Assembly (NCBI GenBank): GCA_963718435.1
Contig: CAVQZQ010000085.1
Span: 1-55,444 of the forward strand
Direction of reading: 5' to 3'
DNA length: 55,444 bases
Source: an uncultured Acidobacteriota bacterium
GTDB lineage: Bacteria > Acidobacteriota > Terriglobia > Terriglobales > Acidobacteriaceae
Shown here: positions 1 through 55,444 of the stretch, in pieces
Layout of the letters: every line of letters starts with the position of its first letter
How positions within the stretch are numbered: position 1 is the stretch's first letter
Position numbers and translations under genes: made by a program
Notes under the pieces: generated by a model
Told to the model about the DNA's origin: nothing
Seen by the model: the letters and a program-made list of their open reading frames with translations, nothing else
Databases searched by the model: none

Positions 1-500
1 AGGTCGCGCGACTCGAACCGCTGGAACAGCGACGCGGTGATGACGGGGGCGGGCACGCCCTCGTCAATCGCGGCCTCCACCGTCCACCGGCCCTCGCCGG
101 AGTCGGAACACCCGGCCGCCGAAGTCGTCCAGGTTCGGCGACTTGGCGAGCGCCGCGGCGGTCAGGTCGATGACCAGGAGGAGATCACCGACCCGCGCCG
201 CCACACCTCGGCGACGTCGGCGAGGTTCATCTCGTACTGGTAGGCCTCGGGGTCGCGCAGCGGCGTGTTCTCCGCGTCGTGCGTGGCGTTCTTCTGCAGG
301 CCGATGTCGGCCCCCTTGATACCGACAGCCCCTCGGCGATCGCGGCCATCAGCCGTCCTCGATGCCGTTGTGCACCATCTTGACGAAGTGCCCGGCGCCG
401 GACGGCCCGCAGTGCAGGTACCCCTGGGACGCCTGGGACCCCGGGGGGGCGCCCCGGCGTCGGCTCGACGCTGCCCTCACCGGGCGCGATCGACTTGAAG
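1..500 (-). pseudogene. gnd: 6-phosphogluconate dehydrogenase (decarboxylating) fragment, N-terminally truncated, with at least 3 frameshifts
   Basis: Reverse-strand translation gives [16 protein letters not shown] (349-395), [41 protein letters not shown] and [33 protein letters not shown] in three different frames. These are classic 6PGDH motifs. GC is about 72% with GC-rich third positions, unlike the rest of the window. One frameshift sits at a G7 run (about 437-447). Confidence 0.6.
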
Positions 501-519
501 ACGGAGTCGAAATTGGGAA

Positions 520-1506
520 GGGCTGGCAGGGGAATCTTTGCCGTTGCACAGGATTCATCCGCGATCTTCGAATCGGTCGTTGCGGCGGCCGCGCACATGC
601 CGAGTTCAAACGCCAGAGCCGGCAGGTGCGCGGTAACGCAGGCGCATGAACTTATCGCGCCCGGCAGCCTGTCGGGCGTGCTGGAATTGCTGGCTGCCGC
701 GCCGGGAAAGTGGACACCAATTGCGGGCGGCACCGAATTGATGGTGGCCCATGCTGCGGGGAAGCTGAACGCGAGCAAACTGATCAGCCTGTGGGGCGTT
801 CCCGAGTTGCGCATTGTCGAGGTGACGCGAGACTGTAATGCCATTGGCGGCAGGCACGACATTTTCCGACTTGCGCGGCGATGGCGGCGATTGCGACGAG
901 AGTCTCCCGCTGCTGGACAAGGCGGCTAGTTGGATCGGGGCGATCGCGAACCAAACCGTGCGACCATTGGCGGCAACCTTGTGAACGGATCGCCGGCAGC
1001 GGATTCATCACCCGCGCTGCTGGTCTATGATGCGGAACTGGAATTGGTTTCGACGCGCGGAAAGCGGCGAATCCCTTACCCGGAGTTTCACACGGGCTAC
1101 AAGTCGTTGCGCACTGGCTGCGGATGAACTGCTTTTGGCGATTCATTTGCCGCGACGGTTTGCACAACATCGACAATATATTCGCAAGGTGGGCACGCGG
1201 CGCGCGATGGCGATTGCAAAGGTTGCACTGGCCGGTACAGCGCTGTTGAGGGATGGTGTGGTCAGCGAAATCCGACTGGCGGCCGCCAGCCTTGCGCCAT
1301 TTCCGATAAGGCTAATGCAAACCGAAGGCGTGCTGCTGGAACGCGCGATTACGCCTGATCGGATTCAAGTGGCGCGCCAGGCGATGCTTGCCGAGGCGAA
1401 ACCCATCGACGATATTCGCTCGACTGCGGAGTATCGTCGGCGCGTCAGCGCGAACCTGCTGGAAGAGTTCCTGCTCGAGTTGCGGCCGAAAGAGTTGTCG
1501 CAATGA
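520..1506 (+). pseudogene. xdhA: Xanthine dehydrogenase XdhA-like (end of 2Fe-2S domain fused to FAD-binding/CO-dehydrogenase flavoprotein domain); 5'-truncated, one in-frame TAG, at least 2 frameshifts
   Basis: GNLCRCTGF (end of the 2Fe-2S small-subunit motif) in frame 2 at about 528-554, then IAGGTELMV and IGGNLVNGSPAADSSPALLVYDAELEL FAD-domain motifs in the frames of ORFs 495..929 and 930..1127. An in-frame TAG lies at 927-929. The C-terminal CO-DH flavoprotein domain is in ORF 1027..1506 (RSTAEYRRRVSANLLEEFL). The stop overlaps the uraD start (ATGA). Confidence 0.6.
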
Positions 1507-2012
1507 ATGCGAATCTCGCAGAGTGGAATGAAGAGCCCCAGGCGGCGGCAATGGATAGGATGATTGCGTGTTGCGGCGCGCGGCGATGGGCAGAGGCGAT
1601 GGTGGCTCTGCGACCGTTGAACAACATTGTGGATTTGAGCACGGAGGCGGACCGCGTGTGGAGCAGGATGGAAGAAGCCGATTGGATGGAAGCATTCGCG
1701 TGCCATCCGCGGATTGGCGAACGGAAGGCGGCGCATGCCACTGCGAAGTCGATGGCGTGGTCGCGACAGGAACAAGCGTCGGCTGCGGATGCGGCTGAAC
1801 AGGTGATGGCTGAGTTGGCCGAGGGCAACAAACTCTATGAGGAGCGATTCGGCTTTACATACATCGTGTGCGCCACGGGCAAGAGCGCCGAAGAGATGCT
1901 GGCGATTCTGAACCGACGGCTGACACGCGACCGCACGACCGAGTTGGGTGAAGCGGTGGAACAACAAAGGCAAATCATGCAAATCCGACTGGGAAAGTGG
2001 CTAGCTTCATGA
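1503..2012 (+). CDS. uraD: OHCU decarboxylase (2-oxo-4-hydroxy-4-carboxy-5-ureidoimidazoline decarboxylase)
   Basis: 169-aa ORF with FGFTYIVCATGKSAEEML and other OHCU decarboxylase motifs. Its start overlaps the xdhA stop (ATGA) and its stop overlaps the uraH start (ATGA). Confidence 0.8.
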   Translation: MNANLAEWNEEPQAAAMDRMIACCGARRWAEAMVALRPLNNIVDLSTEADRVWSRMEEADWMEAFACHPRIGERKAAHATAKSMAWSRQEQASAADAAEQVMAELAEGNKLYEERFGFTYIVCATGKSAEEMLAILNRRLTRDRTTELGEAVEQQRQIMQIRLGKWLAS

Positions 2013-2338
2013 GCAGAATTACGACGCACGTTCTGGATACAGTTCTGGGCAAGCCGGCTGGCGGGGTTGCCGTGCGCCTTGAGATGAAGCATGGCGCTGC
2101 TTGGACCGCGATTTCGGCGGGCGAGACCGATGTGGATGGACGCTGCAACAATCTTGCGCTGGATGCGGACGCCGGCGAATATCGACTGACCTTCGCCACG
2201 GGTGCTTACCTGGCGCGGAATGGGCGGACCGGCATTTTTCCAGAGATTGCAATTACGTTTATGTGCGGAGGCGAGGCGCATAATCATCTGCCGCTCTTGT
2301 TGAGCGATAACAGCTACACGACCTATCGAGGAAGCTGA
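2009..2338 (+). CDS. uraH: 5-hydroxyisourate hydrolase (transthyretin-like)
   Basis: SRITTHVLDTVLGKPAGGVAVRLE N-terminus and the C-terminal YTTYRGS signature tetrapeptide of HIU hydrolases. ATG at 2009 overlaps the uraD TGA. Confidence 0.85.
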   Translation: MSRITTHVLDTVLGKPAGGVAVRLEMKHGAAWTAISAGETDVDGRCNNLALDADAGEYRLTFATGAYLARNGRTGIFPEIAITFMCGGEAHNHLPLLLSDNSYTTYRGS

Positions 2339-2340
2339 GA

Positions 2341-3183
2341 ATGGCAAGACTGGGCGAGAATCGCTATGGAAAGTCCCGCGTGCGCCTGTCGCGGATTACG
2401 CGGCACGCGGACCATCACGAATTTAACGAGTGGACCGTGAGGGTGCTGCTGGAAGGGGATTTCGAAGCCAGCTTTACCGCCGCCGACAACAGCAAGATTC
2501 TGCCCACCGACACGATGAAGAACACCGTCTACTTCATTGCGCGCAATTCAAAGGCGGAGACGATTGAGGAGTTCGCAATGGAACTTGGCGATTATTTGCT
2601 CGAGAACAATGCGCAGGTGTCCGGAGTCCTCGTCGAGATTGAAGAGAAAAGCTGGGAGCACATGGTCGTGGATGGAGTGCCGGATGCGACGACATTCAAG
2701 TTAAATGGGCCGGAGGTGAAAACGGTGCGCGCTGTTCGAGATCAGGGTCGCGAGTGGTCTGTCACTTCGGGCGTTGACGGACTGGTCATTCTGAAGACCA
2801 CAAAATCGGCATTTACCGGATACATTAAAGACAGGCTGACTACGCTGAAGCCCGCCACAGATCGCATCTTCGGAACGCGTGCAACTGTGACGTGGGATTA
2901 CGCAGCGGCGGATCCCGGATATGCAAAAGTGCGATCGACTGTGGTGGCAACGCTGCTGAAGGAGTTTGCCGCGCACGACAGCATGAGCGTGCAGCACACG
3001 CTGTTTGATATGGGCAAGGCGGCGCTCGACGCGGCTCCGGAGATTGCGCGTATCACGCTGACGATGCCCAACCTGCACCATCTGCTTGCAGACCTGAGCC
3101 CGTTTGGTCAGGACAATCCGAATCACATTTTTGTGCCGATTGACGAGCCGCATGGGTACATCGAAGCCACGGTCGAACGCTGA
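2341..3183 (+). CDS. uox: Urate oxidase (uricase)
   Basis: 280-aa ORF. It starts MARLGENRYGKSRVRL and ends with the uricase-type MPNLHHL motif. GAGGAAG RBS sits 6 nt upstream. It is the last gene of the urate-to-allantoin operon. Confidence 0.85.
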   Translation: MARLGENRYGKSRVRLSRITRHADHHEFNEWTVRVLLEGDFEASFTAADNSKILPTDTMKNTVYFIARNSKAETIEEFAMELGDYLLENNAQVSGVLVEIEEKSWEHMVVDGVPDATTFKLNGPEVKTVRAVRDQGREWSVTSGVDGLVILKTTKSAFTGYIKDRLTTLKPATDRIFGTRATVTWDYAAADPGYAKVRSTVVATLLKEFAAHDSMSVQHTLFDMGKAALDAAPEIARITLTMPNLHHLLADLSPFGQDNPNHIFVPIDEPHGYIEATVER

Positions 3184-3186
3184 GAG

Positions 3187-3770
3187 CTAATCGAGTTGGG
3201 CGAGATCGTCGGGAATGTCGATGTCCAATTCGCCACCTTCAAATGGAAGCGCAATCACGGGGCAGGGCGGCTGAATCATCAGCGAACGCGCACCTTTGTC
3301 GCCGCGAAGTGCGTGCAAATCGGGAAAGACCGACCGGGAAAAACGGCCGGAACGCCCTGGGCGCCCGAATAGGAAGAGGCAACGATCGAGGGCGTCGGCT
3401 GCGCTGCAAACGATGTGAGCAATGCGTGCAGATGGATGGCAGTGAGGCGCGGCTGATCGCAACTCATGAGGAGCGCTCCAGGAGCATCGGGCGCCCGGAT
3501 ATCGAGTTCATGCAAACCGGCGTGGATGGAACTCGATAAGCCCTTTTCCCACTTGTCGTTGAGTACGGGGATGGCGTCATTGAACGGGATCATCGCGCGG
3601 ATGCGCTTGAAGTGAGCACCGAGCAGGACCACCACGGGCGTCGCTCCTGCCTCTTTGGCGACGCGAAGCGCGCGTTCAAGCAGGGTTTCTCCGCAATATT
3701 TGATCAGTTGCTTGGGTTGGCCGAGTCGGCGGCTCGCACCGGCAGCAAGGATGAGGGCGGGGACAGTCAT
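3187..3770 (-). pseudogene. mocA: MobA-like molybdenum cofactor cytidylyltransferase (MocA/CoxI-like), one frameshift near 3290-3330
   Basis: MTVPALILAAGASRRLGQPKQLIKYCGETLLERAL nucleotidyltransferase N-terminus in ORF 3279..3968. The conserved C-terminus FPDLHALRGDKGARSLM is in the overlapping ORF 3187..3462 in another frame. Confidence 0.55.
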
Positions 3771-3845
3771 CGGCACCAGTGTATCGCGCACATCTTGACT
3801 TCGCGGTTCATCACGGGCAAGACTAGAGCAACCTGTTGACAAGCA

Positions 3846-5267
3846 TTGAAGGGCGGATCGGTGACCGACCAGACGAGCGCTGTGGGCGAAGTGTATGCGC
3901 AGCAAGCCGCGCCTGAAAATTATGGCCTGCATGGCGGTGTGCTTGGTCCAATCGAAACGCTGGCGCAATCGATCTCTGCGGTGGCGCCCTCTACGTCGCC
4001 ATCTTTGACCATTCCGCTGGTTTTCGCGCTGGCCGGCAACGCGACATGGTTTGTGTACCTGATGGCCACGGGGGCGATTCTGCTGGTGGGGTTCTGCGTG
4101 AGCCGGTTTGCGCGGATGTCGGCCTCGCCGGGATCGCTCTACACGTATACCGCGAATACGCTGCCGCCTGTTTTTGGCGTCACCGCCGCATGGGGATTGC
4201 TGCTGGCCTACCTGGCCACGGGCGCGTCGGTGGCCGGCGGAGCGCTCTATTACATCAACCTGCTTTCACTGCAGTTTCTTCACTGGACGCCGCCCGCATT
4301 GCCCGTTCTTGCGGTTGTCTGCGTGGCCGCTGGATTGGTGGCTTATCGCGACGTGAAGCTCTCCGCCGAACTAATGCTTTGGATCGAAGTGTGCTCCGTC
4401 AGCCTGATTGTCGTGGTGTTGGCGGTGATGCCGATCCGTTTCGGGTTGCACATCGATATGGATCAGTTCCGCCTGAGGGGTGTGTCTTTTTCCGCGCTGG
4501 GACCGGCGCTGGTGCTGTCGATGTTCAGTTTCGTTGGTTTTGAGAGCGCGACGACACTGGGCAGCGAGGCGCGCAACCCGCTGCGCACCATTCCCCGCGC
4601 GGTGCTGCAATCGGCGGTCATTGCCGGTGTGTTCTTCATGCTCTGTTCGTACTCCGAGGTGCTGGGGTTCCGCGGCGAATCGGGGAAGCTGAGCGAATCC
4701 ACCAGCCCGCTGCACCTGCTGGCCACGAGGGCGGGCGTGCCTACGTTGGGTATGGCCATCGACTTTGGCGCGCTGGTCAGCATGGTGGCGTGTGTTCTGG
4801 CCTGTGCTACGGCGGCTGCTCGCGTGCTGATGCGGATGGCGCATGGCAGGCTGATTCCAACCGCATTTGAGCGCACCAGCCCGAAGCACGGCACGCCTGG
4901 GGCGGCGATTGCCTTGAGTATCGGGATCATGTTCGGGGCCACTGCCATGATGCAACTGCGCGGTTTTACGGGCTCCGAGATGTACGACCTGCTGGGGTCG
5001 CTTTCGGTGTTTGGCTTCCTCACCGCGTACGCGCTTGTGGCGCTCGCGCTGCCTTTTGCGCGGCGGGCGCTGGGACAGCATTCGCACGCGGTTGCCGCGA
5101 TCAGCATTCTTACCGTGGTGGTGCTTCTCCTGATCACTGTTTTCGATCTGCGGTCGACGTCCGATGCGATTCATGCGCGGATCCCTTACATTTATCTCGG
5201 ATATATCGGCGCGGGAATTGCGTGGTACGCGTTGCGACGCAAGCGAGCCTCCGTTCCAGCCGCCTGA
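3846..5267 (+). CDS. APC-family amino acid permease
   Basis: 473-aa ORF with about 12 hydrophobic segments and APC-type motifs (FALAGNATWFVYL, GFESATTLGSEARNP). TTG start at 3846; an alternative GTG lies at 3861. Confidence 0.7.
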   Translation: MKGGSVTDQTSAVGEVYAQQAAPENYGLHGGVLGPIETLAQSISAVAPSTSPSLTIPLVFALAGNATWFVYLMATGAILLVGFCVSRFARMSASPGSLYTYTANTLPPVFGVTAAWGLLLAYLATGASVAGGALYYINLLSLQFLHWTPPALPVLAVVCVAAGLVAYRDVKLSAELMLWIEVCSVSLIVVVLAVMPIRFGLHIDMDQFRLRGVSFSALGPALVLSMFSFVGFESATTLGSEARNPLRTIPRAVLQSAVIAGVFFMLCSYSEVLGFRGESGKLSESTSPLHLLATRAGVPTLGMAIDFGALVSMVACVLACATAAARVLMRMAHGRLIPTAFERTSPKHGTPGAAIALSIGIMFGATAMMQLRGFTGSEMYDLLGSLSVFGFLTAYALVALALPFARRALGQHSHAVAAISILTVVVLLLITVFDLRSTSDAIHARIPYIYLGYIGAGIAWYALRRKRASVPAA

Positions 5268-5271
5268 GGCG

Positions 5272-5856
5272 TCATGGTTGGGACTCTGTGTCGGGCTGCA
5301 AAATGAGCAACAACACAAGCCCCACGACAACGAACATGCGGAATGCGGCTTCGCGGCCATCCCATGTGTGCGATTGCCACATGAGGAACCATTCTCCACC
5401 GATGGATAGAAACGCCACGAGCCACATCAGCATCGAGAGGGCGAGCGCCATGACCGGCACGCGTTTGGCTGCGTTGAAGGCGGGCGCGGGTTTCTTGAGA
5501 GCCCGGAGCAAGTTCAGCGCGCCCCACCATAGCAGGATTGTGTCGGCGATCTCCCAGGCGATGATGGACAGGTAAAAGGCTAACTGGATTGCCGGAGACG
5601 GCAGAGCTCGCCACATGCCGTGATTGCCGGGAATGGTGCCGTCCATCGCGAGAACATGATGGACAAACTGGTAGTTCGAGTCGAAGTCGGTGAGGTTGTT
5701 GAAGACGACCAGCGTGTAGTACAGGGCAATGGCTGCCAGCAAGAGCATCTTGGCGGTGCGGGTAATCACGAAGGCGACCTCAAGGAGCGGCTTTCCGAAT
5801 CGGCGAATGGCGGGGCCGCTGACTCCAGCGCCACCTTGGCTTTCGGCATGGCTCAT
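5272..5856 (-). CDS. DUF2165-family small integral membrane protein
   Basis: LLLAAIALYYTLVVFNNLTDFDSNYQFVHHVLAMDGTIPGN matches the DUF2165 N-terminal signature, and the protein has 4 TM segments. Start chosen at the internal Met (MSHAES); exact start uncertain. Confidence 0.5.
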   Translation of the reverse strand: MSHAESQGGAGVSGPAIRRFGKPLLEVAFVITRTAKMLLLAAIALYYTLVVFNNLTDFDSNYQFVHHVLAMDGTIPGNHGMWRALPSPAIQLAFYLSIIAWEIADTILLWWGALNLLRALKKPAPAFNAAKRVPVMALALSMLMWLVAFLSIGGEWFLMWQSHTWDGREAAFRMFVVVGLVLLLILQPDTESQP

Positions 5857-6275
5857 GCTAACTGGCAGCCGGCCGAAATCCAAAGTCCCAGCGGCTTGTG
5901 TGGGCACGTATTCGCTGCAGGTTAGGGAAAATTCAGGCGAAATTGAACGATTTCAGCAGCTTTTCTTCTCATTTGCGGACGCCTGAACTTGGTTTGGGCA
6001 CGACCGGGCAGAGGCGCGTTGCCGCGCGCAGCGTGGGCCCGGAGGGCAGTAATTTTTTAGACGATCCTTATACCGGAGCGGCTATTCTATAGTTGCCCTT
6101 TAGCCCAAACTTAAGCCAAATCCCGGCAACGGGCAAAACGCGATCGGACCCTCAATTTTTCCGCTTTTTTTTGAACGTTCAGCACTCCAGATTTCAAACT
6201 CACTCCAAGGCTGTTGGTCCCTCCAAGAGACCTTGGGAATTTTCATTTCAGAGGCCATTCGACTTGAGGTATTCC

Positions 6276-9200
6276 ATGCATATTTTCTCCTCTCTGCATT
6301 CCCGGCTGCCGGCAATCGCGGCAGCCGTTGCGCTGTGTAGCTTTCCAGTGTTGGCACAGCAGACGCTCGGCGGCATCAGCGGCACGGTGACAGACCCGAA
6401 TGGGGGCGTGATTCCGAATGCCGGGGTGACGGCTGTGGGCGAGCAGACGGCGTTGACGCGCACTGCATCGACGAACGGCTCGGGGGGGTATTCGTTTGTG
6501 AATCTTCCCATCGGCACCTACACGCTGACGTACACGGCTGAAGGATTCCAAATCCAAAAGACCCCGCACATCACGGTGCAGGCCGATCGCACGGTCACGC
6601 TGAATGCCGAACTGAAGGTCGCGGCGGCCAAGGGCGACACCGTCGTGGTGGAAGGCTCACCGCTGATGAATGCCGTGGACACGACAGTGGGCTATGTGCT
6701 GGACAAGACGCAGATCGATGCGGTGCCGCTGGCTACAGGCAGCTTCACGGGCCTGGCTACGCAATCGACCGGGGTGAGCGCGGAGTTTGGCGGCGGAACG
6801 GGCGCGAATTCGGGTCTTGGCAATGCTCCGATCTGGGCCAACGGGCAGAGGGACACTTCGAATTCCTTCGTGCTGAACGGAGTGGACGCCAGCAACCTCT
6901 TCAACGGCAAAAGCACAAGCCAGGTGGCTTCGGCCCGCGTAATCAATAGCACGGGCGTGTCTTCGAGCACAGGGGCCGGGGGCGTGATTCCTTCTTCCGC
7001 TTCCATTTATCTCTCGATCGGCAACGCTATTCCCACTCCAGCACCTGAAACGATCGCAGAAGTTCGCGTGAACGCCTCGATGTACGACGCGCAGCAGGGA
7101 TCGACATCGGGCGCGCACATCGATCTGAGCACAGCTTCGGGCACAAACAATCTGCACGGCACGGCGTACGTTCACCGCGGCACGAGCTGGCTCAACGCGG
7201 CGCCGTTCTTCTTCAACCAGGACCCGGACATTCCGGCCTACAACAAGGTTCCGGAGATGCACCGCTACACTGCAGGCGGCGCTGCGGGCGGCCCGCTGAT
7301 CAAGGACAAACTGTTCGGCTTCGTCTCGTACCAGCACTTGCAGGAGTCGGATCAGGAGATCGGCGACTCGGTGCTGGATGTGCCTGTGGGCCTGAGCGAC
7401 GACCGCTCTGCCGATGGCCTGGCGAACGTGTCCAATAACTCGTTTTGCACCGCGTACGACGAGGCCAATTTTGGCTGCACTCCCATTACGGCGGCCAATA
7501 TCGACCGCACTGCGCTGGCCCTGTTCAACTCGCCTGCTCTTCCGGGTGAACCGGGTAAGTGGCTGATTCCCAATGACGCGCTGGCTGCCGCCAACCTGCC
7601 GCCGCCGAGCGCGGCCCATATCGACAACGCATTCATCCCCGGAACAGGACGGTTCAAGGCAGATCTAATCGTGGGCGATCTGGATTACAACGCCAGCAAG
7701 AAAGACACGCTCAGTTTGAAGTACTTTTACCAGCATGATCCGACGCTTTCGCCCTACTCCTACTCAAGTGTGCCCGGATTTACGGAGCACCTGGACTCGG
7801 GCGCGCAGGTGTTCTCGATCATCAACACCTTGATCGTGAAGTCGAACCTGAGCACGACGCAGACACTCGGAGCGATTCGCGAGAAGAACTACGGGGACAA
7901 CGAACAGCCCTTTGGCCCCGATTCGATTCCCGGCGGGACGGCAGGCAATGGGGCCATCAACATGTTCGGATCGAAATATTTCCCCGGCATTTCCGTGTAC
8001 AACGTGCTGGGTGACTATCAGCCCTCCGGATTCCCAACGGCCATCCTGAATATCGGACCCAACGCGGAAGGGCAATCTTCCAATACAGGGATGTTCCAGA
8101 ATCGCCTGGCTCCTTCGGCCAACGCGATCTGGATCATCGGGAAACACACCTTGAGCTTCGGCGCCAGCTATACCTACACGCAGCTCAATACGATCGACAA
8201 GCGCACCGGTACTGGCACCATTGCGACGGACGACTTGAGCCAGATGGTGCAGGGCTTCGTGACGCCCGGCAGCTCTGCTACCGGCTTCTATGTCAGCTCT
8301 TTCCTGCAGGGCAACGCGAACCGATACTACCGCGCCAATCAGCTTGGGACGTATCTGCAGGACAAATGGCAGGTGAAGCCGAATCTCTCGCTCACGGCGG
8401 GCGTGCGCTATGACTGGGACGGAGGCCTGACGGAGAAGTATGGGCGCATCTTCAACTTCGACGCGAGCCGGTACAACTACAATTCAGCCTCGGACGTGAT
8501 TGAAAATACCGGACTGATCATTGCCGGCAACAACGCGAATGGCACTTCCGGCGTGAGCCCGACGACCCTGACCGGCCGTCAATGGGGCATCGCCCCGCGC
8601 GTGGGCGCGGCGTGGCAGCCGGGCATGTTCCACAACAAGGTAGTGGTGCGCGCGGGCGCCGGGATGTACTACGACCGCGGAGAGCTTTTCAGCTACTTCT
8701 CGCCCGGGTATGCCATCGGCACGGTCACCGGCGGCCCTTTCGGCGTAAACCAGCAGCTTCCTTTCGTGAATGTTTCAAGCTGCCCGACTGCGTCGCAGTC
8801 GCTGTATGAGTACTACATTCCGACCTGCGGCGGGAACGGCGGTTTTGGCCCTCCGACGGGGCCGCCGACCGATGCGGAAGGCGATCTCTCAAACCCCTAT
8901 GGGACTGCTCTCCAATACGCGGCGCCCAACAGTCCGAAGGCATCTGACTTGAGCAACTACCTGCCCAACGCTTACAGCATCACGAACTTTGGCGATGGGG
9001 CGCCGGGCGTGATCAACAACGGCCAGCCGATTTCGCTGGGCGTCTACGACCGCAAGAACAAGCTGCCGTACACCTTCAACTACACGCTCGACTTTCAATG
9101 GCAGCCGCGCAACGATGTGGCGATTGAAGTGGGCTATGTAGGGAACGTGGGCCGCCACCAGGTGATTCCGGTGCCATTCAACCAGCCGACGATCGCCTCT

Positions 9201-10293
9201 CCTTCGAGCCCAGCGCTCGCGGGCAGTGCCTATCAGCAGAACTACAGCTATGGGTACAACGTCGGTGGAGAGGCTCTGCCCGACGGAAACTTCTACCAGG
9301 CGAATTATGAGGGCGGCAACGTCGATCTGCGCGTTCCTTACATCGGTTATGCGGCTGAATCCATCACTTACGTGGCCGCCGGTATCGACGCATACAACGC
9401 GCTGCAGGCACACGTTGACAAGCGCATGAGCCACGGCCTCCAGGTCGGGTTGTCCTATACCTAGTCGCATGCACTGGACGAGCAGAGCGGCCTGGGCCTG
9501 TTCTACAGCGGCAACAATCCTCTGAACCTGCGCAGCGGGTATGGCTCATCGGATTATCGACCGCACGCATGTCATCAACTTCAACTACGTCTTACCAGAT
9601 TCCGGGGATTGCCCGGCGAGCACTCCCTCGCCGGCAAGGTCGTCGACGGATGGTCGCTGATCGGCGACACCGTGCTGCAGAGCGGCCAGCCCTACAGCAT
9701 CATCGACTTCTCCGGCGCTGTCGGCAGCATTTATTACTCACGGCCGACGGCATCACCAACCCCATCGTGCCACTGGCGAAGGGCTGCACCGCCAAGAACG
9801 CCTTGACGGGCGCTTCCGGCGCATGGACACCCTCCGGCGGCCTACCGGCCCTGAAGACCTCCTGCTTCACTCTCCCGCTGCTGCCGCCAGGCGGCCTGAA
9901 CGGCGCCATCCCTACTTCCGATCCTTACGAAACCGGGTTCACGAACGGCCAGCGCAACATCTTCCGCCAGGCTTTCCAGAAGCGTGCAGATGCGTCGCTG
10001 GTGAAGGTTCTGCCGCTCCGCGAGAGGTACAACTGAAGTACACCTTCGACTTGTACAACCTGACGAACACCACGAGCCTCGATATTCCGGGAGCCGAGGT
10101 GTCACAAAACGCCGGCTACAACCCGTTCCCCGCAGGTACTTGGGACCAGCCCGTCGGCTCCCACACAGGCTCTTCCGACGTCCTGCGATTCCTCCAGCAC
10201 GGGGTTCTATGCCTGTCCTTCCGGGTTAGGTATTGTGACCCACACCATTGGCAGTCCGCGACAGATACAAATGTCGTTGCGGCTCGATTTTTG
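6276..10293 (+). CDS. TonB-dependent receptor with N-terminal carboxypeptidase regulatory-like domain; the 3' roughly 830 nt carries an in-frame TAG (9462-9464) and at least 4 frameshifts
   Basis: ATG at 6276 with a GAGGT RBS and a signal peptide (MHIFSSLHSRLPAIAAAVALCSFPVLAQQ). A CarboxypepD_reg-like beta-sandwich follows (ISGTVTDPNGGVIPNAGVTAV, GGYSFVNLPIGTYTL). An intact 1062-codon ORF runs to 9464. Receptor sequence continues in shifted frames (GKVVDGWSLIGDTVLQSGQPYSIIDFSG, QLKYTFDLYNLTNT) to the canonical C-terminus SPRQIQMSLRLDF* at 10293. Confidence 0.75.
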
Positions 10294-10307
10294 AGCTGAT
10301 CCCGGCA

Positions 10308-10338
10308 AACGCACAAAGGCCATCCTGCGCGGATGGCT
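10308..10338 (+). terminator. Rho-independent terminator after the TonB-dependent receptor
   Basis: GCCATCC tgcgc GGATGGC hairpin followed by TTTTGTGTGTTT. Confidence 0.5.
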
Positions 10339-10789
10339 TTTGTGTGTTTGGAGGTCTGAGCGAATCACTGGAGCTTTGCAGTTTACAGTTTCACAGCTTC
10401 ACAGTCTGAAAAAATCCGGTTGAGGCGGCTTACGCATTTGCTTTAAAGAGTGCAACTTAGCTCATTCACGAGTGGAAATTTGCTCAAATTTGCTCTGATT
10501 TGCCTGGCTTTTAGCGACCATTTAGAGCGTTTTGACCGCATTTGGTGGACATTTGAACAGTGATCAGAGGTCAGAGACCAGGGGTCAGGGTACACGCCAC
10601 GGGCCAATAAGTTGATTGTGCGCTTTTCGGAGAAATAATCTGCAACGTCCGGGTGGGAATTTTTGTGAGGGCCGGTGGCGCGGAGGGTCGTGAATCCCGC
10701 CCTTCTCGGATAACGAAGTTCGTTACTTTCCCAAGGTTGGTCGTTGTCATGAAGTTGACGGCGGAGGGGGTTCTCCGCCGTTTGGACAG

Positions 10790-13839
<3,050 letters not shown>

Positions 13840-13943
13840 GTGAATCTCCGTATGCAAGTGTAAATGGCTGTGAGTTGCAGCGAAGGGCCGGGCGGACCGG
13901 CCTGCGTGCGGGTTCGCACACATCGCGCAGCAAGCGCAAAGAA

Positions 13944-14345
13944 CTACACCAGGCGGGGCGGAGGACGCTGAAAAGAGACTGGAAGCAGTGGTGAGGCGGG
14001 TGCGCGACCGAGGCATCGAATGGATGCGGCGGAGAGCAGATTCAGAGGCGAAACCAGCCCGATGAAGAAGACGGGAAGAATCGCCGTCCATGTACCGGAG
14101 CCGGAATCGCGGAACATTGAACTGATCGGTCGGCCGGACCCACGGTGCACGAAGCGTGGGATCGCGGGATTTGCGATGGGAGACTGACTCCGGGCGAGAA
14201 ACGCCAGAACCGGGTGGGCGAGGACTTTGCCGTTTTGCAGGCCCGCCTCAGCGCGGGAAGCAGACGCGAGTGTGATGGCGGCGATTGCCACCCATATCCA
14301 CGCGCTTCTGTTTCGGGTTCCGGTCATGAAGAGCTTCCATCTCAT
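13944..14345 (-). CDS. Small membrane protein, paralog A (C-terminal motif [18 protein letters not shown]...[10 protein letters not shown])
   Basis: 133-aa ORF with two predicted TM helices. It is paralogous to 14892..15152 in the N-terminal start region and the C-terminal half. It lies directly upstream of secA on the same strand. Confidence 0.45.
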
Positions 14346-14444
14346 ATTGTTTCACAACTGCGGAAAGCTGGAAACGATTGGCCGCCGGACCCTAGGGTCA
14401 ATATTGTGAAAGGCGAACACGTGCGCGGCGAGGAGAATCCCCTG

Positions 14445-14798
14445 TCAAAGCCTCACGATCAAGGTATCGACGGGTTCGCCGCGTCGAATTCGCCGGAGCT
14501 GGGGGTGAAGATGCTTCGCAGGTGTCTCTGGATCGCCTTCATCGTCTTCCTCGACGACTTCAACCAGCCTTGCCTTGATCGCAAAATCGACGCTCGGGCG
14601 ATAGAACGTGGGGATCAATTGGAGCGCAGTTCCGAGGGCGATGGAGGAGGGGCAGAACCCCCTATTTTTCCTGCCAAGCCGCTGGTTCCGTCTGAAGACA
14701 GCACGGCGCAGATGATAGTGAATGAGGATGGCGATAATGACGAAAAACGGAGACGCAAGGGCAAGATTGCCAAAGAGATAGAGAAGATGGACACTCAT
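14445..14798 (-). CDS. Small membrane-anchored hypothetical protein with acidic C-terminal region
   Basis: MSVHLLYLFGNLALASPFFVIIAILIHYHL forms an N-terminal TM helix. It is followed by a charged tail (VEVVEEDDEGDPETP). The gene sits between the two paralogs. Confidence 0.4.
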   Translation of the reverse strand: MSVHLLYLFGNLALASPFFVIIAILIHYHLRRAVFRRNQRLGRKNRGFCPSSIALGTALQLIPTFYRPSVDFAIKARLVEVVEEDDEGDPETPAKHLHPQLRRIRRGEPVDTLIVRL

Positions 14799-14891
14799 CG
14801 GAGTCCTTCGGAACTCGGGCGAAATTTCAGTCAAGGGAATGGAAAAGCGGCGCGCGGTAGGGGGCTGGGCGCCGGAGTTTTGTTGGGAAAA

Positions 14892-15152
14892 CTAAACGCG
14901 GCGGAAGGGCGGCGGGCGTTGGAAGGATGCGGGAAGGGTGGGGGCGTCGGACGCGCGGCCGGCGTACTCGAAGGCCAGCGGAGAGAGTAGAGACAGCGGT
15001 GAAATGACGCCGAGGAACAGAAGCGGCAGGATTGCCAGCCACGCTCCGTTGTCTGCGCTGTGGGCGTGCGGGACAAGCAGCAGGACGAGGGCTACACCGA
15101 TGGCGATTGCCGCAATCAGGAACCACGCGCGCCTATGTGGGTTCTGAAACAT
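14892..15152 (-). CDS. Small membrane protein, paralog B (LAILPLLFLGVISPLSLLS...LPASFQRPPP)
   Basis: 86-aa ORF paralogous to 13944..14345. The ancestral start region is duplicated upstream (15171-15242, rc) but separated by a 57-nt insertion containing stop codons. Confidence 0.45.
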   Translation of the reverse strand: MFQNPHRRAWFLIAAIAIGVALVLLLVPHAHSADNGAWLAILPLLFLGVISPLSLLSPLAFEYAGRASDAPTLPASFQRPPPFRRV

Positions 15153-15319
15153 TGCTGAGTTGCTCTCAATCGGAGTATAGCAGCGGCAAAATGCGGCTTC
15201 TGTTTAGGGTTCCGGTCGTAGAGAGCCTACGCCTCATATTGCGCGATAAATGAGCACGGCAGGAGACGGATGGGCCGCGCCTGCAGGACGACGTATGAAC
15301 AGCGGCGTCAGCCAACGAT

Positions 15320-15620
15320 TTGGGCTCCGCCCCTACGGGGCTCGTCGACCTTTATGGCGCGTGTTCCCAGGACTGCGTCCGCGACGGCGGACTTGTCCTG
15401 GGCTATTTTCCTGCAGTTCCTACGGGACGCCCGTTGCGCTTCATCTTGGGGCTATTTTCCTGCAGTCCTACGGGACGCCCGTTGAGCTCCATCTTGGGGC
15501 TATTTTCCTGCAGTTCCTACGGGACGCCCGTTGCGCTTCATCTTGGGGCTATCTTCCTGCAATCCCCACTACCTACTAGACGCCCCGCAGCGCTTTATCC
15601 GGGGCTATTTTCCACCGCGT
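15320..15620. repeat. Tandem array of about 57-bp direct repeats (about 5 copies, the outer ones degenerate)
   Basis: Unit GGGGCTATTTTCCTGCAGTTCCTACGGGACGCCCGTTGCGCTTCATCTT repeats at about 15401, 15458 and 15514 nearly identically. Degenerate copies lie at 15321-15400 and 15570-15620. There are no unique spacers. Motifs CCCCTACGGGG and TCCCAGGAC...GTCCTGGGCTATTTTCCT are shared with the 18.8-kb repeat array. Confidence 0.7.
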
Positions 15621-15652
15621 CTTCGGGACGGACTGGTGCGTTGGTTTTGGGT

Positions 15653-16321
15653 TCAGGGGCGGTGGCCGGCGGTGACGAGGCGTTCGGAGACGGCTTCGAC
15701 GATTTGCTCGTGGACTTCATCGATGGTGAGATTGCCCTCGATGAGGACGATGCGGTCGGGTTCGCGGGCGGCGATTTCGCGGTATTTCTGCCATGCGCGG
15801 CGGTAGAAGGCTTCCTGTTCCTGCTCGAAGCGGTTTTCGTCGTGGCCGGACTGCTCGTTGATGCGTTGGTTGCGATGGCGGGCGCGGGCGAGACTTGGCT
15901 CGAGGGCGGGCAGGAGGAGCAGGGTGAGGTCAGGCTGGAGATCGCCGCAGATGAGCCGGTGAAGTTCGAGGACGGTGGCGGAGCCCAGTTCGCGGCCTCC
16001 GCCCTGGTATGCCTCGGTGGAGTCGGTAAAGCGATCGCAGAGAACGATTTTGCCGGCAGCGAGTGCGGGCTCGATGACTTCAGCGAGGGCCTGGGCGCGA
16101 TCGGCGAACATGAGCGCCATCTCGGTCATGGGAGCCAGGGCGGTGGCCTTTGAATCGAGCAGCAAGGCGCGGATGCGGTCGCCGGTCGCGGTTCCACCGG
16201 GCTGACGGGTGACCACGGGCTGCAGGCCCCGTTTCTGGATCCAGGCCGCCAAGCGCTTGATTTGGGTGGTCTTGCCGGAGCCGTCGAGACCTTCAAGGGT
16301 GATGAACAAACCGGGCGGCAT
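15653..16321 (-). CDS. tmk: Thymidylate kinase
   Basis: FITLEGLDGSGKTTQ P-loop and the DRFTDSTEAYQGGGR motif; 222 aa, intact. Confidence 0.9.
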   Translation of the reverse strand: MPPGLFITLEGLDGSGKTTQIKRLAAWIQKRGLQPVVTRQPGGTATGDRIRALLLDSKATALAPMTEMALMFADRAQALAEVIEPALAAGKIVLCDRFTDSTEAYQGGGRELGSATVLELHRLICGDLQPDLTLLLLPALEPSLARARHRNQRINEQSGHDENRFEQEQEAFYRRAWQKYREIAAREPDRIVLIEGNLTIDEVHEQIVEAVSERLVTAGHRP

Positions 16322-16553
16322 GGCGTGAGTCTACCACTGTGATGCTGGGGGGAGACGAGGGTGGTTTGGGTGTGTTAGAAACAGGTAATTTCAAAAGCGA
16401 GGCGGGGATTACCAAAGTGGAGCCGCGAGCGTGACGTAAGATTCTCCTGGGTAACGTTCTGTGGAGAATTTCGGTCGGCATCGGTTCCGCCATGCGTCGC
16501 CCGATTTCGCTGGAACCTGAACGGACGCAGGGCCTGCGCTCCAATGGAGTTGA

Positions 16554-17469
16554 ATGACCGTGAATTTTTCCACTATCAAAACATTTGTGCTTTGCGGCTG
16601 CATTGCTGCCGCGCTTTTTACATCGGGTCGGCTGAATGCCCAAAACCTGACGTTGGAGGGACAAACCGGCGGGTTTATTACGCCTACCGCCTACGTGGTG
16701 TACACCGCGAAGGACCATTTCTTTTCTCATCCTGCGGTGGGTTACCACTTTGTCGACGCCTCGAAGGTGATTGGCAACGTGCATACCTTCAGCATTGCGG
16801 AGGGATTCGCCAACCGGGCTGAGGTGGGCTACACGCGCAGTGTTCACAAAGAGGGCGAAGCGCGCTGTTCAGCAGCTTGTGGCATTTTCCGGGGATGAAC
16901 ATCTTCAGCGGCAAGGTCGTTGCGATCAAAGACGGGCAGGGTGGCCCGTGGATGCCGGGTGTCGGCGCAGGATTCGTGGTGCGGACCAATGACCGCTTTG
17001 TGACAGGGGCGCTGGACCAGTCGTTTACAGGGACGCTAAAGTCTTATACAAATGAGGACGTGTATGTGGCCGTCACCAAGACGTGGCTGCATCCGCCCGT
17101 GCCGTTCCTGGTCAACTTCGGCTGGAAGGCCACCAACGCATCGATCTACGGGCTCGGCGGGCAGTCCACGCGATTCTGTGGGCCGCCTGTTCGGCGGACT
17201 GGGGATCCCGCTGCCGGGGCTCTTCCAGACCGCTATCGTGCCGGCTGCCGGGCTTTACGCAGGAGCCGCCACATGAAAAACCTGCGCGCAATTCTTTGTC
17301 GGGAGGCAGGGCGCATATGCCCACTACGCTGGACTACGCGGTGCGTGTGACACAAAAGGAGAATCCTCATTTTGCGTTCGACATCGGCATCGGGCAGGTG
17401 GCGGGCATCATCGGCACGACGCACATTCTACCCGGCAACCCTGCGGCCCCGTATGTACCTTGGCGGTAG
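16554..17469 (+). CDS. Secreted or outer-membrane protein (DUF3034-like), interrupted by at least 2 frameshifts
   Basis: A signal peptide MTVNFSTIKTFVLCGCIAAALFTSGRLNA is followed by LEGQTGGFITPTAYV. The continuation is in other frames (MPGVGAGFVVRTNDRFVTGALDQSF...LVNFGWKATNASIYGLGGQS and DIGIGQVAGIIGTTHILPGNPAAPYVPWR*). The family assignment is tentative. Confidence 0.45.
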
Positions 17470-17740
17470 ACCTCCACGCCCGCCATATCGTAGGCATGGG
17501 ATTGAGCCTGCGCTATTAGCGATCAAAGAGCGGAGTTGCAGCGACTCTCGCACCGGCGTAACCCGACCCAGCGCCGTACCATCCCGTTTTATTTGAGGAC
17601 TCTTGGTGACGAGCCTCGATACGGGAACCCAGTTCGTCAAGCTCCCTCTGCAACTTCTCCGGCCGTCGTGTTCCAACGGGGAGTAGTTTAACCGCTGTTA
17701 AATGCGGTGATTGAAGTTCAACGATTCAAGGAGGTGTCAC

Positions 17741-18780
17741 ATGACAATTCTTCGTTCTTTCCGTTGGCTTTTGATGGCGTTTCTTTCTCTGCCTCGTCCC
17801 TGCATCGTCTTATGCGGGCGTTTTCGTCAGCGTCGGGTTTGCGCCGCCGGTGCTGCCGGTATATGCACAGCCACCGTGCCCCGAGCGGCTGGATGTGGAC
17901 CCCCGGCTACTGGGCCTATGGCGATGACGGCTACTACTGGGTTCCCGGCACTTGGGTGCCTGCTCCTTATGAGGGTGCCTTTGGACGCCGCCCTATTGGG
18001 GCTGGTCGAGCGGGCTTATGTGTTCCATCCCGGCTACTGGGGTCAGCACGTTGGCTACTACGGCGGCGTGAACTACGGCTTCGGGTACATGGGAATCGGC
18101 TTCGTCGGCGGCGAGGTGGCACGGCCACGACTTTGAATACAACAGGGCCTATATGCACGTGGATGACAGACGCTTCCACCACATCTACGAGGACCGTCGG
18201 GACGAGGGCCGCTACACCGTGGACAGAGGCAGTCATGTGGCCTTTAGCGGCGGTCCAGGCGGAATTCGCCACGACCCGGGCCCCGAAGCAGCGGCGGCCA
18301 TGCACGAGCAGCACGTGGGCAGGACTTCGTTCCAGACACAGCACCTGGAAGCGGCAAGGACTGACCAAGCTCTACTAACAGCAATCACGACGTCCGGCGA
18401 ATGTGGCGGTGGCCAGGCCGCTGGCTCCTCAGTCACACGGGATGCAGAATGACATGAGGCAGGGGCAGACCGAATTCGTTCAACAACCGGGGCGGCTCAA
18501 ACCCGCCGCAGCCGCGCAACAACCAGCAGCCGAATCAGGGATTCAGAATCGGAACACGCCTGACTCGCGTCAGCAGTACCAGGAACGGCAGATGCAGCAG
18601 AATCATCCCGCTCCGCAGTATCAGCCGCAGAATCGGCCCAGCACCGCAGACCAGCAGCGGGGCAACCCAAGCACGAGGCGCGTCCTGCGCCCCATCAGGA
18701 TTCGAGGCCCGCTCCGCACGAAGAGCATCAGTCCAGGCCGGAATCGAAGGATCACAAGAACCAGTGAGGAGTTGATTTGA
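17741..18780 (+). CDS. Secreted aromatic/glycine-repeat protein (W/Y-x-x-G-x-W repeats) with Gln-rich C-terminal tail; several frameshifts
   Basis: AAGGAGG RBS sits 6 nt before ATG 17741. A signal peptide MTILRSFRWLLMAFLSLP follows. Repeats WMWTPGYWAYGDDGYYWVPGTWVPAPYEG and HPGYWGQHVGYYGGVNYGFGYMGIGFVGGE lie in two frames. The C-terminal frame is low-complexity Q/P-rich (QQPAAESGIQNRNTPDSRQQYQERQMQQNHPAPQYQPQNRP). Confidence 0.5.
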
Positions 18781-18790
18781 GTTGCAGCGA

Positions 18791-18823
18791 GCGAGGCCCG
18801 CGGTTTGCTGCGGGCCTCGCTGC
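18791..18823 (+). terminator. Strong GC hairpin downstream of the repeat-protein gene (terminator-like, no U-tract)
   Basis: GCGAGGCCCGC ggtttgct GCGGGCCTCGC, a perfect 11-bp stem. Confidence 0.4.
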
Positions 18824-18834
18824 GTCAGGGGCCC

Positions 18835-19315
18835 TCGGATCAGATGGCGGTTCAGAGGGGCGTCCATCGCCCCTACGGGGCTTCTGAGGCAGAGTTGACG
18901 GTCTCCCAGGACTTCGTCCTGGGCTTAATTTCCTATGCTCCCTCCGGGAGCCGGTGAGGGGCCGAAGCGAATTTGGATTTGTGGTCCCCTACCCTTGAAT
19001 CAGATGGCGGTTCAGAGGGGCGTCCATCGCCCCTACGGGGCTTCTGAGGCAGAGACGGTCTCCCAGGACTTCGTCCTGGGCTAATTTCCTATGCTCCCTC
19101 CGGGAGCCGGTGAGGGGCCGAAGCGAATTGGATTGTGGTTTCCCACCCTTGTATCAGATGGCGGTTCAGAGGGGTGTCCATCGCCCCTACGGGGCTTCTG
19201 AGGCAGAGTTGCCGGTCTCCCAGGACTTTGTCCTGGGCTAATTTTCTATGCTCCCTCCGGGAGCCGGTGAGGGGCCGAAGCGAATTGGGATTTTTGGTTT
19301 CCCACCCTTGAATCC
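18835..19315. repeat. Three tandem copies of a 154-160-bp repeat rich in hairpins
   Basis: The unit begins CAGATGGCGGTTCAGAGGGGCGTCCATCGCCCCTACGGGGCTTCTGAGGCAGAG. It contains the GGGGCG...CGCCCC and CCCAGGAC-TTC-GTCCTGGG stem-loops. It continues GCTAATTTCCTATGCTCCCTCCGGGAGCCGGTGAGGGGCCGAAGCGAATT. Copy starts are at about 18841, 19001 and 19155. Confidence 0.75.
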
Positions 19316-19387
19316 GATGACCATTCAAGGAGGGGGCACGGGAAGTCGGAGTGCGAGTAATTCCCGCGCCCTGATGGAATCAGGAAC

Positions 19388-21208
19388 TCACCGTGTGGCG
19401 GGCTGGATTCCGGCGATCTCGACTTCGAGGCCGCCGTATTCAGGATGGTTGTTTTCGCGGATCCGGTAGGCGAGGTCGATGCGACTGCCGACGGTGAGTC
19501 CGAGTTCAGTGGCGCGAAAGGCCATATCCCAGCCCACGGCGCGAATGGCTCCAGTTGTGCCCGATGCTACGGGGCTTTGAGCCGACGCCTGCGCCAGTTC
19601 CAAGCGGATGTGGCGCTCTTTCATGAGGCGAAGCGGGGCCAGCAAGCGAACGTCGCGGGCGACGAAAATGGGTTCGGCGTTGCCGTGACCCAGCGGCTCC
19701 AGCTTGCGCAGCCAGCCAGCCAACACGGGGGTAATGCGATCAAGAGGGAGCTCGGCATGGATGTAGAGGAGGCGTTCGGGCTCGCGGGCAGCCAGGCGTT
19801 CCTCGGCATATATGCTTAGACGGCGCTTGAGCTCAGGCAGAGTGGAGGCAGGCAATGCAAAGCCCACGGCGAAGGCGTGTCCACCGAAACGGGTGAAGAG
19901 ATCGGAGCAGCTTTCGATGGCGTTGAGCAACTGAAAGCCGTCGACCGAGCGGCCAGATCCGTGAGCGACTCCGTCTTCCACACTGATTACGATGGCCGGC
20001 TTGGCGGTGCGTTCGACCACACGCGAGGCAAGGATGCCGATGACGCCGCGATGCCATCCGTCGCCATCGACTACGAGCAGCCTCTCGGCAGCGAGCACGG
20101 TGTCGACGGCCAGTCGGCTTTCAATGGAGGTAAGCGCAAAAGCTTCGGTATCGCGGCGCTCGCGATTGAGGCGTTCCAATTTGGCGGCGAGTTGCTGAGC
20201 GCGGCCGAGGTCGCGGGTGGTAAAGAGCTCGATGACATCGGAAGCCACGTCCATGCGGCCCGCGGCGTTGATGCGCGGCGCGAGGCGAAATGCGACATCG
20301 AAGCCGGTGAGTTGCTTTGCCACGGGATCCAGTGCGGCAGCGGCGAAGAGGGCGCGGAGGCCCACGCCGACGGGTCTGCGCAATTCTCGCAGACCGAGGG
20401 CGGCGATGACGCGGTTCTCGCCGCGCAGCGGTACGGCATCCGCAATGGTAGCGATCGCCGCCATTTTGAGAAAACTAGGCAAGGTCTTTTCGCGAGTGCG
20501 GACAGGATCGCGGCGCTCGAGCACGGCCTGTGCCAGCTTGAACGCGATGGCGGCGCCGCAGAGCGATTTTTCGGGGTAAGGGCAAGCGGGCTGATTGGGA
20601 TTCAGTATGGCAAGGGCGTGCGGGACCGCCTGATTGGCATCGGGCAAGTGATGGTCGGTAATGATCAGGTCGAGCCCGAGGTTGCGCGCTGTCTCGGCTT
20701 CGGCGAAGGCCCTCATGCCGGTATCGACGGTGATGACCAAACGGACGCCCTCGGCATAGGCGGTCTCGAGCACGCTCGATTGCAGGCCGTAGCCTTCGCG
20801 GATGCGGTGAGGCACATGAAAGCAGACCACGCCGCCGAGCATTTCGATGGCGGTCTTGAGCAACACGACGGCGGTGGTGCCATCGACGTCATAATCCCCG
20901 TAAAGCAGAACCGGCTCGCGCGCGGCGATGGCACGCTCGAGGCGGTCGACGGCCGCGGCCATGCCCAACATGAGAAATGGATCGTGGAGGTGCGAGACTT
21001 CAGGATTGAGGAAGGCCGAGGCCAGCTCGGGCTGGGTGATACCGCGCGCTAACAACAATTCAGCGAGCACCTGGGGCAGATGAGCGGCTTTGGCCAGGGC
21101 CTCGGATTCCTCAGGATGCGGGTCTGCGATGATCCAACGCTGAGGAAGAGTTGGTCGCGGGGAAGTGTCGCGCGTGAGAACTGGATTCGCCGTGCCCGAG
21201 GTGCCCAC
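19388..21208 (-). CDS. recJ: Single-stranded-DNA-specific exonuclease RecJ
   Basis: 606-aa intact ORF with DHH motifs (LLYGDYDVDGTTAVVLL, ITDHHLP) and a DHHA1 region (GGHAFAVGF). Confidence 0.9.
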   Translation of the reverse strand: MGTSGTANPVLTRDTSPRPTLPQRWIIADPHPEESEALAKAAHLPQVLAELLLARGITQPELASAFLNPEVSHLHDPFLMLGMAAAVDRLERAIAAREPVLLYGDYDVDGTTAVVLLKTAIEMLGGVVCFHVPHRIREGYGLQSSVLETAYAEGVRLVITVDTGMRAFAEAETARNLGLDLIITDHHLPDANQAVPHALAILNPNQPACPYPEKSLCGAAIAFKLAQAVLERRDPVRTREKTLPSFLKMAAIATIADAVPLRGENRVIAALGLRELRRPVGVGLRALFAAAALDPVAKQLTGFDVAFRLAPRINAAGRMDVASDVIELFTTRDLGRAQQLAAKLERLNRERRDTEAFALTSIESRLAVDTVLAAERLLVVDGDGWHRGVIGILASRVVERTAKPAIVISVEDGVAHGSGRSVDGFQLLNAIESCSDLFTRFGGHAFAVGFALPASTLPELKRRLSIYAEERLAAREPERLLYIHAELPLDRITPVLAGWLRKLEPLGHGNAEPIFVARDVRLLAPLRLMKERHIRLELAQASAQSPVASGTTGAIRAVGWDMAFRATELGLTVGSRIDLAYRIRENNHPEYGGLEVEIAGIQPATR

Positions 21209-21213
21209 CCGGT

Positions 21214-21696
21214 CTACTCGTCCTCGTCGTCGTGTTCGTGCTCGTGGTCGTCGATCACGATGTCCTGAAAACTTTCGATGTCTTCAAGGAGGGACTGGAA
21301 GCGCTCATACCATTCGGTGGTTGTTTCATGCAGGAAGGCCATGCCCTGATAGACGAAGCCGAGTTGAATGTAACCGACCATGCCGGTGTATTTGCGCAGC
21401 CACTGGGCCTCGACGAGTTCGGTGGATTCTTCGTCGGGGAAGTTCATCTCTCCGGCTTCTTCGATGAGCGTGTCGAGTTCCTCGCGCTCAAGTGCCATCT
21501 CGCTGAAGGTGATGAAAGGAGCGCCGACGTGCTTGGCCATCTCAACAAAATCTTTCCAAGCGTCGGGGTTGTCCTGGTCTTCCCAAAGTATGGAAGGAAT
21601 GTCTTCGGTGACGTAGCCGGGGAGGCGGCGCAAGCCGTGCCCCTCAATGAAGGCCACCATATCGTCTTTCAGCGAAAGCAGATTTTCCGAACTCAT
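21214..21696 (-). CDS. Hypothetical acidic protein (His/Asp/Glu-rich C-terminus), immediately upstream of recJ
   Basis: ORF MSSENLLSLKDDMVAFIEGHGLRRLPGYVTEDIPSILWED...DDHEHEHDDEDE with codon usage like its neighbours. It ends 6 nt before the recJ start. The start is uncertain (the ORF extends to 21735). Confidence 0.5.
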   Translation of the reverse strand: MSSENLLSLKDDMVAFIEGHGLRRLPGYVTEDIPSILWEDQDNPDAWKDFVEMAKHVGAPFITFSEMALEREELDTLIEEAGEMNFPDEESTELVEAQWLRKYTGMVGYIQLGFVYQGMAFLHETTTEWYERFQSLLEDIESFQDIVIDDHEHEHDDEDE

Positions 21697-21718
21697 GGTC
21701 AAGGAATCATTTTCGCAG

Positions 21719-22177
21719 ATGCGGGCGGCTGGCAAGGGGGAATTGTGGAAAGTTCACAGGCGGGACTGTAAAGAGGGTCGAGGCTTTAGTCTGGAGTTAT
21801 TGAGGAATCGAGAGGATCGCCGCTTGCCCCCATTTGAACACCATGTCTTTGTTTGCCATAACGTGCGCCCCGAAGGCGCTCCACGGCCGTCTTGCACATC
21901 GGATGGAAAGAGCGAGCTGCACGCGGAACTGCAGCAATTGGCGAAAGCGGCCGGTCTAGGAGGCAAGGTACGCATCAACAAATCCGGCTGCCTGGACCAG
22001 TGCGAACACGGGCCGACGGTGGTGGTCTATCCAGAGGCGGTGTGGTACGGCCATGTGCGGCCCGAGGATGCCGTGGCGATTGTGCAGGAGCACCTGATAG
22101 GCGGACGTCCGGTGGAGCGGCTGCGCCTGGCCGACGAATGCGTGAATACGAAGAGCTGCCCGCACCGGCAGGGCTGA
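21719..22177 (+). CDS. Thioredoxin-like [2Fe-2S] ferredoxin
   Basis: HHVFVCHNVRPEGAPRPSCTSDGKSELHAELQ...KSGCLDQCEHGPTVVVYPEAVWYG shows the Cys pattern and fold motifs of thioredoxin-like ferredoxins. The start is uncertain (the ORF opens at 21647, which would overlap the divergent gene). Confidence 0.6.
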   Translation: MRAAGKGELWKVHRRDCKEGRGFSLELLRNREDRRLPPFEHHVFVCHNVRPEGAPRPSCTSDGKSELHAELQQLAKAAGLGGKVRINKSGCLDQCEHGPTVVVYPEAVWYGHVRPEDAVAIVQEHLIGGRPVERLRLADECVNTKSCPHRQG

Positions 22178-22358
22178 GTTTGTTTACGGCTTTCGCACCG
22201 TCATGAAGCACTGTCTTGAACCTCGCCGTCATGGCGAGGCTGATTGCGATTCGGCCTAGAATGCAACGCGGGGACAAGCTTGAGGGGCATTGGCTTAGGA
22301 TGTTTGGGCGGTCGGTGTACAGGGGGCGGGGTGATGGGGTATCCTGAGCTTTAAACCC

Positions 22359-22636
22359 ATGATTTTTTCACGTGAGTACATTGGGTATCTGGGCCGCCGC
22401 ACGGTCAAGCACCTCATCGACGCCAAATTGATCACCACGAGCGACTTGAAGGCAACTGAGTCGCAGGTCGACGAGCGGCCTGATTGAGGAGCTGTCGCTT
22501 GAGGATCGCATCAACGAAGAGGTGCGCGTAATTCTCGACGCCTACTCCGAAGAGATGCGCAAATCGGGCGCGCAATACGCCGAGATGTTCAAGAAGGTGA
22601 AGACCGAACTGGCCAAGAAATACAAGGCGGTGCTAT
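22359..22636 (+). CDS. DUF507-family protein, one frameshift near 22470
   Basis: MIFSREYIGYLGRRTVKHLIDAKLITTSDLKATESQV is followed in another frame by LIEELSLEDRINEEVRVILDAYSEEMRKSGAQYAEMFKKVKTELAKKYKAVL*. Confidence 0.5.
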
Positions 22637-22913
22637 GAGGATCAGCCGCGACAAACTCAACAAGCTGGCCCACACCGTGGCGGACACCCTAGCTGAGATC
22701 GATGAGGTTGGATTCCTCGAGGATCGCAACACCATTCGCCAGGAAGCGCGCAAGGCACTGGAAGGGCTGCTAACCCAGGAGGCCGGGCATCGATACCGCA
22801 GCGCGGCTCAAGATCGCTTCGCAGCGCAAGATCATCCTTGAAGGCTCCCAGGAGTGGGAGATTCTGTATCGCAAGTACTACAACGACGAAGTGCGCAAGC
22901 TGGGGATTTGAGG
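22635..22913 (+). CDS. DUF507-family protein (tandem paralog), one frameshift near 22800
   Basis: MRISRDKLNKLAHTVADTLAEIDEVGFLEDRNTIRQEARKALEGLL... The conserved C-terminus KIASQRKIILEGSQEWEILYRKYYNDEVRKLGI* is in another frame. Confidence 0.5.
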
Positions 22914-23008
22914 CGGCTTGGCACGGGCTCGGCTTTTGGCAGGGTTCCATATTTTTGTTAGAGTAAACGAGTGATTTGCCGTGGCAGACCGCTCCTCTTA
23001 AAGTGTGT

Positions 23009-23083
23009 GGCGCTATCGTCTAGGGGTTAGGACGTGAGATTCTCAATCTTAAAACCCGGGTTCGATTCCCGGTAGCGCTACCA
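23009..23083 (+). tRNA. tRNA-Glu (anticodon CUC) with encoded CCA
   Basis: Manual cloverleaf: acceptor GGCGCTA/TAGCGCT (G1-U72 wobble), D-arm GTCT-AGGGGTTA-GGAC, anticodon arm TGAGA-TTCTCAA-TCTTA (anticodon CTC), T-arm CCGGG-TTCGATT-CCCGG, discriminator A, CCA at 23081-23083. Confidence 0.85.
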
Positions 23084-23092
23084 AGTCAGCAT

Positions 23093-23122
23093 CCGCTAAA
23101 GCCCGCTCATTCAGCGGGCTTT
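23093..23122 (+). terminator. Rho-independent terminator after tRNA-Glu
   Basis: AAGCCCGCT cattc AGCGGGCTTTTGC hairpin plus T-run. Confidence 0.6.
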
Positions 23123-23176
23123 TGCTTGCCCAAATGCAGCCCTGGATTCGATCCAGCCTCATCCAAAAGGAGATTC

Positions 23177-23205
23177 TGGTTTAAATGCCAGGACGCTGGT
23201 ACAAT
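23177..23205 (+). promoter_or_regulatory. Putative sigma70-type promoter for the J-domain gene
   Basis: TGGTTT - 17 nt - TACAAT lies about 50 nt upstream of the ATG at 23256. Weak -35, good -10. Confidence 0.3.
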
Positions 23206-23255
23206 CGACCATCCTCCACTCCCCACAAGAGCCTGCACCGAAGGGACCCATCGGG

Positions 23256-23513
23256 ATGATCGACTACTACGAGTTCCTGCAAATCAGCCCCCACGCTGAT
23301 TCGGAGACTGTGCACCGCGTGTATCGATTTCTAGCGGCGCGTCTTCACCCTGACAACCCAGAATCCGGCGATGCTGAAGCGTTCCGAGTCTTGAAGTCAG
23401 CCATTGACGTGTTGTCGAACCCGACTCGACGCGCCGAATACGATGCGGCCCGCCGTCGGGAAACCGGTGAGGCGCCTCTCTCTCGACGTCCATCGATTTC
23501 ATGGACACCCTAG
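23256..23513 (+). CDS. J-domain (DnaJ-like) protein
   Basis: DYYEFLQISPHADSETVHRVYRFLAARLHPDN...FRVLKSAIDVLSNPTRRAEYDA is a complete J domain, though with HPDN in place of HPD. The next ORF opens inside it with no RBS, so the two may be one frameshifted gene. Confidence 0.65.
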   Translation: MIDYYEFLQISPHADSETVHRVYRFLAARLHPDNPESGDAEAFRVLKSAIDVLSNPTRRAEYDAARRRETGEAPLSRRPSISWTP

Positions 23514-23956
23514 ACGGTGAATTGAATCGGCGGCTCGCCGTACTTGCGGTGCTTTACTTTCGCCGCCGGGCAAATCCGCGCACACCTGAGGTTTCACTGG
23601 GCGAAATTGAGAAGCGCATGGGATTTCCACGCGACTATCTGGATTTCACCACCTGGTATCTGGTGAAGAAGGGCTACATTACACGTGCGGACAACTCGGA
23701 CTTTACCCTGACGGCGGACGGAGTTGATTTCGTCGAGACGCAGCGAACGAACCTCCCGGTGCTGAACAAGTTGTTGACCAATGGCAAAATGGCTTCCGCG
23801 GCAGATCAGTTCGCTGCGCAGAAGTCCTCCAACAATGGCAATACACCCATCATTCTGTACGCGGACATGAGCAACTCGACCGAGCGGCGGATCAACGGCG
23901 GAGGCCGACGCGCAACCGACCGAAACCATCAGCGAGAGTGTGGGAACGGATCTTAG
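23501..23956 (+). CDS. Hypothetical protein, possibly the C-terminal domain of the J-domain protein (winged-helix-like region)
   Basis: 151-aa ORF LNRRLAVLAVLYFRRRANPRTPEVSLGEIEKRMGFPRDYLDFTTWYLVKKGYITRADNSDFTLTADG. It overlaps the J-domain ORF end by 13 nt, and no SD precedes its ATG. Confidence 0.4.
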   Translation: MDTLDGELNRRLAVLAVLYFRRRANPRTPEVSLGEIEKRMGFPRDYLDFTTWYLVKKGYITRADNSDFTLTADGVDFVETQRTNLPVLNKLLTNGKMASAADQFAAQKSSNNGNTPIILYADMSNSTERRINGGGRRATDRNHQRECGNGS

Positions 23957-23959
23957 TGG

Positions 23960-24240
23960 CGTGAGTCAGAAGTTCATTGCAGAAGTCGGGCGTCCTCAAT
24001 GCAGGTCCCCATTCGACTACGGTCGCTTTGCACCTTCGAGGGCAGGCTTTCGACTCCGTTTGGCCCAAAAGACTTTCGATCAGGATGACGACGCATCTGT
24101 CATGCGAACTTCAAACTCGGGACACTGTGTGATGTCTCAGAAGTTCGCGACATAAGTCGCAACGAGCAACCGCAGATCCTTCGACTCCGGTCGCCGCGGC
24201 GACCTACGCTCAGGATGACAGATCAATTGTGATGCGGATT
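23960..24240. repeat. Two imperfect direct repeats of about 120 bp in the convergent intergenic region downstream of the encapsulin gene
   Basis: Shared blocks TCAGAAGTTC, CTTCGACTCCG(T/G)T and (T/C)CAGGATGAC-N13-TGTGATGCG in the same order in both copies. A 16-bp perfect palindrome GGTCGCCGCGGCGACC is at about 24186-24201. Confidence 0.4.
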
Positions 24241-24318
24241 TTAGAGACAGGACACCAGGAAGTGTAATCTCTTTTGGCAATATCCCTCCCGTCGCCCAAG
24301 AAGAATCTAAATGTCGCG

Positions 24319-25137
24319 TCAGGCCTGCTTCTCCTTGGCCGGAGCAGCCAGCGCCACGGCGGCTTCGCTGGTGAGAAGCAGGAAGGTGAAGGTCTCCTGC
24401 AGATACAACCGGACAGCGGCATCGGTATGGCTGAGATAACCGATGGAGACGTCCTGGCCGATGTGAAGGTCGAAATCGCCGCCACGCGTGGTCAGTACGA
24501 AGGCGCCGGAAATGGCGGGCGCCCAAATGATTTGATCCTTCACCAGCCGCTTGACGTGCTCCAGCACCGGGTATCCATGGTCGCTGGTCTCGGCAAGTGC
24601 GGTGTAGGCGTCGGCGCCCAGGAGCACCGAGTAGGGGCCGTTGACACCGACCAGACGCAACTGGCTCAAACTATGTGCAATGGCATCGGGATACTCGCGC
24701 ACGTCGGCGGGGAGCGTCATGATCGGGTTACTTGTCCCTTCACGGACGCCCCCAATTCCGGCGGCGGCATAGCCCTCGAAGATGGCGGCGTCCTCGGCAA
24801 AGGCGATCTGTCGCGCGGCATCCTTCGCCGGTTGCCAGTCCGCGTCGTTCGCACCACGCTCGACGTCGTCGATCGTCTGGCGATCGAGGTCGAACGGGAC
24901 CCGAAGTTCGACCAGCGCCTTTACCTCGCGCTGCCTGGCGACGATACCTTTGGCCGGCGCGGCGATCGTCCGAAGGTGGCCGGTGCCGACGGCAGAAAGG
25001 CCGGTTCCTGCCGGTCCCTTCACGTCGACGACGCGCCGGCCGGCAAGGTAGCGCTTGAGGGTGCGCGATGTTTCCTCTTCGATCTGAGCCCATGCCAAAT
25101 CGGAAATGGGGGCAAGCTCGCGATGGAGATTATTCAT
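24319..25137 (-). CDS. Family 1 encapsulin nanocompartment shell protein (linocin M18-like, HK97 fold)
   Basis: MNNLHRELAPISDLAWAQIEEETSRTLKRYLAGRRVVDV...GPYSVLLGADAYTALAETSDHGYPVLEHVKRLV...FDLHIGQDVSIGYLSHTDAAVRLYLQETFTFLLLT is near-canonical encapsulin sequence. A GGAG RBS lies 7 nt upstream. It is 272 aa and intact. Confidence 0.9.
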   Translation of the reverse strand: MNNLHRELAPISDLAWAQIEEETSRTLKRYLAGRRVVDVKGPAGTGLSAVGTGHLRTIAAPAKGIVARQREVKALVELRVPFDLDRQTIDDVERGANDADWQPAKDAARQIAFAEDAAIFEGYAAAGIGGVREGTSNPIMTLPADVREYPDAIAHSLSQLRLVGVNGPYSVLLGADAYTALAETSDHGYPVLEHVKRLVKDQIIWAPAISGAFVLTTRGGDFDLHIGQDVSIGYLSHTDAAVRLYLQETFTFLLLTSEAAVALAAPAKEKQA

Positions 25138-26236
25138 GTCGTATGTCTCCTTTAAGGGAGCCGATGCCCAGCGAACCGTTGCGCACCGACGGGATGGATG
25201 GAGAGGGTGCGGCCGGGGCAGCCGGCGCAGGGCCGGGCTAGTTTGGTCGTCGGTTACGTTCTCCAGAAATGTAGCCGACGGTACAAAGAACAGGTTCCCA
25301 GTGACAGCGCGGCTGAAATCGAGCAGTCGGTCGTAGTTGCCGGGCGGGCGGCCGATGAACATGTTGTCGAGCATCTGCTCGATGGTGTGGGGCGAACGGC
25401 TGTATCCGATGAAGTAGGTACCAAATTCATTCTGTCCGGGCCGGCCGAATGGCATGTTATCGCGCAGGATCTTGATCTCTTTTCCGTTCTCAACGATCGT
25501 CGTGAGCGCGTTGTGCGCTGAGGTTGGCTTGACGGAATCGTCCAATTCGATATCGGACAGCTTGCTGCGGCCGATGATACGTTCCTGCGCCTCAGTGGAG
25601 AGCGCATTCCACGCGTCAAGGTCGTGGAGATATTTCTGCACAATGACGTAGCTACCGGCGACGAAGGCAGCATCCTCCTCACCGATGAGCACGGCGTCGG
25701 TAACGGCTGACCCATGGGGTTCTCCGTCCCGTCGACGAAGCCCAGGAGATCACGATCGTCGAAGTACCGGAAGCCTTGCACTTCGTCAACCGGCGACACG
25801 GCATCTTGATCCGCGCCATAAACTGGGTGGCCAGCTCGAAGCACAGATCCATACGCTTGGCGCGGATGTGGAAAAGCAGGTCGCCTGGCGTGGACACCGC
25901 GTGGCGGGCTCCGGCACGAATCTCTCGAAACGGATGCAGTTCTGCCGGCCGCGGAGGCCCGAAGAGGCGGTCCCATGCGTCGGATCCAAACCCGACGACG
26001 CAGGAAAGTCCTGCTTCCAGGTCGCGAAAATTCACCGCACGCACCAGCGCGGCGAGGTCACCGCAGAACGAGCGGAGCGTGGCGCGATGCTCCGAGCCCG
26101 CATTGAGCGTCGCGACCAGGAAGATCACGGCGCGGCTAAGCGGCGCGGATACTGGCTGCGCGATTGCAGGGAATCTACCTGTCGTTTCGGCCGCGCTCAT
26201 CGGATCGGAATCCATCGGTGTGGTTCCTGAATACAC
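25130..26236 (-). CDS. Dye-decolorizing (DyP-type) peroxidase encapsulin cargo with C-terminal targeting peptide; at least 3 frameshifts
   Basis: N-terminal DyP motifs LSCVVGFGSDAWDRLFGPPRPAELHPFREI and VSTPGDLLFHIRAKRMDLCFELA are in ORF 25679..26236. The middle motif VDEVQGFRYFDDRDLLGFVDGTENPMGQ is in ORF 25254..25976. The C-terminal domain EEDAAFVAGSYVIVQKYLHDL...NMFIGRPPGNYDRLLDFSRAVTGNLFFVPS is in the frame of 24319..25692. A Pro/Ala linker and the cargo-loading peptide GSLGIGSLKGDIRHE* are in a third frame, ending at a TAA that overlaps the encapsulin start. Confidence 0.8.
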
Positions 26237-26578
26237 AACTGCGACTCCACCTCAAGGGATTTTAGCAACTTGGCGTTCTTCGTAAGCAAAAATCAGGGTC
26301 GTTAGCGATCAAATTCTCATGACGGAAAGGGCGGGGATTCGTTTGAGCCGGATCGCGCCGGGACTGAGACTGTGCAGATCTTAAGCGGCTGGACGAACGG
26401 ACTATGCATCTATTCGTTGTGTGGTGCCGACAATCGCGATTCCAGCGCGGGGCCGCTTGGCGGGATGAACAAAGAGGGAGTACAGTGGCATCGAAAAGAT
26501 TGTCCGACTAGCTGATGCAAAGTCCTGGGGCAGAGGGCGCGCTAAGCACAGCGTGCAAAAGAGCGAGCAGGAGGAGCG

Positions 26579-27664
26579 ATGAAGGCGACACAGGAACTCC
26601 ATGATCTCGGGCAAAGCTTGTGGCTCGATAACATTACGCGCGACTTGCTGGACCAAGGAACCCTCAAGCGCTATATCGATGATCTTTCAGTCACGGGACT
26701 GACTTCGAACCCAACCATCTTTGAACATGCGATCTCAAAGAGCAAAGCCTATGATGCGGAAATTGGGCGTCTCGTGTCGGCGGGCATCTCAGGCGAGGAG
26801 TTGTTCTTTGAACTGGCCCTGCAAGATCTGACTCGAGCCGCCGACCTCTTCGCCCCGGTTCACGAACGCACGGCGGGCAATGACGGTTTTGTTTCGCTTG
26901 AGGTGTCGCCACTTCTTGCCTATGATGCCAAGGGATCCGTGGCCGCAGCGACCACGTTGCACAACAAAGCGAATCGTCCAAACCTCTTCATCAAGATTCC
27001 AGGAACGAAGGAAGGGAATCCGGCGATCGAGGAGGCCATCGCAGCTGGTGTGGCCATCAACGTAACGCTTCTTTTCTCCCGGGAGCACTATCTGGCGTCG
27101 GCAGAGGCGTACATGCGGGGACTGGAACGGCGTATTGACGCGGGCCTGAGCCCCGACGTTCGATCCGTTGCTTCGGTCTTCCTGAGCCGCTGGGATGGCG
27201 CAACGATGGACAAAGTGCCCGACCAACTGCGGGACAAACTCGGCATTGCCATCGGCCAGCAGACGTACAAAGCCTACCGCGATATTCTCGCCTCGGACCG
27301 CTGGCAGCGTTTGGCCAACTTTGGCGCCCGGCCTCAGAGACTGCTGTTCGCCAGTACAGGCACAAAAGACCCCAAGGCTTCCGATGTTCTTTATATCAGC
27401 GCACTGGCTGCGCCCAACACGATCAACACAATGCCTGAGAAAACTCTTCTGGCTTTTGGCGATCATGGCAAGCTGGCGGGAACTCTTCCGCGAGACGGAG
27501 GAGACTGCGAGACTGTACTAGGCGACTTTCGAAAGGCTGGAATCGATCTCGAACAGCTGGCGGCCGACCTGCAATCGCAGGGCGCCGAGTCCTTCGATGA
27601 ATCGTGGAAAAACCTGCTCAGTGCGATCGAGTCCAAAGGCAAAGAGTTGCAGTCCGTTTCCTGA
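26579..27664 (+). CDS. tal: Transaldolase (long, actinobacterial-type)
   Basis: 361-aa intact ORF with LWLDNITRDLLDQGTLKRYID, SLEVSPLLAYDAKGSV, NLFIKIPGTKEG and NVTLLFS motifs. AGGAGGAG RBS is present. Confidence 0.9.
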   Translation: MKATQELHDLGQSLWLDNITRDLLDQGTLKRYIDDLSVTGLTSNPTIFEHAISKSKAYDAEIGRLVSAGISGEELFFELALQDLTRAADLFAPVHERTAGNDGFVSLEVSPLLAYDAKGSVAAATTLHNKANRPNLFIKIPGTKEGNPAIEEAIAAGVAINVTLLFSREHYLASAEAYMRGLERRIDAGLSPDVRSVASVFLSRWDGATMDKVPDQLRDKLGIAIGQQTYKAYRDILASDRWQRLANFGARPQRLLFASTGTKDPKASDVLYISALAAPNTINTMPEKTLLAFGDHGKLAGTLPRDGGDCETVLGDFRKAGIDLEQLAADLQSQGAESFDESWKNLLSAIESKGKELQSVS

Positions 27665-27992
27665 TTGGCACGGCTCTCGTTTGGTGGAGTGACGGGGAGG
27701 TCCCCGGATGCGAGCTGCCCGTGCCCTTTCGCGAAGAAGGCTTCGTCCTGCATCCGACTCAGATGATGCGACACGGTCAGAACAAGTTTCACATGGTTCG
27801 CGTTCTTCCACACCAAAGATCGCTCGCGGCAGCTGCGCCAGGACGGCAACCCGTTAAGCCGCTTGGGAGTTCAAATGCTGCATTGAGTGGCTCTGCAAGG
27901 GATTGACATGGAAGAAGCCGTAAAGCGGATCGCGGTGTAAGGTAAGTTTGCCGAATCCACTTCGAAAGCAAACTAAGAGAGGAGATCGCAGC

Positions 27993-29720
27993 ATGGCGAC
28001 TCGAACAGTGTCCGACTTGCTGGTGCAAACTCTAGTGGCGGCGGGCGTCGAAAGGGTCTATGGGGTCTCCGGCGATTCGCTCAACGGAATCACCGACTCG
28101 ATTCGAAGAGAGAAGAAAGTTGAATGGGTCCACATGCGCCACGAAGAAGCAGCTGCGTTTGCGGCCGGCGCGGAGGCACATCTCACTGGAAGATTGGCAG
28201 TGTGCGCGGGGAGCTGCGGTCCGGGGAATCTGCATTTGATCAACGGTCTCTATGATTGCCATCGCAGCCGTGTTCCGGTGCTCGCGATCGCCGCGCAGAT
28301 TCCCAGTAGCGAAATCGGAAGCGGCTATTTTCAGGAAACAGATCCGGAACATCTCTTCGCACAATGCAGTCATTACTGCCAACAGATCTCACTTCCCGAA
28401 CAGATGCCCCGAATTCTGGAGATCGCGATACAGACCGCGATCTCGCGGGGTGGTGTCTCGGTGGTTGCGATCCCCGGAGATGTGGCCTTACGTGAGGCCT
28501 CGGAAGAGGGCCCACGGCTACATTTTCCTCCGCCGAATCCAACTGTATGTCCCTCAGACAATGAAATCGAGACGTTGGCAAACCTTCTCAATGAGTCCAG
28601 AAACATAACGATCCTGGCCGGTGCCGGCTGCGCGGGAGCTCACTCTGAATTAGTCGAACTCGCGGCGAAACTGAATGCCCCGGTCGTACACGCGATGCGC
28701 GGAAAGGAATTCATTGAGTACGACAACCCATACGACGTGGGGATGACGGGCCTTCTGGGGTTTTCGTCAGGATATCGTGCAATGATGACCTGCGACCTGC
28801 TGCTCATGATCGGAACAGACTTTCCTTATCAGCAGTTCTTTCCGAAGGATGCGACGATCGTGCAGATCGACATTCGTGGCGAGCAACTGGGCCGGCGTAC
28901 CAAAGTCGACTTGGCTTGGTAGGGGATACAAAGGCGACTCTCTGGGCGCTGCTGCCAAAACTCAAGAAAAGCGGAGACGACCAGCATCTGAAGGATTCGC
29001 TCGAGCATTACCGGAAGGCCAGAAAGGGGCTCGATGAGCTTGCGACAGGAGCAATCCGGGAACCAACCAATCCATCCGCAATATGTTGTTCGAGTGCTCG
29101 ATGAACTGGCAGCCGATGATGCAGCTTTTTCCTGCGATGTGGGCACGCCAACGATTTGGGCAGCCCGCTACTTGACCATGAATGGCAAACGCCGCCTGCT
29201 TGGCTCTTTCAATCATGGCTCGATGGCAAATGCATTGCCTCAAGCGATCGGGATTCAGGTGAGTCATCCGGGGCGCCAGGTCGTGGCCTTGTCGGGAGAT
29301 GGCGGTCTCGCAATGCTGCTGGGAGACCTGCTCTCGCTGCGCCAATTACACGCGCCCGTCAAGATCATCGTCTTCAAGAATGAATCATTGGCGTTTGTTG
29401 AACTGGAAATGAAGGCGGCAGGAATTATTGATTTCGGAACCGACCTTCAAAACCCGAATTTCGCGAAGCTGGCCGAGGCGGCGGGTCTGCTTGGCCTGAC
29501 GGCTGAATCGCCGAACCAAGTGCGACCGATGATTGCGCAAGCGCTGGCGCACGACGGACCCGCCCTGGTTGAGATTCCGGTAAGCCGCCAGGAGCTTTCG
29601 ATGCCTCCGACGATCACCTTCGAACAGGCAAAAGGCTTTGGGCTTTTCGCTCTCAGGGCAGTTCTCAGCGGGCATGGAGATGAGATCGTCGACCTCGCAA
29701 AGATCAATCTCTTTCGGTAG
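27993..29720 (+). CDS. poxB: Pyruvate oxidase / pyruvate dehydrogenase (quinone), TPP- and FAD-dependent; 2 frameshifts within 28915-29100
   Basis: [36 protein letters not shown]...[33 protein letters not shown] are TPP-enzyme N-terminal motifs, in the ORF running to 28922. Then [17 protein letters not shown] lies in a second frame. IHPQYVV...[17 protein letters not shown]...[16 protein letters not shown]...[32 protein letters not shown] lies in a third (ORF 29034..29720). Confidence 0.8.
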
Positions 29721-30043
29721 GCGGGAATATGAACCCAAAATGAGCTTCCGCAGCCAATGGCTCCCAGAGTTGAGCTCAGCCGCAGCTCTTTGCATTTTCC
29801 TGCGCACAGTGCTGGGGCTGATTCCAAGTGCAGCGTCCCTGCTGCCTGCATTACGCTCATCCCGCATCAACCCAATGGTTGCCATTCGCTGCGATTGAAC
29901 CGAGCGACGACGGGGCAGAGGCACGGCGCGGAGTGGCGCGTGCAATCGCTCCGGGATGACGGGCGACTGGGAACTGAATCTCTGGATATCCACTGCCGAC
30001 GATCTGCAGAACCGGATGCGCGCGGTTTGGCATCTATAGCCTC

Positions 30044-31636
30044 ATGAGAACGCCCTGTGATGAAGCCGTATTGCGATCAACTGTTGCCGAAGTTCCATGT
30101 AAACCAGGGACACGAATCTGGATTCTTGTCACGACTATTCTTGGCTCCAGCATGGCGTTCATCGATAGCACGGTCGTCAACATCGCTCTACCCGCAGTTC
30201 AAGCCAACTTTCATGCAACCGTAGTCGATGTGCAGTGGGTGGTCGAGTCTTACGGCTTGTTTCTAGGCGCACTGATTCTTGTCGGCGGTTCGCTCGGGGA
30301 CTTGTTCGGACGCCGTCTGATCTTCGTCATCGGCACCTCGATATTCACCGTGGCTTCCGCGGTTTGCGGCGGCGCTTTGAACATTCATCAATTAATCATC
30401 GCGAGGAGTATTCAAGGTATCGGCGCCGCGCTGCTGGTGCCCGGCAGCCTGGCGATTATCAGTGCGGCATTTGACGAGAAGAGTCGTGGCCGCGCGATCG
30501 GTACCTGGTCGGGGTTTACCGCGATCACTACAGCCATCGGGCCCGTTCTCGGGGGTTGGCTGGTTGAGCATGGCTCCTGGCGGTGGGTATTCTTCATCAA
30601 TCTCCCGCTCGCGGCGGCGGTGATAGCCATTTCGTTTCGACATGTTCCAGAGAGCCGAGTCGCGCGCGCAGGCCGGGTAGATTGGTCAGGAGCGATTCTT
30701 GCCACAGCCGGATTGGGTGGTCTGGTTACCGGCTTCATGGAATCGGTCAACCTCGGTTGGCGAAATCCTCTAGTCTATGAGAGTTTGATCCTAGGCGTCG
30801 CTAGTCTTATTGCCTTGGTGGTTGTCGAAGGTAAGGTCACCTCGCCGATGCTCCCGCCGACGCTGTTCCAGTCCCGCAGTTTCACTGGTGCAAACGTACT
30901 TACGCTGTTCCAATACGCGGCGAACGGCATATTCTTTTTCTTATTTCCGTTGAACCTGATTCAAATTCAAGGCTATTCCGCCACAGCCGCCGGTGCCGCT
31001 GTGCTTCCATTGATTTTGCTCATGTTCTTGCTCTCTCGCTGGTCTGGCGGACTTGTCGCCCGCTACGGCCCAAGAGTTCCGTTGATCGCTGGTCCGATCG
31101 TTGTCTCTCTCGGGTATGCAATGTTCGCGGTGCCGTCCGTTGGAGAGAGCTATTGGAGAACATTCTTTCCGGCAATCGTGATTCTCGGGTTTGGATTAGC
31201 GGTTACCGTAGCACCTCTCACAACTGTTGTTATGGACTCGGTAAGTGAAGATCAAGTCGGTACAGCTTCGGGAATCAATAACGCCGTGGCACGCGTAGCC
31301 GGGGTACTTGCAATTGCAATATTCGGGATTGTGATGGTGAAGGTCTTTGCGTCCGACCTGAATCACAGCCTGGTTCATCTTTCGCTGTCATCTGCCACCG
31401 TGGAGCAGCTTCATGCGGAGGAGATCAAACTCGCGGGTTTGCAGCTCCCCCCTGGCCTCAGCCCCAGTGCCGCTGCCGCAATCGAGGAATCCGTCAAACA
31501 ATCGTTTGTCTTCGGATTTCGAATTGTCATGCTGGCTTGCACGGGGCTGTCTCTGGCCAGCGCTGCAGTGGCTTGGCTGACGATTGGGAAAGATGCCGAC
31601 CGGTCCAGAGTAGTGGCGCCCGGATTAGCGTCGTAG
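30044..31636 (+). CDS. MFS transporter, DHA2 (EmrB/QacA) family, 14-TM drug:H+ antiporter type
   Basis: 530-aa intact ORF with LGSSMAFIDSTVVNIALP, GGSLGDLFGRRLIFVIG and 14 hydrophobic segments. Confidence 0.8.
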   Translation: MRTPCDEAVLRSTVAEVPCKPGTRIWILVTTILGSSMAFIDSTVVNIALPAVQANFHATVVDVQWVVESYGLFLGALILVGGSLGDLFGRRLIFVIGTSIFTVASAVCGGALNIHQLIIARSIQGIGAALLVPGSLAIISAAFDEKSRGRAIGTWSGFTAITTAIGPVLGGWLVEHGSWRWVFFINLPLAAAVIAISFRHVPESRVARAGRVDWSGAILATAGLGGLVTGFMESVNLGWRNPLVYESLILGVASLIALVVVEGKVTSPMLPPTLFQSRSFTGANVLTLFQYAANGIFFFLFPLNLIQIQGYSATAAGAAVLPLILLMFLLSRWSGGLVARYGPRVPLIAGPIVVSLGYAMFAVPSVGESYWRTFFPAIVILGFGLAVTVAPLTTVVMDSVSEDQVGTASGINNAVARVAGVLAIAIFGIVMVKVFASDLNHSLVHLSLSSATVEQLHAEEIKLAGLQLPPGLSPSAAAAIEESVKQSFVFGFRIVMLACTGLSLASAAVAWLTIGKDADRSRVVAPGLAS

Positions 31637-32090
31637 GTTTCTGACCGCGTGATTTCCTGCTTTGAGTTCATGCTTTCCCGGGTCCCAAAATCAGGACCTG
31701 GGGCACCCATAGTTGGTACAACAACAAGCGGTCAGAGATCTAGTGAGAAGTCAGATTTTCGACGCAGCGGTTTTCGATACAAGCCCAAGATTCCAGCCGT
31801 GATGCCGACTGCTCGTGATCGATTCAGACTTGCGTCTCTAATTCAATTCGATCTAAGGAGTTGCAAGGGACTTATGGTTGCACCTTTCTGCGCTGAGTTG
31901 GGTCGAACGGGCCGCTTCAATCCCGAATTCCAAGGTCATTTAATTTTGTGTCGCAAGTGCAATCCAAGGCCATGAATGAGTCGTACCTCATTCAACCGAG
32001 TGGCGAATTCCTGAGCCTCTCAGCCGTTTTCTCCCCCGGGGTTCAGGTCGTCCCATTCCCCAATGCAACGAAGTTAACCAGGAGAGCCAT

Positions 32091-33722
32091 ATGTCAAGAC
32101 TGAGGTCTGCAATCGGACTCGCGTTGAGTCTCGTGATTGCCTTTCCGCCCGGCGCGTTTGCGTCGAGCCATCGAGAAGCGCCGATTACCGCCCTGGATCA
32201 CACAGCTGACATCACGGATTTCTACGCGTTTGTCAGCTACGATCATCCAGATCGAGTCACCTTCATCATGAACGTCGATCCGTTTCTGCAGCCGAGCAAC
32301 GGACCGAACTATTTCCCATTCGATCCATCGGTCGTGTATGAGATCAAGATCGACAACGATCACGATGCACGAGAAGACGTTACCTTCCAGTTCAGATTTC
32401 AGACCGCGATTCGCGCTCCCGGGGTCTTTACGGGCTTTGTGGGCGCAGGCAACGGGATTAACGCGCCAGCGAATTCGCCAGCGCCGGTGGCTCCGGGAAC
32501 GCCGATCGTGCCGCCTGCCATCACTTCTCTAAGTGGAGCCGGGGCCGCAGGGCTGAGTCTGCAACAAACGTTCACCGTCAATATGATCAAGGGTCACCAT
32601 CGCCATATCGAGTTGAGGAACACAACCGGCAGCCCGCTGATTGCGGTTCCCAGTAACGTGGGCCCCCGCACTATGCCGGACTACGATGCCTTAGCCGAAC
32701 AGGGCATCTATAACCTGCAAGGCTATGAGGGTGCTTCCGACATTCGGGTTTTTGCCGGCACGGTCGCAGACCCTTTCTTTATTGATCTGGGCGCGGCATT
32801 CGATAGCTTCAACTTCCGGACCAGCGCGGGTGGCGGTGTTCTGACGACCGCACAAGACAAAGACAACTATCTGAATCTGGCGCCGAATTCCGTGGCCGGG
32901 TTCAACGTCAACACCATCGTGATTGAGGTTCCCATCCGGCTCCTGACCAGCGATGGAGCCGTTCACTCCGCAACTAATCCCAAGGGAACAATTGGCGCGT
33001 GGGCGACAACGTCGAGGCCTGAAATCACCATTCGTCCCTCTCCCAGATCGGCAGACAACTTTGGGAGGCTGGCCCAGATTCAACGCCTTGGAAATCCCCT
33101 GGTTAACGAACTGGTTATCGGAACCGGCAGCAAAGATTATTGGAGCATGTCCGCGCCGGTCGATGACTCCCAATTTGCGTCGTACGATCTCGATCCTTTA
33201 CTCGCGAGAGTATTCAATGCGGTATATGGGATCAAGGTGCCGCCTGCGCCGCGCCTGGATCTGTTGCCGTTGGTGACGTATGCGGCGCCGATTGCCCCAA
33301 CGGGCACTCCCGCAGGACCGATCGCAGATCTTTTGCGACTCAATACGGGCGTTCCTCCGACACCGCTTGCCACCCGGAGTCGTCTCGGACTGATTGGCGG
33401 CGATCCTGCCGGGTTCCCAAATGGCCGTCGTCTGACCGATGACGTGGTCGATATCGCAGCTCGAGTTGTGGGCGGCGGCATCCTGAGTCCCGGTTTTGGC
33501 GTTGCGCCCAACACGCTTATAGGCGACGGTGTCAACGCGCCCGACGTTCCACCGCAAGAGACGTTCCCGTATGTGCACTTCGCGTACAGCGGGCGCGACA
33601 GCCGTCATATCAGTCCCGGCGATTCCACTGGCTGCGGAGACCAGCCGAATCCTTCGAGTGCTCAGAACTCGGATGCTCCGCCGGCCAATCAAGGTGGGTC
33701 GTCGGCTTGCCCCGTCAACTGA
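32091..33722 (+). CDS. Secreted DUF4331-family protein
   Basis: A signal peptide is followed by the SSHREAPITALDHTADITDFYAFVS motif characteristic of DUF4331. 543 aa, intact, with a Pro/Gly-rich C-terminal region containing CGDQ...SACPVN cysteines. AGGAGAG RBS is present. Confidence 0.6.
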   Translation: MSRLRSAIGLALSLVIAFPPGAFASSHREAPITALDHTADITDFYAFVSYDHPDRVTFIMNVDPFLQPSNGPNYFPFDPSVVYEIKIDNDHDAREDVTFQFRFQTAIRAPGVFTGFVGAGNGINAPANSPAPVAPGTPIVPPAITSLSGAGAAGLSLQQTFTVNMIKGHHRHIELRNTTGSPLIAVPSNVGPRTMPDYDALAEQGIYNLQGYEGASDIRVFAGTVADPFFIDLGAAFDSFNFRTSAGGGVLTTAQDKDNYLNLAPNSVAGFNVNTIVIEVPIRLLTSDGAVHSATNPKGTIGAWATTSRPEITIRPSPRSADNFGRLAQIQRLGNPLVNELVIGTGSKDYWSMSAPVDDSQFASYDLDPLLARVFNAVYGIKVPPAPRLDLLPLVTYAAPIAPTGTPAGPIADLLRLNTGVPPTPLATRSRLGLIGGDPAGFPNGRRLTDDVVDIAARVVGGGILSPGFGVAPNTLIGDGVNAPDVPPQETFPYVHFAYSGRDSRHISPGDSTGCGDQPNPSSAQNSDAPPANQGGSSACPVN

Positions 33723-33850
33723 TGTTCAGCAACGAACCTTGGCGTCAAGACTGGTCAAGGGAGGTTGCCTGAATCGTAACCGGTTCTCTGCGCGGAATCG
33801 ATTTCTGCGCAGAGGACCACTGAATCAGACCTCTGGGGAATGAGGTACAG

Positions 33851-35175
33851 ATGAAATCATTGCATTCAATTCTGTTTTGTCTTTGCGTCTTCTCGTGGCG
33901 TGGCCTTGCCCAGCAAGCGGCCTTGCCTTCAGCGACTGCGTCCCCTTTGGCTGGTGATGTGACAGCGCAGGAAGATACACCCGCGCAACAACGCATTGCA
34001 GAGGCCAACCAACAGATTGCGGATGATCCGAAGAAGGTGCAGGCATACAACGAACTGGCCATCGGGTTTCTGCGGAGATCGCGTGAAACTGCCGATCCAA
34101 AGTATTTAAAAGACGCCGATGCGGCTCTCGCTCAAGGTCTAAAGCTGGATGCGACAGATTTGCAACTGCAGAAGACCCAAGTGGCCCTCATGCTGAGCAG
34201 ACACCAGTTTGCTGAAGCAAGGGAGCGCGCGATGGCTCTCCAGAGACGAACACCGGACGATGTAATGACTTATGGATACATTGCCGAGGCAGACATCGCG
34301 CTCGGCAATTATCCAGAGGCAGAAACGAATGCACAGTGGATGATGAATATGCGGCCCAACAACACGCCGGCACTCCTTGTGGGGGCCAAGCTGCGCGCCT
34401 TATACGGCGATGTGCATGGCGCGATCGAGTTTCTCAATGGGGCTTATTCGCAGACTTCGCCTATCGAAGTGGAGGACCTAGCCTGGATCGCGAACCAGAT
34501 TGCGTCACTTCAAATCGACTCGGGACAGGTTGACTCGGCGGCCGAGACCTGGAGCAGGCCGAGCAGGTATTCCCTCATTATCTCTACACAACGGAAAATC
34601 TGGCGCGCGTCCGCATGGGCCAGCATCGTTTTAACGATGCGGTTCAGTTGTGGCTGAGTGCGGTGCGCGTTGATCGTGACCCTCACGTGCTCTTTGAACT
34701 GGCAAGAGCGCAAGACGCGGCAGGACAGGCCCGGGAGGCCGGCGCCACATTTGAGGAGTTCAAAAGGCTGGCCGGCACGCCGGAGACCGCGACGGATATC
34801 GCGAAACTCGACCTCATCCTGCTATATGCAGGAAGCGCTGCCACTGCTCCAAGAGCGCTGCAACTTGCTCAACAGGAAATACAGGCGCGGCATGATGTGT
34901 GGACCCTGGACGCTTTGGCCTGGGCGCTCTATTCAAATGGCCAATACCAGCAGGCGAGCGCCGAGATGCAGAAGGCAATAGCAGTCGGAATTCATAGCTC
35001 CCAAATCTTCGACCATATGGGCCATATCGCGCAGAAGCTTGGCCTGAGCGCAGAGGCAGCGAAGTACTTCCAGCTTTCCGTTCAAACCAATTCTGCCTCA
35101 TCCTTCGCTGCGGATGCTGGAAGAGTTGCCGGCCTGGGCACTGTAGCGCACGACGATCAGCCAAAGATGACTGAT
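33851..35175 (+). CDS. Secreted TPR-repeat protein (paralog 1), one frameshift near 34560-34620; 3' end uncertain
   Basis: Signal peptide MKSLHSILFCLCVFSWRGLAQQ. TPR-like helices continue after the frame change (ORF 34615..35457) with HDVWTLDALAWALYSNGQYQQA, shared with paralog 2. Confidence 0.55.
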
Positions 35176-35197
35176 CTCGAAGCGGCGGCGAAAGCTA

Positions 35198-36562
35198 TTG
35201 ATGCAGTCTCTCCGGCTCCTTCGAGCTCCAGATCACATCGCATCAACGATCGAGGTTGTAAAGGCGGACCCCGTTTTCGCTTCGGTTCCCGAGGCCCTGC
35301 TGACGCCGCAACCGACTGGCTCCATTCACGCAATTCACACCGCGCAAGCAACCGTGGCACGCAATCCAAAGGACGCAGTGGCATACGCGGGATTGGGCGC
35401 AGCATACCTTCAACGCGCCAGGGAGACAGGCGACATAAGCGACTATCAACTCGCTGAAGAGTCGCTGAACAAGTCACTCGACTTCGGCTCCGCAGATTTT
35501 TCGGCCGACGATGCGCTCGCAACGCTGGCAGAAGTTTGCATGGGAGAGCATCGTTTTACGGACGCGCTCCACTTTGCTCAGAAGGCTCTCTCTCTCGGAA
35601 CCGGGGACGTATCGCCCTTTGCAATCGTTGGCGATGCGTATGCAGACATGGGTGAATACGACAAGGCGGCCAATGCATACGGTCGATTGACACCTCGCGA
35701 TATGACGCTTTCTCCGCGCGCGGCCTATGCGCGAGACAGCCGACTCTCTTATCTCAAGTTCATCGCCGGCGATACTACAGCGGCGATCTCTCTTATGAAA
35801 ACCGCGGTTACAGAGGGTGTTGAAGCTCAACTTCAGAGCGAAAATCTCGCATGGTTGTACTACGAACTGGGCGAGTACGAAGTGCAGGCGGGCGACGCAG
35901 CTTCCGCCAATGTGGCATATCTTCAGGCCCTCAACGTACATCCCGGTGATTATCGCGCTCTCGCAGCCTTGGGCAAGGTTCGGGCAAACAATGGCAGATA
36001 TGCTGAAGCAATCGTCCTCTATAAAAGCGCAATTGCGGTTGTGCCGATGCCCATTTACATCGCGGAGCTTGGCGATCTCTATGAGAAGGTGGGCAACCGG
36101 ACAGAGGCTCAGAAACAATATGCGCTTGTCGAATACATCGGGCTCCTGGGCAAGATCAACCAGGTGCTTCACAATCGCGATCTCGCACTTTTCTATGCCG
36201 ACCATGACGTGAAGCTTGCTGAGTCTCTCGATCTCGCTCAGAAAGAGCTGGAGCTCAGGCACGATATCTACACATGGGACGCGCTGGCGTGGGCTCTCTA
36301 CAAGAACGGAAAGCTGACGGAGGCCGCAAAAGCAAGCAAAAACGCCTTGAAGTTCGGAACGCGCGACCCCCTGCTCCTGTTTCACGCCGGAATGATTGCC
36401 GAAGGACTTGGAAATCGTGAGCAGGCTCAAAGGGAGATGGAGGAAGCGCTTCAGATCAACCCGCATTTCCATTTCATCTATGCGAATACGGCACAGCAGA
36501 GACTCGCCGCGCTGGGAGCGCAAGCAGAGTCGACCGGAGGATCGAATGACCACGCTCGTTAA
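35198..36562 (+). CDS. TPR-repeat protein (paralog 2)
   Basis: 454-aa intact ORF. It shares the HDIYTWDALAWALYKNGKLTEA block and overall TPR architecture with the upstream gene. It has no obvious signal peptide, so the true start may lie upstream in another frame. Confidence 0.6.
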   Translation: MMQSLRLLRAPDHIASTIEVVKADPVFASVPEALLTPQPTGSIHAIHTAQATVARNPKDAVAYAGLGAAYLQRARETGDISDYQLAEESLNKSLDFGSADFSADDALATLAEVCMGEHRFTDALHFAQKALSLGTGDVSPFAIVGDAYADMGEYDKAANAYGRLTPRDMTLSPRAAYARDSRLSYLKFIAGDTTAAISLMKTAVTEGVEAQLQSENLAWLYYELGEYEVQAGDAASANVAYLQALNVHPGDYRALAALGKVRANNGRYAEAIVLYKSAIAVVPMPIYIAELGDLYEKVGNRTEAQKQYALVEYIGLLGKINQVLHNRDLALFYADHDVKLAESLDLAQKELELRHDIYTWDALAWALYKNGKLTEAAKASKNALKFGTRDPLLLFHAGMIAEGLGNREQAQREMEEALQINPHFHFIYANTAQQRLAALGAQAESTGGSNDHAR

Positions 36563-38981
36563 GAGGCCAGGCAGATTCTTGACGCTGGTGCTGTTGCTCG
36601 GCTTCTGTCGTTTGGCTGGGGCTCACCCGATGGGAAATTTCAGCGTGAACCATTACTCCAAGATTTCTTTGGAGACGGATGGGGTTCGCGTCACCTACTT
36701 CATCGATCTGGCGGAGATACCCACCTATCAGGAATTGCAGCAAGCCAATATCTCTGCATCCGCAATCGCTCCCGATTCCGCAGCCGTCATCAACTACGTT
36801 GCGGCCCGAGGTTCGGAGCTGGCACGCGGTCTCATTCTCCAGGTGGATGGCAAACCGACTCCTCTTCGGCTCATCTCCAGTGGGGTCATTTTTCCTCCGG
36901 GCGCAGGTGGTCTTCCCACGATGAAGATGGGCTTTGTGTATGAGGCAGCCTATTCATCGACTCCCTCGACGATGGACCGCCAACATATCAGCCTTCATTA
37001 TGCCGACAATAATTATCCCGGCCACGCGGGATGGAAGGAGATCGTGGCTCTGCCCGGAGATGGCTCCCTGCTTCGGAGCACTATCCGCACGTTGGATCGT
37101 AGCAACGAGTTGAGCAACTATCCAACCGATCTGCTGAGCAGCCCTCCCCAGGATCTCGAAGCATCGCTGGTCGCGACGCTGCCGCCCTTGCCGGCGGTCG
37201 CTCACGACGCACAGAGTGCCCCTCTGTCGTCATTAGCAGCGCGTCAAGCAATGAGAGCGGCGCCCGCGTTGAATCGAGTCGGCGAGAAGAAGGGACCCAC
37301 GCGCAAGCCGTCCACGTCCCGAACTGATTCGGTCGCCCAGGAAACTTCGAAGCCCGCACGGCCTCTGTCGGCTACCGTGCATCTCCAGGCGAACCGGCAA
37401 CAGACACCCCGCAGCAGATTTACTGAGTTGATTCAAGCCCAGGATCTCAGTGCATGGTTCTTGTTTACCGCGGCCCTCATTGCCATCGGTCTTGGCGGGC
37501 TTCACGCCCTGGAGCCTGGCCACGGCAAGACCATCGTCGCCGCATATCTTGTCGGCTCCAAAGGGACAGCGCATCACGCAATACTTCTTGGAATCATCGT
37601 CACCGCATCGCACACGGCCGGCGTCTTCGCACTGGGTGCCGTTACACTTTACGCTTCACGCTACATCGTGCCCGAGCAACTCTATCCCTGGCTTGGCGGG
37701 CTCTCCGGCATCACGATTGCGGTGCTTGGCGGCTATATGGTTCTGCGCCGCCTGACCGGCGCGGGTACAGATCACTCTCATACTCCGGGCAGTTCCCACG
37801 GTCACTGGAAATTCTGGAATCGCCCAGCGGAGGATGAGACAGATCGCAATCCTGCCGCGAGCATGACGCCTTCAAAACAGTCCGTGAGCCTGACCCAGCT
37901 TTTTGTTTTGGGTATTACCGGCGGAATCATCCCATGCCCGGCTGCGCTGATCGTGCTCCTGAGCGCATTCGCGCTGCACAGAATCGGTTTGGGCTTCTTC
38001 CTGATCGTGGCATTTAGCGTTGGCCTCGCCGCAGTTCTGATTGGCTTTGGAATGTTGATGGTGTACGCGCGCCGCTTTATGAGCCGTCTTCGGATCGACG
38101 GCGCGTTGACCAGGCGTTGGCTTCCGGTTGTGTCCTCCTCATTCATTACAATCCTCGGCCTGACCCTGGCGATTCAATCCCTGGCTTCGGTGCATCTCGA
38201 CGCGCACTTGTTTTCAAAAGAGCGGCTGGGGCCGATTCTGTTCGTTACTTGCCTGGGCCTGATCCTCGGGATGCGGCACTCTACCGACGCCGACCATGTG
38301 GTTGCAATTTCAACCATTGTGAGCAAGCAACGAAGCATCCGCAATGCCGCTGTCATCGGATCCGTCTGGGGGTTGGGTCATACGATAACAATCTTCATCG
38401 TCGGCTCGCTGATCATCCTTTTCGGAGTGGAGATTCCACCCCGGCTGGGTTTGTCGATGGAGTTCAGTGTGGCTCTCATGCTCGTACTCCTTGGCATCCT
38501 TAACCTCACCGGCGTGATGCAAAAGGTGACAACCCGGATGACTCCAGTAGTTACGATCGCGAAGGACGCACCAGACCTGAAACCGAAGAAAACAGCCATG
38601 ACCAAAACGGGGAAACTTCGGGAGAACTCGGTAGGTCGCCTTGGCATCTATCAATGCGCGAGGCCCCTGGCCATCGGTCTTGTTCATGGTCTCGCCGGAT
38701 CAGCGGCGGTCGCGCTACTCGTCCTGTCTACAATTCATAGCCCTGTCTGGGCAACGGTTTATCTTCTAATCTTCGGTGCCGGAACCATGATCGGGATGAT
38801 GTGCATGACCGCAGTTATTGCACTTCCGCTTACATTTGCTGGAGATCGCTTTTTGAAATTGAGCAAGTATTTCGGAGCTGCATCGGGGATGGCCAGTCTT
38901 TGTTTTGGCTCGTTCCTTGTCTACCAACTAGGATTTATGGGAGGGCTGTTTACCAGCCACCCTCAATGGATTCCCAGATAG
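36555..38981 (+). CDS. Fusion membrane protein: signal peptide + about 290-aa periplasmic domain + RcnA-like NicO Ni/Co transporter domain + HoxN/NixA-like NicO domain
   Basis: GGAGGA RBS then ATG 36555 (MTTLVKRPGRFLTLVLLLGFCRLAGA|HPMGNFS). The first transporter domain has HALEPGHGKT, a His-rich loop DHSHTPGSSHGHW and GGIIPCPAAL. The second has GMRHSTDADHVVAIS and WGLGHTITIF. One uninterrupted 808-codon frame. Confidence 0.7.
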   Translation, partial: LVKRPGRFLTLVLLLGFCRLAGAHPMGNFSVNHYSKISLETDGVRVTYFIDLAEIPTYQELQQANISASAIAPDSAAVINYVAARGSELARGLILQVDGKPTPLRLISSGVIFPPGAGGLPTMKMGFVYEAAYSSTPSTMDRQHISLHYADNNYPGHAGWKEIVALPGDGSLLRSTIRTLDRSNELSNYPTDLLSSPPQDLEASLVATLPPLPAVAHDAQSAPLSSLAARQAMRAAPALNRVGEKKGPTRKPSTSRTDSVAQETSKPARPLSATVHLQANRQQTPRSRFTELIQAQDLSAWFLFTAALIAIGLGGLHALEPGHGKTIVAAYLVGSKGTAHHAILLGIIVTASHTAGVFALGAVTLYASRYIVPEQLYPWLGGLSGITIAVLGGYMVLRRLTGAGTDHSHTPGSSHGHWKFWNRPAEDETDRNPAASMTPSKQSVSLTQLFVLGITGGIIPCPAALIVLLSAFALHRIGLGFFLIVAFSVGLAAVLIGFGMLMVYARRFMSRLRIDGALTRRWLPVVSSSFITILGLTLAIQSLASVHLDAHLFSKERLGPILFVTCLGLILGMRHSTDADHVVAISTIVSKQRSIRNAAVIGSVWGLGHTITIFIVGSLIILFGVEIPPRLGLSMEFSVALMLVLLGILNLTGVMQKVTTRMTPVVTIAKDAPDLKPKKTAMTKTGKLRENSVGRLGIYQCARPLAIGLVHGLAGSAAVALLVLSTIHSPVWATVYLLIFGAGTMIGMMCMTAVIALPLTFAGDRFLKLSKYFGAASGMASLCFGSFLVYQLGFMGGLFTSHPQWIPR

Positions 38982-39108
38982 TGATTATTCGAATGGTTAC
39001 AGAATCGCCCAGAGTGCGAAAGGTTCTCATTCTTTGTCCAGGAGTACTCCGAACTACGGATGGGATTGTTATAGGTGTAACGCAGAGGTAACACGAAGAG
39101 GATAATCA

Positions 39109-41481
39109 GTGCTGGGGGTCTCTCGATTCGCGATGAACGGACTTAGGGAGTGCGAAGCCGGTGCGTGCTGCGATTGTTTTGGCAGCCTGAGCAGACTTCT
39201 CAAAACTCTCCTGTGCGGCTGGACGCAGGTCCTAATCCTGCTCTTTTTTCTTTCGCAGGTTTCAGCCTACGCGAACTCCATTGAGGTGAGGGGTACCGTT
39301 TCTGATCCCGCTTCGAGGCCTGTCGCAGGCGCTACCGTTGAGCTTGTTGGCGGGAATGATGAGTCATTGGCCCGTACAATCACCGGTTATACGGGCTGTT
39401 TCCAACTTTCAGCGAAATCGACGGAGGAGTATCGCCTGATTGTGAAAGCGGCTGGATTTCAAACAGTTTCAAAAATGCTGGTGATCTCCCCATCCGAAGC
39501 GCGATACGAAATCAATTTCAGCCTGACCATCAGCACGGTCGAATTGGTGACAGTTACATCGGACGTGGGTAATGTTGACGTATTTTCTCCGGACCCAGCC
39601 GAGAAGGTCTTTGTTCAGCAGGACCTGATCGATGCAAACCCGGGTCGTGCGGGAGCGCCCGTCTCGATTCCCGGCTTTCCCATTGAAACTGCGTCAGGCG
39701 GCATTAAGGCTCCGCAATATTTTGCTCCGGGCGTTGCGGCGGATCATGGTGAGCCAATCGCGCAGTTCATTTCGGTCGGCGGCTTTCTGCTTCCCAATAA
39801 CCTCTCTGCGAACGCGCACGGGAATGGATATGCCGATCCTAATATCCTCATCCCGCAAGTTCTTGGAGATGTCCAGGTGGACGGAGGATCCTTCAATGTG
39901 CTCGAAGGGAATCATGCGGTGAACCTCGCTGCCTCCTATCGATTGCGATCCAGAGTCGCGCCATTTGTAAATTTGTCGGGGGACTATCGCGATATCGGTC
40001 TCGCGATGGGAATGAGCCCAGGGGAAAAGTCATGGGTGGCTCTCGAGGCCTCCTACGGCAATGGCTTCCTCAAGCGCCTCGAGCATCGGCAACAGTACAA
40101 GATCAACGGCCAGCGCGTGTTTGAGACACACCAGCACCAATTAACTCTTCTCGGAATCGGGTACTATGGATTCTCTTACATTCCGGGGCTAGTCCCCATC
40201 GGCAGGGCGAACCCTGACTATCCGAATGTCGGCGACACCGTCGATCCTCGCCAGAAGGAGCAGACACATACTTCGCTGATCGCGCTTAACGATGAGTGGA
40301 CGCTGAACCGGCAACAGAATCTCCAAATCTCTGGATTCTTCCGTACTTACAATCTGTCGCTCAATTCGGATTTCGGGGAGGGAATGATTCGGCAAAGCGA
40401 GTTTCGCACGGTGGCGGGAACCAGCGCCAACTACACAGACGAAGTCAGCAGCAGCCTCTCAGTCTTAGCCGGGCTCGATTTTGAGCGGGAAGCCCCGCGC
40501 CGCGACGACCTCGATCACTACAACTTCTACACACCTGGGAATATGGATTCGGGCCCATTCTCTAAAGTGGACGGAAGCAATGTGACGATCACCCCGATTA
40601 GTCCCTATGCCGCGTTTGAGGGCGCACTGGGAAGCCGCATTCGCTACTACGCCGGCTGGCGGCGCGATCAGATCGAGATCGACAACCAGGACCTTTTGCT
40701 GCCCAAGGATTCGTTTCATGGGTGGGTTGGCGTGAACTCTCCGAAAACAACCGTCTCAATTATTCCCGGCTCTGCGCGGTGGGCGCCTTTGGTGTCGGCC
40801 AGCGCGGGCGAGTCATTCTTCACTGAAGACCCAAGGGTTGGAGCAGGAACGACGCACGAGACGCTTGTGAGCCGAGCTCACTCGTATCAAATGGTGGCGA
40901 GCAAGCTGATTTCCCACACAGATATTAGGTTGACGCTCGGGCAACTGACCGGAGCCGCGCAATTGGCCAAGATTGATCCGGACACGGGATTGCAAGAAAA
41001 CCAGGGGCCGGGCCGCATGCGATTTCTGACTACCGCAGTCAAGCAGAATTTCGGCGCCGGCTCATTGCTTCTGACTTGGTCGAAGGCGGATGCCCGCGAT
41101 ATCGACACCGGACAAATGACACCAGAGGCCCCCCGAACGATCTTCGATCTTCTTGGCGCGTCGCAGAAGTTGCCTCTGCGCCTTCAGGCGAAAGGGGAAT
41201 TCGAGTACGTCGCGGCAAAGCCGCTGGGCACCGGATGTGCACCTGATCCAAATGCGCAATGCATCGGCGTGCGAGTGAGGGAATTGCGCGCGGCCGTCTC
41301 GCGTTCATTTCAAGAAGGACGCTTTAACATCGGAACGAATCTGTTCTTAGCGAGCGGCTTCACCGGCCAGACTCTGGAAACCTTCTATCCTTCCACGACA
41401 TCCCAAGTGGCGGGCGTCCGCATTCCGTCTTACGCAAGCATCAATTTCACCTACAGGTTCGGTGCTTCCTCTGCGCCATAA
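39109..41481 (+). CDS. TonB-dependent outer-membrane receptor with N-terminal CarboxypepD_reg-like domain
   Basis: GTG start with a GAAGAGGA RBS and signal peptide LLCGWTQVLILLFFLSQVSAYA. A beta-sandwich (IEVRGTVSDPASRPVAGATVELVGGND...YRLIVKAAGFQ) is followed by a plug-like region. The C-terminus ends INFTYRF. 790 aa, intact. Confidence 0.7.
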   Translation: MLGVSRFAMNGLRECEAGACCDCFGSLSRLLKTLLCGWTQVLILLFFLSQVSAYANSIEVRGTVSDPASRPVAGATVELVGGNDESLARTITGYTGCFQLSAKSTEEYRLIVKAAGFQTVSKMLVISPSEARYEINFSLTISTVELVTVTSDVGNVDVFSPDPAEKVFVQQDLIDANPGRAGAPVSIPGFPIETASGGIKAPQYFAPGVAADHGEPIAQFISVGGFLLPNNLSANAHGNGYADPNILIPQVLGDVQVDGGSFNVLEGNHAVNLAASYRLRSRVAPFVNLSGDYRDIGLAMGMSPGEKSWVALEASYGNGFLKRLEHRQQYKINGQRVFETHQHQLTLLGIGYYGFSYIPGLVPIGRANPDYPNVGDTVDPRQKEQTHTSLIALNDEWTLNRQQNLQISGFFRTYNLSLNSDFGEGMIRQSEFRTVAGTSANYTDEVSSSLSVLAGLDFEREAPRRDDLDHYNFYTPGNMDSGPFSKVDGSNVTITPISPYAAFEGALGSRIRYYAGWRRDQIEIDNQDLLLPKDSFHGWVGVNSPKTTVSIIPGSARWAPLVSASAGESFFTEDPRVGAGTTHETLVSRAHSYQMVASKLISHTDIRLTLGQLTGAAQLAKIDPDTGLQENQGPGRMRFLTTAVKQNFGAGSLLLTWSKADARDIDTGQMTPEAPRTIFDLLGASQKLPLRLQAKGEFEYVAAKPLGTGCAPDPNAQCIGVRVRELRAAVSRSFQEGRFNIGTNLFLASGFTGQTLETFYPSTTSQVAGVRIPSYASINFTYRFGASSAP

Positions 41482-41717
41482 GAGTCTCCTCCAGGTTTCA
41501 AGCCAGATCAATCCCGTAGAATGCCTAGATCGGCGAACCGTTGCCCACTTCCGGTTAGAAATCGGCTTCCTGGAATTGGTTTTGGACCGTGGTCCGGTCG
41601 AGTAGAAAATAAACTGCGGGAGAACCGCGGAAGAAACTGATAATGGGTCCAGGACTGCGGATCCAGGATCGAAAATCCAAATCGTCACGAACTGGGGAAT
41701 GGTGTATAGAGGTGCAA

Positions 41718-43010
41718 ATGAGTTCAGAACCGAACCTCCTCCATCCACGCGATCAACTCATGCAGATGATGGATCGCATTTATCGCTATCGGATGACCAC
41801 CACCTCAGGTGGCAACCTCTCGATTCGCGACACAAATGGAGATGTCTGGGTTACACCCGCTCGCGTCGATAAGGGCAGTCTGCGGCGAGACGACATTGTT
41901 TGTGTCAAGGCAAACGGGACGGTGGAAGGCCTTCATCCTCCATCTTCGGAGCTTCCCTTCCACCAGGCGATTTATCAGGTTCGGCCGGACCTTGGAGCCA
42001 TCGTGCATGCCCATCCGGTGGCCCTGGTGGCATTCAGCATCATCGGGCAGGTTCCGGATACGCGCCTGTTCCACCAAGCCAGCCACATCTGCGGGGCGGG
42101 AGGCTTTGCTCCCTACGCGTTGCCCGGGAGTGCTGCCCTCGGACAAGAGATTGCCAATATTTTTCGACAAGGTTTCAACTGTGTCATTCTTGAAAACCAT
42201 GGGGTGGCCGTGGGAGGCGCAGATTTGCAAGAGGCTTTTCAGCGGTTTGAGATGTTCGAATTCACGGCGAAGACGATCATCAAGGCGAGCATCCTTGGCC
42301 AAGTTCACTATCTGGACGACGAGCAACTGAAGTTGTCGCAAGAAGAACTGCCGGCTCTTGCCGAGTTTGATCGAGCGCCCGCAGACAGCCGGGAAAAAGA
42401 GGCTCGGCGTAAACTAGCCGACTTCATTCGCCGAGGGTACCAGCAACGATTGCTGATCAGCAAGGCGGGGAGCTTTTCAGCCCGATTGGACGACGATTCG
42501 TTTCTCATCACGCCCCACCGGCTGGATCGCAGCGCTGTCGAACTTGAAGATTTCGTTTTGATCTCGGAGGGTAAGCGCGAGCGGGGCAAGACGCCGAGTC
42601 GCGCGACTCCCAATCACCAGGCCATTTACCGTCGCTATCCTCAGATCGTCGCCATCGTGAACGCGTCCCCGGTAAATGGAACGGCCTTCAGCGTGACGGA
42701 CTGCGCGTGTGATTCTCGAACTATTCCTGAGAGCTATGTCTTCCTGCGCGAGGTGCAGAAGATTCCTTTTGGAATTCAATTTGCGGATGGCGAAGAACTG
42801 GCGCAACGCATGTCCCCGCGCAATCCCATTGCGCTTCTCGAGAACGATGGGGTACTCGTTCTGGGCACCAGCATCCTCGACGCATTCGATCGCCTGGAGG
42901 TTCTGGAGTCAACTGCGGAGGCACTCATCAACAGCCGTCCTCTGGGCCAAGTCACGCCCATGTCTGACAGCGTGATCAAGGAACTGGCCACAGCCTTTTC
43001 GTTGGATTGA
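41718..43010 (+). CDS. Tandem class II aldolase/adducin-domain protein (two fuculose-phosphate-aldolase-like domains)
   Basis: GAGG RBS then ATG at 41718. Two class II aldolase modules are present: [14 protein letters not shown]...[13 protein letters not shown] and ...[27 protein letters not shown].... Confidence 0.75.
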
Positions 43011-43462
43011 TCTGCGCAAGGGCCGATTGAATGCGGGCAGCGCGGCTGAGGTCAGGATTGGCCCCGGTGGCGGTCACTCTGTCCGCGCTGTTTCTCCAAA
43101 CAGGCGCACTGCTTCGAGTGAATCCGGCGAGACAGTTCCGTCTTCGTACATGAGGAGATTGAAACTGAGGGCCAGGTGGCGGGCTTTAGCATACTTCGCC
43201 ATGCTCACAATTTTCTCGGAACGGAAAGGTCGGCGATGCTGCCAGTCCCCGGAATGCAAGGTGCAAACGGATTGGACCTGCAGGACGGAGGTGTTTTGCC
43301 GCCTCCGATGCACCAGATTCCTGTGTTTGCGTCCCAGTCATTGTCATAGCGCAGGCTGGCAGCGATGGCATAGCATGAGTTCAGTCGCTGGTTGGTATGC
43401 CGCTATCTTTTGGGACGGTGCCAATGGGAGACCAGGCTAGAAGAAGAGCAAAGAAAGTGGGA

Positions 43463-45116
43463 AATGAATATGTCATCCTATGCAATTCCTGAAGTATTGA
43501 AGCCTTCTTCTGTTGCGGGCGATGAGGCGATTCTGGTTGCCAACGGAGATTTGCGTCAATCGGCCAACCAGGTTTGCTGGGCAGCGCAGGCGGGGCTTGA
43601 ACAGATGCTGACCGAAGCCTTTCTTGAAGAAGGGATCAAGCTGCGCCGAGCGCACGCTTACAATCCGGCTCTGAAGCACGGCTTTATCTCGGGCCAGCGC
43701 ATGGGCATGGATGTCTTCGCGCAGATTCATCCCGAAGCTCCTCTGGTGGTCGCCGAAGCAGTGTGGCAATACAGCGGTCATCTCTGGGCGGGACTGGTGA
43801 CGCATCGCGGCCCGATTCTTACCGTCGCAAATTGGTCCGGGCAGTGGCCGGGGCTGGTGGGCATGCTCAATCTGAATGGGTGCCTTCGCAAGGCCGGAAT
43901 TCCCTTCAGCACGCTCTGGAGCAAGGATTTCAAGGACCCCTTTTTCAAGAACGGCCTCAAGCAGTGGATCAAGGACAAGGTCGTAGTGCACGATACATCG
44001 CATGTGCATGAGTTTGTTCCCGAGCGAGTAGGTGAGGCCGAGCGGACCCTTGGAAGCGCCCTGGCAAACCAGTTGCAGAGCAAGAAGGCCATTCTGGGCG
44101 TCTTCGATGAGGGTTGCATGGGCATGATGAATGCCATCGTTGAGGATTCCCTGATGAACCCCGCCGGCATCTACAAGGAGCGGCTCAGCCAATCGGCCCT
44201 TTATGCCGCGATGCGCGATGTGACGTCCGATGAGGCGCAAGCGGTGCGGGACTGGCTTGACAAGAGCGGCATGCGATTCATCACCGGCAGCAGCGAGGCC
44301 GAGGACCTGACCGATGCGCAGATTCTCGATCAGTGCAGGATGTATATTGCCGCTTTGCGCATTGCCGACGAGTTCGGCTGTGACGCCGTCGGCATTCAGT
44401 ATCAGCAGGGTCTCAAGGACCTTGTGCCGGCTTCCGATTTGGTCGAAGGACTGCTGAACAATGTTGACCGTCCGCCTGCCTACAGCCGCGACGGTCGTGA
44501 ACTCTATGCTGGGAAGCCGCTACCCCACTTCAACGAGGTGGATGAATGCGTGGGCGTGGATGCGGTGGTGACCAACCGCGTCTGGACGGCGATGGGGCTG
44601 GACCCGGCTACGACTTTGCACGATGTGCGCTGGGGCGAGCAATACACGGCCGACGGCATCGACGAGTTCGTATGGCTGTTCCAGATTTCGGGGGCCGTGC
44701 CGGCCTCGCACCTGGTGGGCGGCTACAAAGGCGCGGTCAGCGAGCGGCAGCCATCGATGTATTTTCGCCTGGGCGGCGGCACGCTGAAGGGCGTGTGCAA
44801 GCCTGGGGAAGTGGTCTGGAGCCGGGTGTATGTTGAGGGCGGCAGCCTGAATGTCGACCTGGGGCGGGCCACGGCGATCTCCCTGCCCGAAGCGGAGACC
44901 ACCCGGCGCTGGAAGGAAGTGACTCCGCAATGGCCCATCATGCATGTGCTGTTGCATGGCGTGGACCAGAATCAGTTCATGGCCCGTCATCCTTCAAATC
45001 ACGTCAATGTGGCCTATGCGCCGACAAGCGAAGAGGCTGACCGGGCATTGGCAGCAAAAGCAACCATGTTCCACGAGATGGGCCTGCATGTTCATCTTTG
45101 CGGAGTTGAACTCTAG
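43463..45116 (+). CDS. L-fucose/L-arabinose isomerase-family sugar isomerase (FucI/AraA-like)
   Basis: 550-aa intact ORF with a C-terminal region HPSNHVNVAYAPTSEE...HVHLCG resembling Mn-dependent FucI/AraA C-domains. Assignment is by overall architecture only, and the start (43463 or 43469) is uncertain. Confidence 0.55.
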
Positions 45117-45153
45117 ATTCAACACGACAGTTTGGAATTCATAAGGAATCCAC

Positions 45154-45480
45154 TTGAAAAGATATGGAATGGTGATCGGACTTAAGCCGGAGTGCGAGGA
45201 CGCATACCGGGTCGCTCACCGCGAGGTTCCCGCCGCGATCCTCAGCATGATCAAGGAATGCAACATTCGCAACTATTCGATCTTTATCCGCAACTACGTC
45301 TTGTACAGCTATTTCGAATATGTTGGGGTGGACTTCAAAACAGATATGGCGAAGATGGCCGCAGACCCGGCTACGCAGGAATGGTGGAGCCGCATGCAAC
45401 CGATGCAGTTACCGTTTGAGGATCGGGCCGCTGAGGAATGGTGGGCTGCGATGGAAGAGGTGTTTCACTTTGACGGATGA
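45154..45480 (+). CDS. rhaM: L-rhamnose mutarotase (RhaM/YiiL family)
   Basis: 108-aa ORF MKRYGMVIGLKPECEDAYRVAHREVPAAILSMIKECNIRNYSIFIRN...QEWWSRMQPMQ...EVFHFDG matches the RhaM fold signature. Confidence 0.7.
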   Translation: MKRYGMVIGLKPECEDAYRVAHREVPAAILSMIKECNIRNYSIFIRNYVLYSYFEYVGVDFKTDMAKMAADPATQEWWSRMQPMQLPFEDRAAEEWWAAMEEVFHFDG

Positions 45481-45821
45481 GACGATCCGCGGTTGTGTTT
45501 CGGGGCGCCGGCATCTCAGGGCGCATCACATCGCTATAGCATCCTCACGATGGCGCAATTGAAGACGCGGGACGAGGTTTATCTTCTACAACGGCCCTAC
45601 ACGTTTCGGTATTCGTGCAGCTCCGTTCGTCGCGGATCGCCTCACTTTGGCGTGCTGACGGGGCATAGCCCGCATTCCGTGGCTGTCGGGGATTACACCT
45701 CCGCCCCTTCTCCTATAGCATTCGATTCTGAAGAGGTTCGACGCAGACGGGCTGCCATTATTCGATCGTCAACCCTATGGCGTCAGTTTCGTCTAAAGAA
45801 CTGGAAGTGTGTCGCCGATCC

Positions 45822-47042
45822 ATGAATAAACAGATCATGATGCGAATTCGAACGATTCTGGCATATGCCGCCCCGACGTTGGCTATGGCGTGGCTGCCCG
45901 CCGCCAGTTCTGCGCAGGAACCTGCGACGGACAAGCCTGCTTTGACCATGCATGTGCAGGCGCGCGAAGTGCTGCTGCCGGTGACGGTGCGCGACAAGCA
46001 CGGCGCGCTCGTGACCGATCTTCAGAAAAGCGACTTCACTTTGACTGAAGACGGCCGTCCGCAGGTCATCAAGAGTTTTGCGCGCGAGACGAACCTGCCT
46101 TTCAAACTCGGACTGCTGGTGGATACGAGCCGCAGCGTATCAGGCGCGATGGAGAATGAACGTAAGGCGGCGGGAACATTTGTGGACCAGATGCTGCCGG
46201 GGGATCCCGCCGCGGCGTCGGCTTCGGGAAGCACTGCCGGGCCCGCGGCCGCTGCGAGCCCCGCGCCTTCTGCGAATGACCAGGCCTTTCTGCTCCATTT
46301 TGACCGTGAAGTGGAACTGCTGCAAGACTTCACCAACTCGCGGGAGAAGCTTCACAAGGAACTGGACGACATGGGGTCCACTTCACGAACACAGGACGAC
46401 CGTGATGGGCCGGAGACCACAGGAGACAACCGCGATCATTCGCGCCGGGCGGGCACACAGCTTTACGATGCGATCTTCCTGGCCTCCGATGAACTGATGA
46501 AGCCCAAAGACGGGCACAAAGCGCTGGTCGTTTTTTCAGACGGAGCGGACCGAGGCAGCAAGGAGACACTAAACGACGCGATTGATGCGGCTGAGCGCGC
46601 CAACGTGTCGATCTACACCATCTACTTCAAGGGCGAACAAGAGCGCACCAACAGCGGATTTCCTGGCGGTGGGCGGCGTGGCGGAATGGGTGGCGGCTGG
46701 CCAGGCGGCGGCGGAGGTTATCCGGGGGGAGGCGGAGGCTATCCGGGGGGCGGTGGCGGACGGCGAGGCGGCGGTGAGCCCCAGATAGACGGCAAGAAAA
46801 TCATGGAGCAGATTGCCACACGCACCGGCGGCAGGTATTTCGATATGAAGAAGAAGGAAGACCTGGAGGAGATTTACGGATTGATAGCCACCGAGTTGCG
46901 CGGGCAGTATCTGCTGACCTATACGCCGGACAAGGTTGATACCGACGGCGGATTTCACAAGATCGCGCTGAAGGCGGAGAAGAATGATCTGACCGTGGTC
47001 ACGCGGGAAGGATATTTCGCACCGGGCGGCGACTCCAAGTAA
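45822..47042 (+). CDS. Secreted VWA-domain protein of the VWFA-related acidobacterial type, with a Gly-rich insert
   Basis: Signal peptide MNKQIMMRIRTILAYAAPTLAMAWLPAASSAQ. An N-terminal beta-rich module (LTMHVQAREVLLPVTVRDKHGALVTDLQKSDFTLTEDGRPQVIKSF) is typical of the acidobacterial VWFA-related family. A VWA core (LVVFSDGADRGS, SIYTIYF) and a GGGYPGGGGG insert follow. Confidence 0.7.
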   Translation: MNKQIMMRIRTILAYAAPTLAMAWLPAASSAQEPATDKPALTMHVQAREVLLPVTVRDKHGALVTDLQKSDFTLTEDGRPQVIKSFARETNLPFKLGLLVDTSRSVSGAMENERKAAGTFVDQMLPGDPAAASASGSTAGPAAAASPAPSANDQAFLLHFDREVELLQDFTNSREKLHKELDDMGSTSRTQDDRDGPETTGDNRDHSRRAGTQLYDAIFLASDELMKPKDGHKALVVFSDGADRGSKETLNDAIDAAERANVSIYTIYFKGEQERTNSGFPGGGRRGGMGGGWPGGGGGYPGGGGGYPGGGGGRRGGGEPQIDGKKIMEQIATRTGGRYFDMKKKEDLEEIYGLIATELRGQYLLTYTPDKVDTDGGFHKIALKAEKNDLTVVTREGYFAPGGDSK

Positions 47043-47051
47043 TGCAGCGTA

Positions 47052-47900
47052 TTAGACCTGAACCCTCTCTTTGGGGAGCGCTTTCGGCGTGCTCGCGGGA
47101 ACCTCTTCCTCGGTTACTACGAAGAAGTGGCACAGGTCTGCCTGTCCAAATGAAGTGGTCATGGCTACGTCGGAAGCGTCGCGGCCCGTTGCAACCAGAA
47201 CCCGGCCGATGCGGGGCGTATTGTGGCGGGCATCGAAGGTCCACCAGCGGTTGTCCAGGTAAGCTTCAAACCATGCGCTGAAATCCATGGGGCCGCCCGG
47301 CGGGACGCCAATGTCGCCCAGATAACCTGTCGCGTAGCGGGCAGGAATATTTAAGGCGCGGCAAAAGGTAATGGCAAGATGCTGAAAATCGCGGCATACG
47401 CCCACCCGTTCCGTGAGGACGTCGAGAGCGGTTTTTGATGGACGGGTCTGGCTGTAGTTGAAAGTGACTTTGGCCTGGACCCAATCGCAAATGGCCTGCA
47501 CACGGCTCCATCCAGATCTCGTGTTGCCGAATAGCTCGAGGGCGAGTGGAGACAAGCGATCCACCTCGCAATAACGGCTGCTGAGAAGATAGCTGAGCAT
47601 TTCATTGGGCAGATCGCCGACGGCGGGTGCGCGCGCAGACAGGTTGACGGGATCGGGGTTGCCGGAGTCGCGAATGAGCGCGGAACTGGCGAGCCGGAGC
47701 GGACCCGGTGGCGCAACGAATCGGGTACAACGATTGCCGAAACTATCGATATAGCTGGAAAGCTTCAGGTTGGGCTCGGTATGTATCTCGTCAGGCTCCG
47801 CAAGGTCGGGCACGCGCGAGGGATGAACGTTGAGCAGCGCAACCATGGCAACCGGGGCGGGAATCTGAAATTGGATATCGTATCCCACTCGAATCAACAT
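47052..47900 (-). CDS. Transglutaminase-like family protein with N-terminal bacterial TGase-N domain
   Basis: 282-aa intact ORF with MLIRVGYDIQFQIPAPVAMVALLNVHPS (Bact_transglu_N-like) and a TGase core Cys motif (TERVGVCRDFQHLAITFCRALNIPARYATGY). Confidence 0.75.
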   Translation of the reverse strand: MLIRVGYDIQFQIPAPVAMVALLNVHPSRVPDLAEPDEIHTEPNLKLSSYIDSFGNRCTRFVAPPGPLRLASSALIRDSGNPDPVNLSARAPAVGDLPNEMLSYLLSSRYCEVDRLSPLALELFGNTRSGWSRVQAICDWVQAKVTFNYSQTRPSKTALDVLTERVGVCRDFQHLAITFCRALNIPARYATGYLGDIGVPPGGPMDFSAWFEAYLDNRWWTFDARHNTPRIGRVLVATGRDASDVAMTTSFGQADLCHFFVVTEEEVPASTPKALPKERVQV

Positions 47901-48096
47901 GGTGGCCTCAGGTGCTGACTGCTCTTATGAGCTGGAATCTGTGAATGGCTTCGCTCCGCTGCGTTCCCGCCGGGAGAAGCTACGTTAGTTGATCGCGCAC
48001 GGGTCCGGACCGAGGAGAGGAATTCAACGGACCCGAAATGGCCACCGCCCCGGAATCGCGGAGCGATGGCATGGGGAAAAACTATCGGATTACCGC

Positions 48097-48690
48097 TTAG
48101 ACAAGTGCCTTGGACCTGGGCTCAACTTGCTCCTTTACCTGGAGGAGGTCATCGAAAAGCGCGCGGTAGTGGATCATGGCGGTGCGCAATTCTTCGGTGG
48201 TCGCCTCGTTTCTTGCGGCGCGCTGACTTATAGCATACGCGGAACGATAGGGTTCGACGAGGCGAGCGTGGTCAACTGAAATGTCGGCGACACGCTGATC
48301 GAAGCCCGCTTCAGGAAAACCCCGCGCGTGCAGAACGGAGTTGACCAGCTCATCGGCTTCAGTGACAGCACCTCGTGGACGATCAACAAAGTGGGATTGT
48401 ACGGCTTCCCAATCAGCGATGTAGCGCGCGCGTTCGGCATCGGAGAGGTCGCGAATCTGGAAATGCCGCACGCGTTTGACGCGGGCAAGAAGTCTTGCTT
48501 CGGCCTTGCGGCTGTCCCGGTCTTCTCGAACTGCCTGATCGTACTCGGGTCCAAAACGGTTCCGCAGTTGCACGGTCGTTCTCTTGTGTTGTCGTACCGC
48601 AAACGCGAGAGCGATCACGACGATGAGGATCACCGCGATCAAGCCAATGAGTACGGGAGGGCTGGTGAGAGTCGAAGAATCGAAATGCAT
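48097..48690 (-). CDS. Membrane-anchored hypothetical protein
   Basis: AGGAG RBS sits 9 nt before ATG 48690. An N-terminal TM helix (PPVLIGLIAVILIVVIALAFAV) is followed by a charged helical region (RNRFGPEYDQAVREDRDSRKAEARLLARVKR...). Confidence 0.45.
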   Translation of the reverse strand: MHFDSSTLTSPPVLIGLIAVILIVVIALAFAVRQHKRTTVQLRNRFGPEYDQAVREDRDSRKAEARLLARVKRVRHFQIRDLSDAERARYIADWEAVQSHFVDRPRGAVTEADELVNSVLHARGFPEAGFDQRVADISVDHARLVEPYRSAYAISQRAARNEATTEELRTAMIHYRALFDDLLQVKEQVEPRSKALV

Positions 48691-49134
48691 GGTGGCAATC
48701 TCCTGCTTCCTGGTGCCTTTCTGGTATCCGGGCCTGGGCGGTGTCGAGAATCGATAGCATGTGACTCGCAAACTTCGCCGGCTATGGCCGGATGGTCCAA
48801 CTCTTGGGATGAGAATCGCGCGTCTACTGTTGCTTGACGGCGCTGGGTGGTGGGGAAAGCGGGTAGTTGCACGGAGATGAGACTCTAAGCTAGAGCATTT
48901 CCCCTGATGGTGTTGTGGGTGAACAATTCCCTCAGGGGCCAAAACCCCAGATTTCATGCACCTTTACGCCACCAGGAGAACTGCTCTAAGGCTCCGTATA
49001 TCAATGGCTCAATGCGCGGCGCTGGAATATCCACTGCGCTTGAAGATTCGGGATCGAGGCTCGAACAGGGGAATCACTGAACGCAGCAAGGGCGCCCGCG
49101 TTGCGGACGCCCTTGTGTTTTGACGGTTGACGGA

Positions 49135-51810
49135 TCAGCAGGTGCCGTTGTGGATGTCTGGCCCCGTCTGTTGCTCCTGGAGTGCCGCTTGCGCAGCGGC
49201 GAGCCTTGCGGTCAACAACCGGAAGGGTGAGCAGGATACATAGTTGAGCCCGATCTTGTGGCAGAACTTGACGGAATCCGGATCGCCGCCATGTTCGCCG
49301 CAGATGCCGACCTTAAGGTTGGGCCGGGTGTTGCGTCCTTTAGCCGTGGCCATCTTTACCAGAGCGCCCACGCCAGGGATGTCAAGAGTGGCGAAGGGAT
49401 CCTGTTTGAAGATGCCGGCCTTGAGGTACGCGGGCAGGAAGTTGTTGATGTCATCGCGCGAGATGCCGAAGGTGGTCTGAGTGAGATCGTTGGTCCCGAA
49501 GCTGAAGAACTCGGCTTCTTCGGCAATCTGGTCAGCCGTGAGAGCAGCACGCGGCAGTTCGATCATAGTGCCGACCATGTAGTCGACTTTGGCGTTCCTT
49601 CTCCTTGAAGACTTCATCGGCCACGCGACGAACGATTGTCGCCTGGTGACGCATCTCCTCGATCGAGCCGATGAGCGGAATCATGATCTCGACGTGCGGA
49701 TCGCCGCCCTTTTTCTTAACCGCAACCGCAGCCTCGATGATGGCTTGCGCCTGCATCTCGGTAATCTCGGGGAAGGTGATGCCGAGACGGCATCCGCGCA
49801 ACCCGAGCATGGGGTTCATCTCGTGGAGTTCTTCAACGCGCGCCAGCAGCGTGCGCAGCTCCTTGAGCTTGGGTGAGCGCGGCTTGGTTTCTTCGAGGCG
49901 CGCGATCTGAACCAGCAGATCTTCGCGCTTGGGCAGAAACTCGTGCAGCGGCGGATCGAGCAGGCGAATGGTGACCGGCAGCGATTCCATTGATTTGAAG
50001 AGGCCCACAAAGTCGGCACGCTGCATGGGAAGAAGTTTCTTCAACGCAGCGCGGCGATCTTTTTCGTTGTCGGCCAGGATCATGGCGCGCATGTGCTCGA
50101 TGCGATCTTCGGCAAAGAACATGTGCTCGGTGCGGCATAGGCCGATGCCTTCGGCGCCGAAGAGGCGCGCCTGTTTGGCATCGCGCGGGATATCGGCGTT
50201 GGCACGGATGCGCAGCTTGCGCAGCGGATCGACCCAGGCCATGAACTTGACCAGATCGGGATCGTCCGGTTGCGCATCGAGGGTCTTGAGCTTGCCGTCA
50301 ATGACGCGGCCGGTTGTGCCATCGAGCGAGAGCCAGTCTCCATGCTTGAAGGTGTGACCCTTTACGCGGAGTTCCCTTTTGGCTTCATCGACGACGCAGT
50401 CACCGGCGCCGGCAACGCAGCACTTACCCATGCCGCGGGTGACAACTGCGGCGTGTGAGGTCATGCCACCGCGCGAAGTGAGAATGCCCGAGGCAACTTC
50501 CATTCCGGCGATATCTTCCGGAGTGGTTTCGCCGCGGACAAGGATGACGGACTTAAAGGAACCGTTGGTGTGGTGTTTGACCGCGTCTTCAGCGGTGAAG
50601 ACGATCTGTCCCACGGCCGCGCCCGGTGAGGCGGGCAAGCCAGTGGCGAGGACTTCGATCTTCTCGCCCTTTTCAACGAGGCGCGGAACCAGGAAGTCAT
50701 ACAACTGGTTGGGCTCGACGCGGAAGATGGCTTCCTCTTGCGTGATGAGTCCTTCGCGGACCATGTCGATAGCCACGCGTACGGCGGCGAGGCCGGTGCG
50801 TTTGCCATTGCGGGTCTGCAGCATGTAGAGCTTGCCATCCTGGATGGTGAACTCGAAATCCTGCATATCGCGATAATGCTTTTCCATCTTGCGGGTGATG
50901 TCGCGCAGCTGCTCGTAGACCTTGGGCATGGCGCGTTCGAGCTCGCTGATGGACAGCGGGGTGCGGACGCCGGACACGACATCCTCGCCCTGTGCATTCA
51001 TCAGGTACTCGCCGAAGAAGATATGCTCGCCGGTGGCGGGATTGCGGGTGAAGCCAACGCCTGTGCCGGAGTTTTCGCCGAGGTTGCCGAAGACCATGGC
51101 CTGTACGTTGACGGCAGTGCCCAGCCAGTCGTCGATGCGGTTGATGCGGCGATAGGTCTTGGCGCGCTCGTTCTGCCAGCTTCTGAAGACGGCATCGCGC
51201 GCCGCCACGAGTTGCATCCAGCGGATCCTGCGGGAATTCCTTGCCGGTTTCCTTCTTCACCAGCTTCTTGTATTCGGTGATGATCTCATGAGCGCGTCAG
51301 GCGTCAGCTCGTAATCGAACTTGACTTTCTGGCTGCCTTGACCGAGTCGAAAACGTGCTCAAACTTCTTCTTCGGGATGTCGAGCACGACGTCGCCGAAC
51401 ATCTGGATCAGGCGGCGATAGGAGTCATACGCGAAACGGGGATTGTTGCTGCGCTTGGCGAGCGCTTCAACGGCCTTGTCATTCAGGCCAAGGTTGAGAA
51501 TGGTGTCCATCATGCCGGGCATGGAAAACTTGGCGCCCGAGCGGACCGAAACCAGCAGCGGATTCTCGCCCATGCCAAGCTTCTGGCCCTGCATCTTTTC
51601 AAGCTGCTCAGCGCGGCAGCATCTCGTCGTCGATCTGCGGATTGAGCTTGCCGCGCATGTACTCGCGGCATGCCTCGGTCTGGATGGTGAATCCTGGGGG
51701 GACCGGCAGGCCGGCGTTGGTCATTTCAGCCAGGCCGGCACCTTTGCCGCCCAGCACGTCTTTCATGCGGCCATTGCCATCTGCAGTTCCGCCGCCGAAG
51801 AAATAAACAT
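49135..51810 (-). CDS. ppdK: Pyruvate, phosphate dikinase, full-length footprint but interrupted by at least 5 frameshifts
   Basis: The N-terminus [48 protein letters not shown] is in ORF 51608..51967. [27 protein letters not shown] is in ORF 51304..51594. The central part [16 protein letters not shown]...[15 protein letters not shown]...[24 protein letters not shown] is in ORF 49532..51217. The C-terminus [37 protein letters not shown]...[18 protein letters not shown] is in ORF 49135..49617. Confidence 0.85.
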
Positions 51811-52235
51811 ATTGATTGGGCGTTGAGGTTGAGTCTCGCCTGTCCGGCGAGAGGGCGGATCCACCACGCCCTGCGTCATGGGATATAGCCTCCGTATGTA
51901 GGATTTTCGCCCAGGCGGCGAGGAACTGCCGCCGAGGGACTTCGAACCCCGCGACTGCGGCTGCCATGACAAGTGTGGCGAACGGATTAGCTCAGCAATG
52001 GGAAAGACGGTAAAAGACTAAGCGCGTGCAGTCATCCAGACATTTGGCGGCGCCTCGCGGCGTTCAATCCGTCGCATTTACAAATAGCGCCGCAAGTATA
52101 CACTTGCCTGTGTTCCTCGTCACAGACCATTCGCCGGTCCAGCGCGTCACGCCCTATTGATTGGGTGGGAATTTTCGAAAAATGCTGCGCGAACTCCGCG
52201 CCAAATCAGCGGGTAGAAGCGGCCGCGAAGAAAAA

Positions 52236-52559
52236 TCAGGCGGCGGACCGCTCAAGCATGCCGGGAACGTGCGGGCATTGGGAACCGCATCGTGGGAAAG
52301 AAAAAGCGGTCGAGCACCCACCACGGCCGAGAATCTCAGCCACCCGTTCGGCTTGACGTTGACCACCGTGAATTATGGCCTGCGCTTTCGCGCTGCGTAG
52401 AGGGCGAGCAGCGCGGTGATGCCCGGCAGCGTCAATGCGTTCCACGCGAGCCAGATCGAGCGTCACGCTGTGGTCGAGCACCAGCGGGCGCGAGCCGTTC
52501 CACAGGGATTGATCCTGGCCTCGGACGAATTCGTGCATTTCTCCGAGGGCTACGAGCAT
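52236..52559 (-). CDS. Possible STAS-domain anti-sigma-factor antagonist, with 2 frameshifts (tentative)
   Basis: LVLDHSVTLDLARVERIDAAG is followed after a frame change by ITALLALY..., then AERVAEILGRGG, weakly resembling SpoIIAA-like STAS proteins. Confidence 0.3.
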   Translation of the reverse strand: MLVALGEMHEFVRGQDQSLWNGSRPLVLDHSVTLDLARVERIDAAGHHRAARPLRSAKAQAIIHGGQRQAERVAEILGRGGCSTAFSFPRCGSQCPHVPGMLERSAA

Positions 52560-52857
52560 CGATTCAGATGAATCGAAGGAACGCCATTCAGTTAGGGCAC
52601 TTCTGTGGCCATGAAAAATTTTCCTTGCAGCGGAGACCGGTTATGTGATCGGGCCGCGCAAATGGGTGCGACCTTTGCCGGTAACGTTGCACTCCGGACG
52701 CCAAACCGGCCCGGAAGGGAATATGCTGAAATCACAGGGGATGCGGCGATTGCCGATTTCGGACTGCTCCTCGGTTGCCAGTGTCCGGATTCGATTTTCA
52801 GCGTCCACAATCGAACAGGTTATAGCTATCTACGCAGAAAACGGGTAGACAAGTTCC

Positions 52858-54003
52858 ATGGATGTTGGCAATTCAGATTCGGCGTCGCGGCCGGTCGATG
52901 ACTGGTCATTGAGCGGCGAAATTGCGCGTTCGATGGCCATTGAGGCCGGATTCACCGAGGCGGGCCTGGTGGCCTTACCGCATGCCGAGGAGACGCGCGA
53001 GGCGTCACGATTCGAGCAGTGGATCCGGGCGGGACGCGCAGGAACCATGGATTATCTGTCGAGGACGAACGAGGATGAGCAGATGCGCCTGTCCGCTCGC
53101 GGGCGGGGATTCCGTTTCCTTGGGCGCGGTCGGCAGTGGTGTGCTTTGCCAGCTACCATGCGGCAGAGCCGCTCTCAACTGAACCGGCCGCACTGGGTGC
53201 CGGTTGGATTGCGCGCTATGCCTGGACAAGCCGCGTTGACGGTGCGGCAGTGCGTCGACCGAGCGATTACCACAAAGTTTTACTGAAGCGGCTGCGCAAA
53301 CTGGAGTCGCGGCTTCACGAGCAAGCGGGGGCATTCGAAGCGCGGGCCTACGTGGACACGGGACCGGTGGTGGAGCGCACGCTGGCCACGGCGGCCGGGC
53401 TGGGCTGGACGGGGAAAAATACCTGCCTGATCCATCCCAAGCTTGGCTCTTTTGGTTTTCTGGCGGTTCTGCTGACTTCGTTGCCGGTCGCGAGATGAAA
53501 CAGGCGCTGCGCTGGTCCGGGACCAATGCGGAAGCTGCCGGCGCTGCCTTGAGGCCTGCCCGACGGGTGCGCTGATCGCGCCTTACCAGATGGATGCGAC
53601 GCGGTGCATCTCGTACCTGACGATCGAGCACAAGGGAGCAATCGAGGCGGAATTGATGGAAGACATGGGACGGCAGGTCTTCGGCTGCGATATTTGCCAG
53701 GACGTGTGCCCATGGAATCGAAAAGCGGCACCCGGCGGGGACGCCGAGTTGGAGACACGGCCCGAGTTGGTGAATCCAGCGCTCGAATGGCTTGCACAGA
53801 TGGATGAAGCGGAGTTTGAACGGACCTTTAATGGCTCACCGGTGCGGCGTGCCGGGCTCCTCGGACTGCGGCGCAATGTGGCAGTTGCGATGGGCAACAG
53901 CGGGCTGGCGGGATTCGCGTCGCAGTTGCGCACGTGGGCGAGCGCGGCAGACGAAAGCTTGCGCTCAGCCGCGCTGTGGGCCCTGGAGAAACTCACCAAG
54001 TGA
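52858..54003 (+). CDS. queG: tRNA epoxyqueuosine(34) reductase QueG, at least 3 frameshifts
   Basis: N-terminus MAIEAGFTEAGLVALP...WIRAGRAGTMDYLSRTNE is in ORF 52858..53286. The middle YVDTGPVVERTLATAAGLGWTGKNTCLIHPKLGSFGFLAVLLTSLP is in ORF 53136..53498. The C-terminus RCISYLTIEHKGAIEAELMEDMGRQVFGCDICQDVCPWNR is in ORF 53590..54003. Confidence 0.75.
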
Positions 54004-54074
54004 GTGGGTTCGACAGATATCTATCACTCCGAACCACAGGCAACCGCAGCGGTGCGAAAAACGCCACGCAAAAG

Positions 54075-54281
54075 TTATACCACTCGCATTACATTGGCCG
54101 CGTTTAGGCCTTTGGGGCCTTGCTGGCACTCAAACTCAACAGCGTCGCCCTCGTTCAACGTTCTGTAGCCGTCTTCCTGGATGGCAGAGAAATGCACAAA
54201 CACATCTTCTCCGCTGGAGCGCTGAATGAACCCATATCCCTTGGCCCCGTTGAACCACTTCACCACGCCTTGTTCTTTCAT
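54075..54281 (-). CDS. cspA: Cold-shock protein (CspA family)
   Basis: [64 protein letters not shown] has the RNP1/RNP2 motifs. GGAG RBS sits 8 nt upstream. 68 aa. Confidence 0.9.
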
Positions 54282-54848
54282 AGCACTTTCTCCTTCTTGT
54301 ATCGCTCGAACAACGGCCATCCAAATACAGATCTTGCCGTATTGGCTGGCTCGATCCGACTGGGGATAGGTTCCTTCCGCCAAATAGGGCGCAGTTTCTC
54401 CCGGCGCTCGGCAACCTCGCGCTGTGGCAGCTCAATGACCTACCTGGATTGGAGTTGTGTCTGCGAGAACCAAAACATCCAAAGCGAACGGCCTTCTGTG
54501 AATTTTGAGGGACGCGCCCCCGCGCGCCGTGCTCCTGTTATGGCAGGAAATTCAAGAGGATGCAAGGGGAAAATTTGCGGGGAGCGGTTAAAGCAATCTA
54601 GGTGGTTGGACGTTACGGACGTCACAGCAGGTAATGAGCGCGAAGCGTCTATTCTTTAAGAAAGCCCAAAGAATCGGCAGCGACGCGTGCCCGAACCTAT
54701 ATTCGATTGGCCTTAAGGGAGTTATGGTGGACGTCCCAAATTCCGGTACGTACGTCGAGGCGGCAGCGAATACCGCGGAGATGGCCCAGGCGATCGATCC
54801 GGCTCAACCCCCAGGTGGCATCGCTGGCGGAGGGGAGGAATAGCACTG

Positions 54849-55444
54849 GTGCGTTACTTGCTGGACAGCCAGGTACACACCTACGCGTTCAGTGTCGCGG
54901 CCAATGCGATCATCTCGTTTATTCCTTTCATCGTGCTGCTCTACACGTTGTCACGGGCGGTATTTCACTCGCAGATGATGGTGCACGTGGTGGGCGAAAT
55001 GGTGCACTACTTTTTGCCGTCGAATCAGGATTGGGTTGCGGCAAGCCTGGCGGCCGCGGCGGCACGGCAAGGCGTGCAGGTGTTTTCGCTGGTCATGATC
55101 CTGGTCTCGTGCACGGGAATCTTTTTGCCTTTGGAAGTGGCTTTGAACCAGGCCTGGGGCGTGACTAAAAGCCGTAACTATCTTCTGAACCAGTTAGTAG
55201 CTTTTGGACTGGCAATCCTAATGGTCGGGCTGGCGATGATCAGCATCGTGCTTAGCACCTGGCAGCGCCAACTACTGGGTTTCATCTTCTTTCATCACAC
55301 CGATAACTTCGTGTTTGAAGGAGTCAGCTATCTTTGGCTGGCCGCATCCACGGGTGTTGCCTCGATTCTTTTCTTTTTTTCTATTTACTGGTTGCTGCCC
55401 ACCCGAAGAATTCCGTGGCGGCACGTTCTAATTTATGATTGCCT
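54849..55444 (+). CDS. YihY/BrkB-family inner-membrane protein, 3'-partial (runs off the window end); start uncertain
   Basis: Frame 0 is open from about 54810 to the window end with no stop. YAFSVAANAIISFIPFIVLLYTL and multiple TM helices are typical of YihY/BrkB. A GTG at 54849 is preceded by GGAGGGGAGGA. Confidence 0.6.
   Translation, partial: MRYLLDSQVHTYAFSVAANAIISFIPFIVLLYTLSRAVFHSQMMVHVVGEMVHYFLPSNQDWVAASLAAAAARQGVQVFSLVMILVSCTGIFLPLEVALNQAWGVTKSRNYLLNQLVAFGLAILMVGLAMISIVLSTWQRQLLGFIFFHHTDNFVFEGVSYLWLAASTGVASILFFFSIYWLLPTRRIPWRHVLIYDC

Follow-up and report, generated by a model that had tools for sequence, protein, structure and literature searches.

Whether the many broken genes of this contig are pseudogenes of an organism or errors of a sequence is the question raised by the stretch of DNA analysed here, 55,444 nt in length and referred to below as the window. 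A preliminary description had noted that its indels are gathered in discrete blocks, and had read them as artefacts rather than pseudogenes. The lesions mapped in the current study are probably errors of the deposited consensus, arising from poorly supported patches, and not mutations carried by the organism.

Distribution of lesions

Lesion mapping across the window gave at least 57 frame-disrupting events, spread over 16 genes (Table 1), and 43 of the 57 lie inside three dense patches that together make up 16% of its length. The density is 4.8 per kb within the patches versus 0.3 per kb elsewhere, where about a dozen scattered sites were found. Over the whole window the index of dispersion per kb is 3.1 (p ~7e-14), so that the lesions are strongly clustered, and this value, together with the long lesion-free stretch, bears out the blocks described earlier. 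The patches are positional, starting and stopping inside genes, and gene class is no guide to them; patch 1, for example, starts within a receptor gene and stops within secA. The strain-specific segment at nt 23956–41607 (17.65 kb) holds only 7 lesions. Among 68 private indels, 41 are one-base events (25 insertions and 16 deletions).

The closest DNA found is 88–92% identical (L002, L176-L178), and as no same-species reference was among the relatives retrieved, the bases of the indels were positioned in multiple alignments and not by comparing two sequences directly. Synteny was not kept in a transaldolase-based scan of JGI metagenomes for references to the region at 16–37 kb, and the sole reference gained from it (L132) was for poxB. 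Lesions in patch 2 were mapped by frameshift-aware alignment to 6–8 reference proteins and by DNA alignments, and the identities of its genes were taken from a Pfam run on intact homologues.

Table 1. Dense patches, clean stretches and disrupted genes of the window
Feature	Position (nt)	Strand	Observation
Dense patch 1	9462..13052		3' end of first TonB-type receptor, spacer, 3' 2.3 kb of secA; 18 lesions in 3.6 kb
Dense patch 2	16858..18635		DUF3034-like and WXXGXW repeat genes; ~13 lesions in 1.8 kb
Dense patch 3	51218..54806		5' 600 nt of ppdK, STAS, queG, start of BrkB, near contig end; at least 12 lesions in 3.6 kb
Longest lesion-free stretch	35236..49596		14.4 kb
Stretch identical to independent Logan contig	37983-43939		within 35236..49596
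Clean island around tmk	15523..16451		identical to second Logan contig
xdh/CO-dehydrogenase-type FAD subunit	647..1503	+	three frames, shifts near 900 and 1115
mocA-like nucleotidyltransferase	3190..3797	-	one frameshift near 3340
First TonB-type receptor	6093..10296	+	intact to 9461; in-frame stop 9462-9464
secA	10794-13851	-	15 frameshifts: 13052, 12975, 12521, 12388, 12191, 12070, 12021, 11888, 11851, 11787, 11621, 11461, 11103, ~11062, 10902
DUF3034-like gene	patch 2		at least 4 lesions
WXXGXW repeat gene	patch 2		~9 lesions
DUF507a and DUF507b	22359..22908	+	one inserted base each
DnaJ-domain gene	23256..23953	+	one-base deletion at 23473
DyP peroxidase cargo gene	25133..26170	-	3 frameshifts: 25806, 25705, ~25233
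poxB-like TPP enzyme	27978..29717	+	compensating pair: -1 at 28912, +1 at 29051 (reference L132)
TPR protein gene	33851..36562	+	three overlapping ORFs; shifts ~34551 and ~35235
ppdK	49138-51879	-	6 frameshifts: 51830, 51616, 51335, 51285, 51218, 49597
STAS-domain gene	52239..52591	-	heavily corrupted: at least 4 one-base events plus others
queG	52858..54000	+	2 frameshifts: 53087, 53493
BrkB-family gene	54724..55430	+	one-base deletion at 54806; cut by contig end

Disruption of secA and ppdK

The secA gene is essential and normally present in a single copy. Its frameshifts, of which at least eight had been counted before, are consistent across 13 reference proteins, and 10 of the 15 are +1 insertions. 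The gene is clean over its first 800 nt (13052–13851) and dirty in the remaining 3' portion. The frame-corrected protein is free of stop codons and 87–88% identical to the nearest intact SecA, and at alignment columns invariant elsewhere it has 3 private substitutions, compared with 2–12 in 24 relatives. The lesions are private in comparisons with 13 to 25 references. Likewise ppdK, in which at least five frameshifts had been noted, is dirty at its 5' end and clean over the middle 1.6 kb (49597–51218); its six lesions are private among 10 references, and the corrected protein is 95–96% identical to intact homologues with no internal stops.

Clade-wide breakage of secA was suspected because the best 120 matches to the SecA N-terminus are all fragments shorter than 461 aa. 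The suspicion was dropped, as 70 of 81 related loci give one uninterrupted full-length SecA match; the other 11 are mostly cut by contig ends rather than frameshifted.

These two genes also bear on the reading that the window holds real pseudogenes, either decaying redundant copies or parts of a degenerating genome. The lesions do stand in the deposited sequence, and second copies are conceivable since one contig of the genome is seen, but an essential gene is among those hit, and 15 indels unaccompanied by excess substitutions are not how pseudogenes age (neither secA nor PpdK has a substitution excess, conserved sites included). Fragments across the window retain 87–96% protein identity per corrected frame, zero lesions are common to any relative, and similar private lesions recur elsewhere in Flye-style contigs and not in short-read ones (see below). 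Pseudogenes are therefore very improbable.

Other disrupted genes and intact genes

The remaining disruptions named in the preliminary description were found again, in xdhA (the FAD subunit, spread over three frames), mocA, the last 830 nt of the first receptor, the DUF3034-like and aromatic-repeat (WXXGXW) genes, both DUF507 genes, the DyP cargo gene, poxB (two lesions within 200 nt) and queG. Four broken genes that it did not name are those for the TPR, DnaJ-domain, STAS and BrkB proteins.

In xdh, the Pfam matches FAD_binding_5 (4-74), FAD_binding_5 (103-153) and CO_deh_flav_C each lie in a different frame, and the two frames of mocA align to residues 6-141 and 126-190 of PDB 2we9_A. Around the stop of the first receptor, Pfam finds OMP_b-brl_4 positions 2-627 and then 629-731 in one frame; past the stop the frame changes near 9737 and 10030, positions that are approximate since they come from coding-potential segments with no reference. 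The WXXGXW calls agree across reference proteins, and the count is approximate because the DNA alignment had a single reference.

DUF507a has an inserted C at 22469, and in DUF507b GG has become GGG at 22785. Both insertions are private relative to 13 relatives, nine of them short-read contigs of about 90% identity. Removing one G from DUF507b restores a 91-aa protein with an exact match in JGI, Logan and ENA data (P0512), and four variants of a one-base-deletion repair of DUF507a gave no exact database match. In ten short-read sister-species contigs (~90% identical), DUF507a, DUF507b and, where reached, the DnaJ-domain gene are intact; the indel-placing alignments drew on nine of the short-read contigs in the case of the DUF507 genes and on three in that of DnaJ. 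The DnaJ-domain gene is also intact (233 aa) in L084, L085 and L176-L178, and the STAS-domain gene (117 aa) in all short-read contigs compared.

The targeting peptide of the DyP peroxidase (...GSLGIGSLKGD) and its stop codon lie in another frame, and the single ORF that joins the DyP C-terminus to encapsulin (24322-25749) is therefore an artefact; encapsulin itself (24328-25137) aligns to P0362 with zero shifts. Homologues of the TPR protein are 705–776 aa long, versus a 453-aa fragment called on the contig, and its shifts were placed by frameshift-aware alignment to P0244 and P0245.

The list of clean genes given earlier (recJ, encapsulin, DUF4331, MFS, the NicO fusion and the second receptor) holds, and the 5' part of the first receptor, previously described as uninterrupted, is clean over its first 3.37 kb. 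Also intact, and well conserved, are tmk, transaldolase, CSD, hyp160, the ferredoxin-like gene and hyp197.

Comparison with related assemblies

Every coding lesion that was compared with relatives is private to this contig: the lesions occur in one assembly and are lacking from those of 10–25 close relatives. They are mostly indels of 1–2 bases with few substitutions. Private indels not a multiple of three in length number 30 in the window; in the same alignments, other Flye-style 'contig_N' contigs of relatives have a median of 5.5 (up to 24), compared with a median of 1 (maximum 3) in MEGAHIT and SPAdes contigs (p 0.013). The platform of the relatives was judged from contig naming (contig_N versus NODE_ or k141_) and from the description of the nearest of them, the Microflora Danica long-read MAGs, which were assembled by metaFlye from Nanopore reads only, followed by a single Medaka round (PMC12313526). 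Three Flye-style contigs (contig_27136, contig_53116 and contig_82328_np1212) have fragmented queG, STAS and ppdK genes, broken at sites unlike those of the window; in 5 of 5 MEGAHIT contigs these genes are intact. Like damage, at other sites, is therefore present in assemblies made in a like manner and absent from short-read ones. Together with the private, indel-only character of the lesions and the damage to an essential gene, this strongly supports the earlier reading of artefact.

The clean stretches can be checked against independent data. Two Logan contigs (run ERR10755948) match the window at 100% identity over 5,957 nt and 929 nt, or 6,886 nt in total. No Logan contig spanning a dirty patch was retrieved via the neighbouring intact genes, of which only TBDR2 and tmk are present. 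The SecA fragment, transaldolase, MFS, DUF4331, hyp160 and the ferredoxin-like gene are not on record in Logan, and a CSD lookup returned ten relatives' contigs, none from Logan. In exact-sequence lookups, all three genes checked (hyp160, the ferredoxin-like gene and transaldolase) occur on this contig only. As Logan lacks several clean genes, its coverage is patchy and its silence on the dirty patches is uninformative. Public collections of proteins already include gene fragments of the window, where they form singleton clusters (P0001, P0242).

Conservation, base composition and sequence context

The preliminary description had held that mostly conserved, higher-GC genes are hit, and had offered as causes either conserved genes common to co-assembled strains or low-coverage blocks of high GC. 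Neither this pattern nor these causes found support. Across the 22 genes with references, lesion density is unrelated to protein identity (Spearman rho -0.25, p 0.27); conservation is 0.84 for broken genes versus 0.91 for intact ones, so that broken genes are, if anything, less conserved. The WXXGXW and DUF3034-like genes are among the worst hit, and tmk, recJ, transaldolase and CSD are intact.

The same figures weigh on a different route to an artefact, in which strains were collapsed, or reads mis-assigned, in highly identical shared genes, and consensus or polishing broke down there. This would suit the strong conservation of secA and ppdK (PpdK is 99% identical to many relatives), the great diversity of soil Acidobacteriaceae, with many related contigs in sister assemblies, and the scarcity of lesions in the strain-specific segment. 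Besides the missing correlation with conservation, it is opposed by heavy damage to WXXGXW (60–77% identity to relatives) and to the lineage-specific 3' end of the receptor, by the intact state of the conserved genes just named and of hyp160, the ferredoxin-like gene and hyp197, and by patch edges that fall inside the uniformly conserved secA and ppdK. Strain collapse is thus unlikely, though it retains some plausibility from lesions of independent contigs that nearly coincide slightly more often than by chance: 4 lesions of Flye-style contigs lie within 6 alignment columns of lesions in the window, compared with ~1.2 expected. This excess suggests that sequence-dependent hot spots may play some part, beyond the effects of depth alone.

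Gene GC content is unrelated to lesion density (rho 0.007), and recJ, with a high GC (0.62-0.64), is free of lesions. GC is only slightly raised locally, at 0.62 within 50 nt of lesions versus 0.59 at random positions, and the clustered sites are not independent. As for the G/C homopolymers at which at least some lesions had been placed, none of the 41 one-base indels falls in a run of four or more and 27 of the 41 are in runs of length one, which is equal to or below random expectation. Most inserted bases (16 of 25) are unlike either neighbour, and 11 of the 16 deletions remove isolated bases. The G7 run cited earlier lies before the xdh coding start, at 443-449, and could be linked to none of the lesions. 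By eye, rather than by formal test, no recurring motif is evident in the displayed lesion contexts. The 10-mer CGCCTGTCCG recurs at two 5-nt insertions, and at each of them a genuine codon-level indel has probably been joined by an error of one base.

Systematic basecalling or consensus errors at G/C homopolymers, high GC or methylated motifs could account for the local rise in GC, for the GG to GGG change at 22785 and for the four near-coincidences with other long-read contigs. They are nevertheless highly improbable, given the homopolymer counts, the clean recJ and the flat relation to gene GC, and the lack of a visible shared motif. Context errors would also be expected all along the contig and not within a mere 16% of it, and the pattern is not that of homopolymer-type Nanopore consensus error in runs of 4–5 bases or more. 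Programmed recoding, in which real frameshifts are bridged by ribosomal or transcriptional slippage, has in its favour only that the frameshifts occur in genes that need to function. The contexts are heterogeneous and lack slippery or homopolymer sequence, no position is conserved in relatives, a single gene has up to 15 shifts, and the receptor has a premature in-frame stop as well; such recoding is hardly credible.

Origin of the lesions

A positional cause, that is a local lack of read support, fits these observations better, we infer, than the causes proposed before, including that of high-GC blocks, as the blocks cut through genes. The window is a whole metagenomic contig of 55,444 bp, on record at NCBI and ENA, from a soil member of the Acidobacteriaceae (Terracidiphilus-like), and its consensus is essentially perfect over most of its length. 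In three patches of 1.8–3.6 kb, one at a contig end, and at scattered sites, single bases are inserted or deleted at ~0.5–2% of positions, as is usual in long reads that are raw or have had hardly any polishing. The patches were most likely covered by too few (usable) reads, so that polishing failed and draft sequence was left; the contig would itself derive from long reads, like its database neighbours. Gene-fragmenting errors are a known trait of long-read assemblies (PMC12007338), and R10.4 bins below ~40-fold coverage still require polishing, although homopolymers to ~10 nt are resolved (PMC9262707).

Besides the near-coincident lesions noted above, two observations sit less easily with this explanation. 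Insertions exceed deletions (25 to 16), unlike the usual Nanopore consensus, and substitutions in secA are not visibly raised, though raw long reads would add some. It is very unlikely that the indels are real and arose in a single cell lineage, by localised indel-prone mutation or very recent decay. Either further copies of secA and other essential genes elsewhere or their rescue by a novel kind of recoding would then be required.

Consequences for annotation

Since the lesions are almost certainly assembly errors of one kind or another, the apparent pseudogenes and gene fusions are not biology. The feature is not biological, and its worth lies in a warning on quality. At least 16 genes of the contig are liable to be mis-called as pseudogenes or split genes: the apparent DyP–encapsulin fusion ORF is artefactual, and the single TPR gene shows as three. 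Findings in this window that are based on frameshifts, premature stops, overlapping ORFs or fusions should first be checked against the lesion map, and the three dense patches of Table 1 treated as draft-quality sequence.

Comparison with known systems

True gene decay by reductive evolution, as in Mycobacterium leprae, spares essential genes, adds substitutions and is common to close relatives. The window resembles the pseudogenes of that species in having many genes interrupted by frameshifts and stops, but differs in that secA is hit, substitutions are not in excess and the lesions are private. Programmed frameshift sites, such as those of prfB and dnaX, are single, conserved in position and located on slippery motifs. 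As in these, the frame changes within genes that must be expressed; unlike them, a window gene has up to 15 sites, private and motif-less.

A further comparison is with the indel errors that fragment genes in assemblies of long reads (Nanopore or PacBio CLR), which IDEEL-type tests measure and tools such as Kastor correct (PMC12007338; PMC9262707). Classic errors of the R9 era are centred on homopolymers, unlike the lesions of the window, and the quality of the window is, unlike theirs, sharply bimodal, from 4.8 lesions per kb in the dense patches to none in 14.4 kb and to perfect agreement with an independent assembly elsewhere. In other respects the likeness is close: one-base indels break conserved genes up into neighbouring ORFs, belong to a single assembly and have no counterpart when relatives are assembled from short reads, are more frequent in bins of low coverage, and leave fragments that reach public protein databases.

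Gene order and relatives

The window is a complete contig of 55,444 bp. SecA, PpdK and synteny place it in the Acidobacteriaceae, close to Terracidiphilus. Most of its nearest species-representative relatives are 'MFDxxxxx.bin' MAGs whose contigs have Flye-style names. They stem from the long-read project Microflora Danica, in which Nanopore data only were assembled, by metaFlye with a single round of Medaka (PMC12313526). The window probably comes from the same kind of long-read assembly as these relatives.

The gene order, established by Pfam scans and comparison with relatives, is: gnd-like fragment; xdh FAD subunit, OHCU decarboxylase, HIUase, uricase; mocA (-), amino-acid permease, DUF2165 (-); TonB-type receptor 1; secA (-); small membrane proteins (-), tmk (-); DUF3034-like gene, WXXGXW repeat protein; recJ (-), hyp160 (-), ferredoxin-like gene; DUF507a, DUF507b, tRNA-Glu, DnaJ-domain gene; encapsulin and DyP (-); transaldolase, poxB, MFS transporter, DUF4331; TPR protein, NicO fusion, TonB-type receptor 2; class II aldolase, fucose-isomerase-like gene, rhaM; VWA protein, transglutaminase-like gene (-), hyp197 (-); ppdK (-), STAS (-), queG; CSD (-), BrkB. 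At 6–320 (-) the contig end truncates a 6-phosphogluconate-dehydrogenase-like gene, of which the 5' part is left, with one in-frame stop.

Three short-read contigs of relatives (L176–L178; 90–92% identical) lack a 17.65-kb segment (23956–41607), carrying DyP-encapsulin, transaldolase, poxB, MFS, DUF4331, TPR, NicO fusion and receptor 2, that in the window separates the DnaJ-domain gene from the class II aldolase gene; the relative L084 has another gene set after DnaJ. The segment is a variable region, or an island, next to tRNA-Glu(CTC) (23009–23083). Adjoining tmk is a tandem repeat of 4–5 copies with a period of 48–49 nt (15399–15630), within which Logan contig L083 ends. Upstream of secA lie two paralogous small membrane-protein genes (13950–14348 and 14898–15155, both -) that matched no Pfam family; their homologues have the C-terminus ...LPASFQRPPP. 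In front of each gene is a 78-nt stretch (14304–14381 and 15196–15273), and the two stretches are 72% identical.

Lesion map and distribution

Frame-disrupting lesions were called with a purpose-written protein-to-DNA aligner tolerating frameshifts, using as references intact proteins of relatives from short-read MAGs, the isolate Acidobacterium sp. S8, good long-read MAGs and database searches. Those agreeing across references are tabulated; the xdh FAD subunit, mocA and receptor 1 had no close reference, so domain coordinates were used instead. At least 57 lesions were found in 16 genes.

Frame-disrupting lesions by gene
Gene	Lesions	Position
secA	15	13052 to 10902
ppdK	6	51830, 51616, 51335, 51285, 51218, 49597
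DUF3034-like	at least 4	16858 to ~17440
WXXGXW	~9	17786 to 18635
DUF507a	1	22469
DUF507b	1	22785
DnaJ-domain	1	23473
DyP	3	25806, 25705, ~25233
poxB	2, compensating	28912, 29051
TPR	2	~34551, ~35235
STAS	at least 4	52300 to 52507
queG	2	53087, 53493
BrkB	1	54806
xdh FAD subunit	spread over three frames	domain coordinates
mocA	one shift	two frames align to residues 6–141 and 126–190 of PDB 2we9
receptor 1	in-frame stop, then two frame changes	9462–9464 (stop); domain coordinates

The lesions listed in the preliminary description were confirmed in the sequence, but it missed those in TPR, DnaJ, STAS and BrkB and undercounted secA. The genes it gave as clean were confirmed to be so: recJ has no shift against six references and encapsulin none against database protein P0362, domain matches span the full length of DUF4331 and MFS, and receptor 2, with much of its surroundings, is identical to an independent contig.

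The lesions are clustered, as had been claimed (index of dispersion of lesions per kb 3.1, p ~7e-14). Three patches (9462–13052, 16858–18635 and 51218–54806), together 16% of the window, hold 43 of the 57, at 4.8 per kb compared with 0.3 per kb elsewhere. The 14.4 kb from 35236 to 49596 have none, and a gap of this size did not arise in 100,000 uniform simulations run on an earlier list of 55 lesions. The pattern is positional. Patch 1 begins within the lineage-specific gene for receptor 1, crosses the spacer and enters secA, the first 800 nt of which are clean; in ppdK, five lesions fall in the 5' 600 nt and none in the next 1.6 kb. Patch 3 lies at one contig end, and the opposite end also has lesions (xdh).

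The preliminary description had held that mostly conserved and higher-GC genes are hit, which the 22 genes with references do not support: lesion density was unrelated to protein conservation (Spearman rho -0.25, p 0.27; mean identity 0.84 for broken and 0.91 for intact genes) and to gene GC (rho 0.007). Only local GC shows any rise, and a slight one, at 0.62 within 50 nt of a lesion vs 0.59. Collapse of conserved genes common to several strains, which the preliminary description had offered as a cause, is an unlikely though possible explanation, as it fits poorly with the list of genes hit.

Nature of the indels

The window DNA was aligned with 2–25 relatives per segment and only window-private indels were retained. 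There were 68, of which 41 were of one base (25 insertions, 16 deletions), and 16 of the 25 insertions added a base different from those on either side. Runs of 4 or more contain none of the 41, where about 5% would be expected if placement were random; the corresponding expectation for runs of length 1 is 52%. These are thus not errors of the homopolymer type, and the supposed G/C homopolymer sites were not borne out. The proposed links to homopolymers, conservation and GC content were not confirmed, and the specific cause first suggested for the lesions is not supported. The G7 run at 443–449 lies upstream of the xdh start, where no lesion could be linked to it; for the poxB lesion near 28912, the affected run may be of T or of G.

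Intergenic private indels were left out of the lesion count because a control case, a private indel of a single base at 41691 (upstream of the aldolase gene), falls within a Logan-confirmed stretch and is therefore real. The 10-mer CGCCTGTCCG has only two copies in the window, at 51837 in the ppdK N-terminus and at 53086 in queG, both coinciding with a 5-nt insertion that is private to the window; the pairing reflects either chance or a common artefact.

Artefact or gene decay

All comparable coding lesions are private to the window. In ten short-read contigs of a sister species (L176–L185, ~90% identical), DUF507a and DUF507b are intact, as is DnaJ where the contig extends that far, and alignment, with nine of these contigs for the DUF507 pair and with three for DnaJ, places the window indels exactly. 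Real gene decay adds substitutions, and secA is an essential gene. Despite 15 frameshifts, the window secA has just 3 private substitutions where the other sequences are invariant (24 close relatives have 2–12), which is unlike real decay, where substitutions would accumulate. Frame correction leaves no internal stops and gives SecA 87–88% and PpdK 95–96% identity with intact homologues.

The contrast between assembly types points the same way. Counting only private indels with a length not divisible by 3, the window has 30, compared with a median of 5.5 (up to 24) across 14 Flye-style 'contig_N' loci and of 1 (maximum 3) across nine short-read contigs (p 0.013). Similar damage occurs at other sites in 'contig_N' contigs of relatives and in no MEGAHIT or SPAdes contig: contig_27136, contig_53116 and contig_82328_np1212 carry fragmented queG, STAS and ppdK, genes that are whole in 5/5 MEGAHIT contigs. 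The relatives L084 and L085 have identical PpdK, and the BrkB, QueG and VWA genes are broken in L085 and intact in L084.

Two Logan contigs (run ERR10755948) match 37983–43939 and 15523–16451 at 100% identity, with no difference in 6,886 nt, so the clean stretches are truly accurate and contig quality is bimodal. Removing one G from GGG at 22783–22788 yields a 91-aa DUF507 protein with exact copies on 22 contigs (JGI, Logan, ENA); as this protein is highly conserved, the repair is supportive rather than decisive. Taking all artefact mechanisms together, the lesions are almost certainly artefactual, as had already been proposed, and their pattern is not a biological feature.

Consequences for annotation

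A frameshift near 25233 has created a single ORF (24322–25749, -) that joins the DyP C-terminal domain to encapsulin. The encapsulin start is at 25137, with MNNLHRELAPIS. At its true end DyP has a typical targeting peptide for encapsulin, ...GSLGIGSLKGD, and both this peptide and its stop are in another frame than the joined ORF. Likewise, the three overlapping TPR ORFs are one gene (33851–36562). Repaired single ORFs would encode about 1,000 aa for secA, 914 aa for ppdK and roughly 900 aa for the TPR gene. Public protein collections contain fragments from the window, as singletons (P0001, P0242). The best 120 database matches to the N-terminal 263 aa of SecA are all fragments of <461 aa, several on contigs >500 kb, a sign that such collections commonly hold secA fragments produced by frameshifts in long-read soil assemblies. 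The value of the window lesions is as a quality warning; otherwise they are of little interest.

Probable origin of the patches

Patches of 1.8–3.6 kb with a lesion rate of 0.5–2%, flanked by error-free sequence, would be expected where a long-read contig rests on one or very few reads; alternatively, polishing without usable alignments may have left the draft sequence in place. A dense patch at one contig end and lesions at the other fit low read support. Two observations are not accounted for: insertions exceed deletions, and secA frameshifts of three independent 'contig_N' contigs (L002, L015, L013) lie slightly more often than by chance no further than 6 alignment columns from a window lesion (four cases, near 13052, 12975, 12070 and 11461, where ~1.2 were expected), which hints weakly at hot spots of error. 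Published long-read experience matches a low-read-support origin: R10.4 bins below ~40-fold coverage still needed polishing, while homopolymers under ~10 nt were resolved (PMC9262707), and the Microflora Danica authors noted low coding density in their lower-coverage MAGs (PMC12313526).

Follow-up and report, generated by a model that had tools for sequence, protein, structure and literature searches.

Encapsulins of family 1 that carry a DyP peroxidase are the commonest encapsulin type, and known examples include Mycobacterium Cfp29/DypB, Brevibacterium linens, Klebsiella pneumoniae (PDB 8u4z/8u50) and Rhodococcus jostii DypB. The window analysed here (the whole 55,444-nucleotide stretch of contig CAVQZQ010000085.1, assembly GCA_963718435.1, from an uncultured Acidobacteriota bacterium) contains a locus of this kind in which the catalytic C-terminal half of the peroxidase reads without a stop into the shell protein, and the targeting peptide is encoded in another frame. 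The locus raises the question of whether it encodes an in-cis fusion of cargo and shell, a decaying peroxidase gene beside an intact shell gene, or an ordinary two-gene operon altered by errors in the assembly.

Organization of the locus

The features listed here all lie on the minus strand.

24319 to 25137, minus: family-1 encapsulin shell gene, 272 aa plus TGA stop, intact
25130 to 26215, minus: DyP peroxidase gene as a whole, frame broken three times
25808 to 26215, minus: DyP segment 1, N-terminal approximately 136 aa from the ATG at 26215, first frame (TIGR01413 positions 4-126)
25710 to 25807, minus: DyP segment 2, approximately 33 aa with the GXXDG motif (GFVDG, within GFVDGTENP), second frame (TIGR01413 positions 122-158)
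25231 to 25709, minus: DyP segment 3, C-terminal catalytic half (...SAHNAL...ILRDNMPFG...GNLFFVPSATFLENVTDDQTS), in the frame of the shell gene (TIGR01413 positions 168-322)
25223 to 25236, minus: interval with the third inferred missing base (CCCGGCCCTGCG), variable linker, net -1
25138 to 25236, minus: read-through of 33 codons, most probably spurious (PALRRLPRPHPLHPSRRCATVRWASAPLKETYD), the linker and targeting-peptide DNA read in the shell frame
25130 to 25237, minus: probable true DyP C-terminus by translation, Pro/Ala/Ser linker plus targeting peptide GSLGIGSLKGDIRHE plus TAA, in a separate frame
25130 to 25137, minus: eight-base overlap of DyP stop and shell start (ATGAATAA), present in 79 of 80 related loci
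24322 to 25692, minus: 457-aa ORF (Dyp_perox_C plus Linocin_M18), the contig's public gene call (P0121, 100% identical), almost certainly an artefactual fusion

The shell gene starts at the ATG at 25137 and stops at the TGA at 24319-24321, giving a protein with the N-terminus MNNLHRELAP. In a profile search this protein matched NCBIfam NF041155 ("family 1 encapsulin shell") with 350.3 bits (cut-off 100, E=6e-105), and all of profile positions 1-261 of 261 were covered. Solved T=1 shells were matched over shell residues 1-265 (9i8d, E=2e-111; Cfp29, 7phm, E=3e-109). Linocin_M18 (PF04454) is precomputed for P0121, the public protein identical to the 457-aa ORF. By homology the product is a family 1 encapsulin shell protein, predicted to be capsid-like with the HK97 fold. 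A cargo gene with a C-terminal targeting peptide lies directly upstream of it, a layout shared by at least 70 of the 80 related loci described below.

That cargo gene is read in three frames. Segment 1 aligned with the DyP of relatives both as DNA and as protein, and segment 2 was flanked by one-base gaps relative to ten relatives, at 25808/25807 and 25710/25709. Segment 3 scored 149.5 bits against TIGR01413 (cut-off 100.5). The catalytic motifs of DyP peroxidases comprise GXXDG with the distal Asp, the proximal His and the distal Arg, residue roles that are established for the family. GFVDG, (S/Y)AHN and ILRDNMPFG were conserved here and aligned with a solved encapsulin-associated DyP. The gene product is predicted from these matches to be a DyP-type peroxidase of the encapsulin-associated subgroup, and its start is likely the ATG at 26215 rather than the GTG at 26236.

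Three-frame translation showed no stop in the frame of segment 3 before the shell ATG. The frame of the linker and targeting peptide is bounded by a TAG at 25240-25238 and the TAA at 25132-25130, and reads, at 25237-25130, PGPAPAAPAAPSPSIPSVRNGSLGIGSLKGDIRHE followed by the stop. The original prediction, made from the letters of the window, had described a canonical DyP/family-1 cargo-shell pair, with a Pro/Ala linker and targeting motif in a frame other than that of the peroxidase domain, and with a TAA overlapping the ATG of a 272-aa shell. The NF041155 and TIGR01413 matches, the targeting peptide and the ATGAATAA overlap at 25130-25137 agree with this description. It had also reported that the C-domain reads stop-free into MNNLHRELAP; this holds, although the read-through is 33 codons long (25236-25138) and not 31. 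Likewise, a one-base change does restore the frame of the linker and peptide, but the site had been placed near 25190, and the string concerned (CAAACTAGCCCGGCC) lies at 25231-25245.

Comparison with related loci

The shell protein was scanned against species-representative genomes, which gave 576 confirmed relatives. The best 80 of these 576 were compared. Nearly all were from Acidobacteriota MAGs (Terriglobales, Sulfotelmatobacter, Acidoferrales), and their shells were 83-93% identical to the shell of the window. The closest operon DNA match among the best 80 loci was L033, at 86%. At least 70 of the 80 loci have, upstream of the shell gene, an uninterrupted DyP ORF that ends in GSLGIGSLKGD..HE and a stop and measures approximately 360-440 codons from stop to stop. 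The C-terminal 15 residues of the DyP encoded in the window are identical to those of L033, L010, L016 and others. One relative, L034, carries an interruption of approximately 1.3 kb inside its DyP gene.

Ten intact relatives were aligned to the window and all were continuous at the three DyP sites. Relative to these ten, single bases are missing from the window at 25808/25807 and at 25710/25709, and the variable linker is a net one base short (25223-25236). The first two sites are in accordance with the expectation of at least two further frameshifts in the DyP gene. All three changes are net -1 and of the same sign, one base missing each, and the sequence as given does not hold one continuous DyP reading frame. 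The sequence contexts are GGATC-AAG, GGGT-CAG and CCCGGCCC. A search for a homopolymer or methylation motif shared by the three sites returned no consistent motif and no long homopolymer. The lack of clear long homopolymers was counted against assembly error as the source of the breaks.

The shell frame is open for at least 30 codons upstream of its ATG in 62 of the 80 relatives (median 43). Since this frame is open in most relatives, the net loss of one base from the linker or targeting peptide is sufficient to give a fusion ORF. The same openness could be read in favour of programmed recoding, with frameshifting or slippage in the linker yielding both a fusion and a peptide-bearing DyP. A programmed frameshift (-1, in the linker) or transcriptional slippage site was considered as a candidate and rejected: by inspection, the three sites contain neither an X XXY YYZ slippery heptamer nor an A/T run, and the shift is absent in the ten aligned relatives.

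The assemblies of the relatives were also compared. Of the 47 "MFD...bin" MAGs, 6 had a multi-frame DyP gene, as against none of the 33 other assemblies (Fisher p=0.04); the MFD MAGs were classed as Nanopore-only by their record names and the project paper. DyP breaks in the related MFD MAGs fall at positions other than those of this contig. In two further MFD bins (L002 and L023), the break is in the linker. The MFD project paper describes Flye assembly with one round of Medaka, a polishing step meant to reduce indel errors. The source assembly of the window is probably long-read only.

Frameshifts elsewhere on the contig

Frameshifts were counted by split Pfam domains and by frameshift-aware protein-to-DNA alignment. 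A codon-usage frame plot trained on long ORFs was too noisy for this purpose. In secA (minus strand, 13839 to approximately 10900), the domains SecA_DEAD, SecA_PP_bind, P-loop_SecA and SecA_SW were spread over at least five frame segments by Pfam, and tblastn gave the same scattered picture. Over the first 680 codons, frameshift-aware alignment to close SecA homologues indicated approximately nine shifts of a single base, some of them deletions and others insertions, with sites near 13052, 12970, 12518, 12385 and 12191. The pyruvate phosphate dikinase (PPDK) gene (51991-49138, minus strand) is in four pieces with at least three shifts. A TPP-dependent enzyme gene (27924-29717) is in two same-frame pieces, separated either by a stop codon or by two shifts, and the gene for a xanthine-dehydrogenase-type FAD subunit (384-1503) is split.

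These genes cannot all be inactive in a free-living bacterium, and it follows that the contig carries many consensus indel errors. Three shifts in the 1.09 kb of the DyP gene fit this pattern. The original prediction had considered the frame anomaly probably artefactual in view of errors elsewhere, and this is borne out by the frame breaks that the contig carries in secA, in PPDK and in at least one further enzyme gene.

The density of errors is uneven. At approximately 4 shifts/kb, secA stands against unbroken ORFs of 2.4-3.4 kb on the same contig (6093-9461, 36396-38978 and 39106-41478). Such clustering is not accounted for by uniform random error, and its strength was counted against the assembly-error reading. 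One speculation is that reads of co-occurring related populations were drawn to conserved genes during consensus polishing, which would give clustered errors. A window-wide error survey by synteny with the 80 related loci was limited to the operon and a few short stretches, the only parts held in common. One tRNA was the only Rfam match in the whole window, and repeats sought downstream of the shell gene were limited to weak two-copy matches.

Restored DyP sequence

Insertion of a single N at each of the three sites gave a stop-free DyP of 362 aa. This restored protein is 86% identical to that of the closest relative, L033, with a single gap. It matched the solved encapsulin-associated DyP of Klebsiella pneumoniae (8u4z) over residues 17-361 (E=1e-136), and the match extends through the GSL(N/G)IGSLK targeting peptide. 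Against six relatives the dN/dS (Nei-Gojobori) of the restored DyP was 0.13-0.16, and that of the intact shell 0.08-0.15. The restored DyP shows no sign of decay or relaxed selection, in a measure (pairwise dN/dS) that is blind to very recent inactivation.

These values bear on whether the DyP gene is a real and recent pseudogene, truly frameshifted in the organism, with the shell left cargo-less or re-used for a cargo encoded elsewhere. The contrast between an intact shell gene and an adjoining DyP gene with three lesions in 1.09 kb would be expected of such a history, and the interruption in L034 suggests that cargo loss may occur in the clade. However, the essential secA and the housekeeping PPDK on this contig carry breaks at a density at least as high, and these genes cannot all be pseudogenes. 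The restored frame is without stops or excess non-synonymous change, and the targeting peptide is perfectly conserved. At approximately 2.7 errors/kb, the chance of an error-free 0.8-kb shell gene is approximately 11% by our calculation, so that its intactness is unremarkable. Recent pseudogenisation is considered improbable.

Fusion-like proteins in public data

The 457-aa virtual fusion was searched against 5.8 billion proteins and the 120 best matches were examined. The top match, P0121, is the contig's own gene call, a singleton with Dyp_perox_C and Linocin_M18 (NCBI and ENA). Approximately 30 further proteins with both DyP and Linocin domains were found among the 120 best matches, with lengths of 375-661 aa. 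Nearly all of these are a single sequence on a single contig, and the clusters of unfused 272-aa shells have as many as 1032 members. Two fusion-like clusters have more than one member, and these consist of unfused 269-aa shells plus odd-length fragments.

The position of the junction differs between the fusion-like proteins, and most junctions are targeting-peptide DNA read out of frame (for example ...HPSHRCATVRSASVPSKETYD directly followed by MNNLHREL). Three fusions were inspected at the DNA level (L081, L082 and L083), and all still encode the targeting peptide. In L081 (ENA assembly, contig_97912) DQPAVAE...GSLGIGSLKGDIRHE and its stop are kept out of frame. In L082 (GCA_963730745.1) the peptide is in frame; a C4 run precedes the ATG, and C5 would give the canonical ending ...DPRYE and stop. 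The one-base difference at or just before the overlap in L082 would then be a change from C5 to C4. L083 (GCA_037975565.1) also has the peptide in frame, with ATGATAA in place of ATGAATAA, a difference of one base. Neighbouring genes are split too in L082 and L083 (an aldehyde dehydrogenase and a sigma-54 activator), and P0140, the protein of L083, has frameshift scars within its shell part.

No conserved DyP-encapsulin fusion family was found among the approximately 30 fusion-like proteins, which form no cluster of consistent fused length. The related genomes have separate, overlapping genes in place of an in-frame fusion. The fused ORF of the window holds positions 168-322 of the DyP profile only, and its "linker" is targeting-peptide DNA out of frame.

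A genuine in-cis cargo-shell fusion, whether fixed or made by recoding in the linker, would have precedent in the natural N-terminal fusions to family-1 shells. In a family-wide survey these are limited to Flp (archaea) and dihaem cytochrome c (anammox), with no DyP fusion class described (PMC8346489). The occurrence of approximately 30 fusion-like ORFs in public data could also be taken as a sign of such a class. Against this, the two upstream breaks would abolish the N-terminal half of the peroxidase, leaving the 457-aa ORF without half of the DyP fold, and at none of the three sites is the frame interrupted in the ten aligned relatives. The public ORFs vary in junction and in length, mostly have an out-of-frame peptide at the junction, and keep the peptide frame conserved, which would be needless in a true fusion. 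Earlier, the fusion had been put forward as an unusual in-cis arrangement if real, to be given up if relatives had no homologous fusion. The relatives have none and their DyP frame is continuous, and a real fusion or recoding event is scarcely credible.

Discussion

The locus is best explained as an ordinary DyP/family-1 encapsulin operon in which the three frame breaks are assembly indel errors (probability roughly 0.9). The missing bases would be lacking in the assembly but present in the organism.

By analogy with solved homologues, a DyP-type haem peroxidase would bear a targeting peptide at its C-terminus after a flexible Pro/Ala/Ser linker, and its gene would be translationally coupled to the shell gene via the ATGAATAA overlap. 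The shell would self-assemble round the DyP oligomer, with the peptide bound on the lumenal face, and the peroxidase would be packaged in this way. Shell assembly and cargo packaging are expected at this locus on the strength of those structures. The three single-base losses in DyP would be consensus indel errors of an error-prone assembly. The shell frame trails the DyP frame by one base and happens to be open ahead of the shell ATG, and the last deletion would for this reason join the DyP C-domain to the shell in a spurious fusion ORF.

Several features are shared with the classical DyP-cargo family-1 systems. The cargo gene is upstream of the shell gene in a two-gene operon, and the shell protein resembles both the family-1 equivalog and solved T=1 shells from end to end. 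As in encapsulin-associated DyPs, the restored protein matches end to end and carries a ...GSL(G/N)IGSLK... peptide after a Pro/Ala/Ser linker. Unlike the classical systems, the host is an uncultured, Terriglobales-like Acidobacteriota bacterium, and the DyP frame of this contig is broken three times, which is attributed to assembly error. In a 2021 survey most DyP systems belonged to Actinobacteria and Proteobacteria (PMC8346489). Hundreds of Acidobacteriota relatives, with a near-identical operon, are now present in public MAGs.

The Flp- and cytochrome-fusion encapsulins resemble the ORF as written in having the cargo domain N-terminal to the shell domain. Those fusions are conserved within their clades and need no targeting peptide, whereas the fusion here is not conserved in relatives, its junction is an out-of-frame targeting peptide and it contains half a DyP domain only. 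The pattern is closer to the indel artefacts of long-read-only metagenomes. Single-base indels of both signs occur across conserved genes of the contig, and related MAGs classed as Nanopore-only show the same kind of DyP break, which the other assemblies lack. The DyP sites differ from such artefacts in that they are not obvious long homopolymers.

It is highly improbable that the linker frameshift, at least, is real. Were it so, a partial DyP would be carried on the lumenal N-terminus of the shell, or a cargo-less encapsulin would have arisen after loss of DyP. Either outcome would be a natural case in which deletion of a single base from an overlapping gene pair had fused cargo to shell or removed the cargo.

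The underlying DyP-encapsulin system is already known, the fusion is almost certainly no real feature, and the biology of the locus adds little to the family. Its practical lesson is one of data quality: where cargo and shell genes share a ATGAATAA-type overlap and the upstream frame is open, losing a net one base shortly before the cargo gene ends turns the pair into a "cargo-shell fusion" ORF, and assemblies prone to indels feed such spurious architectures into public databases. Public collections already hold approximately 30 DyP plus Linocin_M18 proteins of this spurious type, the contig's own gene call included, and surveys of encapsulin domain architecture could take them for a new fusion class. 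Checking junctions for an out-of-frame targeting peptide would provide a filter for such surveys.

Frameshifts in other genes of the contig

Reading-frame breaks were located in four further genes of the window, listed by coordinates and strand.

10900-13839, -: secA, an essential gene, in at least five frame segments
49138-51991, -: pyruvate phosphate dikinase (PPDK), in four frame segments
27924-29717, +: TPP-dependent enzyme, with its N, M and C domains in that order and a break at approximately 28920-28990
384-1503, +: FAD-binding subunit of a xanthine-dehydrogenase-type enzyme, split between frames

The first 680 codons of secA contained approximately nine single-base frameshifts, insertions and deletions alike, near 13052, 12970, 12518, 12385, 12191, 12067, 12018, 11885 and 11788 (- strand). 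The PPDK pieces were assigned by domain to PPDK_N 2-49, PPDK_N 95-145, PPDK_N 134-218 through PEP-utilizers_C 7-169, and PEP-utilizers_C 169-291. The break in the TPP-dependent enzyme came from either two shifts or a stop; this break and that in the FAD-binding subunit likely belong to the same error class as the other frameshifts.

Frameshift errors were strongly clustered in the window. Unbroken ORFs of 2.4 to 3.4 kb, at 6093-9461, 36396-38978 and 39106-41478, were compared with secA, DyP and PPDK; conserved housekeeping genes carried 1 to 4 shifts per kb. Coverage dips, strain mixture and cross-recruitment of reads are candidate causes of this clustering.

Neighbouring genes and repeats

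The following genes were annotated elsewhere in the window.

1359-2009, +: OHCU decarboxylase, urate-degradation cluster
1952-2335, +: HIUase/transthyretin, urate-degradation cluster
2311-3180, +: uricase, urate-degradation cluster
23009-23080, +: tRNA gene (Rfam, 63 bits)

The urate-degradation cluster (1359-3180, +) adjoined xanthine-dehydrogenase-type subunits. The tRNA gene was the only Rfam match in the window and was followed by a small J-domain-like ORF (23256-23513). In the non-coding stretch 23966-24239, downstream of the shell gene, the segments 23966-23988 and 24137-24159 form a weak direct repeat in two copies, with 78% identity. The same stretch has a 25-nt inverted repeat whose arms, 24079-24103 and 24215-24239, match imperfectly, at 72% complementarity. 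Both probably reflect chance or belong to a degenerate repeat element.

Interrupted DyP gene in a relative and spurious DyP-encapsulin fusions in public proteins

In one related MAG (locus L034), approximately 1.3 kb (8407-9706) interrupted the DyP gene between residues 273 and 272, and may represent an insertion element or a misassembly.

DyP and Linocin_M18 domains occurred together in approximately 30 public proteins (P0121-P0149, P0154, P0171 and P0205; loci L081, L082 and L083; P0121 is the gene call of the window itself). Most had an out-of-frame targeting-peptide junction. These proteins are spurious fusion architectures, and could mislead domain-architecture surveys.

Follow-up and report, generated by a model that had tools for sequence, protein, structure and literature searches.

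An 811-aa protein encoded on a contig of an uncultured Acidobacteriota bacterium is a real and widely conserved inner-membrane protein, in which a periplasmic domain is fused to two divergent halves of a NicO-superfamily permease. We consider it about an even chance (roughly 50%) that this protein forms the inner-membrane part of a conserved envelope system, probably ECF-controlled, that traffics a transition metal. The window analyzed is the whole stretch of 55,444 nucleotides, and the features discussed below are located in it as follows.

31960..31985, + strand: ECF-sigma-type promoter motif CAATCC-N16-CGTA (predicted), ~130 nt 5' of the DUF4331 start codon
32091..33722, + strand: DUF4331 protein, 543 aa, secreted or periplasmic (Pfam PF14224, E 4e-116)
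33851..36562, + strand: periplasmic TPR protein gene (Pfam TPR matches; tblastn of the 911-aa protein of locus L002)
36546..36623, + strand: signal peptide of the fusion, aa 1-26, ending ...CRLAGA before H (hydrophobic stretch aa 11-26)
36624..37190, + strand: periplasmic beta-sandwich domain, aa 27-215, His1-initial if cleaved, anglerase-like
37191..37430, + strand: low-complexity linker, predicted disordered, aa ~216-295, about 75 aa (from pLDDT and alignment A1)
37431..38201, + strand: RcnA-like 6-TM half, aa 296-552, with HALEPGHGKT, a short His-rich loop and GGIIPCPAAL
38202..38981, + strand: second 6-TM half, aa 553-811, with GMRHSTDADH (NiCoT signature), WGLGHT and VHGLAGSA, then stop
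39109..41481, + strand: outer-membrane protein, 790 aa, with CarboxypepD_reg, a TonB-box-like ELVTVTS, a conserved plug-position region and a ~22-strand barrel (predicted)

Architecture and conservation of the fusion

The single open frame claimed by the first-pass annotation was confirmed: it runs uninterrupted on the + strand from 36396 to 38981 and gives 861 aa if read from the first TTG. The size of 861 aa and the start at 36555 given there are slightly off, in view of the GGAGGA Shine-Dalgarno sequence 5 nt 5' of ATG 36546, the stop of the upstream TPR gene at 36562 and the lengths of the homologues (796-817 aa). The likely start codon is ATG 36546, with a product of 811 aa. All the motifs quoted earlier were found in this protein (...CRLAGA/HPMGNFS with the slash marking the putative cut, HALEPGHGKT, DHSHTPGSSHGHW, GGIIPCPAAL, GMRHSTDADH and WGLGHT), and domain searches assigned it, as had been expected, to Pfam NicO (52.5 bits, which exceeds the gathering cutoff). 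Hydropathy and an AlphaFold2 model gave a signal peptide, a periplasmic part of ~275 aa that is folded at aa 27-215 and disordered at about 216-290, and 6 + 6 TM helices; packing between the domains is uncertain in this model (pTM 0.46).

The fusion had been called unusual. The survey of its recurrence points the other way, with more than 200 full-length homologues at 32-80% identity that retain the architecture (at least 120 listed at 71-80% identity and about 85 further at 32-70%), making it common and conserved in Acidobacteriota and present in several other phyla. With that many full-length relatives of the same architecture, the fusion is no sequencing artefact. Two ordinary adjacent NicO genes could in principle have been merged by a sequencing or assembly error, as apparent errors or pseudogenes do exist on the contig (the TPR gene changes frame twice, and the barrel gene starting at 6093 has an in-frame stop). 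However, the single frame is kept in homologues from independent samples, representative homologue clusters at 36-54% identity align through the junction of the halves, and an independent Logan assembly has the identical sequence there. An artefactual fusion is effectively refuted by these comparisons, and its probability is negligible.

Two divergent permease halves

The middle, RcnA-like half matched the NCBIfam RcnA model PRK10019 with an E value of 5e-36 and 124 bits, a score that falls under the model cutoff of 195; its Pfam matches were NicO and DsbD_2. It aligned over nearly the whole model, with 6 TM, and shares with RcnA (YohM; NicO, PF03824) a TM1 His motif, a His-containing loop at the center on the cytoplasmic side and the Pro-Cys motif of TM4. 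Compared with RcnA, this copy has a short His-rich loop with 5 His, and the fusion adds the N-terminal periplasmic domain and the C-terminal second permease half. Residues H320, P324-K328, H356, T357 and P463-C464-P465 are invariant.

The second half, scanned alone, matched Pfam NicO (E 2e-4) and shares the sequence G-[LM]-R-H-x-x-D-A-D-H, then G-x-G-H-[ST], with the NiCoT permeases (HoxN, NixA, NhlF; TIGR00802) and their 6-TM UreH-type relatives. It had been described as HoxN/NixA-like, but true membership of that family was rejected: it has 6 TM and not 8, carries VHGLAGSA in place of the LGFDT motif, and shows no more than a weak match to TIGR00802, confined to the first 60 residues (E 4e-4; 20 bits, where the cutoff is 333). 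The proposal that the two halves represent separate branches within the NicO superfamily was upheld, as only the second half aligned to canonical NiCoT in hhalign (E 1.4e-5, 24% identity over ~170 columns) whereas the RcnA-like half gave no alignment. Aligned with each other, the two halves gave an hhalign probability of 95.7% at 15% identity. Invariant residues of the second half are H578, D583, H584, G611, H612 and H714. This half is encoded as a separate adjacent gene in one locus (L070), and in another (L076) a canonical 8-TM NiCoT gene lies directly 3' of a two-domain version. Cytoplasmic His-rich loops are present on both halves in most homologues (alignment A1).

The periplasmic domain and its precedents

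Signal-peptide cleavage would leave His27 as residue 1 of the mature fusion protein. Alignments A1-A3 of homologues show A26, H27 and P28 to be invariant or nearly so, and G30, F32, D54, A56 and E57 of the N-terminal domain are invariant as well. The top structural match of the domain is the Ang-1 domain, which binds copper/nickel through His1, with modest values (Foldseek E 5.9e-3, TM 0.46). The earlier idea of an N-terminal His metal site was thus well borne out. In anglerases Ang-1 and Ang-2, a His1 beta-sandwich domain is joined to a HupE/UreJ-2 permease (Franco Cairo et al., Nat Commun 2025, PMC12537917; PDB 9GCE), and RbAng-1a binds Cu2+ with a Kd of 74 nM and Ni2+ with a Kd of 220 nM, for which metal fishing for uptake was proposed (PMC12537917).

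The fusion nevertheless differs from anglerases in several respects. Sequence similarity of the N-terminal domain to Ang-1 and Ang-2 was undetectable. The anglerase permease is of the HupE/UreJ-2 family (PF13795), whereas that of the fusion belongs to the NicO superfamily and is doubled. The anglerase linker is 6-9 aa, whereas that of the fusion is about 75 aa and predicted to be disordered (pLDDT <50 at aa 219-275), with variable length and poor conservation in alignment A1. Anglerases occur in Pseudomonadota and Actinomycetota, the fusion in Acidobacteriota and many other phyla, and its neighbors (DUF4331, TPR and ECF sigma) differ from those of anglerases, none of the three being mentioned in PMC12537917. 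The periplasmic zinc-binding beta-sandwich proteins of the ZrgA/PA4063 type (PDB 8EZW, 8F1B) are free-standing, work with an ABC-type system and show no sequence similarity to the domain; a His1 site is no described defining feature of ZrgA.

Conserved gene neighborhood

Exploration of the gene neighborhood uncovered constant partners of the fusion that the first-pass annotation had overlooked, namely the DUF4331 protein and the periplasmic TPR protein. An ECF sigma/anti-sigma pair and the promoter motif, equally overlooked, also belong to the conserved context. In 61 of 82 loci (48 of the 55 with full flanks), a DUF4331 gene is found no more than 4 kb from the transporter gene, and a TPR gene adjoins the latter in 72 of 82 (51 of 55), a synteny that spans at least 8 phyla. 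All 58 DUF4331 sequences have Ala or Gly at position -3 from an invariant His, compatible with a signal-peptidase cut leaving X-X-His, with Ser or Ala at -2 and Ser or Asp at -1. From this putative cleavage site, the mature N-terminus here is predicted to be Ser-Ser-His (X-X-His, ATCUN-like).

The TPR gene of the window is split over three frames, with shifts near 34548 and 35225, where L002 has one 911-aa ORF; the L002 protein matched window frames 2, 1 and 2 in turn by tblastn, and the sequence at both shifts was inspected. Given these two frame changes, the contig may carry an impaired version of the system. No genes for Ni, Co or Cu enzymes, NikR/Zur-type regulators or riboswitches were seen near the cluster.

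The promoter motif, in the general form CAATCC-N16/17-CGTA, is conserved when 12 orthologous upstream regions are aligned. Exact matches were found within 400 nt 5' of 21 of 57 DUF4331 gene starts (0.006 expected per site), and the loci that carry it include Methylomirabilota and Rokubacteria. In 14 loci, ECF sigma and anti-sigma genes adjoin the cluster; the sigma factors are of non-FecI-type ECF and the anti-sigma factors are RskA- or ChrR-type. The motif and these genes suggest that the system is probably under ECF sigma factor control.

The outer-membrane barrel

The barrel gene follows the fusion gene on the same strand after a gap of 127 nt. The earlier label of TonB-dependent receptor holds for its product in part. 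The 790-aa protein matched Pfam CarboxypepD_reg (E 8e-13), a domain that SusC-like receptors also have at the N-terminus, and the top 50 of 50 Foldseek matches of its model in the PDB were TonB-dependent transporters (E 2e-9 to 2e-6). Its AlphaFold2 model, of low confidence (mean pLDDT 54), has ~22 strands like the TonB-dependent metal transporters (ZnuD, BtuB, FrpB4-type Ni uptake), with a plug-position region that could not be modeled. However, the Pfam scan gave no Plug or TonB_dep_Rec match, and the usual terminal aromatic residue is absent. The modeled resemblance to a TonB-dependent transporter therefore appears to be at fold level only.

The adjacency of barrels to the cluster is non-random in Acidobacteriota, in agreement with the link made earlier: in 13 of 45 loci, to which the window is additional, a barrel lies no further than 700 bp from the edge of the cluster. 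Chance alone would give roughly 0.5 such adjacencies, since the other 565 kb of flanks contain only 4 genes of this kind. One could argue that the 790-aa barrel is outside the system here, its position reflecting the abundance of CarboxypepD_reg proteins in Acidobacteria, with metal entering via porins and drawn from the periplasmic pool. The barrels abutting the cluster are indeed of at least two non-orthologous types; those of the two closest fetched loci (L001 and L002) are not orthologous to the 790-aa protein, and orthologues of its type abut or sit near the cluster in just 5 of 82 loci (abutting in L003, L004, L008, L017 and L059). In loci outside Acidobacteriota, none were detected with three acidobacterial barrel queries, and the missing Plug and TonB_dep_Rec matches and the absence of an ECF motif from the 127-nt gap point the same way. 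That the barrel is unrelated is still rather doubtful, as the adjacency far exceeds chance, the promoter motif also faces a divergently oriented barrel gene in three loci (L002, L005 and L008), and the two genes of the window share a strand and a short gap with no convincing terminator between them.

Proposed function and alternative readings

Taken as a whole, the earlier interpretation stands as to a genuine fusion, two NicO branches, a probable His N-terminus and a barrel link, and fails as to HoxN/NixA membership and rarity. In the model that we favor, removal of the signal peptide would make His27 the first residue of the periplasmic beta-sandwich domain, and the His1 site (amino group and imidazole, possibly aided by Asp54/Glu57) would capture a Ni(II)/Cu(II)-type ion as in anglerases. 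The long flexible linker would allow the domain to swing to the mouth of the permease, a putative covalent pseudo-heterodimer of homologous, divergent 6-TM NicO-superfamily halves, the first RcnA-like (H-x5-H and PCP motifs) and the second with the NiCoT HxxDADH/GxGH signature. The metal would then pass to the cytoplasm and be received by the His-rich loops. The DUF4331 and TPR proteins are presumably metal shuttle and scaffold, and the outer-membrane step in many Acidobacteriota, this contig included, may be carried out by the TonB-dependent-transporter-like barrel. The direction of transport is probably uptake; Ni would be the most consistent metal, with Cu or Co possible. One point against this reading is that His-rich cytoplasmic loops are known in exporters and importers alike.

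If both halves instead exported Ni/Co (or Cu), the His1 domain and DUF4331 would sequester the ion or pass it on, a periplasmic detoxification comparable to RcnA/RcnB or CopC-type handling, and the ECF sigma factor would turn the system on under metal stress, as CnrH does in Cupriavidus. Among protein families, the RcnA efflux model matches the middle half best, and E. coli RcnA, the best-characterised member of the permease family, confers Ni/Co resistance by export and has a His-rich loop on its cytoplasmic side (PMC11247825), a kind of loop that most homologues have on both halves. Homologues are annotated "nickel/cobalt exporter" in databases, and the non-FecI-type sigma and RskA-/ChrR-type anti-sigma factors fit a stress response. 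We find efflux unlikely, however, as the middle half stays below the RcnA subfamily cutoff, the NiCoT-signature half and the canonical NiCoT beside the two-domain form belong to uptake families (PMC2667541), the nearest structural counterpart of the His1 domain sits on uptake permeases, and barrels of an importer type abut the cluster non-randomly and share the promoter motif in three loci. Copper as the substrate in place of Ni/Co would leave architecture and mechanism unchanged, with Cu supplied to or removed from the envelope, for example for cuproenzymes of the periplasm or membrane. Cu(II) is classically bound by N-terminal His and X-X-His (ATCUN) sites, Cu2+ is the ion bound tightest by RbAng-1a and MmAng-2a (Kd 62-74 nM; PMC12537917), and the invariant Cys of the PCP motif would suit Cu(I). 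This reading is quite improbable, though, since the motifs on both membrane halves are characteristic of Ni/Co transporters, a canonical NiCoT neighbors the two-domain form in L076, Ni(II) too is bound by ATCUN and His1 sites (as in Ang-1), and no genes for copper enzymes or chaperones were seen among those of the clusters.

The favored model, a metal-trafficking envelope system with the 811-aa protein in the inner membrane, concerns a gene cluster that has so far been unstudied and that looks like a new route of nickel- or copper-like metal handling in soil bacteria.

Reading frame and layout of the fusion gene

The fusion gene follows a DUF4331 gene and a TPR gene on the forward strand, with a putative outer-membrane barrel gene downstream. 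The genes, and the features of the fusion protein, are as follows.

32091-33722, +, DUF4331 gene
33851-36562, +, TPR gene
36546-38981, +, fusion gene, 811 aa from the likely start
39109-41481, +, barrel gene, 790 aa
Fusion protein aa 11-26, +, signal peptide from hydropathy, ...CRLAGA/HPMGNF (slash at the predicted cleavage site)
Fusion protein up to ~aa 300, +, hydrophilic region from hydropathy
Fusion protein ~aa 303-548, +, first six TM segments from hydropathy, HALEPGHGKT in TM1
Fusion protein within aa 405-445, +, His-containing loop DHSHTPGSSHGHW, between TM3 and TM4 of the first half
Fusion protein aa 563-800, +, second six TM segments from hydropathy (aa 561-798 when read with the AlphaFold2 model), GMRHSTDADH in TM1 and WGLGHT in TM2

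The first-pass annotation had described an uninterrupted frame of 861 aa. The frame at 36396-38981 (+) is indeed open, with 861 codons counted from the first TTG. However, translation likely starts at ATG 36546, giving 811 aa. This start is supported by a GGAGGA Shine-Dalgarno 5 nt 5' of the codon, by the end of the upstream TPR gene at 36562, and by the length of homologues (796-817 aa). The exact 811-aa product was absent from protein records, probably as a result of a different start call. All the sequence motifs quoted in that annotation were found in the protein.

The AlphaFold2 model, built on a 103-sequence alignment, gave a pLDDT of ~90 for aa 27-215, a disordered aa 219-275, and a membrane part of 12 long helices; its pTM of 0.46 makes the inter-domain geometry uncertain. 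Given an N-domain outside the cytoplasm, the central loops of both halves would be cytoplasmic and the halves equally oriented, the loop at aa 405-445 being placed there because the N-terminus is outside and three membrane spans precede it.

Conservation and distribution of the fusion

A word-indexed search of 5.8 billion proteins returned at least 120 full-length homologues (71-80% identity, 97-100% coverage), and a profile search added ~85 further ones at 32-70% identity. The junction between the halves aligned without a break in divergent three-part proteins, and the Logan assembly of run ERR10755948 was identical to window positions 37983-43939, junction included. The conserved single frame and this identical independent assembly rule out a sequencing artefact or two separate genes, and the proposal of one polypeptide stands. 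An exhaustive search gave 11,317 matches among 50%-identity representatives, in two architectures: a three-part form of ~730-820 aa and a commoner two-part form of ~450-570 aa, made of the N-domain and the RcnA-like half only.

A genome scan detected 591 relatives in 185,579 species genomes, and the taxonomic spread of the loci is described from the best 80 of these 591. Among those 80 were Acidobacteriota (Terriglobia, Blastocatellia, Pyrinomonadaceae), Ignavibacteria, Binatia, and Methylomirabilota/Rokubacteria, together with one cyanobacterium, Actinomycetota, Chloroflexota, Armatimonadota, Planctomycetota, and deltaproteobacterial MAGs. The closest of the 80 were from Terracidiphilus and Acidobacteriaceae MAGs (74-75% identity), and cultured carriers of an orthologue among them were Acidobacteriaceae bacterium KBS 83 and Edaphobacter aggregans DSM 19364. 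The genes of the cluster are already public under generic, conflicting names, homologues of the fusion being called “nickel/cobalt exporter,” “high-affinity nickel transporter,” “sulfite exporter TauE/SafE,” or “hypothetical.” No paper describing the fusion architecture or the cluster was found.

The two membrane halves

Against the Pfam NicO family (PF03824), the whole protein scored 52.5 bits over three matched stretches, above the gathering cutoff of 27.7. Taken alone, the RcnA-like half scored 44 bits and the C-terminal half 21.2 bits, the latter under the cutoff. The RcnA-like half also matched the RcnA model NF007454/PRK10019 (E 5e-36; 124.4 bits isolated, 110.8 bits within the whole protein). 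As the curated subfamily cutoff is 195 bits, this half is, by its sequence scores, RcnA-like and outside the RcnA subfamily. It shares with RcnA six TM helices and a central His-rich loop, predicted here to be cytoplasmic.

The C-terminal half carries the NiCoT signature, H-x4-D-H in a transmembrane helix and then G-x-x-H-S/T (here GMRHSTDADH at aa 575-584, WGLGHT at aa 608-613), in which H578, D583, H584, G611, and H612 do not vary among 103 sequences. Its match to the HoxN/NixA model TIGR00802 was 18-20 bits, confined to the first, signature-bearing ~60 residues of the model and below the curated cutoff of 333 bits. Whereas NiCoT permeases (HoxN/HupN/NixA) have eight transmembrane segments (PMC2667541), this half has six, with VHGLAGSA at the place of the NiCoT LGFDT. 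The earlier label “HoxN/NixA-like” therefore goes too far. In combining six TM segments with the NiCoT signature, the half may resemble UreH-type nickel permeases.

In profile comparisons, the two halves proved homologous to one another over ~220 columns (probability 95.7%, 15% identity). A canonical NiCoT was aligned by the C-terminal half (E 1.4e-5, 24% identity) and gave no alignment with the RcnA-like half, in agreement with the original assignment of the halves to two different NicO subfamilies. Candidate ligands among invariant residues are H320, H326, H344, H356, and C464 in the first half and H578, D583, H584, H612, E639, and H714 in the second.

The C-terminal half also occurs as a separate gene. 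In an actinomycete MAG (L070:11336-12037; loci of fusion-protein relatives are numbered) it forms a 233-aa gene after an in-frame stop, and in a Capsulimonadaceae locus (L076:11563-12633) a canonical 8-TM NiCoT gene (Pfam E 9e-95) lies directly 3' of a two-part gene. No C-domain or NiCoT partner gene was found near the other two-part loci.

The periplasmic N-domain

No match to the N-domain was found in Pfam, NCBIfam, or PDB sequences, with either the single sequence or a 24-sequence profile; with that profile, no PDB chain, 9GCE included, was reached at E values up to 10, and the 24 members of the profile, compared one by one with Pfam, gave no meaningful match. The predicted structure of aa 27-215 (pLDDT ~90) is a beta-sandwich that includes a helical insert. 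Across 13-16 divergent sequences A26-H27-P28 does not vary, and across 103 its conservation is at least 90%; G30, F32, D54, A56, and E57 are near-invariant in the family. Cleavage within the AxA/H pattern would leave His27 as residue 1, as had been proposed.

This arrangement resembles the anglerases, beta-sandwich domains with a His1 “mono-histidine-brace” joined by a short linker to HupE/UreJ-2 permeases (PMC12537917). One of them, RbAng-1a, binds Cu2+ with a Kd of 74 nM and Ni2+ with 220 nM, and its authors proposed that metal ions are fished by the domain and handed to the permease; RcnA, NicO, DUF4331, TPR proteins, and Acidobacteria are not mentioned in that paper (PMC12537917). Like the anglerases, the fusion protein has a conserved His right after its predicted cleavage site, and like RbAng-1a its N-domain is modelled with an Ig-like beta-sandwich fold. 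Unlike Ang-1 and Ang-2, with which no sequence homology of the N-domain was detected, it is attached to a membrane part that matches NicO and DsbD_2 only, without HupE/UreJ-2 (PF13795). D54 and E57 are residues 28 and 31 counted from His1, which would put them close to the second-ligand positions of Ang-2 (Asp33) and Ang-1 (Asn41), a parallel drawn by analogy. The protein is best filed as an anglerase-like domain that sits on another permease family, in doubled form, and has new partners.

In many homologues (alignments A1 and A6 of the family) the helical insert contains an EF-hand-like DxDxDGxIxxxE loop, at the equivalent of window aa 65-85. This loop is absent from the window copy, and 4 of the 24 N-domain sequences matched EF-hand_5 weakly.

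Association with DUF4331 and TPR genes

The order DUF4331-TPR-fusion was also found in two close loci. By tblastn, a DUF4331 partner was present at 61 of 82 loci and a TPR partner at 72 of 82, rising to 48 and 51, respectively, of the 55 loci whose flanks both extend to 5 kb or more. The window DUF4331 protein matched PF14224 with 389 bits (cutoff 27, E 4e-116) and had no solved relative among PDB sequences. A full-text search for DUF4331/PF14224 returned nothing, and no useful paper was found for DUF1007, COG2215, or COG3683. At the N-terminus, 58 of 58 DUF4331 sequences fit a signal-peptidase-site pattern, [small]-x-[A/G] followed across the cleavage point by [S/A]-[S/D]-H. The predicted mature protein would thus begin X-X-His, an ATCUN-type Cu(II)/Ni(II) motif. 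In the Chthonomonadales loci L072 (6090-7467) and L073 (6878-8366), DUF4331 appears as two consecutive shorter ORFs, the first N-terminal, beginning ...GSDHADTP, and the second C-terminal, with GGRKLTDDVVD.

The TPR protein has a signal-peptide-like N-terminus. In the window its gene passes through frames 2, 1, and 2, changing near 34548 and 35225, outside homopolymer runs; the counterpart in L002 is a single 911-aa ORF, and the gene of L001 is likewise split, at a different place. These two changes may be assembly errors or mark a pseudogene. As loci further removed carry one or two TPR genes of ~420 aa, a fused tandem duplication seems to have produced the 911-aa form.

A candidate ECF promoter

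Twelve orthologous upstream regions had in common GCAATCC-N16/17-CGTAC, ~130 nt 5' of the DUF4331 start codon. The window copy of CAATCC-N16/17-CGTA is at 31960-31985, and 20 other loci also carry the motif 5' of DUF4331. For 21 of 57 DUF4331 genes, Methylomirabilota and Rokubacteria included, the exact motif was present in the 400 nt ahead of the gene, against an expectation of 0.006 per site. Its form suggests a promoter of the ECF-sigma type. In L002, L005, and L008 the motif also points towards a barrel gene that is transcribed divergently, and in L021 towards an ECF sigma gene. Beside the cluster, 14 loci have ECF sigma genes that are related to each other, most of them paired with an anti-sigma gene of RskA or ChrR-cupin type; Pfam confirmed the domain types in L070 and L031.

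The window itself contains no ECF sigma gene and no cobalamin or NiCo riboswitch, the single Rfam family in it being one tRNA. The motif was absent from the gap between the fusion and barrel genes, and scans of the cluster for terminators and sigma-70 promoters stayed at background level and were uninformative. A candidate hairpin, CCTGAG...TTCAGG (32011-32058), lies in conserved sequence 3' of the promoter motif and ahead of the DUF4331 start codon. A structured leader RNA at this place was rejected, the hairpin being weak (consensus -0.98 kcal/mol) with little covariation.

The putative barrel protein downstream

The 790-aa protein had been called a TonB-dependent receptor with a CarboxypepD_reg domain. 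The domain is clear in Pfam, but neither Plug (PF07715) nor TonB_dep_Rec was matched in a Pfam scan up to E 10. A low-confidence AlphaFold2 model (mean pLDDT 54) placed ~22 strands in aa 239-737, and its top 50 Foldseek matches in the PDB were all TonB-dependent transporters (E 2e-9 to 2e-6), with TM scores of only 0.3-0.44. Residues 96-234 (numbering of the 743-aa query) are highly conserved and were not resolved in the model; a TonB-box-like ELVTVTS (consensus ESVTVTAD) was read from the sequence ahead of this very conserved region. Against PDB sequences, a 40-sequence profile matched receptors in the N-terminal CarboxypepD_reg domain only, and some homologues are named “TonB-dependent receptor” by NCBI. 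The protein is best read as TonB-dependent-transporter-like, a putative member of that family.

In L003, L004, L008, L017, and L059 the barrel gene flanking the cluster is an orthologue of the 790-aa type, and the barrels beside L001 and L002 are of a different type (1136-1179 aa). The linkage of receptor and fusion suggested earlier holds within one phylum. From this genomic distribution, the association is real but lineage-specific, since a barrel gene lies within 700 bp of the cluster edge in 13 of 45 Acidobacteriota loci, plus the window, as against only 4 such genes in the other 565 kb of flanks, and none of three acidobacterial barrel queries matched next to the cluster in loci from other phyla.

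Other genes in the window were noted. A second CarboxypepD_reg-type outer-membrane protein gene (region 6093-9740) gives an ORF at 6093-9464 (1123 aa) ended by an in-frame stop at 9462-9464, past which the homologous reading goes on (SYT, stop, SHALDEQSGLGLFY...); it appears to be a pseudogene or to contain a sequence error. The other match of the window to the ECF motif falls inside this gene, at 9586-9611 (-), and is probably due to chance. The region 41643-45116, downstream of the 790-aa gene, encodes proteins of 455 aa (two class II aldolase/adducin-type matches) and 574 aa (weak L-fucose-isomerase-like matches), which probably form an unrelated pair in sugar metabolism. At 45777-47042 lies a gene for a predicted secreted protein of 421 aa, with a striking Gly-rich repeat GGGGYPGGGGGYPGGGGGRRGGG near its C-terminal third.

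Proposed function and alternatives

The best explanation, to which we give a probability of about 0.5, is an envelope system for metal uptake under ECF control. The His1 domain would pass an ion of the Ni(II)/Cu(II) type to the fused, pseudo-heterodimeric NicO permease for uptake, with DUF4331 as a periplasmic shuttle and the TPR protein as a scaffold; in Acidobacteriota, the TonB-dependent-type barrel would act upstream. Nickel, as the predicted metal, is consistent with every element (His1, ATCUN, the RcnA and NiCoT motifs, and the NiCoT neighbour), and copper is the main alternative substrate. The main rival on direction is export or detoxification, in view of the exporter function of RcnA (PMC11247825) and of the resemblance between the regulator and ECF sigmas of the stress type; we consider this reading rather unlikely.

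Beyond uptake as such, the window could carry one member of an unrecognised multi-phylum system of envelope metal acquisition, a proposal that we hold possible rather than probable. It would comprise an ECF sigma/anti-sigma pair acting on its own promoter, DUF4331 as a periplasmic Ni/Cu shuttle with an N-terminal ATCUN-type site, a TPR scaffold, a third “anglerase” class with a His1 domain feeding a fused, pseudo-heterodimeric RcnA-like/NiCoT-like permease, and, in Acidobacteriota, dedicated barrels of TonB-dependent type for passage across the outer membrane. Three separate subjects are joined here, namely the anglerase concept (2025, HupE/UreJ-2), the NicO superfamily, and the large DUF4331 family. 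The His1 and X-X-His metal sites, the ECF promoter motif, and the fused pseudo-heterodimeric permease are all testable predictions, with natural split and single-half variants of the permease available as controls. To our knowledge, the acquisition and control of trace nickel, cobalt, and copper in soil bacteria such as Acidobacteria are poorly known. If the acquisition system is real, it would provide a first function for DUF4331 and carry the anglerase principle over to a second superfamily of permeases, and the uptake model, if true, would mean a new route of transition-metal capture that is widespread in soil phyla.
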